Shown here: one piece after another, positions 1 to 41,935 of the stretch | Layout of the letters: the number at the start of each line of letters is the position of its first letter | How positions within the stretch are numbered: position 1 is the first letter of the stretch | Origin: Anaerolineae bacterium | GTDB lineage: Bacteria > Chloroflexota > Anaerolineae > JAAYZQ01 | Assembly: GCA_041559855.1 (NCBI GenBank) | Contig: JBFFCR010000002.1 | Span: 1 to 41,935 of the forward strand | Direction: 5' to 3' | DNA length: 41,935 nt | Notes under the pieces: model-generated | Told to the model about the DNA's origin: nothing | What the model saw: the letters and a program-made list of their open reading frames with translations, nothing else | Databases searched by the model: none | Made by a program: the position numbers and the translations under genes

Positions 1-2273
1 ACAAGCCGTGCGCTCTGGAGGACCAAAGCGGCCTGGTTGGCAATGCCCGAGAGCATGTTGACCTGCTGCTCGCTAAAGTGGTGAGCCCTGCCCGCATAGT
101 CCACAAGCATGGCGCCCAGTAGCTCCCCCTGTGCAAGCAGAGGAAGCAACACCATCTCCTGTATCCCGTACATCTCTGCCAGTGATGGCGGAACTAACCC
201 CTCGTCGCGGGTCGCGTTCACGAGCAGCGGGCGCTTGTCCCACCTAAGCAGGTCCAGGGCTGGAAGCACGCCAGGCGTGAATGCGCTCTGCTCAAAGGTA
301 GCGCGCAACTCTGAGGCCAGGCCATAGGTCTGGGAGGGTGTGAACGTCTCCGTGTCAGCGTCCCACAGCAGGATGCTGCAGCGGTCCACCCCGGCCAGGA
401 TCGGCGTCAGGCGGCAGATCGACGTTAGCACCGCGTCCATGTCCGATACCTGGCTCATAGCATCCGCTACCTGCAACAACGCGGTCGAGAGCCAAGCCTG
501 CTGCCGCTCTGCCTCGTAGAGCCTGGCTTCCTGAATGGCAATAGCGATCTGAGATCCAAGGGTCTGGAGAATGAACAGATCGTCTTGGCCAAACGCATCA
601 AGTTGGTCGCTCTGCACATCGAGGACGCCTACCAGATCATCTTCGAGGAGCACTGGCGCCGCGAGCTCAGATCGAGTCCCTTCCAAGGCTTCGACACACC
701 GGTAACGAGGCTCATTGTCCACGTCGTTGACCGTGACAGGTTCCCCATGGGCCGCCACCCATCCCACAAGGCCCTGCTCCCATTCCACCTCTGGGGCAAC
801 GTGCTGCTCTCCGGCGCTCGAGCTGGCCCTGAAAACCACGCTCCTGCGGTCCCGCTCAACAGAGTAGATGGCTACGTGATAGTAGCCGAAACTCGCACGG
901 ACGAGCTGTACCACGCGCTGAAAGAGCTCCGGCAACTCCAGCGTAGCCGTGATCTGGCGAGTGACCTGGCCGATGGTCTCCAGCTGCCGCGCCCTCTTCT
1001 GCTCTTGGGAGTACAGGCGTGCCTTCTGAATCGCCAGAGCTGCCTGGTTTGCCATGGCTGATAGAACCCTCTGGTCACTCGCCCCATACGCGTTGCGCCG
1101 GAACGATTGCACCGACATAGTGCCAATCACGGTCGCGCCGGCTATGAGAGGAACAAACAACGCAGAACGCGGAGGATTCTCTGATATATACGCGGGACGT
1201 GCTGGAAGCGAAGCCTCTTCCTTTTCAAAGTCCTTGACCAGAATCGGCTGTCCTGACTCCCGCAGCCAATTCACCAGACCGACCCCCGGCGCCATACGAA
1301 ACGTCCGCGAGGGTGCGCGTTCTCCGTTGCGAATCCAGAGCTTGATGGTATACTCTGCCCCTTCAAAGAGGCCCAGGTGAAAGACAGTCGCGTCAGCGAT
1401 CTGGCGCGTCGACTCGTACATGAGCTCGCATATCTCATCCACGTCCAGTTGAGCCTGCGCGATGGTCCGCCCAGCCTCATCAATTGCACTCAACTCAGTC
1501 ACCCGCTGGACGAGTTCGTTCCGAGCCTTGGCCCAATATTGCGCCAGCAGGGCCACAGCAATGATACCCAAAGCGAGAAGCCCAAAGGCAATCCAATCCA
1601 GATTGACGTACGCCAGGGCCACTACCACGCTGAACGGGAGCGGCAGGAGCTCCACCGCTACGGTCCTGGGCCATGACTCATGAACGAGTGCCAGGGTGCG
1701 CTCCAGCCCGCTGTCCAAGAGGTCCCAGACGCCCCAACAGAGGTGATCGATCAAAAACCAGGTCAGGCATAGTGCTCCCGCAGCCGGAAGCGTCTGCGTG
1801 CCCAGGGCCAGTAGAGGGACTTGACCACCTGTCGAGCGGTACACAGCTCCCCCAATCAAGGCCATAAGCGCCTTCAGCCCAGCGTTGAACAGGGGCAGAT
1901 CGAGCAAGTCCTGACGCCCCAACCTGCCGTGCCGCAGCGCGTTCAGTTCCAGGTACACTGTGCCACTCAGGACAGCGACCACAGCCCCGGCCGATGCGCC
2001 AAGGGCCAACACGGCAGATACATCAATGACCCCGGCAAGGCTGTGAACGACAGGGGAACCCAAGTGGAAGCTTGCGCGTTGAATCAGGAACGACAGAACT
2101 GCAAAGCCAAGGATGGGCAGCCATGGAGGAGGCACTGCCTCAGCCAGCAATTGATTCGCAACGAGCCCCACTCCGCCCAATCCAACGAGTACACTGTAGA
2201 GCACTGTGCGCGAGGGCCCTCTATGAGCCAATGCTAGCTTCGAGGCCTCTGATTCTTGTTGTTTATCCTGCAA
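1..2273 (-). CDS. Membrane-anchored multi-GAF signalling protein. The C-terminus is cut by the window edge. It is a candidate input or phosphatase partner of the adjacent STAS/RsbW pair, but the output domain is not visible.
   Basis: It is absent from the ORF track because it runs off the window. My own reverse-strand translation is open from about 2294 down to base 1. The N-terminal ~170 aa are hydrophobic (e.g. VLYSVLVGLGGVGLVANQLL, LPILGFAVLSFLI). Three GAF-like units follow, each closing with the typical helix: MANQAALAIQKARLY (~nt 1020-1065), LGSQIAIAIQEARLY (~nt 520-565) and IANQAALVLQSARL (nt 1-45). The preferred start is TTG at 2273, preceded by AAGAGG (2281-2286, 7-nt spacer). An alternative TTG lies at 2231. 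Confidence 0.75.
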   Translation of the reverse strand, partial: MQDKQQESEASKLALAHRGPSRTVLYSVLVGLGGVGLVANQLLAEAVPPPWLPILGFAVLSFLIQRASFHLGSPVVHSLAGVIDVSAVLALGASAGAVVAVLSGTVYLELNALRHGRLGRQDLLDLPLFNAGLKALMALIGGAVYRSTGGQVPLLALGTQTLPAAGALCLTWFLIDHLCWGVWDLLDSGLERTLALVHESWPRTVAVELLPLPFSVVVALAYVNLDWIAFGLLALGIIAVALLAQYWAKARNELVQRVTELSAIDEAGRTIAQAQLDVDEICELMYESTRQIADATVFHLGLFEGAEYTIKLWIRNGERAPSRTFRMAPGVGLVNWLRESGQPILVKDFEKEEASLPARPAYISENPPRSALFVPLIAGATVIGTMSVQSFRRNAYGASDQRVLSAMANQAALAIQKARLYSQEQKRARQLETIGQVTRQITATLELPELFQRVVQLVRASFGYYHVAIYSVERDRRSVVFRASSSAGEQHVAPEVEWEQGLVGWVAAHGEPVTVNDVDNEPRYRCVEALEGTRSELAAPVLLEDDLVGVLDVQSDQLDAFGQDDLFILQTLGSQIAIAIQEARLYEAERQQAWLSTALLQVADAMSQVSDMDAVLTSICRLTPILAGVDRCSILLWDADTETFTPSQTYGLASELRATFEQSAFTPGVLPALDLLRWDKRPLLVNATRDEGLVPPSLAEMYGIQEMVLLPLLAQGELLGAMLVDYAGRAHHFSEQQVNMLSGIANQAALVLQSARL

Positions 2274-2772
2274 TATCCAGCCTCTTGGACATGGTCAGCT
2301 CATTGCCCAATTCTGGATCGGTGTGGAACCCCACGTCATCCATAACTTGCCGAACGAGAAAGAGTCCCAGACCACCGAGGGTCCGCTCCTCCAGAGGGGC
2401 ATCCAGATCCGGCTCCTCGACACCGTCCAACTCAAAACCCCGTCCCCAATCTCTGACCCTGATCGTCAGAACCTGGTCTTCAAGGCCGCAACAGACCTCG
2501 ATATCCCCCGGCTCTGCGCCCTCATAGGCATGGTCGACGACGTTCGCGCAGGCCTCGTCCACCGCGAGCTGGATGTCGTACAGCGCTCGACCGTCGCAGC
2601 CTGCCCTTTCTGCCCACTCTGTCACGCACTCAATAGCCCGCGGCACGTTCTCAAGAACTGCCTTCATCCGCAGTGACGTGCCCCTCTCCTTCGCAACGGG
2701 TCGCTCTGAGGAAACCTGTTCTGCCATCGAATCCACCATACTGAAGCCAGCCACCATGACAAAGACCGCCAC
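2263..2772 (-). CDS. Anti-sigma regulatory factor / serine-protein kinase (RsbW/SpoIIAB-like, HATPase_c)
   Basis: Track ORF of 169 aa. It carries an N-box-like DEACANVVDHAY, a G1-like VRDWGRGFE and a G2-like GGLGLFLVRQVMD. It lies directly downstream of a STAS gene. The true start may be an internal Met (MVDSMAEQ...). Confidence 0.85.
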   Translation of the reverse strand: MAVFVMVAGFSMVDSMAEQVSSERPVAKERGTSLRMKAVLENVPRAIECVTEWAERAGCDGRALYDIQLAVDEACANVVDHAYEGAEPGDIEVCCGLEDQVLTIRVRDWGRGFELDGVEEPDLDAPLEERTLGGLGLFLVRQVMDDVGFHTDPELGNELTMSKRLDIAG

Positions 2773-2831
2773 GCGCCCCTCTCAGGGCCCGGCGGTCTCG
2801 TCACCCGCGCTGCACTCAATCCACAACGACC

Positions 2832-3170
2832 TTAGAAACTCCCAACTGCGCGTGTGTTGTCCTCGTAGAACGTGAACAATCGGTCAAAGCCCACAAGATC
2901 AAAGCTGTCTCTCAGCCCAGGTTGTGTCTCAGCCAGCACCACATCGCCAGCGGGGATCATCTTGCGAACCTTCATTAGAGCCGACAACAGCGCTTTCAAG
3001 CCCGCGCTACTAATGAAATCAGTACCCGCCAGATTGACCACGATGTTCTTCTGGCCTGACTGTATGAGGCCAAGTAGGACCTTCTCCAACTCGGGCGCAG
3101 TGGAGCTATCCACCCGACCCGAGACAGTGACCAATTCACAACGCTTCATAGTCTCGGCTTTGATCTCCAT
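2832..3170 (-). CDS. STAS-domain anti-sigma-factor antagonist (RsbV/SpoIIAA-like)
   Basis: 112 aa. Contains VSGRVDSSTAPELEKVL...NIVVNLAGTDFISSAGLKALL, where the phosphorylatable Ser context is DFISSAGL. A strong GAGGAGG RBS lies just upstream of the ATG at 3170. Confidence 0.9.
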   Translation of the reverse strand: MEIKAETMKRCELVTVSGRVDSSTAPELEKVLLGLIQSGQKNIVVNLAGTDFISSAGLKALLSALMKVRKMIPAGDVVLAETQPGLRDSFDLVGFDRLFTFYEDNTRAVGSF

Positions 3171-3215
3171 CCCGTTTCCTCCTCAGTGGTTAAGGTCTTT
3201 GCCGCGCACCTCCGC

Positions 3216-3224
3216 ATTGTACCA
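3216..3224 (-). promoter_or_regulatory. Candidate extended -10 promoter element (TGgTACAAT) for the STAS/RsbW/GAF genes
   Basis: The reverse strand reads TGGTACAAT, about 45 nt upstream of the ATG at 3170 and immediately after the stop of the upstream membrane-protein gene (3234). Only a weak -35 (TTTGCT, 18-nt spacer) is present. Confidence 0.3.
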
Positions 3225-3233
3225 CACCTGCGT

Positions 3234-4769
3234 TCATACAGCAAACTCTCCCGTCACAGCCGCCATCGATCCCGCCTCCACTCTCCCACCTCCACTGGGT
3301 TTACCCAGGCGCACGGCAACCATGGCCAGCCCCAAGTAGAGCCAGAAGATCGAGACTGAGTGTGGGAAGCTCAGGTTGAAAAAGTAGTGATCAAAGATGC
3401 CGCCAACCAAGATCCCCGCCACTGCCGCTGCCAGCCCCAGCAGAATAGCCTCAATGCCCTCCTGTTCACGCACGGCAGGCAGCGCCAGCCATACCCTACG
3501 GAAGAACGCGCCAACAACGAGCAGGAAGGCAGTCAGCCCGATCAAGCCCATCTCCTCAGCAATGAGCAAATAGACCATGGACACGCCTATGTAGAGACTG
3601 CTCTCGGGCGTGCCCACGAAACCAACTCCGATCCACGGATGCCGGCTGATCAAGATCAAGGCGTCTTTGTACTCGCCCAAGCGCATCAGAGTCGCCAAAT
3701 CCTGTAATTGTAGGCCCTCCAAGAGATGCTGGACATAGTCTTGGGCCTGCGGCAACAGCAGCAGCAACGCCGCAGCCACGACCATCCAAATCAGCAACCT
3801 GCGGTACTTGATCAGGGCCAAGAGCCCCAATCCCGCCGCCAGACCCGCCAGCGAGCCGCGCGAGTAGGTCAGATACAGACAGAGCGCATCTGCCACGAAC
3901 ATGACTGCCACCGCCCATCTAGGAACTATGGGCTTCCTGGCAAAGAACTGGGCCGCCGTCAGAGTTGTGACAAGAATGAGTAGCCCGCCCAGGACATTTG
4001 GATCTGTGGAAGTGGAGATGGCGCGAAGCGCGAGATCCGGGTTGTCCTCAACATAGCGCAGCACCCCCGGTCCGGTCGGGTAGCCCACCCGCCCCAGGGC
4101 CGACAACAGACGGATGCTCCATGTTGCCGGCACAACATACAAGACAATGCCAATGACTGCTGCAGCGAACCCTGCAAACATTATAACCATCACTAGTGCG
4201 TGAAGCTGCCGCCTTGTGCGTACGCAGTTAACCACGACAAAGAACAGCCCAATGCTCAAAAGGACTTCGGCAAAGTGCCGCACGACATACTGATCCAAAT
4301 ATGCGTGGGCTAGCCCAGCAACAAAAGAAGCGATGGCCAAAAGCACAAAAACGGCAATCGGCACACCCAAGGCTGTCCCATGGAACCGGCCGGCCTTTCC
4401 CAACGCAATCCGGGCCAGCCAGACAAAGTAGACCGCAACCAGAGCAAGGTCCAGAAACGTTGGCGTAAAGCCAATCTTGAAGGGCAGGGCCCCAAACGGT
4501 AATAGACAGATCAGGCCAATGAGCGCGATGAGACCCCATTGGGTATCTCGCAGCACAAGGAGTGCGGCGGCAATCGCCACCACACCCACGATGGCCAGAA
4601 GGGGCGACAGAAGCGCGACATAGGCGCCGGCAACTAGCCCCGCCGCCACGGACACGGCAATAACGGTCGCAAGCACAAGGCGACGATCACTATCTACAAA
4701 GATCCGTTGCAGGCCCGACAACGCTCGTTCCACGCCCCACTCCAGCGGCCCATGCTGTGCAGTCAGCAA
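3234..4769 (-). CDS. O-antigen ligase/polymerase-like (Wzy_C family) polytopic membrane protein
   Basis: 511 aa, about 10-12 hydrophobic helices, and the Wzy_C-type motif LTYSRGSLAGLAAGLGLLAL. The start is uncertain: the TTG at 4769 has no spacer after AGGAAG, while the GTG at about 4733 is preceded by GGAG. Confidence 0.85.
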   Translation of the reverse strand: MLTAQHGPLEWGVERALSGLQRIFVDSDRRLVLATVIAVSVAAGLVAGAYVALLSPLLAIVGVVAIAAALLVLRDTQWGLIALIGLICLLPFGALPFKIGFTPTFLDLALVAVYFVWLARIALGKAGRFHGTALGVPIAVFVLLAIASFVAGLAHAYLDQYVVRHFAEVLLSIGLFFVVVNCVRTRRQLHALVMVIMFAGFAAAVIGIVLYVVPATWSIRLLSALGRVGYPTGPGVLRYVEDNPDLALRAISTSTDPNVLGGLLILVTTLTAAQFFARKPIVPRWAVAVMFVADALCLYLTYSRGSLAGLAAGLGLLALIKYRRLLIWMVVAAALLLLLPQAQDYVQHLLEGLQLQDLATLMRLGEYKDALILISRHPWIGVGFVGTPESSLYIGVSMVYLLIAEEMGLIGLTAFLLVVGAFFRRVWLALPAVREQEGIEAILLGLAAAVAGILVGGIFDHYFFNLSFPHSVSIFWLYLGLAMVAVRLGKPSGGGRVEAGSMAAVTGEFAV

Positions 4770-4826
4770 CTTCCTAGGCCACTATCTGTGAATAGCTCGA
4801 CTGTCCAGTCAATGGAAAATGGAAGG

Positions 4827-4923
4827 CGGGAGTGGATGGGAGTCGAACCCACCAAGGCTGCCTCTGCAGCACCCTTCGGACGGTTTTGAAGACCGTGGAG
4901 CCCACCGGGACTCAACCACCCCC
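4827..4923 (-). tRNA. selC: tRNA-Sec (anticodon UCA), 97 nt without CCA
   Basis: Folded by hand on the reverse strand. The acceptor stem is 8 bp (GGGGGTGG/CCACTCCC, one G-U). The D-arm has a 6-bp stem and 4-nt loop (GAGTCC-CGGT-GGGCTC). The anticodon stem is ACGGT/ACCGT with loop CTTCAAA (anticodon TCA, complement of 4887-4889). There is a long variable arm and a 5-bp T-stem with loop TTCGACT, then discriminator G. The 8/5 acceptor/T arrangement and 6-bp D-stem are the bacterial tRNA-Sec hallmarks. Confidence 0.9.
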
Positions 4924-4934
4924 ATGTTAACGAT

Positions 4935-4963
4935 AGAATACCCTGTTTTGCCTGATCCGTCAA
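4935..4963 (-). promoter_or_regulatory. Candidate sigma70-type promoter for selC (TTGACG - 17 nt - TATTCT)
   Basis: On the reverse strand, TTGACG is the complement of 4958-4963 and TATTCT is the complement of 4935-4940. The spacer is exactly 17 nt. The mature tRNA 5' end (4923) lies 12 nt downstream of the -10. Confidence 0.45.
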
Positions 4964-5034
4964 AAAGCTTCGCAGACTGCGTCGGGGCACCTACACAGTC
5001 AGATGATTCAGAGCGCTTTGGGTCCGCTCCACCA

Positions 5035-5832
5035 CTAGCGCGTGCGCCGCCGCCATTCCCGTTTGATCGTCAGATCCTGCAAACCGTTCGCGTCGTCCAC
5101 ATCTACAAAGTCCCGGAGCAAGCGGGAGAACTTGGCCGATTGGTCTAGCATGGGAAAGTGGTGGGTGTCTGCCAGCACGAGAGCCCGTGCCGTGTAATGA
5201 TTCGACTCCAGCGCGGCAGCTTGAGCGGGGTCGATGACATTGTCCTGTGCGCCATACACCGATAGCAGCGGTACATTGATATCATCAAGCGTATCAAGCA
5301 CACGTAGCCTGGCAACCGACTGCACAGTCAGTGCAATCGCATTGCGCGCAGCCTTGGGCGCCCCCATCTCGACTTCCTCGTGCGGTCGCTGCCGGTGCCA
5401 GAATACGCGAGCCAAGGCCTCATTGGGACCGGCACTGAGAAGTCGCTGGTTGATGCCATCGGCCGTCAAGGGCAGCCCCACTGTAAGCACCTTGGACACA
5501 TGATCGGGGTATCGCACGGCGAGCTCAGCCGCGACAGCAGCGCCAAGCGTGTGCCCAACCAATGGCGACCTGGAGATCCCCATCTCGTCCATGAAGGCGA
5601 GCACCATTTCAACATAGGCGTCCACAGAGTACTGCTCGCGATCTTTGGCCGAGTCGCCAAAGCCCCACAGGTCCAGAGCATACGTGCGGTACGTCACCGA
5701 CAGATCTTGCATCACGGGCACCCAGTAGCGCCATGAGCCCAACCACCCATGCAAAAAAATGATGGAGGACTTGGCACGCCCAAAGCTTTCGTAATGCAGG
5801 CGACTGCCGTTGATCAGGACAACACTCATCAC
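5035..5832 (-). CDS. Alpha/beta-fold hydrolase with a non-canonical nucleophile elbow (G-H-T-L-G)
   Basis: 265 aa. Contains the oxyanion-region motif FLHGWLGSW, ALDLWGFGDS, the elbow LVGHTLGAAV (Thr95, codon ACG, complement of 5548-5550), the acid candidate YGAQDNVID and the His candidate DTHHFPMLD. It is a paralogue of the 17111-17893 gene. Confidence 0.85.
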   Translation of the reverse strand: MMSVVLINGSRLHYESFGRAKSSIIFLHGWLGSWRYWVPVMQDLSVTYRTYALDLWGFGDSAKDREQYSVDAYVEMVLAFMDEMGISRSPLVGHTLGAAVAAELAVRYPDHVSKVLTVGLPLTADGINQRLLSAGPNEALARVFWHRQRPHEEVEMGAPKAARNAIALTVQSVARLRVLDTLDDINVPLLSVYGAQDNVIDPAQAAALESNHYTARALVLADTHHFPMLDQSAKFSRLLRDFVDVDDANGLQDLTIKREWRRRTR

Positions 5833-5882
5833 TCACCCATGTTTCGACGCAGAACAGCAATCACCTGCGACACCTGGCACTG

Positions 5883-6281
5883 CTACCTTCGGCCGTGCCG
5901 CTCCAGGATGCTGCCTACCCGCTGATTCAGCTCGTCAGGGCCGAATGGCTTAAGAATGTACTCCTCAGCACCCAACTCCAATCCATGCTTGATCTCGGTC
6001 TCTTGACCGCGCGCCGACAGAAATACCACGGGTATCTTCATGGTGGACTCCTGTGCCCGGAGCACCGCGCAGGCCTCGTACCCACTCACTGCCGGCATAC
6101 GGACATCCAGCAAGATGAGATCCGGCTGCTCCCTCTCCGCCAGCTCAATCGCCTCTTTACCATTCACGGCCTCAATCACCGTATATCCCGCAAACTGCAG
6201 GCTATAGACAACAAGAGCCCGGATATCCGGTTCGTCCTCTGCTATCAGGACCTTCTTCTTGTCAACCATGGAGCGCTCCAA
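5883..6281 (-). CDS. Stand-alone response-regulator receiver (CheY-like)
   Basis: 132 aa. Contains VLIAEDEPDIR, DLILLDVRMPAVSGYE, VVFLSARG and YILKPF. Confidence 0.9.
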   Translation of the reverse strand: MERSMVDKKKVLIAEDEPDIRALVVYSLQFAGYTVIEAVNGKEAIELAEREQPDLILLDVRMPAVSGYEACAVLRAQESTMKIPVVFLSARGQETEIKHGLELGAEEYILKPFGPDELNQRVGSILERHGRR

Positions 6282-6341
6282 CGAGATCGCCGATCACCCC
6301 ACCAGTTCCGCCCCCGCGCCTGGTCCTCCCCCGTCTCCACA

Positions 6342-9300
6342 TCACGCCGGTGTCCTTTCAGCGATGACCTTCTTGATCTCGCGAATCAGGACCTCAATAG
6401 AGAGGGGTTTGGTCAGATACTCGGCGACATCCATACCCAACACCCGAACCTTCTCCTGCTCTCGGTCCACTGGACTGTCAGTGGTCACAACCACGGGAAT
6501 CGCCCTCGTAGGCTCATTCTTTCTGAGCCGCCGCACAACCTCATACCTTTCCATCATGCGCATGCCCACGTCAAGAAGAATTAGATCTGGCCGGACCTCC
6601 TCTGCCAGAGCCAGAGCCTCCTGACCATCGGTTGCCGTCCAAACTTCGTAGCCATGGAGCAAGAGCGCCTGCTCCATGCGGGCCAGTACCTCCGGATCAT
6701 CATCCGCTACCAGCAGTCTGTGCGGTGGGTCCGTCTCGGCACGGGACAGTACCCGGTGCACGATGTCAAGCAGCTCCCGCTCGACGAACGGCTTCACGAT
6801 GTAGTCTACCGCGCCCAGAGCAAACCCCTTCTCGCTCTCAGCCAAGACTGATACAATCACTACTGGAACTCCAGAGGTCAGGGGATTCGATTTCAGTTGC
6901 TGCAGCACGACAAACCCATCGACGTCAGGGAGCATTATGTCCAGTGTGATCAGTTGAGGCTGCGCTTCCCGTGCCAGCCAAAGAGCATCTTCGCCCGTGC
7001 CCGCCAACAGAACCTGATAGCCCTCCGATTCGAGTTGCCTCCGCAACAAGAGTGCCAGGTCCCGATCATCCTCCACCACCAGGATTTTCTGCCGACGGAC
7101 AAGACCCGTCTGGAGCCCCGTACTGAGTAGCTCGGGAACCGGCTCCGGCAACTCGGTCGTAGTGAGCGGTAGCGTGAAGCTGAAGGTAGCGCCCTTGCCC
7201 GGCTCGCTTTTGACCCAGATGGCCCCGCCGAGCATTTCCACGAACATCTTGACGATTGACAGTCCCAGGCCCGTTCCGCCTGCCTCCTGAACTATGGGGT
7301 GGTCTGCCCGGAAGAATCGGTCAAAGATACGGCCAATGTCATCAGGCCCGATGCCAATGCCTGTATCGGACACATCCGTCTGCAGGAAACCACCAACAGG
7401 CTGCACAGAGACCGAGACCGTCCCGCCCTCCGGGGAGTACTGCCAGGCATTAGCAAGCAAGTTGCTCAGAACTTGGGTTACCCGAGCCTCATCGCCGCGA
7501 ATCTCGGGCAAGTCCTGCAGTTCCTCCCACACCAACCCCAGGTCCTTCTCGCGGTACTGCTCCCGGAAAGATGCAACTACCTGGCTAATGATCTGCCCCA
7601 GATCAAGCGATGCGATGGTCAACCTCATTCGGCCTGTCTCAATGCGTGAGATGTCGAGGATGTCATTGACGAGGGCCGTCAGCCGGTCGGCATTCGACTT
7701 GATGATTTTCAGGAAGCTCCGCTGCGCATCGGTCAATCCACCGGCCATACCTAGGAACAGCAGATCGGTGTATCCCTTGATCGAAGTCATCGGTGTCCGA
7801 AGCTCATGAGAGACAGTGGAAATGAACTCATTCTTCAGGCGCTCCACCTCAGCTTCGCGACTGATATCTCGCAATGCAGCAACGAGTCCAGGCATTCCCC
7901 CTGGAGAGACGATCAAGGGCGCTATTGTCACTGCCAGAACCCTCGTTCCCGCCTGCAGGCGTACGCTGCTCTCTGGCTGAACTACCGCATCCTCTCCGGC
8001 TTCCAGTTGCTGGAGTAACTCGGAGTACAGCGCCTGAGACAGGTCGCGGTGAACCTCTGTCTCGCCGAGGCCAAGCATGTGCCGAAAATGCTCCCCATGC
8101 AGTGCGATTGCAGAGATACCGAGCAACTCCTCCGCTGCCGGGTTCACCAACAACACTCGCCCGTTGTGATCCAGAACCAGGACACCATCGGCGATTGACT
8201 CGAGAATCGCGCGATTCTTTGCGGCCTCCTCTTCCTGGGACTGAAGCGCTGCCCCGAGCTGATCAGCCTGATCGATGATGAATGCGTACAAGTCCGAGTT
8301 GTTGACCGCAATCGCAATTTGCCCAGTTGCCGCGGTGACAAGCTGCAGGTGATCCGCCGTAAAGTGTCCCTCATCGGGATGGCCCAAGATAAGCACGCCC
8401 AAGACATCACCACCTCCCAATGCAAGAGGCGCGGCCACTACCGAGCGTAAGCCTGCCGTCTTCTCAGGGCCATGCTTCCAGCGAGGGTCCGCGGTTATGT
8501 CTGCAATCAGAGCCGACTCACGATGCTCAAGCACCCAACCAGCGAGCCCCACGCCAGGCCTCCATTCTGTGGGCTCTCCCTTCCGGGGGAGGCGCCGCCC
8601 CGGCTCGAGGGTTGCGCGAAGATTCAGGTTTCCAGATTCTTGATCCACCAGCAAAATTGTGCCGTAGGAAAGGTCCAGTGCACCGGCAAATAGCTGCAGG
8701 GCACGCTGCAGAACCCGTTCCAGCTCTAGCGTCGCGCCCAGCTCACTGGTAATCCGATAGAGAGTCTCGACCCGATCGCGTTCCACAGTAAGGTCTTCCA
8801 GGGCCTGCGCCAACTCTCGCGTCCGGGCTTCTACCTTCTCCTCTAGATCGCTGCTAAAGCCCACGATCTGCTGGTACAGCTGAGCATTCCGCACAGCAAC
8901 CGCGGCTTGAGCAGCCACCGTCGACAACAAGCCAAGATGCTCTTCGCGATACACATGCTCGCGCCTGTAATCCTGAACGGCGATGACGCCTAGCACACGA
9001 TCCTCGGCCATCATGGGCACGCCCAACCAGGAACGGCAGAGTCCAGCATCGATCTCCCGACCCTGCTCGCGGTATAGTCCCGCAGCACCAGTGGGGAGCA
9101 GTAACGGTCGTCCGGTGGCTATGATCGTGCCGGTCAAGCCCTCTCCTCTCTTGCATGGGCTCCAATCCTCGCGATGCTCTGGGTCCACCACAAAGGGAAA
9201 TGCCACTTCATCCCTGTCCTCATCCCACAGCGCAATGCAAAAGTTCGTCGTGTCCAGAATGCGGCTGGCCTGCTGATAGACTACACCCAGCAGGTCGTCC

Positions 9301-12300
9301 AACTCTAGCGTGGAGCTGATCGCCTGTGCCATTTCATTCAGAACATTCAACTGCTCAATGCGCTGCAGACGTTCGCGGTAGAGAGACGCGTTGTGATAGG
9401 CGACCGATGCCTGGCCGGCAACAATGCTGAGCAGATCCAGATGCTCCGAGTCAAAAGCATCCTCTCGCTCAAAGCTCTGCACTGCGATCCCGCCAATCAC
9501 GCGATCGCCAGCAGTCATCGGTACGCCTAGCCAGCTCTTAACGGGACCGGCCTCCGGAGTGAGCCCGTGCTCGTCGGCATACTGCGCGACACCCCGAGCC
9601 AGCAGGATCGGCTGCCCACTGCGTATCAATTGACCCATCAGCCCCAGGTCAATGCCCGAGTCACTCCGCGATCGACGCTGCCCGCGCTCCACAATGAACT
9701 CCAGGTAGACCTCGCGGGCATCAGGATCGTAGACGGCCAGATGGAAATTGCGCGTATTGAGGAGACTGCTGACCTGTTCATAGATCAGCTCGGTGAGCTG
9801 GCTTGTGTCCAGTGCACTACTGATCGCGCGCCCGATTTCGTTCACCATCGCCAGCTCGGCCACTCGACGCTGCGTCTGTTCGAACAGGCGCGCGTTCTCG
9901 ATTGCTATGGCCAGCTGATCCGCAGCGATCTCGAGGGCGGCCGCATCCTGTTCACTGATTGCGCCTCGTCGCGCTCCCTCAACCTGCAGCACTCCGATCA
10001 CCCTCTGGCCAACCTTGATCGGGACTGACACACTAGCAGGAGAACTCCACCCGATCTCCTCCCAGGCCCTATCCTCAGGGAGGAGGTCACTCTCCAGCAC
10101 TATCTCACCCGTAGCAACCGCTCTACCGATCGGTCCCCCACCAGCCTCTAGGCGATAGCCAGCGGGCACAACGGCACGCAAGGCCTCGTTGGCAACAGCA
10201 AGATGTAAATCAGACGAAGCTTCATCGACCAGGAATATGCCCACGCGGTAGAACGCGAGGTACTCCTCCAACGAGTGAACAGTGGTCTCCAGTATGTCAG
10301 CGAGCTCGAGCTGGGCCGCAACACGCCGCCCGATCTCGTTCAGCGACGCCAGTCTCTGAGCAGACTGCTGTGTGCTGCTCAGCAAACGAGTGCTCTCCAA
10401 AGCCACTGCGGCCTGGTCGGCCAGCGTGGCCAACACCACGCGATCAGCTTCCCCCATGGCGAATGGCCGTTCGCTGCTCGCCGACAATACGCCAATTACC
10501 TGCTTCCCGGCCTTGATCGGAGCCAACATCATCGAGCCAACACAGACAGGACCTGACTCGAGGAGAGGCTCCTGCGCGACGTCAGGGACCACAAGCGCAG
10601 TGCCTTCTGCCGCCACTTTGCCCACCAGCCCCTCGCCAGGAGCAAAACGATAATCGAGTAGTTCTTCCAAAGACACACCATAGCTGGCCACGGCGCCGAA
10701 TTTGCCATCGAACGGATCAGGCTGGTAGATCGCCCCCATCTCGCACTGCAGGAGCAGCCCTACCGCCTTGACAACCGTGGCCAAGACCTGTTCGGGCTCC
10801 ACCAGCTGCGTTAGCGTCTGGCCAACCTCGTTGATCAGCGCCAGATTCTCCGCACGCCTCCTCGCATCGGCATACAATCTTGCGTTTTCCACCGCAAAAG
10901 CTGCCTGATTGGCAAAGATGGCGAGCACCTCTAGCGTCCGGCGGCCCGGACGAAGGCCATCCCCCGGCTCATCCACAGAGATGTGGCCAAGCAAACGCCC
11001 GCCCGCTCCCATCATAGGAGCCAACAGCATGTCCCGCGGATGCCACTGCCCCTCGTGCCACTCCCCCGTTTCGGGCATAGGCACAATCGTATGAACACCG
11101 GCCCCCCAATCATCCTGCTCCTGGAAAGGCAGGAAGTAGCACTGCCCTTGCCGGTACTCCTCCCGCAACAGGGCTTCATACCGGTCCACTGGATGCAGGA
11201 CCCGCCTCGCTTCCTCGAACACCTCAAGGGGAAGGCCAGCCGCCGCCACGCGACGAAGCATGGGGAATGAGCCTACTCGCTCCTCTACAACGCTGATCAG
11301 TACCAGGTTAAAGCCCACCGTCTCCTGGATGGCGTAGGCGACCTCCTCCAAGGTCTCTTCCAGAGGGACATCGGTGCGTAGGGTCTGGCTCACAGCCAAG
11401 AGGCCGTCCATCTGCTCGGACCGTTGACGCAGCATGTTGTTTACGCGAACCTGTTCCTCGAACCTCATGGCATTGCCGATAGCCAGGGTCGCCTGCTCAG
11501 CCAACGCCTGCATAAAGGTGAGATCATCTTGATCAAAAGCCCCGGTCTCGACATGGCGCAGGCATATCACACCAACGACCGCATCCTGGTAGGGTATAGG
11601 TACGACCAGCGCCGAGCGGGTATCGCTACGGATGCACGCTGCTCCTGCTTCCTGTGTTACATCGCGCACAATCACGGCCCTACCGCCACGCACGACCCGC
11701 TGGACCAAGCTCTCGTCGCCGAGCTGCAGAAGATGATCCTCGAGAGCGGCCTCCTCTGCCTCAGTGTAGCCTAGCGCGGCGCGGAGCACGAGACGCCCCG
11801 TATCCTGGTCCACTACCATGATGTTGCCGTGGGTGGCGCCTGTCGTCTGCTCAGCCGATTCCAAGACTGTGCCGAGGATGCGGTCCAGTTCCAGCGTGGC
11901 GTTGAGTTCTCCCATAGTGCGCTGCAGGGCCACCAGCTCATCGATTCGTGCATGCAACCGCTCGTCGGTCAGCTCATAGCGTCTCGCGTTTTCTATCACG
12001 GCGGCAGCCTGGTTGGCGAAAATGCACAGCAGGCGGACATCGTCCTCGTCGAAAGGAGTGCCGTCGGCTCTGTTGCCCACCTGGATAACGCCAAGGCGCC
12101 TCTGCCCCACACTCATGGGAGCAAAAATCGCATCGCGTAGCCCGCCAGAGCGGGTCATATCCCTCATGCCTAACTCATCGATCAGTGGCTCGTTCTCTAC
12201 ATCGTTGAGCAGCAAGAAGTCGCGCTCTTGCCACAGCTGCCACGCCAGGCTGCCTTTCGCCACCCGGAGACGATACCGCCCCACCACCTCTTGAGGCACC

Positions 12301-14042
12301 CCCAATAAAGGTGGCTGGCTGACCAACGCTTGCGCATCCTCATCGTAGAGCAAGATGCCACACATTTCCACAGACATGAGGGTGGCAATCCGTTCGCTGA
12401 TCTCAGCGTAGATCTGACCCAGATCGGATAGGGATCCTATAGCTTGGGAGATCTGATACAGACCGGAAAACTCGTGAAGCCGGCGTTCGGTCTCCGCGTG
12501 GAGCCGCGCATTCCTGATCGCAACAGCAGCTTGATTGGCAAAGATCTCGAGGATCTCCAAGTGCCCTTCGGTGTAGGCATTCGCCTGGTTGCTCACCAAC
12601 TCGAGCGTACCCACAAAGGTATCGCGGGTTCGCAGCGGCAACCCCACATAGGATCGAATCTTCACGTCGGTGGCGGTCACCTTGGGACCAACATCCGTCC
12701 GCTCCATAGTATCTGGGATGAACAACCGCTCTTTGTGCCGTGCGATCCAACCTGTGTAGCCTTCGTCGAGATGATAGAGACCGCCTGCCTCAGTCGTCAG
12801 CTGTGCATCGCCGGCAGCCCCCCTGGTGACCATCACGTCGCGAACCTCATCCCACAGGCAGATCTCGGCGCTATAGTAGTCCACCAGGTCCTTCAACCGC
12901 AGCAGGATAAGGTTGAGCGTGTGCTCCAAGTCCAAGCTGGACGACACGTCACGACTCACCTCATGGATCGTCGCCAACTCCTGCACTCGCCTATCCAGGG
13001 CTTCGTCCGTGCCCCCGTAGAGCTGAGCATTCTCCATGGCGACCACGGCCTGCACGGCAAAGTTTGACAGGAGCTCCAGATCATCTCGGTCGAAACCACT
13101 CCCGTCAAGTGCGTTCACAACTTCCAGCGCACCGACAGCGCGCCCGCGTCGGCTCAGAGGAACAGAGAGGAGCGCGCGCGCCTCGAGATCTGGGCATAGC
13201 TCCCCAACTCTACGCCAGCGCGGGTCAGCTCGAACATCACTGACAATCACCCCTTCGCCAGCCTCCACAACGGCTCCGGCGATTCCACAACCCTGCGGCA
13301 CTCGCTGCCCGACAAATGACTCTGCCAAGGGTACTTTTGCAGCGCGAAAGACCAACTCGCCGGTATCCTCATCCACTAACAGCAGCCAGCCCGCTTCGGC
13401 AGCCAGGATCTCGACGGCCTTCCGCACCACCAAGTCCAGCACGGCATCCAGTTCCAGTGTTGAACTGATGACTCGTCCGATTTCGTTTACTGTTGATAGT
13501 TGCCTGAGCCGAATTGTGGCGTCACGAACCACCCGATGTTGACGAGCATCCATCGAGACTAGATAATTGACGCCCCAGGTGAGGGCCAACCACAGGATCA
13601 TGCCGCCGACTATACTTGGAGAGAACGCGTCCCCTTCCACAAGCCAGGAAACAAGGAAGGGCGCCGTGCATAGCAGGCACACGCCAGCATTGAATACAAG
13701 CGCCCACCACAGGTCCAGGCGCGCGGCGATAACCGCCATCACGGAGGCGCCCAGCGGAACACCCGCTTCGGCGGCACCCCCGTGTGCATAGAAGGCGAGT
13801 CCTGCAAGCACTATATCGACCAAGCTCAAGACCCACCGCGTGCTGGCCTCAGGCAGCAGCCGAGGCACGACCAGATAGGCAGCCGCATGCCCAGCTATGA
13901 TCAGCATTAGCAGAACCGTCTGCGTGAGGTCCCAACCTATCACAGAGCGGAGCAGTAGGTATAGAAGAGCAAGCCTGAGGAACCAGGTCAGGACCTGCTC
14001 TAGGCGGTTTTCCTGCCAGGTATTAGAGTCAGAATTGCTCAT
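6342..14042 (-). CDS. Giant hybrid sensor histidine kinase: N-terminal multi-TM region, about 10 tandem GAF domains, PAS, HisKA, HATPase_c, and two receiver domains
   Basis: 2566 aa. Ten GAF-closing helices were counted by eye: NFAVQAVVAMENAQLY, IFANQAAVAIRNARLH, IFANQAAAVIENARRY, ALAEQATLAIGNAMRF, IFANQAAFAVENARLY, TLADQAAVALESTRLL, IAADQLAIAIENARLF, IVAGQASVAYHNASLY, TVAAQAAVAVRNAQLY and GQIAIAVNNSDLY. The PAS region reads ILESIADGVLVLDHNGRVLLVNPAAEELLG. The H-box is FISTVSHELRTPMTSIKGY, with His about aa 2079 (codon complement of 7806-7808). The N box is LLANAWQY, G1 is DTGIGI and G2 is GTGLGLSIVK. REC1 is KILVVEDD...LDIMLPDVDG...IVKPF and REC2 is LLVADDD...LLDVGMRMMERY...LTKPL. Confidence 0.95.
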   Translation of the reverse strand: MSNSDSNTWQENRLEQVLTWFLRLALLYLLLRSVIGWDLTQTVLLMLIIAGHAAAYLVVPRLLPEASTRWVLSLVDIVLAGLAFYAHGGAAEAGVPLGASVMAVIAARLDLWWALVFNAGVCLLCTAPFLVSWLVEGDAFSPSIVGGMILWLALTWGVNYLVSMDARQHRVVRDATIRLRQLSTVNEIGRVISSTLELDAVLDLVVRKAVEILAAEAGWLLLVDEDTGELVFRAAKVPLAESFVGQRVPQGCGIAGAVVEAGEGVIVSDVRADPRWRRVGELCPDLEARALLSVPLSRRGRAVGALEVVNALDGSGFDRDDLELLSNFAVQAVVAMENAQLYGGTDEALDRRVQELATIHEVSRDVSSSLDLEHTLNLILLRLKDLVDYYSAEICLWDEVRDVMVTRGAAGDAQLTTEAGGLYHLDEGYTGWIARHKERLFIPDTMERTDVGPKVTATDVKIRSYVGLPLRTRDTFVGTLELVSNQANAYTEGHLEILEIFANQAAVAIRNARLHAETERRLHEFSGLYQISQAIGSLSDLGQIYAEISERIATLMSVEMCGILLYDEDAQALVSQPPLLGVPQEVVGRYRLRVAKGSLAWQLWQERDFLLLNDVENEPLIDELGMRDMTRSGGLRDAIFAPMSVGQRRLGVIQVGNRADGTPFDEDDVRLLCIFANQAAAVIENARRYELTDERLHARIDELVALQRTMGELNATLELDRILGTVLESAEQTTGATHGNIMVVDQDTGRLVLRAALGYTEAEEAALEDHLLQLGDESLVQRVVRGGRAVIVRDVTQEAGAACIRSDTRSALVVPIPYQDAVVGVICLRHVETGAFDQDDLTFMQALAEQATLAIGNAMRFEEQVRVNNMLRQRSEQMDGLLAVSQTLRTDVPLEETLEEVAYAIQETVGFNLVLISVVEERVGSFPMLRRVAAAGLPLEVFEEARRVLHPVDRYEALLREEYRQGQCYFLPFQEQDDWGAGVHTIVPMPETGEWHEGQWHPRDMLLAPMMGAGGRLLGHISVDEPGDGLRPGRRTLEVLAIFANQAAFAVENARLYADARRRAENLALINEVGQTLTQLVEPEQVLATVVKAVGLLLQCEMGAIYQPDPFDGKFGAVASYGVSLEELLDYRFAPGEGLVGKVAAEGTALVVPDVAQEPLLESGPVCVGSMMLAPIKAGKQVIGVLSASSERPFAMGEADRVVLATLADQAAVALESTRLLSSTQQSAQRLASLNEIGRRVAAQLELADILETTVHSLEEYLAFYRVGIFLVDEASSDLHLAVANEALRAVVPAGYRLEAGGGPIGRAVATGEIVLESDLLPEDRAWEEIGWSSPASVSVPIKVGQRVIGVLQVEGARRGAISEQDAAALEIAADQLAIAIENARLFEQTQRRVAELAMVNEIGRAISSALDTSQLTELIYEQVSSLLNTRNFHLAVYDPDAREVYLEFIVERGQRRSRSDSGIDLGLMGQLIRSGQPILLARGVAQYADEHGLTPEAGPVKSWLGVPMTAGDRVIGGIAVQSFEREDAFDSEHLDLLSIVAGQASVAYHNASLYRERLQRIEQLNVLNEMAQAISSTLELDDLLGVVYQQASRILDTTNFCIALWDEDRDEVAFPFVVDPEHREDWSPCKRGEGLTGTIIATGRPLLLPTGAAGLYREQGREIDAGLCRSWLGVPMMAEDRVLGVIAVQDYRREHVYREEHLGLLSTVAAQAAVAVRNAQLYQQIVGFSSDLEEKVEARTRELAQALEDLTVERDRVETLYRITSELGATLELERVLQRALQLFAGALDLSYGTILLVDQESGNLNLRATLEPGRRLPRKGEPTEWRPGVGLAGWVLEHRESALIADITADPRWKHGPEKTAGLRSVVAAPLALGGGDVLGVLILGHPDEGHFTADHLQLVTAATGQIAIAVNNSDLYAFIIDQADQLGAALQSQEEEAAKNRAILESIADGVLVLDHNGRVLLVNPAAEELLGISAIALHGEHFRHMLGLGETEVHRDLSQALYSELLQQLEAGEDAVVQPESSVRLQAGTRVLAVTIAPLIVSPGGMPGLVAALRDISREAEVERLKNEFISTVSHELRTPMTSIKGYTDLLFLGMAGGLTDAQRSFLKIIKSNADRLTALVNDILDISRIETGRMRLTIASLDLGQIISQVVASFREQYREKDLGLVWEELQDLPEIRGDEARVTQVLSNLLANAWQYSPEGGTVSVSVQPVGGFLQTDVSDTGIGIGPDDIGRIFDRFFRADHPIVQEAGGTGLGLSIVKMFVEMLGGAIWVKSEPGKGATFSFTLPLTTTELPEPVPELLSTGLQTGLVRRQKILVVEDDRDLALLLRRQLESEGYQVLLAGTGEDALWLAREAQPQLITLDIMLPDVDGFVVLQQLKSNPLTSGVPVVIVSVLAESEKGFALGAVDYIVKPFVERELLDIVHRVLSRAETDPPHRLLVADDDPEVLARMEQALLLHGYEVWTATDGQEALALAEEVRPDLILLDVGMRMMERYEVVRRLRKNEPTRAIPVVVTTDSPVDREQEKVRVLGMDVAEYLTKPLSIEVLIREIKKVIAERTPA
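8300..13490 (-). other. Approximate extent of the 10 x GAF array inside the giant kinase (about 173 aa per unit)
   Basis: The boundaries are estimated from the first GAF-preceding helix (LSTVNEIGRVISSTLELD, about aa 180) and the last GAF-closing helix (about aa 1913). Coordinates are approximate, within about 60 nt. Confidence 0.6.
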
Positions 14043-14104
14043 GCCCGCAACTCACCAACCGAAGCTGCATTCACCGCAACAGCATCGTCTCTGCGCAATA
14101 CTCC

Positions 14105-14989
14105 CTACACCATCCGGCGTGCCTCGGCCGCTACCTCGGTGATCTCCCGAATGTCAGCAAAAGGCGCTGCATCGTGATGGACCACTCCCACAGCCAACGA
14201 CATCAGTGGTGCTTGGCGCATCTCGCCCATCGAACCTCCAACCTCGACAAAGCCTCGCTCCCGGTCGCGGAAGCTGTAGAACGCCCCCACTTCTTCGCCA
14301 AAGCGTTCCTTCATCCGTGCCCTGATCCCCTCTGCGGCATCGGGTGCGGTGATAATTATAAAGTCGTCTCCCCCTACATGCCCGATGAACTCAGCTCCCG
14401 TTCCGACCTCATCCACGACCTCGGAAAGCAGCATCGCGGCGAAACGCAGCACGTCATCTCCGGCCACAAAGCCATACTTGTCGTTAAAGTCCTCAAGCTG
14501 ATTGATTCCGACATAAAGAACAGCCCAGTCATGACGGCGCAGGATCTGGCGCAACTGCTCTTCAATGAGCTTGCCGCTTGGCAGACCCGTCACAGGACTG
14601 GTCAAGCTCAGCCACCCTGCACGGCGCAGAGCTCCCTCGACGCGTAGCATTAGGAGCTGCAGATCGAAGGGCTTGGTGATGTAGTCATCTGCCCCCAACT
14701 CCAGCCCGGCAATCTGGTCGCTGCGCTCATCCTTCCGAGTTAGGAAAATGATGGGGATGTGACTGGTTCGCAGGTTGCCTCGCAATCTCCGGCACACCTC
14801 GTACCCGTCGATATCAGGCAGCACGATGTCCAGGATCACTAGGCTCGGCAGTTTACGGCGGCAGACCTCCAGGGCTTCCTCGCCGCGGGCAACCGCCACC
14901 GCCTCGTAGTCTTGGGACTCGAAGTAGATCCGCAGCATGCTGGAGATGTCCGAGTCATCTTCAACAATGAGTAACAGCCCCTTGCTCAT
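14105..14989 (-). CDS. Response regulator: receiver domain plus a degenerate GGDEF-like domain (motif GGDDF)
   Basis: 294 aa. The REC part reads LLIVEDDSD, LVILDIVLPDIDGYE, IIFLTRK and YITKPF. The C-terminal GGDEF fold reads VTGLPSGKL...VLYVGINQLEDFNDKYGFVAGDDVL...FIGHVGGDDFIII. The GGDDF motif is aa 206-210, nt 14360-14374. Confidence 0.9.
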   Translation of the reverse strand: MSKGLLLIVEDDSDISSMLRIYFESQDYEAVAVARGEEALEVCRRKLPSLVILDIVLPDIDGYEVCRRLRGNLRTSHIPIIFLTRKDERSDQIAGLELGADDYITKPFDLQLLMLRVEGALRRAGWLSLTSPVTGLPSGKLIEEQLRQILRRHDWAVLYVGINQLEDFNDKYGFVAGDDVLRFAAMLLSEVVDEVGTGAEFIGHVGGDDFIIITAPDAAEGIRARMKERFGEEVGAFYSFRDRERGFVEVGGSMGEMRQAPLMSLAVGVVHHDAAPFADIREITEVAAEARRMV

Positions 14990-15151
14990 CCTCTTCCCCC
15001 CTACGCGTTACTCGCGTACACTCTCAGCCAATCGCAACGCGCTGCTCGCGTGCCCCATACTGGTCACATTGCCCGTAGTGCTTCTCAACAGTCCTCACCC
15101 ACAGAACCCCAAGTGATGAACGAACCATCGGAGCCCGCCAGCGACAGATCC

Positions 15152-16405
15152 TCATTCCCGGGGCTGATACAGCGGAGGGTGGAACCCCGCATCAGGCCAA
15201 CGCAGATGATCGCTATCCTCATAACACACATTCTTCGACACTACAGAGCGCTCATCCGAGCGAACCAACACCACGTCCGACTCGATCATTCTTCCTGGAT
15301 AGATCGTCAGGCCCGCCCCAATGCGACAGTGATGGCCTACGCATCCCCCCAACACCGTCGAGCCGACATCCTGAAGCTCTCCGCGATGCTGCGTCCTGAC
15401 AGGCCTCCGGATCAGATTGAAATCAGTGAACGTGGTGCCCGCACCTATGAACGAGTCCCGCCCAACCACGCAGAACTGCAGGCACGCATTCTGTGCAACC
15501 ATGGTGTCTTCCATCAGCGTGGACATGAACAGAGAAGAGCGAAACGGCAGGTAGCAGCGATCCCCCACCACGCTGATTAGCAACTCGTTCCCGTGTAGGA
15601 TACTGACATGATTGCCGATGATGCAGTTAGAAATGACCACGCCAGCGCCAATGTATACATTGTCGCCGATGATGGTCGGACCCTGGATCACGGCTGTCGG
15701 ATCGATCTGGGAGTTCCGCCCCACCTTGACCAGATGCGAGCACGACAGAATCTGCCTGCGCTCGAGCAGTGACCGCCAAAAGATCTTTGCCAGCACGCTG
15801 AAGCGATTCAGGCTGCGCTCCAGGCGTGCGCCCTCCGCGAGTACCCCAAACAGGCAGTTCGCCACATAGACGTGCACCCAGTTCTCGATCGCTAGAAAAG
15901 CACGTAGCGGAATCTGGAATACAAGATCCCCTTTCTCCGTCGACATGTGCGTCGGGACCCGATAGGAGCCGAACTCGTATGCCCCGCAGTCGATCACTAG
16001 CGGCCGCGTCCTCCGCTCCAGCCCCCGCGGGTAGTACCACATGTTCGCCACATACACGTCCCCTTCTCGTCGAATTCCGCTCTGGAGAGGTAGAACGTGC
16101 GCGGTGATCACCTCGTCGTCGAGGGCAAAGGCAACCCGGCATGCCTTACCCAAGGCGCGTGCTTGCGTCAGGAACGCCTCGACAAACCCATCGTCAAAGA
16201 ACAGGTTGTCCTGGTAGACTAGAGTCTCTTGTGACCCGGCATCCGGGATCTGCCTCATCGACCCCACCTCTATCTCAGAGTCGCAATAGGGATCCAGGAT
16301 GTCTTTCTGGTGAAGCCAGAGCGGCTTGTTCAACACCCGAAGCTCGCGCGCCGGCTCGTTGAAGGGAGGAATCTCTCTTTCGTCGCGAACGATGACCTTT
16401 CTCAT
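15152..16405 (-). CDS. Left-handed beta-helix (hexapeptide-repeat) protein, similar to GlmU-like putative sugar nucleotidyl/acyl-transferases
   Basis: 417 aa. The C-terminal half has imperfect hexapeptide repeats (IIGDNVYIGAGVVISNCIIGNHVSILHG, VGRDSFIGAGTTF, LGGCVGHHCRIGAGLTIYPG). The N-terminus (KVIVRDEREIPPFNEPARELRVLNKPL) resembles the alternative GlmU-like 'putative sugar nucleotidyl transferase' family. The family assignment is tentative. Confidence 0.7.
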   Translation of the reverse strand: MRKVIVRDEREIPPFNEPARELRVLNKPLWLHQKDILDPYCDSEIEVGSMRQIPDAGSQETLVYQDNLFFDDGFVEAFLTQARALGKACRVAFALDDEVITAHVLPLQSGIRREGDVYVANMWYYPRGLERRTRPLVIDCGAYEFGSYRVPTHMSTEKGDLVFQIPLRAFLAIENWVHVYVANCLFGVLAEGARLERSLNRFSVLAKIFWRSLLERRQILSCSHLVKVGRNSQIDPTAVIQGPTIIGDNVYIGAGVVISNCIIGNHVSILHGNELLISVVGDRCYLPFRSSLFMSTLMEDTMVAQNACLQFCVVGRDSFIGAGTTFTDFNLIRRPVRTQHRGELQDVGSTVLGGCVGHHCRIGAGLTIYPGRMIESDVVLVRSDERSVVSKNVCYEDSDHLRWPDAGFHPPLYQPRE

Positions 16406-16414
16406 GTCAGCATG

Positions 16415-17065
16415 CTAGTCCAGGGGCTTCTTCTCAATTATGTAGGTGCAGCTCGGGTCCCCCATGGCGATACAACTGATCTCCTCCACTCGAATGTTCT
16501 TTCCTCCGGTGACCCAGTGCAGCCCCTCCTGGAGCAGTCCCAGGCCCGCGTGGCAGATCGGCACCTCGGCTGTTCGTCCCCAACAGACAGGGCAACGGTC
16601 AATGTGATATAGAAAGCGAGTCGACTCCTCTTCGAGACGCACGACCTGATCACTCGTCTTGTTAAAGGTCTCCGCCATCGCGTTCAAGCCTATCTTCATC
16701 TTGATACCCAGCGGCAAGAGACGGAAAGCAAGGTCGCTGACACCCAACACCGCACCGAAATCCTTGAGTGCGTAGTAGAGGCCCGCCCGACCGGCCCGGA
16801 TCGCCAACCCCTTTCCACCTCTGGGCCCATACATATCCTCCAAAGCTTGGTTGAGTGCAGACATCTCCTCAAAGCTCCAGCCCAGATCCAGGTTATTTGG
16901 TGGATAGTTGTTGATGAGGTGGCGCAGCCTGGCAAGATTGAGCACTGCATTCACGCCATTCTTGCCCATTACGTCCTCCAGGGCAAGTAGCATCATCCTT
17001 CCCATCTTGTTGGGCCAGTAGTATTGAGGTCGTGGTACTTCGGTTGCTTGTGGCTCGGTCGTCAT
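16415..17065 (-). CDS. V4R (4-vinyl reductase-type) domain protein, putative small-molecule binding
   Basis: 216 aa. The C-terminal V4R signature with conserved Cys reads IDRCPVCWGRTAEVPICHAGLGLLQEGLHWVTGG...VEEISCIAMGDPSCTYII. Confidence 0.8.
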   Translation of the reverse strand: MTTEPQATEVPRPQYYWPNKMGRMMLLALEDVMGKNGVNAVLNLARLRHLINNYPPNNLDLGWSFEEMSALNQALEDMYGPRGGKGLAIRAGRAGLYYALKDFGAVLGVSDLAFRLLPLGIKMKIGLNAMAETFNKTSDQVVRLEEESTRFLYHIDRCPVCWGRTAEVPICHAGLGLLQEGLHWVTGGKNIRVEEISCIAMGDPSCTYIIEKKPLD

Positions 17066-17110
17066 CCCAGTACACTCCCGTTCAAACAGCCAACACTCAT
17101 AGCAAATCGG

Positions 17111-17893
17111 TCAGTCTGAGAAAAAGCCCCGTGCTGTCGAATAGAATGCATCTGGTTCGTCCAACATGGGGAAGTGCCTGGCACTCTGCATCATTACCAC
17201 ACGCGCGCCCGAAACCTTCTCCAACAGCTCAGCCTGCCGCGGATCGACGATCTTGTCCCCCCGTCCGTACACGCCAAGGGCCGGCATGCGCAGTGCGTGC
17301 AGCCGGGGACGAAGATCCGTGTGATGCAAAGAATGAATGCTCCACAAGAACGATTCCAGCGTCATCCTTGAAAGGTCTCGCATCAGCATCCCGTACCACT
17401 CGCTCCAACTTGCTGCGATCCACGGAGCGAACAGCCTGATGCCTAGACGCAGCAGTGACGGCGAGTTCCAGACGAGAAAGGCAATCCAAGGAAAGCCCGC
17501 CAGCTTGAGGAACAAGTTCAGCGAGCGACCATCTATTGGAGAGCCGACCATCGCGACCTTGCTGACGCGTTGAGGCCGATCCAGGGCCAGCTTTAGGGCT
17601 ACAGTGCCTCCCATCGAGTGCCCCATCACCGGCGCAGCCTGAATACCCAGTCTTTCCATGAACTGCTCGACCAGCGCCACAAAGTCAGAGATGTTGTAGC
17701 TCTCCCGACGCTTGTCCGACTCACCGAATCCCCAAAAATCCAGAGCATAGGTTCGATGGTGAGATGCCAGAGCCTCCATGGTGCCTAGCCAGCAGCCCCA
17801 GGATCCAAGCCAGCCATGTAAGAGGATTACCGGCGTGCCTCGGCCGTAGGCTTCATAGTGTACGACACCCTGTTCAGTGACGATCGAACTCAA
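17111..17893 (-). CDS. Alpha/beta-fold hydrolase with a canonical GHSMGG elbow
   Basis: 260 aa. Contains LLHGWLGSW, ALDFWGFGES, VMGHSMGGTVA (Ser93), YGRGDKIVD and SARHFPMLD. It is a paralogue of the 5035-5832 gene. Confidence 0.9.
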   Translation of the reverse strand: MSSIVTEQGVVHYEAYGRGTPVILLHGWLGSWGCWLGTMEALASHHRTYALDFWGFGESDKRRESYNISDFVALVEQFMERLGIQAAPVMGHSMGGTVALKLALDRPQRVSKVAMVGSPIDGRSLNLFLKLAGFPWIAFLVWNSPSLLRLGIRLFAPWIAASWSEWYGMLMRDLSRMTLESFLWSIHSLHHTDLRPRLHALRMPALGVYGRGDKIVDPRQAELLEKVSGARVVMMQSARHFPMLDEPDAFYSTARGFFSD

Positions 17894-17933
17894 GCTCTCT
17901 CCTCAGCCGTGCGCCGCGCCGCTGGGTTAGACT

Positions 17934-18305
17934 CTAGATCAGCCGTTCCAGGTCCTCGGCCGCCCGGCGCATGTCCAGGAAGACCAGACCTAGTTTGGCA
18001 TCCTTGCGGGCCAACACGGTGAGTACGGCCTCTTCGCCTACTGCGGAAAGGATCACGTACCCGTTTGCCCCGCGGACGTACACCTGATCTAGCACTCCGC
18101 GTCCCAACTCGCCGGCAATCCGCTCACCAAGACTGAGCATGGCAGCGCTCATGGCAGAGACGCGGTCCTCCTCAACGTCCGGCGGCAGTGCAGAAGCGAT
18201 AATGAGGCCATCCACACTCACCAAGGCCGACGCTTCGATGTCCGGTGTGCTGATCTGCAGGTCTTTCAAACGCGCAACCATCTGCTCCGTGCGGGATAGT
18301 GCCAT
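17934..18305 (-). CDS. Roadblock/LC7 domain protein (MglB/CvnB-like)
   Basis: 123 aa. Contains ASALVSVDGLIIASALPPDVEEDRVSAMSAAMLSLGERIAGELG...VYVRGANGYVILSAVGEEAVLTVLA, the typical Roadblock pattern. Confidence 0.9.
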   Translation of the reverse strand: MALSRTEQMVARLKDLQISTPDIEASALVSVDGLIIASALPPDVEEDRVSAMSAAMLSLGERIAGELGRGVLDQVYVRGANGYVILSAVGEEAVLTVLARKDAKLGLVFLDMRRAAEDLERLI

Positions 18306-18359
18306 TGGTGCTTTCCCTCCTTACAAGCGGATGGTCCCCCACCACCCACCTGCGCCCAC

Positions 18360-18890
18360 CTACCCGGGGGTAGTATCCAGTATCGTGTACAGCAGCTCTA
18401 GAAGAACGCTCTTTACACTCTCTATGTCCGTCGCAACGCAAGGTAGAAGCTTGATATCAGGACGCACGCGCAGCGCGATTCGAAGATCTTCAGGCGACCA
18501 GGCGTCCTCCATGTCCTGCTTGTTTGCCGCCACCACATACGGCGTAGTCGCATACCTGCGAAAGATGTCCAGAATCCGCCTCGCCTCACGGAACGTCTCG
18601 GGACGAACGCTATCCACCAGGACCACAAAGCCCAGCATCCCCTCCGAGAGAATTTCCCACATAAAGTCAAAGCGCTTCTGCCCAGGCGTACCAAAGAGAT
18701 AGAGAACCAGATCTTCGTCTACAGTGATGCGTCCAAAGTCCATGGCAACCGTGGTCTGCTTCTTGACACGTGACGTCTCATCTGTGATCTCGCGCTCGGT
18801 TGACACGACCTCGATTTCGCTGACGCTACTGATGAAAGCGGTCTTGCCTGCATTGAACGGCCCGGTGATGACCATCTTGACTGTCTGCAT
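18360..18890 (-). CDS. Small Ras-like GTPase (MglA/CvnD-like 'ATP/GTP-binding protein')
   Basis: 176 aa. G1 is GPFNAGKT, the switch region is TTVAMDFG, G3 is LYLFGTPGQKRF and G4 is AANKQD. Confidence 0.9.
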   Translation of the reverse strand: MQTVKMVITGPFNAGKTAFISSVSEIEVVSTEREITDETSRVKKQTTVAMDFGRITVDEDLVLYLFGTPGQKRFDFMWEILSEGMLGFVVLVDSVRPETFREARRILDIFRRYATTPYVVAANKQDMEDAWSPEDLRIALRVRPDIKLLPCVATDIESVKSVLLELLYTILDTTPG

Positions 18891-18973
18891 CGTACTTTTG
18901 CCTGCTCCGTTGTCGTTGTAGTTTTGGCTCGGGTCAGGATCGATGGCTCACCTTCCCGGTTGATGGAGCAGGA

Positions 18974-19801
18974 TCACAACCGCTTAATCCGGTCTATCAA
19001 CTTGCGTATGACCGAGCGTTTCACAGCAGGAGGGCGTCCGATCACAGTCTCTACCGCCGACGAAGGGGGCCTGGCAGCCGGGACGCCTTCGGGCACCAGT
19101 ACCTCCACCAGTCCCGCCTGCAAGAGGCCATAGATGATCCTGCGAATCTGAAAGTCGTCCATGCCAATGCGCTGTGCAATCTGCCTGATGGAGTTTCGCG
19201 GGTTTATGTAGGAAATGACCCGCCACTCGTCCACACTCAGATTTATGTTGCGCAACTGCGCTTGGGGACGGTCCGTGAACTTTAGCGCGACACCCAAATC
19301 TGGAAGCTCATCTTGAAGACGCTCCCACTCCTTCACACGGCGGCTGCCCTCCAAGATGATGTTCTCCAGATTGATCGACGCTGTTATCGCATCGTCAGAG
19401 GGCAACTGGTTCGGCTCAAAGTGAAATAGGCCATCGGTCCACGTGAATAGACCATAGACGGTATCCAGGATGTCAGTGCGAATGCTTCCTACAATATCTG
19501 GCTGCGTGACGTGGCCAGCACTAATCAGAAGCATACCCAGTTCTTTGTCCGACTGCGTTCCCGCACGCGCCCGGATGATCTTTGCGCGCTCTTCGGAAAG
19601 CTTCCCACCCCGGGCAAGCACGCTGGCAAGGTGCCCATCCTTGCCGCTCATCGTAGAGTACACCAGTTTTCCTTCGCGAAAGAACAGGGTAGTGATGCCT
19701 GAAGGCACCTGAATCGTGAGCGCCCCGGTCTTGCGTGCAAGGTGGATCAGGTTCAACAATTGGGTCGTGCTAAAGTCCTTGAGGTTCCCTTTCAGCGCCA
19801 T
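18974..19801 (-). CDS. DUF4388 (PATAN-like) domain protein with a C-terminal winged-helix-like segment
   Basis: 275 aa. The N-terminus GNLKDFSTTQLLNLIHLARKTGALTI is the DUF4388 signature. The C-terminal LSVDEWRVISYINPRNSIRQIAQRIGMDDFQIRRIIYGLLQAGLVEV looks like a DUF742/MarR-type wHTH. The extreme C-terminus, KRSVIRKLIDRIKRL, is amphipathic and basic. Confidence 0.85.
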   Translation of the reverse strand: MALKGNLKDFSTTQLLNLIHLARKTGALTIQVPSGITTLFFREGKLVYSTMSGKDGHLASVLARGGKLSEERAKIIRARAGTQSDKELGMLLISAGHVTQPDIVGSIRTDILDTVYGLFTWTDGLFHFEPNQLPSDDAITASINLENIILEGSRRVKEWERLQDELPDLGVALKFTDRPQAQLRNINLSVDEWRVISYINPRNSIRQIAQRIGMDDFQIRRIIYGLLQAGLVEVLVPEGVPAARPPSSAVETVIGRPPAVKRSVIRKLIDRIKRL

Positions 19802-19885
19802 CTTGACCTACCCTTGTATGAGTTGTCCCTCCAGCCCCGGCACAGGCGCCCAGACCCAATGAGGTTCCATGATGCCCTGGGGGCT

Positions 19886-19917
19886 GTCTCATGGCCAATT
19901 ATACCCCGTCTCATGGC
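19886..19917. repeat. Two copies of a 10-bp direct repeat, GTCTCATGGC, that bracket the -10 hexamer; candidate operator
   Basis: Exact copies sit at 19886-19895 and 19908-19917, 22 bp apart start to start (about two helical turns). The TATAAT complement (19898-19903) lies between them. Confidence 0.5.
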
Positions 19918-19926
19918 TTTAGTCAA
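19898..19926 (-). promoter_or_regulatory. Near-consensus sigma70-type promoter (TTGACT - 17 nt - TATAAT) for the minus-strand signalling cluster
   Basis: On the reverse strand, TTGACT is the complement of 19921-19926 and TATAAT is the complement of 19898-19903. The spacer is exactly 17 nt. The promoter lies about 97 nt upstream of the ATG at 19801. Confidence 0.6.
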
Positions 19927-19996
19927 CTGCCCCGTGACCCGTATTCGGAAGGTCAGCGATGCCACACTCAATCTGTGTTTAGTGCCCGAGTTGGAC

Positions 19997-20026
19997 TTGT
20001 AGAAAGAACCAGGGCTATGCTATAAT
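19997..20026 (+). promoter_or_regulatory. Candidate plus-strand promoter with an extended -10 (TTGTAG - 18 nt - TGcTATAAT)
   Basis: TATAAT is at 20021-20026, preceded by TG at 20018-20019. A weak -35 (TTGTAG) is at 19997-20002. It lies 62 nt upstream of the ATG at 20089, which has a GGAGGA RBS. Confidence 0.45.
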
Positions 20027-20088
20027 GGGCGGCACCGAGCTTTCGGGTCCGCCGGCGAGACCCGGCTGCTGATGGAGGATCGTACAGC

Positions 20089-21360
20089 ATGAACAAGAGC
20101 CGCAAAAGGATAATGAAGGTGGTCGTTCTGGCGACTACCTTGCTGGGAGTTGCGCTCCTGGTTGCGGGCTGCCATTCTTCGGACACTGCCAGCCTTACAC
20201 CAACCCCTACCAAGACGCCGCGCCCTGCTGACGCCAGAATGCCAGCCTTGCCGACCTCGAATAGTACGCCTACCGCATCCGCCACACCGACCAGTGTTGC
20301 CTCACCTACCGCCACTGAAGTATCGCCGACCTCAACGCCCACACCAGAGCCGACGCTGCCTCCTCTCGGGGATGCCTGGCCCACACTCGAGCCCAACCTT
20401 TGTCCCCTCACCGGCATGGAGGTCAGCGATCCAGCTCTATTGGAGCGACGCCCGCTCGCCATCAAGATCCAGAACGCCGCAATCTCGCGACCGCAGTACG
20501 GCCTTCCCCAGGCGGACATCGTATATGAACACCTGTCCGAGGCAGGCATAACCCGTTTCACTGGCATCTACCTTTGCCAGGACGTAGACAAGATCGGTTC
20601 AACACGCAGTGCGCGCTTTATTGACCTCGAGATCCCGGCCATGTACAAGAGCCTTCTGGCATTTTCCGGAACCAGCGCCGGCCTATATCCAAAGTTCTTG
20701 AATGCGGATTTCTACGACCGGGAGTTCTGCTACGGTTGGAACCTTCACTCCGAGGCCTTTTACCGGGATACGGAACTGCGCGAGCAAGGCATTCCCATAG
20801 AGCATACACTCTTTGCCGATCCCGACAAGATCTGGGAGATCGCCGACGAGTTAGACATTAATCAACCCCAGGAACTGCGCGACATGCATTTCTCTCAGGA
20901 CACACCTGAGGGAGGCATGCCTGCAACTCACATCCATATCCCATTTCCTTCGAGTGACATGGTCGTCGACTACCGATATAACCCTGAACTCGGCGCCTAC
21001 CTGCGCTGGGATGCAGGCGAACCTCATGTCGACGCCGCAACAGGCGAGCAGCTTGCTGCAACCAACGTCGTCGTCGTCTATGCTACCCATGTCGACACTG
21101 ACATATACGAGGATGAGCCCCGCCGGAACCACCCCTCAGTCCAGATTCAGCTATGGGGCACGGGGCCTGCTGTCATATTCCGGGACGGTCAGGCCTTTGA
21201 GGGTCTGTGGGCTCGGCCACAGCGTGGCGACATGCTGGTTTTCCGCGACCTCACCGGTCAGATCCCTATTCCCCTGAAGCCGGGCAATATCTGGATTGAG
21301 CTCGTGCCGCTGGAGGGGCACAGGTGGGCATTCGAAGCTACCTGGGATGATACAGAGTAA
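20089..21360 (+). CDS. DUF3048 (YerB-like) lipoprotein with a Thr/Pro-rich linker
   Basis: 423 aa. The signal peptide plus lipobox reads VVVLATTLLGVALLVAGC. A low-complexity T/P/S linker of about 60 aa follows. The DUF3048 signature is CPLTGMEVSDPALLERRPLAIKIQNAAISRPQYGLPQADIVYEHLSEAGITRF. Confidence 0.85.
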   Translation: MNKSRKRIMKVVVLATTLLGVALLVAGCHSSDTASLTPTPTKTPRPADARMPALPTSNSTPTASATPTSVASPTATEVSPTSTPTPEPTLPPLGDAWPTLEPNLCPLTGMEVSDPALLERRPLAIKIQNAAISRPQYGLPQADIVYEHLSEAGITRFTGIYLCQDVDKIGSTRSARFIDLEIPAMYKSLLAFSGTSAGLYPKFLNADFYDREFCYGWNLHSEAFYRDTELREQGIPIEHTLFADPDKIWEIADELDINQPQELRDMHFSQDTPEGGMPATHIHIPFPSSDMVVDYRYNPELGAYLRWDAGEPHVDAATGEQLAATNVVVVYATHVDTDIYEDEPRRNHPSVQIQLWGTGPAVIFRDGQAFEGLWARPQRGDMLVFRDLTGQIPIPLKPGNIWIELVPLEGHRWAFEATWDDTE

Positions 21361-21366
21361 GAGCCC

Positions 21367-21783
21367 ATGATAACGAGCGAGCGCATACACTTCCATACCC
21401 AGGGCAATGGCCATATACTCGACATTACGGACCAGATCAGTCGTAAGCTTCGCAACTCGGGCATCAACAACGGCGTCATAACCCTTTTCACCCCAAGTTC
21501 GACGAGCGCTCTCACCACAACCGAATACGAGTCGGGCACTGTATCCGACCTCCAGCAGCTATTCGACCGCATCATTCCACCTGACCTGGAGTATCGTCAT
21601 AACTTGCGATGGGGTGACAATAACGGTCACTCACACGCTCGGCATGCCCTGCTTGGACCGTCGCTGACGATCCCGTTTATCGAAGGTCAGATGACACTGG
21701 GGACCTGGCAGCAGATAGTCTATGTGGACTTTGACAACCGTGCACGATCCAGGACCGTGATCGTGCAGATCATGGGCGAGTAG
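21367..21783 (+). CDS. YjbQ/UPF0047 family protein (secondary thiamine-phosphate synthase-like)
   Basis: 138 aa. Contains ILDITDQI, GVITLFTPSSTSALTTTEYESG, NNGHSHARHALLGPSLTIPF and LGTWQQIVYVDFD. Confidence 0.9.
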   Translation: MITSERIHFHTQGNGHILDITDQISRKLRNSGINNGVITLFTPSSTSALTTTEYESGTVSDLQQLFDRIIPPDLEYRHNLRWGDNNGHSHARHALLGPSLTIPFIEGQMTLGTWQQIVYVDFDNRARSRTVIVQIMGE

Positions 21784-21853
21784 GCCAGCATCGCGGCCTC
21801 AATCCCGACCCGATGGGTACAACCAGGGCTAAGAACAGCACGGAGAGATTCGC

Positions 21854-22525
21854 ATGCCGCCTGAGAGCATCCGTCAGACAGACGGTGAGCGCTCTGGCAT
21901 GAGCACCCGTTCCGCAAGCCCGCTGCGTGCCTGGATGCAGGCGAGAGCAAGGCTCATGCCTGATCTCCTGTCCCAGTCCCCCCCTTGGGTTCGCAGCGCC
22001 TTTGCCCACTCCTGGGCACCCATGCGGGCCCTTTCTCGGCAGCTTGAGTGCCTCCCGCCCCCCCTGTGGAACCGGCTGCAACGATGGGAGAGCGGATATG
22101 TCGTGCTTTGCACCACTGATTCCCGCTATGTCCCTGGTCCTGCCAGCATACGGCGCCAGCGCCTGACCAACGTCGCATTCGTGTCGATCGAGGATCTGGC
22201 CGTCGCCAACGAACGGACGATCCACACTCTGGGTCACCTTGTGGATCATCACCTCGGATGCGGTGGGGAAGCCGAAGGGCTTTGGCTCTCGGAGGGTGGT
22301 GGCGTGTCGCCCCGCTGGCAACAGGCAGGCCAGCGCCTGGCAGACCTCTACGGCCTCGGCTATGCTGTCGACCCAGTAGCACAAGCAAACGTGCGAGACT
22401 ACTTTGCCCAATCCCTGGCCATATACTGCCTGGATTGGCAGCGCCTGAACGTGGCGGATCCGGCGATCGACAAGTGGTTTCGCAACACACTCTGGGTTGA
22501 GGCATTCTGGGCGGAACACGAGTAG
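21854..22525 (+). CDS. Hypothetical protein (no family recognised)
   Basis: 223 aa. It is co-directional with its neighbours and shows a GC3-rich codon pattern with ordinary amino-acid composition. The two long antisense ORFs are Cys/Arg/Pro/Gly-rich. Contains IHTLGHLVDHHLG. Confidence 0.55.
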   Translation: MPPESIRQTDGERSGMSTRSASPLRAWMQARARLMPDLLSQSPPWVRSAFAHSWAPMRALSRQLECLPPPLWNRLQRWESGYVVLCTTDSRYVPGPASIRRQRLTNVAFVSIEDLAVANERTIHTLGHLVDHHLGCGGEAEGLWLSEGGGVSPRWQQAGQRLADLYGLGYAVDPVAQANVRDYFAQSLAIYCLDWQRLNVADPAIDKWFRNTLWVEAFWAEHE

Positions 22526-22547
22526 CGAAAGGGGAACAGCAACCAAG

Positions 22548-23666
22548 ATGGATCTCGAGAAGTACAGCTTGAGGCTCGCATCTCTGCGGCAGTTGCAGGC
22601 AGCGAACGGCGTCTCCTGTGTTGCGCTGATGCCAGGCGCCAACCTGCACTATTTCACCGGACTCGCAGCGCATCTGAGCGAACGACCCATGCTTGCCTTT
22701 GTGCCCTCAGCCGGGCAGCTTGCTGTTCTGCTCCCCCAGCTGGAGGCCCCCGCCGCTCGTCGCCTTCTGCCTGACGGCGCCCGCCTCTTCACCTACAGCG
22801 ACGAGGAAGGACACGAACAAGCTTTTCACGAGGTAGCCGGGGAATTGGAGCTCGACGGCAGGACCGTTGGCATCGAATTCCTGGCGATGCGCGCACTGGA
22901 AATGCGTCGCATCGAACAGGCTGCCCCTGGCAGTCGCTTGCTTGCAGTCGAGCCCTGGCTGCCGGAGCTTCGCATGCACAAGGACGAAGTCGAGCTCGAC
23001 TTCATGCGCAAGGCAGTGAGCATCGCCGAACAGGCGATGCAGGCTCTTCTCGATGCGCGTGCGATCCGTGCTGGGCGCAGTGAGTTGGAAATCGCAGCTG
23101 ACCTCAAAGTCGCCTTGCTGCGCGCAGGATCGCAGAGTGATGCGTTCTCTCCCATTGTGGTAGCGGGACCCAACTCAGCTTCGCCCCATTCCGCTCCTTC
23201 GGACCGGCTCCTGCAGGCTGGAGAGCTTGTGGTTATAGACTGGGGAGCAGTGTACGAAGGCTATCGCTCCGACATCACGCGCACCTTCGTGCTGGACTCC
23301 CCAACACCCGAGATGGAGAGGATGCACGATGCGGTGCTGGTCGCCAATCAGGCAGGCAGGATGGCCGTCCGTCCCGGAATATCAGCTCAGGACATTGACC
23401 GCGCTGCGCGTCGATCCATCGTCCTAGCAGGATACGGAGAGTACTTTATTCACCGCACCGGACACGGTTTGGGACTGGAGACCCACGAACCACCCTACAT
23501 CGTGGAGACCAATCAGGAACTACTGGCACAAGGAATGACCTTCACCGTAGAGCCGGGCATCTACCTGCCGGGCGTGGGCGGCGTGCGCATTGAAGACGAC
23601 GTGGCAGTCACGCTAGACGGCGCGGATACGCTGACAACCCTGCCGCGCGACCTGGTATCTCTGTGA
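22548..23666 (+). CDS. M24-family Xaa-Pro aminopeptidase/dipeptidase
   Basis: Contains YRSDITRTFV, FIHRTGHGLGLETHEPPYI and FTVEPGIYLPGVGGVRIEDDV, the metal-ligand motifs of the pita-bread fold. The track ORF starts at TTG 22497. I prefer ATG 22548 (MDLEKYSLRL...) because it removes the 29-nt overlap with the upstream gene. Confidence 0.88.
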   Translation: MDLEKYSLRLASLRQLQAANGVSCVALMPGANLHYFTGLAAHLSERPMLAFVPSAGQLAVLLPQLEAPAARRLLPDGARLFTYSDEEGHEQAFHEVAGELELDGRTVGIEFLAMRALEMRRIEQAAPGSRLLAVEPWLPELRMHKDEVELDFMRKAVSIAEQAMQALLDARAIRAGRSELEIAADLKVALLRAGSQSDAFSPIVVAGPNSASPHSAPSDRLLQAGELVVIDWGAVYEGYRSDITRTFVLDSPTPEMERMHDAVLVANQAGRMAVRPGISAQDIDRAARRSIVLAGYGEYFIHRTGHGLGLETHEPPYIVETNQELLAQGMTFTVEPGIYLPGVGGVRIEDDVAVTLDGADTLTTLPRDLVSL

Positions 23667-23694
23667 AACAAGGTCGACAGCTGGGCATTCGAGA

Positions 23695-25155
23695 ATGAGC
23701 CTCGCCAAGCGGAGTGTAACGTCCGCAGCCTGGAACATCGTCGTCAGCATGGCCCGGGTGCTAGTGCTGATCGTGCGCTCCATCATTCTGGCGCGGTTCC
23801 TGCCAGTGGAGGTATTCGGCATCTATGCCTTTGCCATGTCGATCGTAACCCTCAGTTCGGCGCTTCCCGTCTTTGGGATGTGGGGCGCCTTTATACATCG
23901 AGCGCCGGAAAGTCAGGATGAGGAGGAGCTGGCAGCCGTCCACTTCACCCTGAAAGGGTTATTCACCCTCGGGTGGATGGCTATTCTGTTGGGCATCGCC
24001 CATTTCTTCACCAAGGGAGAAACTCGGGTCGCCTTGACCTTGCTGACGCTGGTCTACGGAGGTACGCACCTTGCCCAGACACCTCGGCTGATCCTCACTC
24101 GGCGCGTCGTACACCGTCGCATGGCTTTCTTGCAGCTCATTGATGCCATCCTCTCCAGTGTCCTGGCCATCGCCCTGGCCTGGCGTGGCGTCACACTGTG
24201 GGCGCTCCTCGCCACCGACATCGTCACCCTCGTAGTCACCATTTTGGGGCTCTACGTGTGGCGGCCCGTGTGGCTACCCCGCCTGGCCTGGTCGGCACCA
24301 ATTGTCCGCTACTTGCTCAGCTTTGGTGGCCGAACCTTTATAGCTGATGTTCTGGCACGGGCCCTGGATCGGGTGGATGACCTTTGGACCGGCCTGGCGC
24401 TCGGCGAAACCGCACTGGGGTTCTACTCCCGGGCATACACTTTTGCTATCTACCCCAGATTCATCCTTGCCATGCCCATCAACAACGTCGCAGGCGGCAC
24501 CTACGCCGAGCTGAAAGGCGACCGGCCGCGCCTCTCCAAAGCATTCTTTCGCACCAACGCCTTCCTGGTGCGAACTGGCTTCCTCTTGGGCGGGCTGCTC
24601 GCTTTGCTCGCCCCCGAATTCATCCACCTGGCCCTCGGTGACAAGTGGCTCCCCATGCTCACCGCTTTTCGGCTCATGCTCGTATACACCCTCTTCGATC
24701 CAATCAAGCTCACCGTCGCTGACGTCCTGACCGCCTCAGGATCGCCGGGGAAGGTGGTTCGAGCACGGGCCATCCAATTGGTCGTGCTCGCCGTTGGGCT
24801 CGTTAGCCTGGGTCCGTGGTTGGGCATCGCCGGTGTCGCCATCGCAGTGGACGCCATGTTGGTTGTGGGCATCGGGATCCTGCTTTGGCAGGTTCGTGCC
24901 TACGTGGACTACTCCATCAAGCGGCTGCTCTTCGTACCGTTCATTGCCTTGTTGGCAGGCATTGGTCTTGCCTCGGCAGCTGCGGCCATTTCTGGCCTGC
25001 AGAGTTCATACTGGCTCAGCGGCGCGACCAAAGCCGTCGTTTTTGCAGGCGCCTATTCGGCGATCGTCCTGCTAGTGGAACGACGCGAGATCCCGCGCTA
25101 CGTCAGCTTGCTGCGGCAACTGACGCCTGCGCAAGTTCGAGAAGATGGAGACTGA
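23695..25155 (+). CDS. Wzx-type oligosaccharide/polysaccharide flippase (MOP superfamily)
   Basis: 486 aa with about 12-14 TM helices. The N-terminus AAWNIVVSMARVLVLIVRSIILARFLPVEVFGIYAF is typical of polysaccharide biosynthesis/export (Wzx) proteins. Confidence 0.85.
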   Translation: MSLAKRSVTSAAWNIVVSMARVLVLIVRSIILARFLPVEVFGIYAFAMSIVTLSSALPVFGMWGAFIHRAPESQDEEELAAVHFTLKGLFTLGWMAILLGIAHFFTKGETRVALTLLTLVYGGTHLAQTPRLILTRRVVHRRMAFLQLIDAILSSVLAIALAWRGVTLWALLATDIVTLVVTILGLYVWRPVWLPRLAWSAPIVRYLLSFGGRTFIADVLARALDRVDDLWTGLALGETALGFYSRAYTFAIYPRFILAMPINNVAGGTYAELKGDRPRLSKAFFRTNAFLVRTGFLLGGLLALLAPEFIHLALGDKWLPMLTAFRLMLVYTLFDPIKLTVADVLTASGSPGKVVRARAIQLVVLAVGLVSLGPWLGIAGVAIAVDAMLVVGIGILLWQVRAYVDYSIKRLLFVPFIALLAGIGLASAAAAISGLQSSYWLSGATKAVVFAGAYSAIVLLVERREIPRYVSLLRQLTPAQVREDGD

Positions 25156-26095
25156 CATGACTCGACCCATCTTTGTCGTGGGCTCTGACAGATCGGGCAC
25201 CACACTTCTGCGACTAATGCTGACCTGCCATCCTGATGTCGCGATTCCACCAGAGAGCCTGTTTGCGCTTGACTTGTACCCCGCCTGGGGCAATGTTCGC
25301 CTAAAGGATGCTGAACAGATCCAGTCACTCTGCGACGAACTGTACGCCGACGAGACGTTCAGGGAATGGCGCGTGGCACGTGCCAACCTTGAAAAGACGA
25401 TCATGGGGCACCTGCCTCTGAGCTATGCCGAGTTCGTCGATCTTGTATACTTGACCTATGCACACCAACATCAGCCAACAGCGGTGCGCTGGGGCGACAA
25501 GAACCCAAGGTACGCCATGCACTTGCCATGGGTATGGCACCTCTTCCCTGACGCCAGGGTTATCCACATTATCCGGGACGGTCGCGCTGTCTTTAGCTCC
25601 TTCAGGGAGGCAAATCGCAAGGCCGGAATGACGATCTGGCCCGAGACAGTGAGCGCCGCAGCACGCAGTTGGACCATTCGATTGACTACAGCATGGCAGC
25701 ACCGGACCAACCCCAACTATGCGGAGGTATTCTACGAAAACCTGGTTCAAGCGCCCGAGACCGAGCTGCGTCAGCTGTGCGCATTCCTTGACCTTGAGTA
25801 CAACCCTGGCATGCTTGACTTCGCAGAGATGAACCGCAAGGAACAGCTGGTACCCAGGCATCGGCTTGCCTGGCACAGTGCCACCTTGAGGCCCGTGCAG
25901 GATTCAAAGGTGGCAGCGTGGCAAGACGCACTGAGTGCTTCTGATGTCGCACGATTCGAGTTGATGGCAGGGCATCACCTCGTCAGATGTGGCTACCCAA
26001 TCAGAGCAGGTAGACTCGGGCGATTTCGGATCGTGAACACGCTTTCGCTGTACGGGGCCACACTCTTGAGGAAGCTTCGCAGTGTGCACACGTGA
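25145..26095 (+). CDS. Sulfotransferase (RSGTT-type PAPS-binding loop)
   Basis: 316 aa. The 5'-PSB-like motif is PIFVVGSDRSGTTLLRLML and the 3'-PB-like motif is VIHIIRDGRAVFSS. It is a paralogue of the 31487-32452 gene. An alternative start at ATG 25157 has GGAG 6 nt upstream. The ATG at 25145 overlaps the flippase stop by 11 nt. Confidence 0.85.
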   Translation: METDMTRPIFVVGSDRSGTTLLRLMLTCHPDVAIPPESLFALDLYPAWGNVRLKDAEQIQSLCDELYADETFREWRVARANLEKTIMGHLPLSYAEFVDLVYLTYAHQHQPTAVRWGDKNPRYAMHLPWVWHLFPDARVIHIIRDGRAVFSSFREANRKAGMTIWPETVSAAARSWTIRLTTAWQHRTNPNYAEVFYENLVQAPETELRQLCAFLDLEYNPGMLDFAEMNRKEQLVPRHRLAWHSATLRPVQDSKVAAWQDALSASDVARFELMAGHHLVRCGYPIRAGRLGRFRIVNTLSLYGATLLRKLRSVHT

Positions 26096-26149
26096 AATGC
26101 GAGTACTTGATCTCGGTCTTGGACCTGTGAGCTTTGATGGAGTAGCTCT

Positions 26150-27520
26150 ATGAGCCAATGCAAGAACATCCTGATCGTGGTTTTCGACTGTCTGAGGCCC
26201 GATCATCTGTCCAACCTGGGCTATCACGGTACACACACGCCTACCTTTGACCGGTTTGCCAGCGAAGGCACGCTGTTTACCAATGCATATTGCCAGGCAC
26301 CCAACACCTGGATCTCGCACGCCAGTCTGTTCACGGGATGCAATCCTTACGTACATGGCGTGAGGACACCCACGAGGAAGCTGTCGCAGGACCTCAGGGT
26401 GATGGCCGAGGTATTCCGCGAGGCCGGGTACGCTACTTTCGGACTCCCCGCGATGTCGCTGTTGAGCCCCGAAGCCGGTTTCGCGCGAGGGTTTGACGAG
26501 TATATCCTCGATGGCCTGCGCAGCGAGCCCGGGGTCCTGGCACATCGCTACGATCGCACCGCTGACGAGACCCTGGCTCGAACCAGAGACTGGATCCGCA
26601 GAGTCTCCCCGCCCTTCTTTGGGTGGATACATTACTTTGGCACCCACAAAGTCGAGGACCATCTCTTCGATCTGCCCGAGGACTTTCGGCGCAGCCACTC
26701 GCCCTACGCACAATACTACGATGGCAAGGTCTCCTTCGCCGATCAGCGATTCCTATCACCTCTGGTGGACGAGCTGTCCGCACTGGGTCTACTGGAGGAC
26801 ACGATTGTGGTGCTATGGAGCGACCATGGCGAAGACTTGCACGCCATAGAGCATGGCCGCAACTGGGGGCACAATTGGGGGCTCACCGAGGAAGTCATGC
26901 GGACCGTACTCATCATGAGGGGCCCGGGACTATCGGCCGATAGGCACGAGGGCCTTGCCAGAAGCATCGACATCTTTCCCACCCTTGTTGACCTTGTTGG
27001 CCTTCGTCCGCTTCCCCAGTTCGAGGGCAGGTCGTTGGTCCGAGATAGTCTCACGCCCGAAGATGCAGTCTACATGGAGAATCTGTGCCAAGGGTTCGCA
27101 GCTATACGCAGAGGAAGATACAAGCTGGTGCTCGCAGAGCGCAGCCCGACGGAGGAAGGAAGCTGGAGGTGGAAGGCGTCCCTTGTGCGCAAGACCGTGA
27201 GGCAGGTGATGCCAGCGGGCGTGAAGAGACTGCGCCACAGGCTGCGCCGCACGGACGTCTCGATCTGGTGTAGCACAGAGGGTGAGCCCGAGGAGGTGAT
27301 GCAGAGACTCCTTGAGCGTGGCATCACCAGCCTGTACGATCTCGAAGCCGATCCGGACGAGCGCTATGACCTGGCCGCCACCAAGCCAACGCTGGTCGGG
27401 GAGTTGCGGCAATGTTTGACCGAAATCATAGAACGCACGGCGCACAGCACCGAGATGAGCATGAGTGATGAGGACCGTGAGCAAATCGAGGAGCGTCTCA
27501 GGGGTCTTGGCTATCTCTAA
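26150..27520 (+). CDS. Sulfatase-fold (alkaline-phosphatase superfamily) protein that lacks the C/S-x-P-x-R formylglycine motif
   Basis: 456 aa with no signal peptide or TM helix. The metal-site motifs are NILIVVFDCLRPDHL and VVLWSDHGEDL, and SIDIFPTLVDLVGL is also present. Where CxPSRxSLLTG is expected, the sequence reads NTWISHASLFTG (Thr53, nt 26306-26308). Confidence 0.85.
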   Translation: MSQCKNILIVVFDCLRPDHLSNLGYHGTHTPTFDRFASEGTLFTNAYCQAPNTWISHASLFTGCNPYVHGVRTPTRKLSQDLRVMAEVFREAGYATFGLPAMSLLSPEAGFARGFDEYILDGLRSEPGVLAHRYDRTADETLARTRDWIRRVSPPFFGWIHYFGTHKVEDHLFDLPEDFRRSHSPYAQYYDGKVSFADQRFLSPLVDELSALGLLEDTIVVLWSDHGEDLHAIEHGRNWGHNWGLTEEVMRTVLIMRGPGLSADRHEGLARSIDIFPTLVDLVGLRPLPQFEGRSLVRDSLTPEDAVYMENLCQGFAAIRRGRYKLVLAERSPTEEGSWRWKASLVRKTVRQVMPAGVKRLRHRLRRTDVSIWCSTEGEPEEVMQRLLERGITSLYDLEADPDERYDLAATKPTLVGELRQCLTEIIERTAHSTEMSMSDEDREQIEERLRGLGYL

Positions 27521-27596
27521 TATGACAAGTGCAACAATACAGGCACAGCTCGGCTACAGTGCCAGAAGTTCAGATGTTTGAACAAGGAGCTCGACA

Positions 27597-28262
27597 GTGA
27601 GAATCTCTCATGGATACCATTTCGTATTCCTGGCCTATCCCAGAACGGCAAGCAAGTCAGTTCGAGCGCTGCTTGATCCCTACTCGGACATCCAGGGCGT
27701 GCACCCCACAAGAACCGGGCGCAAGCACCCGTTCGCACAACATATGACTGCCAAGGAAGCGAAAGCCATCTTTGATCAGAACGGGTGGGACTGGTTCAGC
27801 TACCGGCGCTTTTGCTTCGTCCGGAATCCCTATACGCGGGTTGTTTCTCTGTACCATCACCACCGAAGCATGCGGACGCGGAGAGCCCCAGGCTTCGCTC
27901 CCATACCCAGGATCAAAGCACTCGTAAAGTACCGGCTGGAGCGTCCAAAGTCATTCAAAGAGTATGTCCTCACCCTTGAAAAGCATCAAGGCATGACCAT
28001 GCCACTCTATGACTTTATCCACGACGATGCTGGGATCTGCCTAGTAGACGATGTGCTCAAGTTTGAGGAGCTGACGGACGAGCTCCCGGGCTACCTGAGC
28101 CAACTGGGGATACAGATCCGACACGAGGACATTCCTATGGTTGGGTCGTCAGACATCCGGGAGTACAAGAGCTTCTACGATTCGGAGACTCGGGGCTTTG
28201 TCCAGAGCTTCTATCGGTACGAACTCGACCGATTCGGATATAGCTTCGAGGACATGAACTAG
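27597..28262 (+). CDS. Putative sulfotransferase (family-2-like)
   Basis: 221 aa. The GTG start has an AAGGAG RBS 7 nt upstream. The N-terminal HFVFLAYPRTASKSVRALL resembles the P-K/R-T-x-S/T PAPS loop of Sulfotransfer_2-type enzymes. Also contains FCFVRNPYTRVVSLYHH (3'-PB-like, RNP...S). The assignment is moderately confident. Confidence 0.65.
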   Translation: MRISHGYHFVFLAYPRTASKSVRALLDPYSDIQGVHPTRTGRKHPFAQHMTAKEAKAIFDQNGWDWFSYRRFCFVRNPYTRVVSLYHHHRSMRTRRAPGFAPIPRIKALVKYRLERPKSFKEYVLTLEKHQGMTMPLYDFIHDDAGICLVDDVLKFEELTDELPGYLSQLGIQIRHEDIPMVGSSDIREYKSFYDSETRGFVQSFYRYELDRFGYSFEDMN

Positions 28263-28311
28263 CTTAGCCAGCGCTTGCGACGACAGGCGACGGCTTTGGC
28301 AAGGAGAGAGC

Positions 28312-29145
28312 GTGATCGACATACTGGAGAGACGGCAGCGCGAGGCAGTACGCTGGTTCCACAGTCTGAGCGTGAACCGCGCGCGGGCCAGTCACCCGGG
28401 TCCCCGGGTGGTAGCCAACAGCATACCAAAGGCGGGCACGCACCTTCTTACTCGTTGCCTCCACCTGTTCCCCGACATCGAGGACTCGGGCTTGCGCATC
28501 CGGGGTCGCGTAAGGTACAAGGCCCTCAAGAAGCGCCTGAATCAGGTTGGCGGAGGATGCTTCATACCCTTGCATCTCTTCTTCACACCCCGGAGAGAGC
28601 AGCTTCTCACCGACTTGGCCTTCGCCATGGTTCTGATCACGCGCGATCCGCGGGACATTGCCACCTCCCACTTCCATTACGTCGCGCATGGGGCTCGGCT
28701 CCATCAGCTTCGAGGCTACTACCAAGCCCTTCCCGATGATTCCGCCAGACTCATGACCTCCATTCAGGGCATTCCCCAATCTGAATGGCGAGATCGTGTA
28801 CGCCTGTCGGACATCAACCGCAGATGCCGCGCTTTCCTGGACTGGGCGGATCGTGGTGCCTGCGTTGTGCAGTTCGAAAAGCTAGTCGGACCGCTGGGCG
28901 GCGGGACGCAGGAGGAGCAGCGTGGCGAGATTAGTAAGGTAGCCAGGCATCTAAACCTGGAGCTGGACCCTGCAACACTGAACCACATTGCCTCCAACGT
29001 GTATTCTCGCAAAACCTCAACCTTCCGCAAGGGCACTATCGGCGATTGGGCAAATCACATGGCGCCAGAGCACAAGGCAGCCTTCAATGAGGTCGCGGGC
29101 CAGCTCTTGATCGACCTCGGGTATGAAGCGGATGATAACTGGTAG
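28312..29145 (+). CDS. Sulfotransferase (PKxGT-type, Sulfotransfer_1-like)
   Basis: 277 aa. The GTG start has an AAGGAGAG RBS. The 5'-PSB motif is ANSIPKAGTHLLTRCL and the 3'-PB motif is VLITRDPRDIATSHFHY. Confidence 0.8.
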   Translation: MIDILERRQREAVRWFHSLSVNRARASHPGPRVVANSIPKAGTHLLTRCLHLFPDIEDSGLRIRGRVRYKALKKRLNQVGGGCFIPLHLFFTPRREQLLTDLAFAMVLITRDPRDIATSHFHYVAHGARLHQLRGYYQALPDDSARLMTSIQGIPQSEWRDRVRLSDINRRCRAFLDWADRGACVVQFEKLVGPLGGGTQEEQRGEISKVARHLNLELDPATLNHIASNVYSRKTSTFRKGTIGDWANHMAPEHKAAFNEVAGQLLIDLGYEADDNW

Positions 29146-29208
29146 ACGAACCGGGCATGCCGTTGCTGGCTCGCGACGCCAGGGCGCAGGTCATTGGGAA
29201 GGCGCACC

Positions 29209-30501
29209 GTGAACATCCTGCAGATCAGTTCAGCTGCCGACTCGGGCGGCGCGGGCGTTGCGATGGCACGCCTGCACCGCGCCTTGAATCGCCAGGGACA
29301 CCACTCGCACACAGTGGCTCGGCTCCGGAGGACGCCCCAACCCGGCGTGCTGACCCTCCCCGAGGCCTTGAGCGCAGGGCAGTCGCTCGTGCATCGCTCA
29401 ATCAACAATGCACGCATGCAACTCGATGCTTGGTTCAGCCTCCCTCGGGTGTACCGGTCGACCGAGCAGCTCCTCCACACAGCACTATTCAAGAAAGCTG
29501 ACGTCGTCCAGTTGCACAACCTGCACGGCTTCTACTTTAACTATGATTTGCTGCCCAAGATCTCCAGACTCAAGCCAGTCGTCTGGACATTGCATGACAT
29601 GTGGGCCCTGACGGGGCACTGTGCCTATTCCTACGATTGCGAGCGCTGGCAGACAGGCTGCTTCAGTTGCCCCCTCTTGCGCGGCAAAGGCCGCCAGCTG
29701 GTCGAGCCCAGGCCAACCCTGCTTGACCGCACAGCCATGCGGTGGCAGAAGAAGAAAGACCTCTACAGGAACAGCAAACTGCACATCGTGACGCCCTCGC
29801 TGTGGCTTGCCGGAAAGGTCCAGAGGAGCACGCTTGCTGGTGCCCTGAGCATCCAATGCATTCCCAATGGCGTTGACCTGTCGGTGTTCTGTCCCACGGA
29901 CCAAGCATCCGCGCGCGAGACCCTGGGAGTTCCACACGGGGCAAAGGTGCTCCTATTCGTCGCTGCCAAGGTCACCCAGGGCCGGAAAGGACTGGCTTAC
30001 CTATACAAAGCCCTTCATCTCCTCCGACAGACCAAGGAACTCGTCGTTTTGACCGTTGGCAGTGCGGGGCGCGACCTTGACGAGATCCCAGGCTATGAGC
30101 AGATCCACCTAGGGCAGCTGACCGAAGAGAGGCGGATCAACCTGGCGTATTGCGCTGCAGATCTGTATGTGCTGCCCACGCTGGCGGACAACCAGCCACT
30201 GACTGCCGTCGAGTCACTCGCGAGCGGCACGCCTGTCGTCTGCTTCGACGTCGGCGGCCTGCCCGAGACGGTGCAACATATGCGCACCGGATACCTGGCC
30301 CGTTGCGGGGACGCGGCCGATCTGGCAACCGGAATGCGCATGCTGCTGGAGGACGACGGCCTCCGGGCGCGGATGCGCAGCAACTCCAGGGACTTTGCGC
30401 TAGCTCATTACGCCCTTGAGGAACAGGCCAATCGTTATGTCGAGATCTACGAACATGCGGTCCACACTCAGCGGCGACTCGCAGAGGGTTCGGACCTATG
30501 A
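29209..30501 (+). CDS. Glycosyltransferase, GT-B fold (GT4-like)
   Basis: Contains VNILQISSAADSGGAGVAMARLH and the C-terminal EX7E-type region LYVLPTLADNQPLTAVESLASGTPVVCFDVGGLPETV. The track ORF begins at TTG 29194. The GTG at 29209 follows GGGAAGG and gives the usual N-terminus. Confidence 0.85.
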   Translation: MNILQISSAADSGGAGVAMARLHRALNRQGHHSHTVARLRRTPQPGVLTLPEALSAGQSLVHRSINNARMQLDAWFSLPRVYRSTEQLLHTALFKKADVVQLHNLHGFYFNYDLLPKISRLKPVVWTLHDMWALTGHCAYSYDCERWQTGCFSCPLLRGKGRQLVEPRPTLLDRTAMRWQKKKDLYRNSKLHIVTPSLWLAGKVQRSTLAGALSIQCIPNGVDLSVFCPTDQASARETLGVPHGAKVLLFVAAKVTQGRKGLAYLYKALHLLRQTKELVVLTVGSAGRDLDEIPGYEQIHLGQLTEERRINLAYCAADLYVLPTLADNQPLTAVESLASGTPVVCFDVGGLPETVQHMRTGYLARCGDAADLATGMRMLLEDDGLRARMRSNSRDFALAHYALEEQANRYVEIYEHAVHTQRRLAEGSDL

Positions 30502-31448
30502 AAGGCAAACCGCTGGTCTCTATCGTCACGCCATCGTTCAATCAGGGCCGTTTCCTCCGGGAAACCATCGAGTCGGTCCTGGCACAGACCTACGAGCCAA
30601 TTGAGTACCTTGTGATCGACGGCGGCTCTGACGACAATAGCGTCGAGATCATCCACAGTTACGCCGACCGCCTGGCCTACTCAGTTTCCGAGCCCGATCG
30701 AGGCCAGTCCCACGCCATCAACAAGGGGCTCCGGCGGTGCACGGGATCCATCATCGGATGGCTCAACTCAGACGATACTCTGATGCCTGACACAGTGGCT
30801 CGAGTCGTTCAAGCCATGCAGGAACCTCCCATGGTTGTCCATGGCAGTGTTCGTCTCATCGATGCTGAAGGCAAAATCGTCGCCCGACCAAAACTGGCCA
30901 AGCGCAACCAGGAGTTTGGCCTCCAGACCATCGTTGGCGAAGGTCTCGTGAACCAGCCCGGTGCCTTTTGGAACCGCGCCGCAATGGACTGTGCCGGCGT
31001 CCTAAACGAAGGCCTGAACTACATCATGGATTATGAGCTGTGGGTTCGTATGGCCTTGCGTGGTGTCCAGTTCAGACGTCTTGCAGACCCGCCTTTCGCC
31101 ACATACCGGCTGACCAGCGACACCAAGACCGTGGGCGCACTGTTCAAGGTAGGGCTGGAGAAGCTCGCTGTACTTGACCAGCTTCTGTCCGATCCCGAAC
31201 TGCCGCGAAAGACTGGCCTTTCGCCGGCAGAGCTCGAGCGCCAGGCAAATCGGGCGCGCGCCCTCGCCAGCCTGAAAGTGGCCCGAGGCTATGCACGCCT
31301 GCCAGAGCGGCGCCCTGAGGCGTTGCGCTGGCTGGCTCGGGCCGCCTGGTTGTGGCCGCCCTGCTTGCTGCTGGCACCCGAGCAACTTGCCAAGCGCCTG
31401 TGGGTGGGCCTGCGTACCCGTCTCGGCGCCGAACCGCCCACCTGGTAG
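30498..31448 (+). CDS. Glycosyltransferase family 2
   Basis: 316 aa. Contains VSIVTPSFNQGRFLRETIESVLAQTY, YLVIDGGSDDNS and WLNSDD (DxD). Its ATG overlaps the upstream stop (ATGA, 4-nt overlap). Confidence 0.9.
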   Translation: MKGKPLVSIVTPSFNQGRFLRETIESVLAQTYEPIEYLVIDGGSDDNSVEIIHSYADRLAYSVSEPDRGQSHAINKGLRRCTGSIIGWLNSDDTLMPDTVARVVQAMQEPPMVVHGSVRLIDAEGKIVARPKLAKRNQEFGLQTIVGEGLVNQPGAFWNRAAMDCAGVLNEGLNYIMDYELWVRMALRGVQFRRLADPPFATYRLTSDTKTVGALFKVGLEKLAVLDQLLSDPELPRKTGLSPAELERQANRARALASLKVARGYARLPERRPEALRWLARAAWLWPPCLLLAPEQLAKRLWVGLRTRLGAEPPTW

Positions 31449-31486
31449 TTCGGATGACAACTGGTGCACAGGAGAAGTAGACAATA

Positions 31487-32452
31487 ATGCTCCCTTCCGA
31501 GGCTCGCCCGATCTTTATCGTCGGAGTACACAGATCCGGCACCACCCTTCTGCGCTACATGCTCAGCAGCCACTCGCGGATCTACATCCCGCCCGAGTCC
31601 GACTTTATCCCTTACTTCTTTCTGCGCGATCCGATTGGCGAGCTGAGCGACGAACAAATAGCGCGCATGCTGCGCATTGTGTTTGAGCGCTACCGCTTTG
31701 CCAAGGAATGGCAGGGCAACCCGCCTGCCTTGGAACAATTCATCGCCTCTCTTTCCGGACGCACGCCTGCAGCTTTCCTCGACGCACTGTATGGTGCGTA
31801 CGCGAGACAATACGGTGCAGAACGTTGGGGCGACAAGACGCCAATCTATGCTAGCTACCTTACTCTCCTTCACCGTATATTTCCTAATGCCCAGTTTCTG
31901 CATATCATCCGGGACGGGCGCGATGCCGCACTCTCGATGCTGGACAAGTACGAACGCGAGGAATTCCACGTAGATGTCTTTTTCGCTGCCCGCAACTGGG
32001 TGCGGCGTATTCGTCGGGCTCAGCGTGCAGGTTCGCGGCTCGGGCCGGACCTTTACTATGAACTGCGCTACGAGCGCCTCATTCAAGACCCCGAGGGAGA
32101 GCTTTGCGCCGTATGCGAGTTCCTCGGCGAAACCTTCGAGCCTGGTATGCTCGAATACCACCAGGTGGCCCGCGAGCGCATCGCAACCGACAGTCACTTC
32201 TTCTCCAACGTCCGAAACCCGCCAAGTCACAAGCGAGTTGGCCGCTGGCAGTCCGAAATGCCCGTGAAGGACCAGCGGCTGGTCCAGTTCGTAGCGGGCA
32301 AATTGCTCACCGAGCTCGGTTACCCGATGGTCGATCTCGGAACGATGTCAGCCCTAGAAGTGGTGCGGATGGCGCTGTTGGCGTCCAAGTACGCCATCCT
32401 GCAGGTAGGCCGCCGCGTGCTTCAGGTAGCCGGCTTGTTCCCGCCGATCTAG
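31487..32452 (+). CDS. Sulfotransferase (RSGTT-type), paralogue of the 25145-26095 gene
   Basis: 321 aa. Contains PIFIVGVHRSGTTLLRYML, WGDKTPIY, FLHIIRDGRDAALS and YERLIQDPEGEL. Confidence 0.85.
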   Translation: MLPSEARPIFIVGVHRSGTTLLRYMLSSHSRIYIPPESDFIPYFFLRDPIGELSDEQIARMLRIVFERYRFAKEWQGNPPALEQFIASLSGRTPAAFLDALYGAYARQYGAERWGDKTPIYASYLTLLHRIFPNAQFLHIIRDGRDAALSMLDKYEREEFHVDVFFAARNWVRRIRRAQRAGSRLGPDLYYELRYERLIQDPEGELCAVCEFLGETFEPGMLEYHQVARERIATDSHFFSNVRNPPSHKRVGRWQSEMPVKDQRLVQFVAGKLLTELGYPMVDLGTMSALEVVRMALLASKYAILQVGRRVLQVAGLFPPI

Positions 32453-32464
32453 AGGACTTGCCCA

Positions 32465-33661
32465 ATGCGAATTCTCTGTCTCACGTCTCGACTGCCGTAC
32501 CCGCCCGATCGAGGTGACCGGCTCCGGGCCTTTCATTTCATCGAGCACCTTTCTCAAGAGCACGAACTTGGCCTGGCCTCGTTCATTGCCAGCGAATCGG
32601 AGCGAGACCATCTGCCTGCCCTGAGGGCCTACTGCCGCGATGTGCAGGTGCTGCCCATGAGCCCCCGGCGCTCGGCACTGGGCGCCGCACTGAACGTCTG
32701 GCGGAGGGAGCCCCTCCAGACTTTGTACTATCGCCTCGGGGCCATGCAGCGCATGGTCGACAGCATGATCGCCACGTCCAGTTGTCAGGCCGTCTACGTC
32801 CATCTCTTTCGCATGGCGCCCTACGTCGCCAATCACAGGCAACTCTACCGGATCGCGGACCTCACTGATGTCATCTCCAGGGAGATCGACCTGTCGCTCC
32901 CATTTCGTGGACTTGGATCCCGCGCCGTCTATCGACTTGAAAAGGACCGAATCGCCCGATACGAGCGGTGGATCGCGCAGAGCTTTGAAGAGACCTGGCT
33001 GATCTCGGAATCGGATCGGCTGGCGCTGGCCCGAGAGTGCCCTGGGGCCAACATCAGGCTGGTGCCGAACGGCGTTGACCTGGAGCAGTTTCATCCCACT
33101 GGTGAACCGGCTGTGCCCCACAGTTTGATCTTTGTCGGCCACCTGCGCGTGCTGCATAACATCGATGCTGCAACCTACCTGGCCCGGGAGGTCTTGCCCC
33201 TCGTTCAGAAAGAGATAGGCGACTGCAAACTCAGCATCGTGGGAGCAGATCCCGCTCCCCAGATCCGGCGCCTGGCCGAGGAACCTGCTATCACAGTGAC
33301 CGGTTTCGTACCCGATCTGAATGCGCATCTCAACCGGTCCGCTGTCTTTGTCGCGCCCTTGCGCTTTGCCGCCGGCATCCAGAACAAGGTCCTGGAAGCA
33401 ATGGCAGCAGGCAAGCCGGTGGTCACGACCTCCCTGATCAATGATGGGCTCGGCGCCGAGCCGGGCCGCCAGATACTTGTGGCCGACGACGCCCAGGCGA
33501 TCGCCCGCCAGATCACAAGATTGCTGGCCGACCCGGCATTGAGGGAACGGATCGGCAGCGCCGGCCGTCAGTTCGTGGAGCAGCGCTACAGCTGGGGGCA
33601 CGCACTTGAGCGGATGCGGACCATTGAGGAGCTCTTGAAGCAACCCCTCGACCCTACCTGA
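32465..33661 (+). CDS. Glycosyltransferase, GT-B fold (GT4-like)
   Basis: 398 aa. Contains MRILCLTSRLPYPPDRGDRLRAFHFIEHL and the C-terminal FVAPLRFAAGIQNKVLEAMAAGKPVVTT. Confidence 0.85.
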   Translation: MRILCLTSRLPYPPDRGDRLRAFHFIEHLSQEHELGLASFIASESERDHLPALRAYCRDVQVLPMSPRRSALGAALNVWRREPLQTLYYRLGAMQRMVDSMIATSSCQAVYVHLFRMAPYVANHRQLYRIADLTDVISREIDLSLPFRGLGSRAVYRLEKDRIARYERWIAQSFEETWLISESDRLALARECPGANIRLVPNGVDLEQFHPTGEPAVPHSLIFVGHLRVLHNIDAATYLAREVLPLVQKEIGDCKLSIVGADPAPQIRRLAEEPAITVTGFVPDLNAHLNRSAVFVAPLRFAAGIQNKVLEAMAAGKPVVTTSLINDGLGAEPGRQILVADDAQAIARQITRLLADPALRERIGSAGRQFVEQRYSWGHALERMRTIEELLKQPLDPT

Positions 33662-33745
33662 GCCAGTGCGCTGCCTGCGACCCAGATTTGCGCCTGGCGT
33701 TGCAGGGTCGCAAGCACCGCTCAGGCTTCCCATCTGGCTGGAATG

Positions 33746-33754
33746 TGCTATAAT
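33746..33754 (+). promoter_or_regulatory. Candidate internal promoter with an extended -10 (TGcTATAAT) upstream of the SDR/Wzy-fusion/WecA/dehydrogenase genes
   Basis: TATAAT is at 33749-33754 with TG at 33746-33747. It sits inside the only sizeable intergenic gap (216 nt) of the plus-strand block. It shares the 9-mer TGCTATAAT with the 20018-20026 element. The -35 is poor. Confidence 0.35.
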
Positions 33755-33877
33755 AGCCCACACTGAGGCGGCTAGGCCGAGCTGGTCGTGCCGCCAACGG
33801 AGAGCTGGTCCATTGATTGGATTGACCGCCCTCCGGACCATCGAAAAGGCAAAGAGAGCGGCAACGGGTATGGTACA

Positions 33878-34858
33878 ATGAGAATTCTCGTTACGGGTGG
33901 GGCAGGCTATATCGGATCCAACCTCGTAGATGCCTTGCTGTCTGGCGGTCACAGCGTAGCTGTCGTGGACAACCTCTCCACCGGCAGGATCGCCAACATA
34001 CAGCACCTGCTCGGCCATGAGCGCTTTCGCTTTGTCAATGACACCATCCTCAACGAACCACTGATCGACCGCCTGATTGCAGACGTCGACCAGGTATATC
34101 ACCTGGCTGCAGTGGTAGGGGTCAAGTACGTCCTTAGCGACCCCCTCCAAGGCATCAAAACCAATATCGCCGGAACGGAACTCGTTCTCCACCATGCTCG
34201 CAGGCATTGGAAGCGAACCGTCGTCGCATCAAGCTCAGAGGTATATGGCAAGAACCCCAACCTGCCCTGGTCAGAAGAGGACGACTGCCTACTGGGTTCC
34301 ACAGACGTCAGGCGATGGTCCTACGCCTTGTCCAAGGCCATTGACGAGCACTGCGCCCTAGCGCACGCGCGAGATGGACTTCCTGTGTCCGTCGTGCGGT
34401 ACTTTAACTCCTACGGTCCTCGTCTCAATGCAAGCGGCTATGGCAGCGTCGTAGCCAGATTCATCAGTCAGGCACTGGCGGGCCAGCCGATAACAGTATA
34501 TGGCGATGGGTTACAGACTCGCTGTTTCACCTACGTAACGGACACAGTGCGCGGCACCATGCTGGCGGCGACCGTGCCCGAGGCCACCGGCAAGGTATTC
34601 AACATCGGCGCCGACGGGGAGATCACCATCGCCGCTCTGGCCGAGTTGGTGCGCGCCCTGGCGGGCTCCGACTCTGCCATCGTCAATGTCCCCGTCGAGG
34701 ACGTCTTCGGCGAGCGCTTTGAGGAAACGCGACGCCGAGTGCCGGACGTACGACGGGCAGCCGACGTGCTTGGTTTCCGGGCCGCCACGCCGCTTGAGGA
34801 CGGACTGCGAGCCACCATCGATTGGTTCCGGCAAACTGGGTCCGCCGCTGGCGGATAG
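33878..34858 (+). CDS. NAD-dependent epimerase/dehydratase (extended SDR; UDP-glucuronate decarboxylase/UXS-like)
   Basis: Contains MRILVTGGAGYIGSNLV (Rossmann fold), SSSEVYG, YALSKAIDE (YxxxK) and FNSYGPRL...ARFISQALAGQPITVYGDGLQTRCFTYVTD. The track ORF starts at GTG 33788. ATG 33878 gives the canonical N-terminus. Confidence 0.88.
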   Translation: MRILVTGGAGYIGSNLVDALLSGGHSVAVVDNLSTGRIANIQHLLGHERFRFVNDTILNEPLIDRLIADVDQVYHLAAVVGVKYVLSDPLQGIKTNIAGTELVLHHARRHWKRTVVASSSEVYGKNPNLPWSEEDDCLLGSTDVRRWSYALSKAIDEHCALAHARDGLPVSVVRYFNSYGPRLNASGYGSVVARFISQALAGQPITVYGDGLQTRCFTYVTDTVRGTMLAATVPEATGKVFNIGADGEITIAALAELVRALAGSDSAIVNVPVEDVFGERFEETRRRVPDVRRAADVLGFRAATPLEDGLRATIDWFRQTGSAAGG

Positions 34859-34932
34859 AGACTAGTACGCACTCATACAAGCTGGACAGCGTGTGGACGG
34901 GATGCACTATGCGCTGAACAGGGGAAGGTTTC

Positions 34933-37900
34933 ATGCGAACCAGACTGGGAGCTATTTGCGATAAGATAATCGAGGCAGGGTGGCTTGCCGCCATCATCAT
35001 CGTGCCCTTGTTCTTCAACATCCACACCAACCGGGTTTTCGAGCCCGACAAGCTCTCCCTACTCCGCTCCATCGCCCTAGTAATGGCCGCAGCCTGGCTG
35101 ATCCGGGCCGTCGAGGATTGGCGCACTGGCTGGGAGCCGGATGGGTTGGGCGGAAGGGAGATACCGTTTCTGCAGCGCGTCTACAGGACTCCCCTGGTCA
35201 TACCCACGCTGCTGCTGGTGCTGAGCTATTTGATCAGCACGGTCCTCTCGATTGCCTGGAGGCTCAGCCTGCTAGGGAGCTACCAGCGACTGCAGGGCAC
35301 CTATACCACCCTTGCCTACATCGTGATTTTTTTCCTCATGCTCGAGGGACTGCGGACAAAGCGGCAGTTCAACCGCATCATCAACACTGCCATTGTGGTC
35401 AGCTTTCCTATCGCCCTCTATGCATTGATCCAGCACTTTGGGCTGGATCCACTGCCCTGGGGAGGCAACGTCACCAAGCGCGTTGCCTCGACCATGGGCA
35501 ATGCCATCTTTGTCGGCGCCTACATGATCATGATCGTACCCCTAACCTTGACCAGGCTCATGGAAAACTGGAAAGAGGCTACCGGCCACATTCAGACCCG
35601 CGACATCCTGCTGGGTGGACTGGCCTTCATTCTCCTGGTCATTGTCCTCTTGGTCGCCATGCTCTGGCACCCAAAAGGTGGGATGGCTTGGATACGATGG
35701 GTGGGTCTCTTGGTCGGTATCGCGCTGGAGATACTGATCTACGCCCTCAGCCCGGCTGAAGGCCGGTCCAAGATACTGGCCATCTCCCTGCCCCTTACCT
35801 TTGCCTTCATGGTAGGATTCCTCTGGGTCCTGGAAATCGTCATCCCGACAGCAGACCCAACCAAGTCGTTCTGGTTTGGCCTCGGTGCCGTGTTCGTCTT
35901 TCTGTTGGCCATGGCGCTCTTTGCCTACTACCTGCGCAAATCCGTTGCACGGTTGCTCCTACTAGCCGGCTACTTTGTCATCCTCATTGCACAGGTCATA
36001 TCCATCTTCTACACCCAGAGCCGCGGACCCGCGCTCGGCCTGCTCGCGGGTCCGCTTGTCTACTTGGCCGTGACTGGCCTGGCAAAGCGAAGGATCTGGC
36101 TGACTTGGGCAGTCAGCACGTTGGCGGTCACCGCGGCGCTGTTCCTCGTCATCTTCAACACCGTTGACTCGCCCCTCATGGACACACTGCGCGAAGTTCC
36201 CTACATCGGGCGGCTGGGTAAGGTGCTGCAAACCGAGGAAGGCACCGGCCGCGTGCGCATCCTGATTTGGGAGGGCGTCACCGAACTGATGGACTGGCAC
36301 GAGCCCCTCGAAACGCCGGGTGAGGATGGGGGACCCGATGCACTCAATGCACTGCGACCGATCATTGGCTATGGCCCAGAGGCCATGTATGTAGCGTTCA
36401 ACCGCTTCTACCCACCCGAGCTCGCCCATTTCGAGAAACGGAACGCCTCGCCCGACCGTTCTCACAACGAAACCTTTGATGCCCTTGTGACCAGGGGCTA
36501 TCTCGGCCTGGCAGTGTACCTGTTCCTCTTCACCAGCGTCTTCTACTTCGCCTTCAAGTGGTTGGGCTTCATCCGTGAGAACTGGCAGAAGATAGCATTC
36601 CTGGCCTCCTGGGCAGTCGGAGGCCTCCTTGGCACGGTCGGATTTTGGGCGTGGCGGGGACCAGCCTATGTCAGCGTGGGGCTGCCCATAGGCGCCCTCT
36701 TGGGCCTTGCGGTCTACCTCCTGATCCTGCTACTGCATGCGACGTTCTGGCAGGGAGACTGGCGAGAGTCCCGCGGGTGGCGTAAGGCAGCCTTCGTCGG
36801 CTCGTGGATCAGCGGGATCGTGATTGGCTCCGCTGGCTTGTGGGCATCGCATGTACCTAACTACTTCGCTGTAGGTGTACTCATCCCAGCAACTGTGGGA
36901 CTCTTGCTCTACTTCTTTACCGAGTTCTTCGCTGCGGTTCGCGGACCTTCGGCAGAACCAGCAAAGGGCGGACACTGGCACATTTGGCTTATTGCGTTGC
37001 TCGCAGCCGCCGTCGCCCACTTTGTCGAGATCCAGTTCGGAATCGCCATTGCTGCCACGCGCACCTACTTCTGGGTTGCAGCCGCCATGTTGGTGGTGCT
37101 TGGCATTCGCTTCGCATCGCAGCCCGATGAGACAGAGACCGCAACACAGGAGGAGAAACAGGATCGAGATCTGATCCGAACCACATCACGTCGGCGTCGG
37201 CGCAGAGCTTCTCGAGCCCCAGCTAGAAAGCCGGCACCGAATCTCGAGTGGCTGGGCTCACTCATCGTCCTGAGCATTCTGGCAATCCTGATCGTTGGCA
37301 CCATGTTCTTCGACTGGACCGTCCCGCTCGCCAAAGAGTCGAGCCCGCTTACTACCATCTGGAAGTCGCTCACCGAGGCAGACGGAAAGACCTCTTTGGT
37401 CATGCTTGCCCTCTTTGCGGCTACCTGGCTTATGCTTGGCATCGTGGGCCTGGCAGAGCTGGCGACCAGCGATGAGTCCGCGAACAAGACGCGCGGGGAC
37501 TGGCTGAAGGCAGCAGGCATCTTCGCCTTGGCGTCCTCTGTCGGCGCTCTCGTTTATGCCATCTTCCACGCAGCGAACCTCGATCCGGCCTCGGTCACGG
37601 CCACTGGCATCATCGAGGACAATCCGGTGGTAGGTGCCGTCACAACCTACTTTGGTTTCCTTCTGGCCATCATTCTCGTCCTGGCTGCGGCACTCGCTAT
37701 GTTGTTCCGGCGCTGGACCATGCCCTGGCGATGGATCGGGAAGCTGCGTGATGTCGGCGTGATCGTATCGCTGGTGCTCGCTCCTGTCGTTGCCATTGTG
37801 CTGATCTTTGTCACGAACATCCGCATCGTCAGTGCTGACATCTGGTACAAACAGGGGCTTAGTTCGGAGCGCCTTGATCAATGGGACTTGGCCATGGAGT

Positions 37901-39495
37901 TCTATTCCGGAGCTACCAACTTGGCCGAGGATGAGGATTTCTACTACCTGTTCCTGGGCAGAGCCCTCTTGCAGAAAGCGGGGACCGTCAGCGGCGCGGC
38001 TAGGGTATCGTGGCTGCTAGAAAGCGAGAGAGCCCTGCAGACCGCCGTTGAGCTCGCGCCCCTGAATCCGGACCACTCGCGCAACCTCTCCAAACTCTAT
38101 CTGACTTGGGCGGGGTTCAGCACAGGAGAGCAGCGTGCGGAGCTCGTCGAAAAGGCTCTTGTCTACTCCGACCAGGCCATTGCCCTCAGCCCCAACACCG
38201 CCGACATCTGGAACGAGCGAGCCCAGATCTATGCCACTGTGGGCGACGTCGAGAAGGCCAAAGAAGTCTACGAGGAGTCATTGGCCGTCGACGACGAGTA
38301 CGCAAGGACCCATCTCTCCTTGGGCGAGCTGTACGAGACCCAGGAGCGGTGGGCAGATGCTGCCGCAGAGTACTCAAGAGCCAAGGAGCTCAACCCCAAA
38401 CTCATTGAGGCATACAGCGATCTGGGCAACGCGTACCTGCAAATGGGCGACGTCGAGAAGGCCAAAGAAGTCTACGAAGAGTCATTGGCCATCGATGACG
38501 AGTACGCAAGGACCCATCTTTTCCTGGGCAGGCTGTACGAGGCCCAGGAGCGGTGGGCAGATGCTGCCGCAGAGTACTTGAGAGCCATCGAGCTCAACCC
38601 TAAACTCACCGAGGCATACAGCGATCTGGGCAACGCGTACCTACAAATGGGCGACCTGGAGCGCGCACTTGAGGCCTATACTATCGCTGCCAAGGCCAAC
38701 ACCAGCAACCCCATCGCCCACGGCGCACTTGCCTATATCTATACTATGCTAGGCGATGCTGACCGCGCAATCACTGAGAACCTCGCCGTCATAGATCTGC
38801 TTCCTGACGACTATAATAGCTACAGGAATCTCGCAGTCCTCTATGGACAGGAAGGTGACATCGTCAAAGCACTATCCGCGGCCGAAAAGGCACTGACCCT
38901 GGCGTCAGAAGAGGACGTCACATGGTTGGAACAATACATCGAGGAGCTAAGAACCATGCTAAGCAGTTCATCGTCTACCGCCCGTAACGGCATGTACAGC
39001 GCACCGCCACCCTTGGTTATCGATCCCACGAAATCCTATCAGGCCACCATCGTCACCGAGAAGGGAGACATCGTCATAGAGCTGTACGCCGATCGCGTGC
39101 CCACCACCGTCAGCAACTTTGTCTTCCTCGCACGTGAGGGATTCTACGACGACACCACCTTCCACCGCGTCATTCCCGGATTCATGGCCCAGGCAGGCGA
39201 TCCCCTCGGTACAGGCACTGGTGGACCAGGCTATACCTTCGCGGACGAGTTCGACGAGACGCTCCGCCACGACGGCCCTGGCGTTCTCTCGATGGCCAAC
39301 CGCGGCGCCAACACCAACGGCAGTCAGTTCTTTATCACCTACGCTGCCACAGACTGGCTGGATGGGCGTCACGCCGTCTTTGGGCGCGTGATCGAGGGTA
39401 TGGACGTTCTCAACTCGCTCACGCCACGCGATCCGGGCGCCAACCCCGGATACGAGGGCGACGCCATCCTTACTATCCGCATTCAGGAAGACTAA
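34933..39495 (+). CDS. Giant fusion protein: Wzy/O-antigen-ligase-like polytopic domain, a second multi-TM region, a TPR array, and a C-terminal cyclophilin-type peptidyl-prolyl isomerase
   Basis: 1520 aa. The Wzy_C-type motif is [20 protein letters not shown] (about nt 36005-36065). About 20 or more hydrophobic helices extend to about aa 970, interrupted by a basic loop, [16 protein letters not shown] (about nt 37180-37225). The TPR repeats span about nt 37840-38940. The cyclophilin domain reads [42 protein letters not shown]...[23 protein letters not shown]...[14 protein letters not shown]. Confidence 0.9.
38242..38649 (+). repeat. In-frame tandem duplication of 2 x 204 bp (2 x 68 aa, i.e. 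two TPR pairs) inside the giant fusion gene
   Basis: Unit 1 (38242-38445) and unit 2 (38446-38649) both begin GGCGACGTCGAGAAGGCCAAAGAAGTCTACGA. I counted about 17 mismatches in 204 nt by eye (about 92% identity). The protein units are [68 protein letters not shown] and [68 protein letters not shown]. Confidence 0.9.
39025..39492 (+). other. Cyclophilin-type PPIase domain (C-terminal ~155 aa of the fusion protein); boundaries approximate
   Basis: See the motifs listed for the 34933-39495 gene. The domain starts near [17 protein letters not shown] (Tyr codon at 39037). Confidence 0.85.
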
Positions 39496-39507
39496 CCGGT
39501 GAGTTGA

Positions 39508-40551
39508 ATGAACGCCACTTTCCTGCTCATCTTTGCCAGCGCACTGGTGATGGCCATCGGCGGCACACCATTGATTCGCCGTGTCGCTATCCGGCTTGGC
39601 GTCATCGACGAACCTAACGCGCGCAAGATCCACACCGACCCTATCCCCCTACTGGGCGGTGTGGCAATCTATGGGGCGTTCATCGCTGCCCTATTGCTAT
39701 TTGGCAGCCGCTACCGTCTTAATGAGTTGGTCAGCATCCTCGTGGGAGCCAGTCTCATGTCCTTCTTGAGTGTGTGGGACGATCGACAAGGCCTCAGTCC
39801 GCTGCTAAAGCTCGCGGGGCAGTTTCTTGCCGCATCGATCCTCGTGATCTCGGGTGTGTACATCGGCACCTTCCCATGGGAAGCGCTCAACATCGCTCTG
39901 ACGCTCCTCTGGGTCGTCGTCGTGACCAATGCCATGAACCTACTGGACAACATGGACGGCTTGTCCGGAGGTGTGGGCGCAGTGGCTGCCGTCTTTTTCC
40001 TGCTGTTGGCAGCCATGAACAACCAGTACCTGGTGGGCGCCCTGTCAGCAGCCCTGGTGGGAGCCTGCCTTGGGTTTCTCGTCTACAACTTTAATCCGGC
40101 CAGCATCTTCATGGGCGATGCCGGGGCTCTATTCCTCGGATTCATCCTGGCAGCAGTGGCCATCAAGCTACGCTTCCCCGAGGGCGTCCAGATTGTCACC
40201 TGGATGGTGCCGGTCCTGATCCTCGGCCTACCCCTCTTTGACACGGCGATGGTCATCGTCTCAAGGCTGCGCAGAGGGTACAACCCGCTCACCACCCCAG
40301 GCAAGGACCATGTCTCTCACCGGCTCGTGGCCTTGGGCTATACGCGACGGGAAGCGGTGCTCATCTGCTACTTGATCTGCGCTGGCTTGGGCATCATTGC
40401 CTTGTTCATCACACAGGCAAACATCCTGGAGGGCTACATCGTGGGCGGTATCATGGCCCTCGTCGGTTTGGCGGCTCTTGTTCGGCTGGAGAGGATAGAC
40501 TTTCCAGGCAAGCAAGCAAGAGGCGACTTATTCAAGCGAAGAGGCCACTGA
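39508..40551 (+). CDS. Polyprenyl-phosphate N-acetylhexosamine-1-phosphate transferase (MraY/WecA/TagO family)
   Basis: 347 aa with about 10-11 TM helices. Contains [33 protein letters not shown] and [21 protein letters not shown]. Confidence 0.9.
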
Positions 40552-41903
40552 TGGACGCTCTGGCGCGCAAGATCGCGGATAGGTCAGCCCGCGTGGCGGT
40601 CATCGGGCTCGGATACGTCGGCCTGCCCCTTGCTGTAGGCTTTGCCAGGGCAGGCTATCAGGTGCTGGGTCTGGACGTGGATGAGCGCAAGCTCGCCGCA
40701 CTGAGCGAGGGCCGATCCTACATCCAAGACGTGGCGAGTCCCGATATCATGGCTGTTGTGCAAGCCGGCAGGCTATCCGCCACCAGCAACTACGATCTGC
40801 TTGCCCGGACCGATGCGATATTCATCTGTGTTCCCACGCCTTTCGACGCCATGAAAGCGCCTGACCTCTCCTACATCGAGGAGGCAGCTCGGGGAATTAC
40901 CGCGCGTCTGAAAGCAGGCCAGCTCATCGTCCTGCAGAGCACGACCTATCCTGGCACGACCGAGGAGTTTGTGCTTCCCATCCTTGAGGAGTCGGGACTC
41001 AAGGCAGGAGAGGACTTTTGCCTGGCCTTTTCACCTGAGCGTATCAACCCGGGAGATCGCGAGTACTCTGTGGAGAACACGCCCAAAGTTGTGGGCGGTG
41101 TGACCCCTCGATGTTCTGAATTGGGGCGCATGTTGCTCCTCGAACTGTTTCCCCACGTGCACGTTGTCAGCTCTACTCGCGCCGCCGAGATGTCCAAGCT
41201 GCTCGAAAACATCTTTCGCAGTGTCAACATCGCGCTGGTCAACGAGTTGGCTCTCCTGTCCGAACGGATGGGCATCGATATGTGGGAGGTTATTGAAGCA
41301 GCAAAGACCAAGCCTTTTGGCTTCATGCCCTTCTACCCAGGCCCGGGCGTCGGCGGTCACTGCATACCGGTGGATCCCTATTACCTCAGCTGGAAAGCCC
41401 GCGAATACGACTTTTACACCAAGTTCATCGAGTTAGCGGCCGAGGTGAACCAGACGATGCCCTACCATGTGGTAGACCTTATCGCCCAGGCGCTGAGCGC
41501 GGCTGGCAAGCCACTCGATGGGGCGCAGGTCTTGGTACTAGGAGTCGCATTCAAGCGCGACACCGACGATGCCCGTAATTCACCTGCAGAGCGGATTATC
41601 GAGCTGCTGCTCAGACGAGGTGCCCAGGTCGAGTACAGCGATCCCCTTGTGCCACGATATCCCGTCGGGCGCGATGTCTTCTTCCCGGCAGAGCGCCTGC
41701 TCGAGAGCGTAGAGTTGACAGACCAGACTCTCAAGGATGCGGACTGTGTGGTCATTCTCGCCGCACACCGAGCGGTGGACTATGCTCGGGTCATGCGACA
41801 GACAGAGCTGATCGTGGATGCGGTCAACGCCACCCACGGCCTGAGCGGGACTGCCCGTGTTGTACGCATCGGCGCACCGGCGCCACCCCTAAAGCCTCGA
41901 TGA
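40551..41903 (+). CDS. Nucleotide-sugar 6-dehydrogenase (UDP-GlcNAc/UDP-ManNAc dehydrogenase-like: WecC/WbpA/Cap5O family)
   Basis: 450 aa. Contains VAVIGLGYVGLPLAVGFARAGY (Rossmann fold), the catalytic-Cys region GPGVGGHCIPVDPYYL and VLGVAFKRDTDDARNSPA. Its start overlaps the upstream stop by 1 nt (TGATG). Confidence 0.9.
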   Translation: MDALARKIADRSARVAVIGLGYVGLPLAVGFARAGYQVLGLDVDERKLAALSEGRSYIQDVASPDIMAVVQAGRLSATSNYDLLARTDAIFICVPTPFDAMKAPDLSYIEEAARGITARLKAGQLIVLQSTTYPGTTEEFVLPILEESGLKAGEDFCLAFSPERINPGDREYSVENTPKVVGGVTPRCSELGRMLLLELFPHVHVVSSTRAAEMSKLLENIFRSVNIALVNELALLSERMGIDMWEVIEAAKTKPFGFMPFYPGPGVGGHCIPVDPYYLSWKAREYDFYTKFIELAAEVNQTMPYHVVDLIAQALSAAGKPLDGAQVLVLGVAFKRDTDDARNSPAERIIELLLRRGAQVEYSDPLVPRYPVGRDVFFPAERLLESVELTDQTLKDADCVVILAAHRAVDYARVMRQTELIVDAVNATHGLSGTARVVRIGAPAPPLKPR

Positions 41904-41935
41904 GCGACCCACAGCCGCCAGCAGGCCCGCGCCAA
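41900..41935 (+). CDS. Possible 5' end of a further coupled gene (ATGA overlap with the dehydrogenase stop); product unknown
   Basis: The ATG at 41900-41902 overlaps the TGA at 41901-41903. The open frame MSDPQPPAGPRQ runs to the window end. It is too short to evaluate. Confidence 0.2.
   Translation, partial: MSDPQPPAGPRQ

Follow-up and report, generated by a model that had tools for sequence, protein, structure and literature searches.

The array described here lies in a 41,935-nt stretch of DNA (the window) from a member of the Anaerolineae, which are filamentous bacteria. A check of the open reading frames confirmed ten minus-strand genes running from 19801 to 5035, and these are listed below in the order of transcription, together with the features that border or separate them.

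19898..19926, minus strand: sigma-70-type promoter, TTGACT-N17-TATAAT, 11/12 consensus positions matched
19802..19890, minus strand: putative 5′ leader of ~90 nt, placed from the promoter position
18974..19801, minus strand: PATAN (PatA_N/DUF4388) protein with a weak wHTH-like region and a C-terminal basic helix (Pfam PF14332, E 4e-27)
18360..18890, minus strand: small Ras-superfamily GTPase, MglA family, Group 5-like (Pfam ATP_bind_1/Arf/Ras, E 6e-19)
17934..18305, minus strand: Roadblock/LC7 protein, MglB/CvnB-type, presumed GAP/GEF platform (Pfam Robl_LC7, E 7e-19)
17111..17893, minus strand: alpha/beta hydrolase 1 (Abhydrolase_1, E 2e-33)
16415..17065, minus strand: stand-alone V4R protein, presumed small-molecule sensor (Pfam V4R, E 3e-8)
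15152..16405, minus strand: left-handed beta-helix (hexapeptide, LbH) protein (Hexapep/LbH, E 2e-17)
14990..15151: widest intergenic gap, occupied in most relatives by an acyl-ACP-reductase-like gene
14105..14989, minus strand: response regulator, REC plus degenerate GGDEF (Pfam REC, E 1e-27, and a partial GGDEF match)
6342..14042, minus strand: membrane-anchored hybrid histidine kinase (Pfam: 10 GAF, PAS, HisKA, HATPase_c, 2 REC)
5883..6281, minus strand: single-domain CheY-like response regulator (Response_reg, E 2e-29)
5035..5832, minus strand: alpha/beta hydrolase 2 (Abhydrolase_1, E 7e-24)
4825-4923: tRNA-SeC gene closing the array

The ORF coordinates and Pfam matches bear out an earlier note, made from the letters alone, that had described ten co-directional genes with these domains and gaps of 9-162 nt. 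The tRNA-SeC gene and the N-terminal membrane region of the kinase were absent from that note. In transcription order the gaps measure 83, 54, 40, 45, 9, 162, 62, 60 and 50 nt, and a sequence scan found no terminator-like sites within them; internal terminators had been named in the earlier note as a sign that would speak against a shared transcript. The near-consensus promoter that it had proposed is also supported. It is located in a 287-nt divergent intergenic region, and 57 of 61 relatives have the same hexamers and spacing ahead of PatA_N, with the -10 hexamer ending 55-238 nt ahead of the start codon. Promoter-like sites as such occur in the region at chance level (6 found, 6.5 expected), and comparison with relatives gave no conserved site matching at least 11/12 positions ahead of any internal gene. 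The 5′ leader has no Rfam match, and its predicted fold is no more stable than that of shuffled sequence (z = -0.4).

We see the same gene order in 46 of the 52 related Anaerolineae loci that had enough sequence to be counted, so the conserved synteny whose absence the earlier note would have held against the system is present. This order is common to Anaerolineales, Thermoflexales, Ardenticatenaceae/Promineifilaceae and Caldilineae MAGs, and is retained down to ~40% V4R identity in a distant relative (locus L173). Across relatives the array comprises 8-11 genes, and the flanking genes differ while the core stays intact. Protein identities drop to 40-60%, which implies long divergence; the GTPase is the most conserved cluster protein, at 74-90% identity. 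As all relatives found fall in one class (those named are all Anaerolineae or Chloroflexota), shared descent, not selection, may account for part of the conserved order. There are lineages without the Roadblock gene, without the reductase-like gene, without hydrolase 1 or without the kinase. On this comparative evidence the array is predicted to be a ten-gene operon of Anaerolineae, not an accident of one genome.

At the head of the array, the PATAN protein is tightly coupled with the GTPase, and the two form the core of the operon. The DUF4388 assignment made in the earlier note stands, and the wHTH-like tail that it also proposed is weak, matching MarR_2 at E 0.012 only. Among 65 sequences the wHTH region and a C-terminal PAVKRSVV.RLIDRI motif are conserved, and the tail gives no DUF742 match even at E <= 10. 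The GTPase and the Roadblock protein both match their expected families in Pfam, the latter also in the PDB. In the window the GTPase carries GPFNAGKT, GTPGQ and NKQD; among 66 orthologues the G1 motif reads GPF[NSA][AS]GKT, and GTPGQ and NKQD are invariant (66/66). Judged against the published description of MglA, switch I has TT at the position of the arginine finger. The motifs of the GTPase and the Roadblock protein fit those given for Group 2-5 MglA/MglB (Wuichet and Søgaard-Andersen 2015, PMC4316618), and PATAN genes lie near some Group 1/5 mglA genes in the same study. By these motifs the GTPase is a predicted MglA-family protein, Group 5-like, and not a conservon CvnD.

The Roadblock protein has an invariant Asp-Gly pair (D32-G33) and matches PDB entry 7f8m (E 9e-31), an Asgard Roadblock (7yh1), CvnB5 (3leq, E 5.5e-9) and MglB (E 3e-3). 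Its place as a cluster member, taken for granted in the earlier note, holds for the window but is not constant: outside the window's clade, L060 alone has the gene within the cluster, and in most relatives it is encoded elsewhere. Across 53 Roadblock loci, a V4R gene is directly downstream in 21 and the arrangement of the window is found in four, while in 20/53 metagenome loci the gene adjoins pyrG with no signalling neighbour. About half of the Roadblock orthologues adjoin a V4R gene or sit one gene away from it.

This recurring partnership leads to what we regard as the strongest new result: the V4R protein is part of the GTPase module, to which it is tied by several independent gene arrangements. 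PATAN-GTPase-V4R triads occur on their own (L037, L084), as do PATAN-GTPase-Roadblock-V4R tetrads (L103, L147, L153); Roadblock-V4R2-REC/GGDEF2 mini-clusters share MAGs with main clusters that lack the canonical Roadblock gene; and Roadblock-V4R pairs are still seen at 38-50% V4R identity. The same bacterial class also has V4R paralogues in unrelated settings (radical SAM/caspase, Ser/Thr kinases, V-ATPase, TIR/CHAT fusions), so a V4R domain alone does not imply a GTPase partner. The AF2 model of the protein (pLDDT 87) gives its best Foldseek match to H-NOX (TM 0.62/0.71), with further matches to TRAPPC3/Bet3 and to MopR/PoxR/DmpR. H-NOX, Bet3 and MopR are all folds that bind ligands, and the protein is a credible ligand-binding module, in line with the ligand-perception role proposed for it in the earlier note. 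Five cysteines (C158, C161, C171, C198 and C206) are invariant, which suggests that Zn is bound as in PoxR or Thor-TRAPPC3, and the alignment holds no invariant histidine available for heme ligation.

Around the V4R gene lie genes for enzyme-like proteins. Hydrolase 1 is probably catalytically active, judging from its triad: Ser93 (in GHSMGG) and Asp213 are invariant and His240 is kept in 65/66 sequences. Its matches in the PDB are to esterases and C-C hydrolases of generic type. Hydrolase 2, a paralogue with 37% identity to hydrolase 1, has a degenerate active site, the nucleophile position being Gly in 12 of 23 sequences, Ser in six, Thr in four (the window included) and Ala in one, with the His kept in 16/23. 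An RsbQ-like receptor role, raised for the hydrolases in the earlier note, finds no specific support in the triad and generic matches of hydrolase 1 or in the non-conserved nucleophile of hydrolase 2. The N-terminal 229 aa of the LbH protein have no Pfam match, and its AF2 model is poor (pLDDT 49). Foldseek matches to that model are all NT+LbH proteins (ST0452, GlmU, GMPPB, eIF2B) at TM about 0.2, and the nucleotidyltransferase motif GxGTR is absent from the sequence, so the N-terminal domain possibly has a nucleotidyltransferase-like fold lacking GxGTR. The 14990..15151 site is occupied in 55/70 relatives by a gene for a protein of about 360-372 aa, which matches Shikimate_DH, the N-terminal region of PigE (E 2.5e-60) and acyl-ACP reductase (TIGR04058, E 7e-32). 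No remnant of it was detectable in the window, and the window's lineage has lost this acyl-ACP-reductase-like gene.

Among the two-component proteins, the REC-GGDEF regulator has invariant D11 and D54 in 63 sequences, with D12 in 62/63. Its GGDEF domain is degenerate, as had been noted earlier: the Pfam match is partial (profile positions 5-91 of 161) and the motif varies across the 63 sequences (GGDDF, SGNTF and others). The kinase begins with ~165 residues in successive hydrophobic segments, which we take for several TM helices. An H-box can also be made out in its sequence, as can two REC aspartates. The REC-GGDEF regulator and hydrolase 2 are conserved parts of the operon, and most lineages also have the kinase and the CheY-like REC. 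Relatives differ in how long the kinase is (1584 aa in L031) and in how many GAF domains it has, and the single REC gene follows the kinase wherever the sequence extends far enough. The distant cluster L173 is otherwise complete and lacks both genes, with hydrolase 2 directly after REC-GGDEF, which indicates that the kinase pair is dispensable in that relative. The earlier note had proposed that the GTPase feeds the phosphorelay; neither the kinase nor the single REC is present in L173 or in the triads and tetrads, which makes such a direction less likely. The phosphorelay may have been added on and not be integral to the system.

Taken together, we favour, with a probability of roughly 55%, a class-wide, co-transcribed Anaerolineae signalling operon built around a small Ras-like GTPase switch and working as follows; we infer both how it works and which way signals pass. 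The V4R protein would bind a small hydrophobic ligand, perhaps one derived from a lipid or acyl group and produced or altered by the enzymes encoded nearby. Together with a dimer of the Roadblock protein, which would act as a GAP/GEF platform like MglB and CvnB, it would set the GTP/GDP state of the GTPase. The kinase would integrate cytoplasmic signals via its GAF domains and phosphorylate the REC proteins, and these may gate the switch in a manner akin to that of RomR and FrzX/FrzZ towards MglA. As output, the GTP-bound GTPase would bind the PATAN-wHTH protein to affect protein localisation or transcription.

Some of the same evidence could point to an MglA/MglB-type switch for polarity or surface motility, with the phosphorelay in the role of Frz and with the PATAN protein and the GTPase deciding where in the filament type IV pili, or some other polar machine, are set up. 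The pilus motor PilB1 of Synechocystis is a binding partner of PATAN domains, PATAN genes adjoin mglA/mglB homologues (bioRxiv 10.1101/2021.06.11.447907; PMC4316618), and MglA is under REC-protein control in available accounts of Myxococcus. We nevertheless consider this rather unlikely, as the GTPase lacks the Group 1 hallmarks (arginine finger, TVPGQ), a check of the window turned up no pilus or motility genes and none were noticed in the sampled related loci, and the V4R protein, the hydrolases and the LbH protein would be left unexplained.

A metabolic role would instead make hydrolase 1, the V4R protein, the LbH protein and the reductase-like protein a small pathway for a compound derived from a lipid or aldehyde, with V4R as carrier of a hydrophobic intermediate and with nothing more than regulation of the pathway left to the GTPase and two-component genes. 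The tight packing of this block (gaps of 6-45 nt), the near-invariant hydrolase 1 triad with its one His240 substitution, the PigE and acyl-ACP reductase matches, and recurrence of the hydrolase 1-V4R-LbH order at 41% V4R identity (L170) all fit such a pathway. However, V4R is found with PATAN, GTPase and Roadblock genes where these enzymes are wholly absent, the reductase-like gene is lost in the window's lineage, hydrolase 1 is missing in L014 and L015, and the LbH N-terminal domain lacks GxGTR. We think this reading improbable.

To the earlier note the array looked like an expanded conservon-type system. A true CvnA-D member expanded in Chloroflexota, with the kinase as a GPCR-like input to a Roadblock GAP, a DUF742-type GEF and the GTPase, would account for the joint presence of a histidine kinase, a Roadblock protein and a GTPGQ-type GTPase in one operon, for the CvnB5 match, and for GAF sensing modules, which are also found in CvnF accessory proteins. 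But there is no DUF742 protein, the PATAN tail included; G4 is the canonical NKQD and not the NxFD of Group 2; the kinase is a TM-10xGAF-PAS-HisKA hybrid and not TM-NIT-HAMP-HATPase, and is dispensable in L173; and the gene order and host phylum differ. Family membership is thus quite improbable and that part of the proposal falls.

That three unrelated modules are adjacent only through gene order inherited within one class is very improbable: the restriction of the named relatives to Anaerolineae or Chloroflexota and the patchy presence of four of the genes would allow it, but the core is intact amid changing flanks and after long divergence, V4R returns beside GTPase, Roadblock and REC-GGDEF genes through independent rearrangements, and a single promoter is conserved. 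An anti-phage or conflict system centred on the NTPase, hinted at by V4R-subfamily members fused elsewhere to TIR, Ser/Thr kinase-TIR or CHAT-FHA modules and by one V4R paralogue that adjoins a caspase-like protease, can practically be dismissed, as PADLOC gives only a weak wHTH match and generic REC matches, and the highly conserved genes in stable chromosomal context are unlike variable defence islands.

Returning to the GTPase-switch operon that we favour, its parts can be compared with several known systems. Like stand-alone H-NOX, which controls an adjacent kinase or cyclase, the V4R protein is a single-domain protein encoded beside signalling partners, and H-NOX gives its best superposition; it differs in having no invariant heme-ligand histidine, and in that its genetic partner is a GTPase/Roadblock pair and not a kinase alone. 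Its model also matches the phenol-sensing V4R domains of MopR, PoxR and DmpR. The homology of V4R and Bet3 is established (Podar et al. 2008), and in the eukaryotic/Asgard TRAPP complex, a Rab GEF, Bet3/TRAPPC3 combines with longin/Roadblock-fold subunits. Here too there is a genetic link between a Bet3-fold protein (Foldseek TRAPPC3, E 7e-5), a protein of Roadblock fold and a GTPase of the Ras superfamily, but the V4R match to Bet3 (TM 0.4-0.5) is weaker than that to H-NOX. Asgard TRAPP-type genes generally lie outside operons (PMC10933270).

In available accounts, the Myxococcus MglA/MglB/RomR and Frz system likewise has a Ras-like GTPase, a Roadblock regulator and kinase-fed REC-domain proteins; the array differs in its GTPase motifs and in having no CheA-type kinase and no motility genes nearby. 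With the conservons and related actinobacterial G-protein systems (PMC13343842), which are the basis of our mechanistic analogy, the array shares the kinase-Roadblock-GTPase set in one operon and accessory ligand-sensing modules (GAF in CvnF, GAF and V4R here). The two likely also share a logic in which sensor inputs modulate GAP/GEF control of a G protein. Set against CvnA (kinase), CvnB (Roadblock), CvnC (DUF742), CvnD (GTPase) and CvnE/CvnF, the array is further distinguished by its REC proteins.

A further close likeness is to Group 5 MglA, a group that is present in Chloroflexi and whose members with MglB and PATAN neighbours are described in PMC4316618 (and in Makarova et al. 2006, as cited there). 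Shared traits are GTPGQ at G3, a canonical [NT]KxD at G4, threonine in place of the intrinsic arginine finger, a Roadblock partner with a conserved Asp-Gly pair, and a PATAN gene adjoining the GTPase. However, the neighbourhoods in PMC4316618 are variable, with no function assigned and without V4R, hydrolase, LbH or phosphorelay genes, whereas here we see a fixed array of 8-11 genes. The earlier note knew of no system with this composition, and our literature search agrees, finding no account of it in the searchable literature; the combination of PATAN, GTPase, V4R, enzyme-like and histidine kinase genes appears to be undescribed. In short, the array is best classed, from its gene content, as a putative variant of bacterial small-G-protein signalling, analogous to the conservons and to MglA/MglB and a member of neither.

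The earlier note had read the minus strand as ten consecutive genes, and ten open reading frames were found at the positions it gave, separated by gaps of 83, 54, 40, 45, 9, 162, 62, 60 and 50 nt. All of its domain calls were confirmed by Pfam, for ten of ten products.

Gene products of the array from first to last, with Pfam domains
18974-19801 (-): PATAN protein, PatA_N/DUF4388
18360-18890 (-): small GTPase, ATP_bind_1/Arf/Ras
17934-18305 (-): Roadblock protein, Robl_LC7
17111-17893 (-): hydrolase 1, Abhydrolase_1
16415-17065 (-): V4R protein, V4R
15152-16405 (-): hexapeptide-repeat (LbH) protein, Hexapep/LbH
14105-14989 (-): REC-GGDEF protein, REC and partial GGDEF
6342-14042 (-): multi-GAF kinase
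5883-6281 (-): single REC protein
5035-5832 (-): hydrolase 2, second Abhydrolase_1

The promoter-like sequence TTGACT-17-TATAAT was likewise confirmed at 19926..19898 (-), matching at 11 of 12 positions. It lies in a divergent intergenic region of 287 nt, opposite a DUF3048 lipoprotein gene. Upstream of the PATAN gene, TTGAC[T/A/G]-17 nt-TATAAT recurs in 57 of 61 relatives, with 55-238 nt between the end of the -10 hexamer and the start codon. Of several hundred 150-nt stretches preceding internal genes, just one contained a site with 11 or more of the 12 positions matched. This strong phylogenetic footprint argues for a single main promoter, with weaker internal promoters possible. No terminator-like hairpin was seen in any intergenic gap of the array, and the leader gave no Rfam match and showed no unusual folding stability. 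The last array gene is followed by a tRNA-SeC gene at 4825-4923 (-), with anticodon TCA (Rfam tRNA-Sec, 67 bits, with ARAGORN in agreement), which is probably served by a weak promoter-like site at 4963..4935, and then by an unrelated Wzy_C membrane protein gene; the array is therefore well delimited. Overall, on comparative evidence, it is a conserved unit and probably a co-transcribed one. Downstream of the Wzy_C gene, at 2263-2772 (-), there is an RsbW-like anti-sigma-factor kinase (HATPase_c_2, E 4e-32).

On the other side of the window, the plus-strand genes at 22497-41903 encode a flippase, five sulfotransferase-family proteins, a sulfatase, several glycosyltransferases, an epimerase/dehydratase and a UDP-glucose dehydrogenase, and the region looks like a sulfated-polysaccharide biosynthesis cluster. 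It includes an unusual fusion protein of 1520 aa (34933-39495, +), in which a Wzy_C (O-antigen ligase-like) membrane region is joined to an extended TPR array and, at the C-terminus, a cyclophilin peptidyl-prolyl isomerase domain.

The window itself derives from a MAG of the Anaerolineae. When genomes were scanned with a V4R alignment as seed, 219 of them, counted at species level, proved to contain relatives. The best 80 loci belong to MAGs with the labels Anaerolineales, Thermoflexales, Ardenticatenaceae, Promineifilaceae and Caldilineae, and in these the gene order was read from tblastn searches with the ten window proteins. One order recurs on one strand, namely PATAN, GTPase, (Roadblock), hydrolase 1, V4R, LbH, (reductase-like), REC-GGDEF, kinase, REC and hydrolase 2. 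Synteny in relatives, the check that the earlier note had proposed, is kept: in 46 of the 52 loci with enough flanking sequence, the PATAN, GTPase, hydrolase 1, LbH and REC-GGDEF genes occupy the expected places around V4R. Identity to the window proteins is 74-90% for the GTPase among relatives, and falls as low as 57% for V4R, 50% for PATAN and 49% for hydrolase 1 and LbH. A distant Anaerolineales cluster, locus L173 (3565-10736), with a V4R protein about 40% identical, retains the PATAN, GTPase, hydrolase, V4R, LbH, reductase-like, REC-GGDEF and hydrolase 2 genes; the kinase and single REC genes are absent, and REC-GGDEF directly precedes hydrolase 2. Several distant V4R representatives lay on contigs too short for gene context. 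The named members retrieved are all Anaerolineae or Chloroflexota MAGs, and the relatives all belong to one class.

The genes flanking the cluster vary between lineages. In L173, the cluster is followed by AIM24 and LiaF-like genes. The DUF3048 lipoprotein gene of the window (20089-21360, +) is the divergent upstream neighbour in 22 of 55 related loci and is found downstream, on the strand of the cluster, in four others, which hints at an association of a looser kind.

The main new finding to come from these comparisons is that the V4R protein belongs to the GTPase module, as is supported by several independent arrangements of the genes. Stand-alone PATAN-GTPase-V4R triads are found amid housekeeping genes at two loci (L037, L084), and PATAN-GTPase-Roadblock-V4R tetrads at three (L103, L147, L153). 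In three MAGs (L050, L066, L085), the main cluster has no canonical Roadblock gene; this gene, whose product is 77-78% identical to that of the window, lies elsewhere, directly upstream of a paralogous V4R gene and a second REC-degenerate-GGDEF gene. Metagenomes were then scanned for Roadblock orthologues (72-96% identity), giving 53 loci with enough downstream sequence for the next gene to be assigned.

Gene directly downstream of Roadblock in 53 metagenomic loci
V4R: 21/53 loci
CTP synthase (pyrG): 20/53 loci
hydrolase 1, the arrangement in the window: 4/53 loci
other gene: 8/53 loci

Roadblock-V4R pairs with gaps of 11-17 nt also occur at L172 and L175, where V4R identity is 38-50%. The tight links are PATAN-GTPase, Roadblock-V4R, hydrolase 1-V4R-LbH and REC-GGDEF-(kinase-REC)-hydrolase 2, with V4R bridging the blocks. 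We see that the lineage of the window is unusual in two respects: its Roadblock gene is inside the main cluster, and its reductase-like gene has been lost. No fusion of V4R with a Roadblock or GTPase domain came out of an exhaustive profile search.

Other contexts of these genes were also recorded. In the Roadblock-pyrG loci, which include L093, L095, L096, L113, L117, L124, L136, L144, L160 and L163-L166, pyrG stands directly after the highly conserved Roadblock orthologue, in the place of a signalling gene. V4R paralogues are numerous in Anaerolineae (352 clusters at 50% identity, with E <= 1e-30), some of them in unrelated gene contexts. At L074 and L083 (6973-8311), tandem V4R genes have HAD hydrolase and CoA-transferase genes as neighbours, and no gene for a GTPase, a Roadblock or a PATAN protein in the vicinity. 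Members of the V4R subfamily are fused to TIR, to a Ser/Thr kinase with TIR, or to CHAT with FHA (proteins P0263, P0284, P0303, P0343 and P0359), architectures typical of conflict or programmed-death signalling. At seven loci (L027, L030, L031 at 8667-9056, L033, L036, L051 and L061), the slot between the GTPase and hydrolase 1 genes is occupied by a divergent second Roadblock-like gene, encoding a protein of about 129 aa (Robl_LC7, E 0.0013) that is 24% identical to the window Roadblock. The L051 and L061 MAGs also encode a canonical Roadblock elsewhere, and may therefore have two Roadblock proteins each, like Myxococcus, which has both MglB and MglC.

The GTPase has the motifs GPFNAGKT (G1), GTPGQ (G3) and NKQD (G4), the last two present in 66 of 66 orthologues, and its switch I is QTTVAMDF, with Thr where MglA Group 1 has Arg. 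Its PDB matches are weak even at best (Asgard Arf, E 6e-7; MglA, E 1e-4). Group 1 proteins, of the MglA/SofG type, carry an intrinsic arginine finger by the G2 threonine and a TVPGQ G3, while Groups 2-5 have GTPGQ and a Thr replacing the arginine finger, with a canonical [NT]KxD G4 in Groups 4 and 5 (PMC4316618). Membership of Group 1 was rejected, as the protein has Thr in place of the arginine finger in switch I and GTPGQ rather than TVPGQ; by motif criteria the GTPase belongs to the catalytic type of Groups 2-5 and, with its canonical G4, is Group 5-like. The Roadblock protein (Robl_LC7, E 7e-19 in Pfam) has a D32-G33 pair that is invariant in nine sequences, the Asp-Gly pair conserved in the Roadblock partners of Group 2-5 GTPases (PMC4316618). 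Its closest PDB match is 7f8m (E 9e-31), and an Asgard Roadblock, CvnB5 (3leq, E 5.5e-9) and MglB are also matched.

The V4R protein scores 34.3 bits against Pfam PF02830, for which the cut-off is 31, and contains five invariant cysteines, candidates for a Zn site. Foldseek searches with its AF2 model (pLDDT 87) gave H-NOX as the best match (TM 0.62/0.71), followed by TRAPPC3/Bet3 and the phenol-sensing domains of MopR/PoxR/DmpR, with a probability of 1.00. On the evidence of this predicted model, the protein is a member of the V4R/H-NOX/Bet3 fold superfamily, which is marked by a two-layer alpha/beta fold around an internal cavity and by the Pfam V4R motif at the C-terminus. Some V4R orthologues of about 294 aa, such as P0096 and P0103, carry an insertion of about 78 residues in the C-terminal half, between conserved Cys-bearing segments.

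A wHTH-like tail had been proposed for the PATAN protein. The segment is indeed conserved, and family support for the fold is weak, coming from wHTH families only. The C-terminus (18974-19090, -) comprises a basic helix, PAVKRSVV.RLIDRIRRL, kept in 65 orthologues behind a variable Pro/Ala-rich linker; this may be a docking or membrane-targeting peptide.

The catalytic triad of hydrolase 1 is well kept, with Ser93 and Asp213 in 66 of 66 sequences and His240 in 65. Its 60 best PDB matches are esterases, BphD/HsaD-type enzymes, epoxide hydrolases and dehalogenases, and neither RsbQ nor KAI2 is among the names. Hydrolase 2 is a paralogue, 37% identical to hydrolase 1, in which the nucleophile position is occupied by Gly (12), Ser (6), Thr (4) or Ala (1) among 23 sequences, only 16 of which have the catalytic His. 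The LbH protein has an N-terminal stretch of 229 residues with no family match. Its AF2 model, from a shallow alignment of sequences 69-100% identical, has a pLDDT of 49, and the Foldseek matches, all to nucleotidyltransferase+LbH proteins at a TM of about 0.2, give a hint of such a likeness. The reductase-like gene, present in 55 of 70 relatives, is absent from the window, and a search of the whole window, the 162-nt gap included, gave no remnant of it; its product matches the N-terminal reductase region of PigE (E 2.5e-60) and the acyl-ACP reductase of cyanobacteria (E 7e-32).

For the REC-GGDEF protein, all 63 orthologues share the receiver residues D11 and D54, and 62 of them have D12. The GGDEF domain is degenerate, as had been supposed, and does not keep an intact GG[DE]EF site or the metal-binding Asp: the signature is GGDDF in the window and variable across the 63 orthologues, 25 of them have Asn, 22 have Asp and the rest have other residues where the first metal-binding Asp would stand, and the Pfam match spans profile positions 5-91 of 161. 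The kinase, of 2566 aa, comprises a polytopic N-terminal membrane region, ten GAF domains, PAS, HisKA, HATPase_c and two REC domains.

The earlier note had proposed that the GTPase switch feeds the phosphorelay. We find no support for this direction of flow; the kinase-less L173 cluster, together with the triads and tetrads, suggests that the phosphorelay has the part of an accessory or of an input. In the likeliest mechanism, V4R would bind a hydrophobic ligand and, with Roadblock, tune the nucleotide state of the GTPase; the REC proteins, once phosphorylated by the GAF-rich kinase, would modulate the same switch, and the PATAN-wHTH protein would act as effector or exchange factor. The logic of TRAPP and Ragulator is that Bet3-fold and longin/Roadblock-fold subunits act on a small GTPase. 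We consider it a speculative proposal, with roughly one chance in five of being correct, that V4R (Bet3-fold) and a Roadblock dimer form a ligand-gated GEF and/or GAP platform for this Ras-superfamily GTPase, an operon-encoded bacterial counterpart of those complexes, with a lipid-like ligand made or removed by the hydrolase, LbH and acyl-ACP-reductase-like enzymes.

In bacteria, small Ras-like GTPases are an uncommon and little-understood kind of regulator, and to our knowledge experiments have been confined to the MglA polarity switch and the actinobacterial conservons. Anaerolineae are abundant, mostly uncultured filamentous bacteria of sediments, bioreactors and wastewater. The operon, which is conserved throughout this class, would be a third, differently wired bacterial G-protein system. 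It also presents a prokaryotic V4R/Bet3-fold protein, a Roadblock and a Ras-superfamily GTPase in demonstrable genomic linkage, filling a gap in the discussion of eukaryogenesis, and offers defined cognate partners in which TRAPP-like or Ragulator-like regulation could be sought. Asgard GTPase, Roadblock and TRAPPC3 genes generally lie outside operons, and their partners are not pairable by gene order (PMC10933270). Stand-alone V4R proteins, described in a 2013 review as having 'no clear function' (PMC3791482), gain a functional lead.

The association of PATAN, a Group 5-like GTPase and Roadblock is already in the literature, PATAN genes being occasional neighbours of Group 1/5 mglA genes (PMC4316618). 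The composition of the whole array, for which the earlier note knew of no described system, does seem to be undescribed, as full-text searches brought up no publication that connects V4R to an operon with a bacterial GTPase or Roadblock; the paper on V4R-Bet3 homology (Podar et al. 2008) mentions neither GTPases nor gene neighbourhoods.

The array had also been regarded as an expanded conservon-type system, and its Roadblock protein, with the match to CvnB5, is a likeness to CvnB. Three of the four defining features nonetheless fail, namely the GTPase motif, DUF742 and the kinase type. The conservon GTPase CvnD, of Group 2, has a deviant NxFD G4 and a DAR G5 (PMC4316618), whereas the orthologues of the window GTPase have NKQD throughout. 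DUF742 gave no Pfam match in any of the ten proteins. The C-terminal 116 residues of the PATAN protein, scanned alone at E <= 10 as a candidate CvnC/DUF742, matched weak wHTH families only, so that equivalence to CvnC is unsupported at the sensitivity of a Pfam scan. CvnA combines TM segments, NIT and/or HAMP and HATPase, whereas the array kinase, which had no NIT or HAMP match in Pfam, carries the GAF, PAS, HisKA and REC domains beside its TM region and HATPase_c. A reading as a defence system was rejected: apart from generic REC matches, PADLOC offered just one weak wHTH hit, to CasR (E 4e-4). Among working systems, the nearest analogues are the actinobacterial G-protein systems, in which CvnB acts as GAP, CvnC acts as GEF and GAF proteins modulate the kinase (PMC13343842), the Frz-RomR-MglA/MglB module and the stand-alone H-NOX sensors.

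Follow-up and report, generated by a model that had tools for sequence, protein, structure and literature searches.

The window, that is, the whole stretch of 41,935 nucleotides analysed here, derives from an uncultured member of the Anaerolineae (Chloroflexota). According to gene calls and family matches, it contains a cluster of 13 genes on a single strand (23695-41903, + strand) that is probably complete for a surface sugar polymer bearing several sulfate groups. The genes listed in a preliminary description of this DNA were all recovered where it had placed them, on the + strand, and each scores above the Pfam gathering threshold for its claimed family. Intergenic gaps range from -4 to 76 nt, with a single exception of 216 nt. 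Two of the overlaps that had been read as translational coupling are real, namely ATGA at 30498-30501 between the genes for GT4a and GT2 and TGATG at 40549-40553 between the WecA-like and dehydrogenase genes (40551 in the preliminary description), whereas that between the genes for Wzx and ST-A (25145/25155) hinges on the start codon chosen: the first ATG of the ST-A reading frame is at 25145, while the start in the deposited gene model and in most orthologues, 25157, lies one base past the Wzx stop. The first gene of the cluster, as in all syntenic relatives, encodes a Wzx-type MOP flippase of 486 aa (23695-25155, + strand; PF13440, 137.8 bits; PF01943, 63.8 bits) with multiple hydrophobic segments in a hydropathy scan.

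Four sulfotransferases from three Pfam families are encoded in the cluster, and, as had been claimed, all four pass the Pfam thresholds and retain PAPS-binding motifs. ST-A (312 aa; 25157-26095, + strand; PF13469, 135.8 bits) is a Sulfotransfer_3 protein of the TPST-CurM-NoeE-XssE clade, and ST-D (31487-32452, + strand; PF13469, 134.3 bits) is its paralogue, with 36% identity; the motifs RSGTT and RDGR...S of ST-A, together with E33, are invariant in 19 homologues. ST-B (221 aa; 27597-28262, + strand) belongs to the Sulfotransfer_2 family (PF03567, 36.2 bits, cut-off 22, with a full-length model match) and carries PRTASKS and RNPYTRVVS; P[RK]T[AG]S and RNPxxRxxS are kept across 32 homologues. 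Although the weakest-scoring of the four, ST-B has a sulfotransferase fold judging from its AF2 model (pLDDT 91.8), whose best 50 matches in a fold search of the PDB are all PAPS sulfotransferases or their close kin. ST-C (277 aa; 28312-29145, + strand) is a SULT-like Sulfotransfer_1 protein (PF00685, 40.9 bits, cut-off 22), of which residues 36-262 align to mouse SULT7A1 with PKAGTH, IPLHL with its catalytic His, TRDPRDIATS and FRKGTIGDW all kept.

In related Anaerolineae the locus occupies a fixed chromosomal site between an M24 peptidase gene and dehydrogenase/DedA genes. Relatives keep both ends, and the middle is a variable cassette of the kind seen in serotype loci: five different cassettes were observed at this site, each with 4-6 sulfotransferases, so that the sulfation pattern and side groups are expected to differ between strains. 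ST-D is kept at the 3' side of the cassette, where a GT4 glycosyltransferase gene (GT4b) adjoins it in the related loci L002, L008, L011, L092 and L103, and the downstream module of SDR, fusion protein, WecA-like enzyme and dehydrogenase is conserved in contigs with a differing upstream cassette. In more distant relatives that share the 3' module, no sulfotransferases were found in the ~3-4 kb visible upstream, which suggests that sulfation is a clade-specific add-on.

It might be asked whether these enzymes act on glycans at all. The nearest solved relatives of ST-A and ST-D are protein-tyrosine and polyketide sulfotransferases rather than carbohydrate ones (about 92 bits for the former and 88 bits for CurM in profile comparison), and ST-C is similar to the SULTs that act on small molecules in the cytosol. 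Non-glycan substrates are accordingly conceivable for one or more of the four, such as tyrosines of secreted proteins or peptides, a small molecule or a lipid; the genes would then lie among glycan genes by coincidence. We regard this as very improbable, because all four genes are interleaved with glycosyltransferase genes downstream of Wzx on a single strand, every cassette variant at the site has its 4-6 sulfotransferases among glycan genes, and neither peptide precursor nor PKS genes were found nearby. Moreover, ST-A and ST-D are homologous to members of carbohydrate systems, namely XssE from pSYSM (28% identity, E 1e-23 for ST-A; 26% identity, E 5e-25 for ST-D) and the Nod-factor sulfotransferase NoeE, whose NCBIfam model is the only one that they match (59 and 52 bits, respectively, against an equivalog cut-off of 500). 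In the hydropathy scan, transmembrane segments and hydrophobic N-termini were absent from the sulfotransferases, the glycosyltransferases and the sulfatase-fold protein; a cytoplasmic location of these proteins therefore fits, in line with the earlier prediction for the sulfotransferases.

The sulfatase-fold protein (26150-27520, + strand; PF00884, 125 bits; PF01663, 42 bits) is a predicted cytoplasmic enzyme of the alkaline-phosphatase superfamily with Thr53 as its nucleophile. Its AF2 model (pLDDT 88.6) finds its best Foldseek matches among S1 carbohydrate sulfatases (TM 0.60-0.67), with which it shares the two-subdomain fold and the metal-binding Asp and Asp-His positions. However, T-W-I-S-H aligns with the C-x-P-S-R of solved sulfatases, Thr thus replacing the Cys/Ser nucleophile and the Arg being replaced by His or, in homologues, other residues; Thr53, D13, D225 and H226 are invariant across 29 homologues, down to 32% identity. 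Since the C/S-x-P-x-R formylglycine motif is absent and the invariant Thr53 stands at the position of the formylglycine Cys, we rejected the identification as a formylglycine sulfatase. A Thr nucleophile in this superfamily is typical of phosphoryl-transfer enzymes, for example NPP, LtaS and EptA. The protein also departs from S1 sulfatases in being cytoplasmic and in belonging to biosynthetic rather than degradative loci, all seven of its independent contexts being glycan-assembly clusters. In four of the seven the gene lies among sulfotransferase genes, directly adjoining one in L094 and L101; this, with the fold, would suit an enzyme that serves sulfation directly, by trimming sulfates (editing) or by hydrolysing the inhibitory by-product PAP/PAPS, in a sulfation/desulfation cycle. 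Such a role seems to us improbable given the Thr nucleophile, and the other three contexts have Wzm/Wzt and glycosyltransferase genes with no sulfotransferase within 8-10 kb. Because relatives of the protein are found in glycan-assembly clusters whether or not sulfotransferases are present there, the protein provides no evidence for desulfation, and the enzyme most likely carries out a separate, phospho-ester-type modification or processing of the nascent glycan.

Synthesis of the glycan itself is represented by three glycosyltransferases, an initiating enzyme and two nucleotide-sugar enzymes. GT4a (29194-30501, + strand; PF13692, 80.8 bits; PF00534, 78.9 bits; PF13439, 49.7 bits) has a 51% identical homologue just after the sulfatase-like gene in L094, an ABC-type cluster; it is followed by GT2 (30498-31448, + strand; PF00535, 107.7 bits) and, beyond ST-D, by GT4b (32465-33661, + strand; PF13692, 105.4 bits). 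A start on HexNAc in a lipid-linked Wzx and Wzy_C-type locus, as proposed earlier, is supported by a WecA-like polyprenyl-phosphate HexNAc-1-phosphate transferase as primer (39508-40551, + strand; PF00953, 120.4 bits), which has 11 TM-like segments in the hydropathy scan and matches TIGR02380 WecA as its best NCBIfam model, at 132.7 bits and under the equivalog cut-off. The nucleotide-sugar 6-dehydrogenase (40551-41903, + strand; TIGR03026, 432 bits) is of UDP-HexNAc type, its nearest solved relatives being UDP-ManNAcA dehydrogenase, NDP-GalNAcA dehydrogenase and Cap5O. The SDR (33878-34858, + strand; PF01370, 179 bits), with SSEVYG and YxxxK motifs, is UDP-uronate decarboxylase-like: its best solved relative is human UDP-glucuronate decarboxylase UXS1 (212-214 bits; the next family reaches 151). 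Its reading frame opens at 33788; the start is most likely 33878, given the 325-aa gene model in L002. Since a HexNAc-type 6-dehydrogenase is paired with a UXS-like decarboxylase, the uronic acid may be only an intermediate; the latter enzyme could equally use UDP-GlcA made elsewhere in the genome. In Bacillus cereus subsp. cytotoxis, a comparable pairing, of UDP-GlcNAc 6-dehydrogenase with UDP-GlcNAcA decarboxylase, was reportedly described by Gu et al. in 2010 as the route by which UDP-XylNAc is made. A uronic-acid-containing, glycosaminoglycan-like polymer, as suggested in the preliminary description, is therefore not secured, and assembly is by Wzx/Wzy_C rather than by a GAG-type synthase.

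The 1520-aa membrane protein encoded at 34933-39495 (+ strand), described earlier as a Wzy-like fusion protein, does contain a Wzy_C domain (residues 350-454), which at 34.1 bits is barely above the cut-off of 31.7. About 22 TM segments enclose this O-antigen-ligase/polymerase-like domain and are followed by an array matching TPR families and then by a cyclophilin PPIase (Pro_isomerase, 160.5 bits); the last two parts are predicted to lie outside the membrane by a crude hydropathy scan combined with the positive-inside rule. A second Wzy_C-domain membrane protein with 12 TM-like segments, also noted earlier, is encoded at 3234-4769 on the - strand (PF04932, 48.7 bits), 19 kb from the cluster and in opposite orientation, and is a candidate polymerase or ligase partner. 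The fusion protein may be a polymerase, a ligase or an oligosaccharyltransferase; no solved ligase or polymerase matches it in sequence in a way that would separate these functions. In a possible, if rather doubtful, alternative, no exopolysaccharide is built from the sulfated oligosaccharide; instead, the 1520-aa protein would act as a WaaL/PglL-like ligase or O-oligosaccharyltransferase and attach the unit, either as such or once the second Wzy_C protein has polymerised it, to a protein acceptor, for example one of the S-layer or sheath, or to some other acceptor in the envelope. Wzy_C is common to O-antigen ligases and PglL-type O-oligosaccharyltransferases according to its Pfam description, TPR arrays and cyclophilins are protein-directed modules, a second Wzy_C gene exists at 3234-4769, neither the cluster nor the region just after it was found to encode a chain-length regulator, and the constancy of the 3' module under differing cassettes fits relaxed glycan specificity. 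On the other hand, the analysis identified no protein that would serve as acceptor, the crude scan is the basis of the topology, and the uncharacterised family to which the protein belongs is huge (959 representatives at E<=1e-30, most of them with TPR tails) and offers no studied member from which a function might be transferred. Nor was an export protein found.

Neither the window nor the flanking regions in close relatives contain PAPS synthesis genes (cysC, sat/cysDN). The ST-A family is tied to PAPS supply by other phyla, in which 5 of 80 loci with ST-A homologues have cysC or cysDN no more than 10 kb away. At least 450 loci, in species-representative genomes of many phyla, encode homologues of ST-A; PAPS-dependent glycan sulfation, which had been called rare, is so among characterised cases but not in genomes, and its rarity in bacteria is experimental rather than genomic. 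To our knowledge, sulfated surface-polymer chemistry in bacteria has been shown experimentally almost only for cyanobacteria. In agreement with the earlier statement that no such pathway has been characterised in this kind of organism, no paper in the literature searched ties Anaerolineae to it.

Taken together, we consider it reasonably probable that the product of the cluster is a lipid-linked surface heteroglycan with several O-sulfate groups, assembled along a Wzx/Wzy_C-type route similar to the one for synechan. The steps follow from family membership, while the sulfotransferase motifs and fold and the absence of export signals were computed directly. The WecA-like enzyme would transfer HexNAc-1-phosphate to undecaprenyl phosphate at the cytoplasmic face, and GT4a, GT2 and GT4b would extend it, the simplest product being a tetrasaccharide. 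The dehydrogenase would make a UDP-HexNAc-uronic acid, and the SDR may turn a UDP-uronate into a pentose (Xyl or XylNAc) by decarboxylation. Sulfate esters would be added before flipping by the four soluble PAPS-dependent sulfotransferases; Wzx would then flip the sulfated unit, and the Wzy_C-domain protein, its TPR and cyclophilin parts predicted to face outward, would polymerise it or ligate it to an acceptor.

Comparison with known systems helps to place this proposal. In rhizobia, too, soluble cytoplasmic enzymes (NoeE, NodH and LpsS) transfer sulfate from PAPS to bacterial glycans, but ST-A and ST-D score far below the NoeE equivalog cut-off, and the rhizobial substrates are lipo-chitooligosaccharides or LPS. 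Dedicated PAPS genes, nodPQ, accompany the rhizobial sulfotransferases, unlike those of the Anaerolineae cluster. Also comparable are two putative non-cyanobacterial sulfated-polysaccharide clusters, wps-1 of Actinoplanes missouriensis, for which sulfation is inferred (PMC13390465), and that of Pontiella sulfatireligans F21, for which it is shown at bulk level only (PMC7356697). These are also Wzx/Wzy-type or glycosyltransferase-rich EPS loci with sulfotransferase genes, sulfation being inferred in our case too; however, they are from other phyla, have one or two sulfotransferases per locus, and have not been described with a sulfatase-fold gene or a Wzy_C-TPR-PPIase protein (PMC13390465, PMC7356697).

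The experimentally defined synechan (xss) cluster on plasmid pSYSM of Synechocystis sp. PCC 6803 (PMC8205485) also relies on Wzx/Wzy-type assembly of a repeat unit sulfated before flipping by cluster-encoded soluble sulfotransferases, as is predicted for the Anaerolineae cluster. The two Wzx flippases show a distant relationship (25% identity, E 7e-11), and XssE has homologues in ST-A and ST-D (26-28% identity, E about 1e-24). In contrast, xss has two sulfotransferases rather than four from three families, initiates with the bacterial sugar transferase XssP rather than a WecA-type (PNPT) enzyme, and includes the PCP XssK and the regulators XssQ/R/S (PMC8205485), of which, as of XssA, no counterpart was found in the Anaerolineae cluster. 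The latter is chromosomal, lies in Chloroflexota, and adds the Thr-type sulfatase-fold enzyme, the pair of UXS-like enzyme and HexNAc dehydrogenase, and the Wzy_C-TPR-cyclophilin fusion. We conclude that the locus credibly belongs to a synechan-type sulfated-polysaccharide pathway, in a phylum new for such a pathway.

The 13 genes at 23695-41903 of the window, all on the forward strand, probably encode a lipid-linked pathway of the synechan type, by which this Anaerolineae bacterium would make a surface heteroglycan with several sulfate groups; this is the reading that the sequence evidence supports best. The order begins with a Wzx flippase (23695-25155), the sulfotransferase ST-A (25157-26095; Sulfotransfer_3), a sulfatase-fold protein (26150-27520) and the sulfotransferases ST-B (27597-28262; Sulfotransfer_2) and ST-C (28312-29145; Sulfotransfer_1). 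It continues with a GT4 glycosyltransferase (GT4a, 29194-30501), a GT2, the fourth sulfotransferase, ST-D (31487-32452; Sulfotransfer_3), a second GT4 (GT4b, 32465-33661) and a UXS-like SDR (33878-34858), and ends with a 1520-aa fusion of Wzy_C, TPR and cyclophilin domains (34933-39495), a WecA-like phosphotransferase (39508-40551) and an NDP-sugar 6-dehydrogenase. All these family matches exceeded the curated cut-offs in Pfam and NCBIfam scans, which bears out the one-strand gene inventory of the preliminary description. The translational overlaps reported there were found at 30498 (ATGA) and 40551 (TGATG), whereas the one at 25145/25155 hinges on the start codon of ST-A, placed at 25157 in the deposited gene model and in most orthologues.

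Intergenic gaps in the cluster range from -4 to 76 nt, with the sole exception of 216 nt before the SDR, and the G+C content of the window is about 59%. Because terminator-like sites fall mainly within genes, they were not used to delimit operons. The best sigma-70-like site of the region lies in the 216-nt gap (33727-33754; TTCCCA-16-TATAAT with an upstream TG, 10 of 12 positions) and hints at a second transcription unit starting before the SDR, but such matches occur overall at chance frequency (6 found against 5.3 expected). The cluster is complete within the window: its 5' neighbours in relatives are always DUF3048, YjbQ, a hypothetical protein and an M24 peptidase, and on the 3' side of the dehydrogenase an 84%-identical relative (locus L103) has a DedA/VTT gene and, beyond it, unrelated genes on the opposite strand. 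This DedA/VTT-domain membrane protein gene (L103, 11350-11934) begins 12 nt after the dehydrogenase, and the window stops before it; DedA proteins are implicated in undecaprenyl-phosphate recycling.

Our results indicate that all four candidates belong to the sulfotransferases. Each scored above the Pfam cut-offs in the Sulfotransfer_1/2/3 HMM searches that had been proposed as a check, and each carries a phosphosulfate-binding loop (PKxGTT-like) and a 3'-phosphate-binding motif (RxxxxRxxS-like). ST-A and ST-D are paralogues with 36% identity; the RSGTT loop, the RDGR...S motif and the Glu of PPES are invariant in 19 of their homologues. Solved structures hit by their profile include tyrosylprotein sulfotransferases and the sulfotransferase domain of CurM (~90 bits), and their sole NCBIfam match is NoeE, the Nod-factor sulfotransferase. 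ST-C aligns with mouse SULT7A1 over residues 36-262, with PKAGTH, the catalytic His (IPLHL), TRDPRDIATS and FRKGTIGDW kept. ST-B is the weakest of the four (36 bits in Pfam) and had no match in a PDB sequence search. It has the motifs PRTASKS (PKTGS in relatives) and RNPYTRVVS, with P[RK]T[AG]S and RNPxxRxxS kept in 32 homologues, and the best PDB fold matches of its AlphaFold (AF2) model (pLDDT 91.8) are all PAPS sulfotransferases. In addition, a hydropathy scan found no transmembrane segment and no hydrophobic N-terminus in any sulfotransferase, glycosyltransferase or the sulfatase-fold protein, consistent with the earlier proposal that the sulfotransferases act in the cytoplasm.

No PAPS genes lie in the cluster or elsewhere in the window, and no cysC or cysDN homologue was found in the flanks of the window's relatives. 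However, cysC or cysDN, which encode APS kinase and ATP sulfurylase, lies within 10 kb of an ST-A-family gene in 5 of the 80 loci fetched, in other phyla only (cysC in L014, L042, L052 and L080; cysDN in L065), and this linkage supports PAPS dependence of the ST-A family. Single-protein patterns retrieved one distant locus only, so that an alignment-based scan was required for the relatives; with one genome per species, it placed ST-A relatives at 450 loci or more. The phyla among those listed include Planctomycetota, Myxococcota, Actinomycetota, Acidobacteriota, Pseudomonadota, Bacteroidota, Bacillota and Nitrospirota. Sulfation of bacterial glycans had been called rare; this is true of its experimental characterisation, whereas the genomic potential is widespread.

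The nearest homologues of ST-A belong to Anaerolineae MAGs, one of them being annotated as a sulfotransferase family protein of an Anaerolineae bacterium, and the window itself is a contig of an NCBI MAG. Comparison with these relatives shows conserved ends, namely Wzx (with ST-A) on the 5' side and ST-D, GT4b, SDR, fusion, WecA-like transferase and dehydrogenase on the 3' side, and a variable middle. One locus (L002) has the same cassette content as the window. ST-A is swapped for two other sulfotransferases in L092/93, giving five in total; the sulfatase-like gene and ST-C are missing from L003/4/6, where ST-B occurs as two paralogues; in L007-10 a CMP-sugar-synthetase/dehydrogenase/MptE-like set is found together with four sulfotransferases; and in L011 a sulfatase-like gene accompanies five or six sulfotransferases. 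Such variation resembles the cassette exchange of serotype loci, with sulfation retained every time. Furthermore, more distant contigs, whose dehydrogenases are 57-81% identical, have the SDR-fusion-WecA-dehydrogenase module in common and show no sulfotransferase in the few kb visible upstream of it, so sulfation was apparently added in a single subclade.

The gene content also bears on the structure of the product. The dehydrogenase falls in the HexNAc branch, its nearest solved relatives being UDP-ManNAcA dehydrogenase, NDP-GalNAcA dehydrogenase and Cap5O. That the SDR is UXS-like is clear from its 212-214 bits against human UDP-glucuronate decarboxylase, where the next family reaches 151, and it has the active site SSEVYG/YxxxK. 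A HexNAc dehydrogenase is reportedly paired with a UXS-like decarboxylase in the UDP-XylNAc pathway of Bacillus cereus, as it is in the cluster, and by this analogy the uronic acid may be consumed instead of incorporated. With one initiating transferase and three glycosyltransferases, the simplest repeat would be a tetrasaccharide begun on HexNAc, to which four sulfotransferases could add about one sulfate per sugar. The preliminary description called the polymer GAG-like, but the term does not hold for the pathway. GAGs are defined by a disaccharide of an amino sugar with a uronic acid or galactose and by a processive synthase; the cluster has three separate glycosyltransferases with Wzx/Wzy_C and no synthase-type bifunctional glycosyltransferase. 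Because Wzx/Wzy_C assembly is unlike that by GAG synthases, the term could at most describe composition, and the UXS-like enzyme may remove the carboxyl group.

Enzymes for initiation and flipping are present. The WecA-like protein belongs to the polyprenyl-phosphate sugar-1-phosphate transferases (PF00953, 120.4 bits), its top model being TIGR02380 (WecA) at 132.7 bits, under the equivalog cut-off of that model, and Wzx is a MOP-family flippase (PF13440, 137.8 bits). The Wzy_C domain, which polymerases and ligases have in common, scored 34.1 bits in the fusion and 48.7 bits in a second gene on the reverse strand (3234-4769), noted earlier and again found here, against a cut-off of 31.7; PDB sequence searches gave no match for either protein. 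Neither a Wzz/Wzc co-polymerase nor Wza/OPX was found among the window genes or within 10 kb after the L103 dehydrogenase; OPX may be dispensable if the organism has a single membrane, as has been proposed for Chloroflexota. In the fusion, the part up to residue 963 includes about 22 hydrophobic segments, a strongly basic loop spans 723-773, and the TPR-cyclophilin tail is predicted from hydropathy and the positive-inside rule to face outward. The family of the fusion's membrane domain is uncharacterised and very large (959 cluster representatives at E<=1e-30, typically 1000-1500 aa); most checked members have C-terminal TPR tails, and only a subset has the cyclophilin tail. Since these outer modules are protein-directed and the cluster lacks a chain-length regulator, the idea stays alive, although we hold it to be rather unlikely, that the fusion is not a polymerase but a ligase or O-oligosaccharyltransferase that loads the unit onto protein or another acceptor.

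Besides the variable sulfotransferase cassette, the sulfatase-fold protein deserves follow-up. Its AlphaFold (AF2) model (pLDDT 88.6) has a sulfatase fold with the metal site and is nearest to S1 carbohydrate sulfatases (TM 0.60-0.67). However, the segment T53-W-I-S-H aligns with the C-x-P-S-R formylglycine motif of solved sulfatases and does not conform to the C/S-x-P-x-R pattern of the S1 family. Thr53, D13, D225 and H226 are invariant in 29 homologues with identities down to 32%, and the Thr is present in the 32%-identical copy of L011, from another Anaerolineae genome. The reading as a true sulfatase was rejected for this invariant Thr at the formylglycine position. A Thr nucleophile combined with a D/T/D-H metal site marks phosphoryl-transfer enzymes of the alkaline-phosphatase superfamily, for example NPP, LtaS and EptA, and not sulfatases.

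The Thr-type family was found in seven independent genomic contexts, all of them glycan-assembly loci. Sulfotransferases accompany it in four: the window locus with its variant L092; L011; L094, an ABC-transporter-type polysaccharide cluster (6075-21383) with at least six sulfotransferase genes; and L101, a Wzm/Wzt cluster with one sulfotransferase directly upstream of the sulfatase-like gene. The other three (L096-L098, L100 and L102) are Wzm/Wzt clusters with glycosyltransferases or methyltransferases and no sulfotransferase in view, where the sulfatase-like gene (10001-11425, 8001-9386 and 7080-8498) directly follows the Wzm/Wzt (Wzt_C) ABC-transporter genes; one of these contigs is labelled as a Hodarchaeota archaeon MAG, and its gene content looks bacterial. 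In L094, a 54%-identical sulfatase-like gene is followed by a 51%-identical GT4a homologue, and the two genes may move together as a module. The three contexts that lack sulfotransferases weigh against a role as a dedicated PAP phosphatase. As all seven contexts are glycan-assembly loci and only four have sulfotransferases, we take the protein to be an independent enzyme of glycan modification or processing, and its presence speaks for neither desulfation nor PAP removal. The annotation "sulfatase" is misleading within such clusters, and our analysis points to an uncharacterised enzyme family tied to glycan assembly.

Upstream of the cluster, 9-17 kb away on the reverse strand, a hybrid histidine kinase of 2566 aa (6342-14042), which combines ten GAF domains with PAS, HisKA/HATPase and two receivers, adjoins a receiver-GGDEF protein (14105-14989), and this pair might possibly regulate the glycan locus. 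A reverse-strand module of Roadblock/LC7, an MglA-like small Ras-family GTPase and a DUF4388/PatA_N protein (17934-19801) adjoins the glycan locus also in L003, L007 and L092. We did not adopt any of these genes as regulators of the cluster, a conserved neighbourhood being the sole link. The second Wzy_C gene is closely preceded by a tRNA-Sec gene (4825-4923, reverse strand, anticodon TCA, Rfam tRNA-Sec 67.4 bits), and presumably the organism uses selenoproteins. At the left end, a partner-switching-like gene set was assigned by eye on the reverse strand (3-3170): a STAS-like anti-anti-sigma candidate (2832-3170), an anti-sigma kinase-like frame (2263-2772) and a stop-free frame of at least 764 codons (3-2294) that runs off the window.

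A bolder idea joins these threads, and we consider it improbable as a whole: that the invariant-Thr sulfatase-fold proteins are a new cytoplasmic glycan-modifying family serving both Wzx/Wzy and ABC pathways, and that the clade uses them with four to six sulfotransferases to write a strain-specific "sulfation code", the Wzy_C-TPR-cyclophilin enzyme attaching the glycan to envelope proteins. If true, the Thr-type enzymes would attach a phospho-ester-type or other anionic group to lipid-linked glycans, or process one there, and the protein-attached, sulfation-coded glycan would amount to a bacterial counterpart of sulfated proteoglycans.

Recent papers report bacterial sulfated polysaccharides essentially from cyanobacteria only (PMC8205485, PMC13390465). 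Beyond these, there is a genetic hint from Actinoplanes (PMC13390465), a sulfated GAG-like EPS from Pontiella at the bulk level (PMC7356697), and, in granular sludge, sulfated glycoconjugates from unknown sources (PMC10483923); which organisms and enzymes produce the sulfated GAG-like polymers of granular sludge and sediments is stated to be unknown (PMC10483923, PMC7356697). In a mat study, both Chloroflexi MAGs were without sulfotransferases (PMC9723792). Among the searchable papers, none was found to link Anaerolineae to sulfotransferase clusters, in agreement with the earlier statement that no such pathway was known to be characterised in this kind of organism. The locus offers a complete and compact one-strand candidate pathway from Chloroflexota, and its natural variants, which differ mainly in their sulfotransferases, are a ready panel for heterologous expression and for finding carbohydrate sulfotransferases of differing regiospecificity. 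Closest among the known systems is synechan, which was characterised in Synechocystis (PMC8205485) and has now been transferred to Synechococcus by heterologous expression (PMC13125312). Both ST-A and ST-D are homologous to XssE, a sulfotransferase of the synechan (xss) cluster (E ~1e-24); for its other sulfotransferase, XssA, the best match reached only 1e-5 over a partial stretch. The kind of pathway is already known, and Chloroflexota would join it as a phylum with no case described before.

Follow-up and report, generated by a model that had tools for sequence, protein, structure and literature searches.

We report a conserved protein family of Anaerolineae (Chloroflexota) in which an O-antigen-ligase-like membrane enzyme is joined to a TPR array, predicted to face outward, and to a prolyl isomerase. 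The member described here is encoded by one ORF in a 41,935-nucleotide stretch of Anaerolineae DNA (the window, that is, the whole stretch that was analyzed). Our preferred reading, held tentatively and at slightly less than an even chance, is a PglL/WsfB-like transferase that would move a lipid-linked glycan onto secreted proteins, with the TPR array docking them and a foldase acting in cis. The parts of the gene are as follows:

34933..39495 (+): whole ORF, 1520 aa, with membrane module 1, membrane module 2, TPR array and cyclophilin in this order
34933..36567 (+): membrane module 1, residues 1-545, TM1-14, a Wzy_C-like core with a large external loop
35980..36294 (+): match to Pfam Wzy_C (PF04932) at residues 350-454, within which S363-R364-G365-P366 is invariant
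36163..36489 (+): extracytoplasmic loop of 109 aa (residues 411-519), external by charge bias, with columns that are invariant in 68 sequences
36568..37830 (+): membrane module 2, residues 546-966, TM15-25, family-specific
36775..36912 (+): additional TM hairpin found in the window protein alone, residues about 615-660, which duplicates residues about 550-595
37018..37074 (+): module-2 motif of invariant or near-invariant columns at the outer end of TM19/TM20
37114..37245 (+): cytoplasmic Arg-rich loop with 12 K+R, joining TM20 to TM21 (residues 728-771)
37831..38937 (+): TPR array of about 370 aa with about 10-11 repeats, extracytoplasmic by prediction
38240..38655 (+): two tandem copies of a two-TPR unit with a 204-bp period and 91% DNA identity
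38938..39045 (+): Ser-rich linker and conserved pre-cyclophilin segment, the latter also present in related loci, whether the cyclophilin is fused or stands alone
39046..39492 (+): cyclophilin-type PPIase domain, residues 1372-1520, complete, with the full catalytic set

The ORF begins with ATG and has zero internal stops, and its start codon appears correct because homologues conserve the N-terminus MRTRL..CDK.IEAGWL. The four-part architecture claimed in a preliminary description was borne out by the uninterrupted ORF and by Wzy_C, TPR and Pro_isomerase matches in the Pfam scan, and all protein motifs quoted there are present in the translation. The possible frameshift or assembly join was not found: Logan contigs from four marine or sediment metagenome runs span the gene and show neither indels nor joints, and the same fused ORF occurs in dozens of independent assemblies. 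The 1520-aa fusion is a real gene, and an assembly artefact is excluded.

The protein is not the unusual one-off that it first seemed. About 96 of the best 120 database clusters share the four-part architecture, the roughly 100 homologous clusters that have it being about 1490-1560 aa long, and the family spans several Anaerolineae lineages. With the loop peptide PDRSHNET as query, the membrane module was found in at least 583 species-level genomes, the best 80 of which are Chloroflexota throughout and mostly Anaerolineae. The preliminary description knew of no described example, and our literature search likewise found no published description of the family. Its reservation that the architecture might be both widespread and already annotated held in the first half: the architecture is widespread, but none of the curated families scored reached its cut-off.

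Membrane module 1 provides the link to O-antigen ligases. Its Wzy_C match scores 34.1 bits in the Pfam scan, above the curated gathering cut-off of 31.7, and PF04932 is in the precomputed Pfam lists of most homologues; distant family members are borderline (31.6-33.9 bits), and hhalign against the window's other Wzy_C protein gave 90.9% probability, confined to the TxSRG region. Searching the PDB by sequence and by profile gave nothing. Foldseek against the PDB, a method weak on all-helical membrane proteins, gave no match at E <= 0.001 and no ligase or OTase among the 50 matches listed, for both a 1005-aa model (pLDDT 83.8) and a 548-aa model (pLDDT 66). Thus, the Wzy_C link rests on one short conserved region. 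The external loop is invariant over 68 sequences at R427, R442, H456, D469, R475, E483, E501 and R503-x4-D-R-S-H511-N, whose second arginine is R509; a further arginine, R364, lies in the TxSRG loop.

Membrane module 2 has zero Pfam matches. Among 443 representative clusters it always lies at about residues 400-850 of proteins of about 1000-1500 aa, the distant members consisting of membrane and TPR parts with or without Wzy_C and cyclophilin matches, and it packs against module 1 in an AlphaFold2 model (pTM 0.89). The motif at the outer end of TM19/TM20 reads H696-F-V-E699-I-x-F-G703-I-A-I706-A707-A-T709-R710-T-Y-F-W714. The extra hairpin aligns locally with its duplicate at a score of 109 (shuffles 30.6 +/- 6.9, maximum 69); this region has 79 aa in the window protein versus a median of 14 aa, and never 60 or more, in 67 homologues, and AlphaFold2 pLDDT is low at residues 611-652. 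The second block of about 10 TM helices first reported does exist, with about 12 in the window protein and about 10 in homologues. It does not, however, follow the Arg-rich loop, after which only 5 TM helices remain.

Hydropathy, charge bias and AlphaFold2 helices together give 25 TM helices (TM1-13, the external loop 411-519, then TM14-25). Summed K+R over 68 sequences averages 37.0 in the 13 predicted cytoplasmic loops versus 9.7 in the 11 predicted external ones, and the Arg-rich loop averages 9.9 across the family. This bias predicts an N-in/C-out orientation, which answers the earlier question of the side on which the C-terminal part lies: both the TPR array and the cyclophilin are predicted to be outside the cell.

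The TPR array has many significant Pfam matches over about residues 1030-1330, such as TPR_2 (112.7 bits) and TPR_1 (108.5 bits), the families being TPR_1/2/8/11/12/16/17/19 and others. The 9-10 units first counted become about 10-11, and the two copies of the duplicated two-TPR unit share 61 of 68 aa. By sequence, the C-terminal domain is a cyclophilin-type PPIase (PF00160, residues 1372-1497, 160.5 bits), with similarity to CYP71 at E = 3.5e-44 and to human CypA at about 1e-35. Equivalents of all the catalytic and substrate-site residues of human CypA (R55, F60, M61, Q63, A101, N102, Q111, F113, W121, L122 and H126) can be read from the translation.

The gene is set in a Wzx-type, sulfotransferase-rich glycan cluster, with the following neighbors:

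23695..33661 (+): rest of the glycan cluster, with a Wzx flippase, four sulfotransferases, a sulfatase-family protein and three glycosyltransferases
33788..34858 (+): NAD-dependent sugar epimerase/dehydratase, often the partner on the upstream side
39508..40551 (+): WecA-like polyprenyl-phosphate HexNAc-1-P transferase, Glycos_transf_4 (TIGR02380 at 132.7 bits, below cut-off)
40551..41903 (+): nucleotide-sugar 6-dehydrogenase (TIGR03026 at 432 bits)

The WecA-like gene is immediately downstream in 54 of 58 orthologous loci, and the epimerase/dehydratase gene immediately upstream in 24 of 60. The inner genes vary from sulfotransferases to ATP-grasp/DUF7033/Epimerase_2 or NeuB/CTP_transf_3. No conserved candidate target-protein gene adjoins the fusion gene.

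The protein could be of Wzy type and polymerize the sulfated heteropolysaccharide of the cluster, in which case the TPR array would be an extracytoplasmic scaffold guiding the growing chain through a thick multilayered envelope, like the TPR domains of BcsC, PgaA, AlgK and PelB, and the cyclophilin would fold envelope or export partners. The fusion is the sole Wzy_C-family multi-TM protein in a cluster with Wzx, a WecA-like initiator and several glycosyltransferases. TPR domains are known as polysaccharide-export scaffolds (cited within PMC2943079), and Chloroflexota envelopes are thought to hold polysaccharide layers (PMC13319060). Against this, the window and the conserved core lack a chain-length regulator (PCP) or export gene: Wzy polymerases work with such a regulator, encoded in or near their cluster, yet a Wzz/PCP domain is absent from the ORFs scanned in the window and from four related loci, and the window has no OPX gene. 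Wzy polymerases normally also diverge along with repeat-unit structure, whereas the membrane part remains 45-78% identical among clusters of differing glycosyltransferase and modification content. A polysaccharide substrate would also leave the repeated recruitment of a foldase unexplained. We consider a polymerase fairly unlikely; the conserved membrane part, the constant WecA-like neighbor and the lack of Wzz/PCP/OPX in the window would rather suggest a ligase-like enzyme.

A ligase acting on a non-protein envelope acceptor (peptidoglycan, a glycolipid anchor or another wall polymer) would make the protein an Anaerolineae counterpart of WaaL/LCP enzymes, with the TPR array and cyclophilin assembling or positioning a multiprotein wall-synthesis complex. 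This would fit Wzy_C family membership, conservation independent of glycan-specific genes, and a conserved locus that is class-wide and apparently single, its WecA-like, dehydrogenase and DedA/VTT genes being reminiscent of secondary-wall-polymer linkage-unit pathways. However, LPS and BAM pathways are reportedly missing from Chloroflexota (PMC13319060), which makes a lipid A-core acceptor unlikely and removes the only well-established non-protein acceptor of the Wzy_C family. Two protein-handling modules are also hard to rationalize for a lipid or peptidoglycan acceptor, and we regard this alternative as distinctly improbable.

The relation between fused and separate cyclophilins would favor a protein partner. 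Of 65 complete orthologues, 22 are fused to a cyclophilin and 43 end after the TPRs. A same-strand cyclophilin gene lies 0.3-5.4 kb downstream of 19 of these 43, usually right behind the WecA-like gene; the other 24 show none in the available sequence, which makes the PPIase optional. The stand-alone orthologous cyclophilins carry a K/R-rich tail and one TM anchor, or a lipobox, and are thus exported too. Each fused clade's cyclophilin resembles the stand-alone version of its nearest unfused relatives, a fusion/fission relation which, together with a crude tree, suggests that fusion happened independently two or more times. The neighboring gene of another clade encodes a lipoprotein with a thioredoxin-like CPGC domain and a cyclophilin-like domain, a second foldase theme. 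With the isomerase a separate neighbor gene in related genomes, glycan transfer and extracellular protein folding appear linked. The coupling of glycan ligation or polymerization to a protein partner, first proposed from the domain arrangement, thereby gains comparative support, both from the predicted outside location of the TPR array and cyclophilin and from the exported cyclophilin gene that unfused orthologues retain in an operon-like cluster. It is very unlikely that the fusion is mechanistically meaningless, an exported housekeeping cyclophilin of the operon joined by intergenic loss to a membrane protein serving as mere anchor: it would replace the TM or lipid anchor that stand-alone cyclophilins need, and the 24 orthologues with no cyclophilin nearby would fit, but it seemingly arose at least twice and was held over deep divergence (the 96 of 120 clusters), the clades share gene order and strand, and both cyclophilin sub-types of the family retain the catalytic residues.

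We therefore return to the preferred reading, a transferase onto secreted proteins. The protein, which belongs distantly to the O-antigen-ligase (Wzy_C) superfamily, is quite possibly, if just short of probably, the conserved terminal transferase of an Und-P-linked, Wzx-flipped glycan pathway in Anaerolineae. For this pathway we infer the donor, the protein acceptor and the catalytic coupling as follows. The downstream WecA-like enzyme would begin a HexNAc-initiated oligosaccharide on the lipid carrier, the cluster's glycosyltransferases and sulfotransferases would complete it, presumably as a sulfated glycan in the window's cluster, and Wzx would flip it outward. The 23-25-TM core would then transfer the glycan at the outer face of the membrane, with a catalytic site on the 109-aa external loop and its invariant Arg, His and Asp. 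As with PglL and WsfB, the likeliest acceptors would be secreted or envelope proteins, modified on Ser/Thr (or Tyr). The extracytoplasmic TPR array may dock the acceptor or a partner protein, and the tethered cyclophilin may isomerize prolyl bonds of the docked client, either keeping the acceptor segment accessible or completing folding after glycosylation. A bolder version, on balance somewhat unlikely, is a class-wide Anaerolineae "glycosylate-and-fold" machine in which the TPR array captures newly exported envelope proteins, the cyclophilin sets acceptor-adjacent prolines to cis or trans, and the Wzy_C-like core with the novel second membrane module transfers a lipid-linked, often sulfated glycan. 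If true, it would be a previously unrecognized bacterial single-chain analogue of the eukaryotic coupling between oligosaccharyltransferase and folding catalyst.

Among the closest known systems are the S-layer O-OTase WsfB and PglL, which combine Wzy_C with a C-terminal TPR, and WsaB, which has an adjacent TPR protein (PMC2943079); the PglL_A motif (PF15864) separates PglL from WaaL (PMC3643930). Enzymes of the PglL type transfer Und-PP-linked glycans en bloc to Ser/Thr of proteins, and their genes lie apart from LPS loci, often beside that of the target protein; LPS genes were found neither in the 42-kb window, which is too short to show that they are absent, nor in related loci. Like PglL and WsfB, the window protein is a polytopic Wzy_C-family enzyme with an extracytoplasmic C-terminal TPR region, and its cluster has genes for a flippase, an initiating phosphoglycosyltransferase and glycosyltransferases but none for a chain-length regulator (PMC2943079; PMC3643930). 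It differs in having about twice as many TM helices (23-25), since the family adds a second membrane module of its own, in having about 10-11 TPRs where those enzymes have a short motif, and in its fused cyclophilin; PF15864 was undetected in the window protein (Pfam scan, E <= 0.01) and in the precomputed Pfam lists of homologues.

With WaaL, the protein shares the Wzy_C Pfam family, and its large external loop, which follows the core TM helices and bears invariant Arg and His, may be comparable to the WaaL loop. Conserved loop residues are R215, R288 and H338 in WaaL and R224, R298 and H349 in PglL; the invariant residues of the window protein could not be matched to these individually, and its H511-N-x9-G522-x2-G525 may correspond to a WaaL motif. 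Unlike WaaL, the protein adds a membrane module, TPRs and a PPIase and belongs to a phylum reportedly without LPS (PMC13319060), and the searches above matched it to no solved WaaL-type structure by sequence or fold. It resembles a Wzy polymerase as the sole Wzy_C-like protein of a Wzx-type cluster, yet it is strongly conserved despite variable glycan genes, has no Wzz/PCP partner and carries protein-handling domains.

Membrane glycosyltransferases with non-cytoplasmic TPR platforms used for protein substrates are also known outside this superfamily. For example, the TPR is periplasmic in TfpW, the pilin OTase of P. aeruginosa and a GT-C enzyme, and the eukaryotic TMTC1-4 are GT-C glycosyltransferases with luminal TPRs that act on proteins; these belong to another membrane-enzyme family (ArnT/PMT-like GT-C, DDX motif) and have no PPIase. 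In eukaryotic oligosaccharyltransferase, the Ost3/Ost6 (TUSC3/MagT1) oxidoreductase subunits couple the transferase to a folding catalyst acting on the acceptor. This likeness is conceptual only, with an unrelated catalytic subunit (STT3), N-linked chemistry, separate subunits and a thioredoxin rather than a cyclophilin, although the thioredoxin-cyclophilin lipoprotein beside unfused orthologues strengthens the parallel.

Cyp40, to which the protein was first compared, likewise has TPRs and a cyclophilin on one polypeptide; it is cytosolic, with an N-terminal cyclophilin and a C-terminal 3-TPR Hsp90-binding domain. We rejected a Cyp40-type co-chaperone, as the analogy fails on domain order, here TPR then cyclophilin, and on compartment, the about 10-11 TPRs being predicted extracytoplasmic and tethered to a membrane enzyme. 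Exported membrane-tethered cyclophilins of monoderms, such as the streptococcal SlrA lipoprotein, act on secreted proteins, and the stand-alone orthologous cyclophilins of related loci look alike; in the window protein, by contrast, the cyclophilin is anchored by a putative 25-TM glycan transferase and a TPR array.

The fusion protein is encoded by one uninterrupted ORF (34933-39495, + strand) with an ATG start, 1520 codons and no internal stops. The preliminary description had read it as a single four-part ORF, and this was borne out: every motif cited there is found in the protein, and a Pfam scan recovered the following domains:

residues 350-454: Wzy_C (34.1 bits against a gathering cut-off of 31.7)
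residues ~1030-1330: TPR families, densely packed
residues 1372-1497: Pro_isomerase (160.5 bits)

An NCBIfam scan returned TPR and PpiA/PpiB matches only, all below cut-off, so the protein reaches the cut-off of no curated family. An assembly artefact or frameshift, raised earlier as a concern, was ruled out based on the identical ORF layout across many independent assemblies and on Logan contigs from four marine/sediment metagenome runs, which together cover the gene and differ from it by substitutions alone, with zero indels or joints. A 204-bp tandem duplication (38240-38655) supplies two extra TPRs; its copies are 91% identical in DNA (61 of 68 amino acids), and an identity short of 100% also counts against an artefact. 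An extra TM hairpin at residues ~615-660 (36775-36912) is a duplicate of residues ~550-595 (alignment score 109 vs 30.6 ± 6.9 for shuffles), and none of 67 homologues has this insert; like the hairpin, the 204-bp duplication is a peculiarity of the window's gene. By eye, the fusion protein appears to be without two to three TPRs that follow "ERALEAY" in homologues.

The architecture had been described as unusual, but it is not rare. A full-length search of NCBI, ENA, JGI and Logan assemblies recovered ~100 clusters (90% identity) of ~1490-1560 aa proteins with the same Pfam composition. Peptides from the external loop (PDRSHNET and GYGPE[SA]MY) occur in at least 583 genomes, each representing a species. 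Chloroflexota account for all of the 80 best, most of which are labeled Anaerolineae or bear names such as Promineifilaceae, Ardenticatenaceae, Thermoflexales, Anaerolineales or Ca. Leptofilum. The databases carry only automatic names for the architecture: "peptidylprolyl isomerase [Anaerolineae/Chloroflexota]" at NCBI and compound cyclophilin/TPR/O-antigen-ligase labels at JGI. Names such as "peptidylprolyl isomerase" conceal what the protein mainly does and need revision.

Hydropathy and the helices of an AlphaFold2 model (residues 1-1005, 68 sequences, pLDDT 83.8, pTM 0.89) agree on 25 TM helices, arranged as TM1-13, a 109-aa loop (411-519), TM14-20, an Arg-rich loop (728-771), TM21-25 and a soluble tail. 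Thus, only five helices follow the Arg-rich loop, where about ten had been proposed; the second membrane block overall has ~12 TM helices in the fusion protein and ~10 in relatives. Averaged over 68 aligned members, the 13 short loops placed on the cytoplasmic side total 37.0 K+R and the 11 placed outside total 9.7, and this bias supports an N-in/C-out model in which the big loop, TPR array and cyclophilin would all be extracytoplasmic. Conservation across the membrane part is very strong in the 68-sequence alignment. Among the positions that never vary are S363-R364-G365-P366 in the short external turn between TM11 and TM12, R427, R442, H456, D469, R475, E483, E501, R503, D508, R509, S510, H511 and N512 in the big loop, and a block in module 2, the second membrane module (H696, E699, G703, I706, A707, T709, R710, W714). 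Module 2 (residues 546-966) was recovered in 443 representative clusters of ~1000-1500-aa proteins; distant members consist of membrane and TPR parts, with Wzy_C and cyclophilin matches present or absent. No Pfam model matches it, and an exhaustive HMMER search did not find it outside the fusion-protein family. Since it occurs at a constant relative position and its distant members are again membrane plus TPR proteins, module 2 appears to be a family-specific extension, and the pTM of 0.89 suggests that it packs with module 1 (residues 1-545) as one unit.

The cyclophilin segment ([14 protein letters not shown]...[17 protein letters not shown]...[11 protein letters not shown]) aligns with cyclophilins of solved structure, with E-values from 3.5e-44 to about 1e-35. 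It keeps the equivalents of human CypA R55, F60, M61, Q63, A101, N102, Q111, F113, W121, L122 and H126. C-terminal cyclophilin motifs are present in 96 of the 120 homologue clusters listed, 59 of the classic MAN...W-L-D-G type and 37 of an E. coli-like MAR type with an insertion (homologue C-termini behind this split include P0054, P0061, P0072, P0078, P0081, P0088, P0094, P0096 and P0097). The two sub-types, ~49% identical to one another, share the same C-terminal position.

Of the orthologous ORFs, 65 have an intact 3' end; 22 of these are fused to cyclophilin and 43 end after the TPRs. In 19 of these 43 unfused loci a cyclophilin gene lies 0.3-5.4 kb downstream on the same strand, typically right after a gene for a WecA-like transferase. 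One stand-alone form, ~250-290 aa long, has a K/R-rich N-terminus and a single TM anchor; its cyclophilin domain is 52-69% identical to that of the fusion protein. The other is a ~420-aa lipoprotein whose gene, in one clade of unfused orthologues, lies downstream of the one for the WecA-like enzyme. It combines an LSACG-type lipobox with two putative domains, one thioredoxin/DsbA-like (CPGC) and one divergent and cyclophilin-like:

L025, 18173-19426: thioredoxin-cyclophilin lipoprotein
L027, 14657-15940: thioredoxin-cyclophilin lipoprotein
L033, 6776-8041: thioredoxin-cyclophilin lipoprotein
L039, 14605-15888: thioredoxin-cyclophilin lipoprotein
L080, 5635-6900: thioredoxin-cyclophilin lipoprotein

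Both forms are predicted to be exported, which matches the predicted outside site of the fused domain. Domains of the related loci were cut by columns of alignment A1. A crude neighbor-joining tree of the membrane module places the fused proteins in two separate clades, one of which branches from among lineages that have the anchored cyclophilin as a separate protein. In an alignment of linker plus cyclophilin, each fused clade has a domain similar to the stand-alone protein found in its closest unfused relatives, and the similarity extends to a pre-domain segment (..RPLA.L.P.ERN.YY..PP.M.ID..K.Y.A.I). The simplest reading of these sequences is that a pre-existing neighbor gene was fused at least twice independently. 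Repeated fusion of an operon-neighbor cyclophilin is classical Rosetta-stone evidence for a functional link. One orthologue of ~1500 aa (L024, 1-4509) has no cyclophilin match and may carry a different C-terminal extension.

The fusion gene closes a Wzx-type cluster in the window:

23695-25155, +: Wzx flippase
25145-26095, +: sulfotransferase
26150-27520, +: sulfatase-family protein
27597-28262, +: sulfotransferase
28312-29145, +: sulfotransferase
29194-30501, +: glycosyltransferase
30498-31448, +: glycosyltransferase
31487-32452, +: sulfotransferase
32465-33661, +: glycosyltransferase
33788-34858, +: SDR epimerase/dehydratase
34933-39495, +: fusion protein
39508-40551, +: WecA-like HexNAc-1-P transferase
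40551-41903, +: nucleotide-sugar dehydrogenase

The four sulfotransferase genes and the sulfatase-family gene (25145-32452, +) imply that the cluster's glycan would be heavily sulfated. Genes of the Wzz/PCP, OPX and LCP types are absent from the window's cluster, as is any further polytopic protein that might be a polymerase. Related loci keep a frame of epimerase, big gene, WecA-like gene, (dehydrogenase) and a DedA/VTT membrane protein, while their inner genes vary, for example ATP-grasp/DUF7033/Epimerase_2 or NeuB/CTP_transf_3/hexapeptide transferase. In 54 of 58 species-representative loci, the WecA-like gene lies at most 600 nt 3' of the big gene on the same strand; in 24 of 60, the epimerase lies directly 5' of it. 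The window stops short of the position of the DedA/VTT gene, which ends the conserved cluster in related loci and whose product may take part in polyprenyl-phosphate recycling:

L001, 17152-17736: DedA/VTT membrane protein
L002, 16869-17450: DedA/VTT membrane protein
L003, 17469-18071: DedA/VTT membrane protein
L004, 15135-15800: DedA/VTT membrane protein

L002, the closest relative, has an otherwise collinear cluster from which the sulfatase-family gene is missing. Directly 5' of Wzx is an M24 Xaa-Pro peptidase/prolidase-type gene (22497-23666, +; L001 1-649; L002 1-120), another proline-directed enzyme beside the cluster, which may be coincidental. Elsewhere, the window encodes a 2566-aa hybrid sensor kinase (6342-14042, -; ~10 GAF, PAS, HisKA, HATPase_c and two receiver domains) adjoined by a REC-GGDEF protein (14105-14989, -), and a close group (16415-19801, -) of a V4R-domain protein (16415-17065), a Ras/MglA-like small GTPase (18360-18890) and a DUF4388 protein (18974-19801).

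Distant Wzy_C membership predicts that the family works on an Und-PP-linked glycan, on the outer side of the membrane. Conceivable acceptors are a repeat unit (polymerase), a protein (O-oligosaccharyltransferase, O-OTase) or another envelope molecule (ligase). We tentatively favor a protein, because two protein-handling modules adjoin the putative catalytic loop on the predicted outside and the foldase was recruited repeatedly. The enzyme is also conserved regardless of which glycan-specific genes are present, and the initiating transferase accompanies it; relaxed-specificity OTases and ligases show such conservation, and Wzy polymerases behave differently. Further arguments for a protein acceptor are that chain-length and export genes are absent alongside and that Wzy_C plus TPR is the architecture of WsfB and PglL, with a periplasmic TPR found in TfpW too. 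A Wzy polymerase stays a serious if less probable reading, since the Wzx cluster contains no Wzy_C-type protein besides the fusion, and since TPR scaffolds are known from polysaccharide export. A second Wzy_C protein, 30 kb from the cluster (3234-4769, -; 511 aa, ordinary size, 48.7 bits, a weak IctB-family match), is a candidate for the real polymerase of the organism or for a further ligase. Ligation onto a non-protein acceptor is rather unlikely; lipid A-core is an unlikely acceptor, and WaaL in the strict sense was set aside, because Chloroflexota reportedly lack LPS pathways (PMC13319060). Least probable is an anchor swap without mechanistic meaning.

The Chloroflexota envelope is multilayered, with layers of poorly understood composition and LPS reportedly absent (PMC13319060). 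The glycan locus is conserved across hundreds of Anaerolineae species, and it is probably a central envelope-glycan pathway with the fusion protein as its terminal enzyme. Repeated fusion or operon linkage with an exported prolyl isomerase yields the testable hypothesis that, outside the bacterial cytoplasm, the transfer of glycans is physically coupled to the folding of proteins. The main interest is that the fusion/fission pattern makes this question directly testable in an understudied phylum. The protein could also be of interest for glycoengineering, should it prove to be an O-OTase of relaxed glycan specificity.

Kinship with characterized ligases appears distant. PDB sequence and profile searches with the membrane part were empty even at E ≤ 10, and Foldseek searches of PDB with the 1005-aa model and a poorer 548-aa model (pLDDT 66, 13 sequences) gave no meaningful match. 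Comparison by hhalign with the window's other Wzy_C protein (3234-4769, -) aligned the TxSRG region only (90.9% probability). A search of the available literature library for this architecture and for Anaerolineae ligases found nothing relevant beyond general Wzy_C/TPR papers. The fusion protein was not matched in the Pfam scan by PglL_A, a model specific to PglL (PMC3643930), and so fails the one defining sequence test of the proteobacterial PglL subgroup; its models could be superposed on none of the solved ligase structures. For these two reasons we go no further than to call it a distant relative within the Wzy_C superfamily that carries a TPR array and a cyclophilin, and do not class it as PglL, WaaL or Wzy. 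A Cyp40-like co-chaperone, the analogy drawn in the preliminary description, is ruled out by reversed domain order and a different predicted compartment. By analogy, the protein would work most like a PglL/WsfB-type O-OTase: Wzy_C plus TPR is documented for the S-layer O-OTase WsfB and for PglL, and a TPR protein is found adjacent to WsaB (PMC2943079). The pilin OTase TfpW likewise has a periplasmic TPR. Eukaryotic OST, with its thioredoxin-like Ost3/6 subunits, offers a conceptual parallel only, one echoed by the thioredoxin-cyclophilin lipoproteins encoded beside unfused orthologues.
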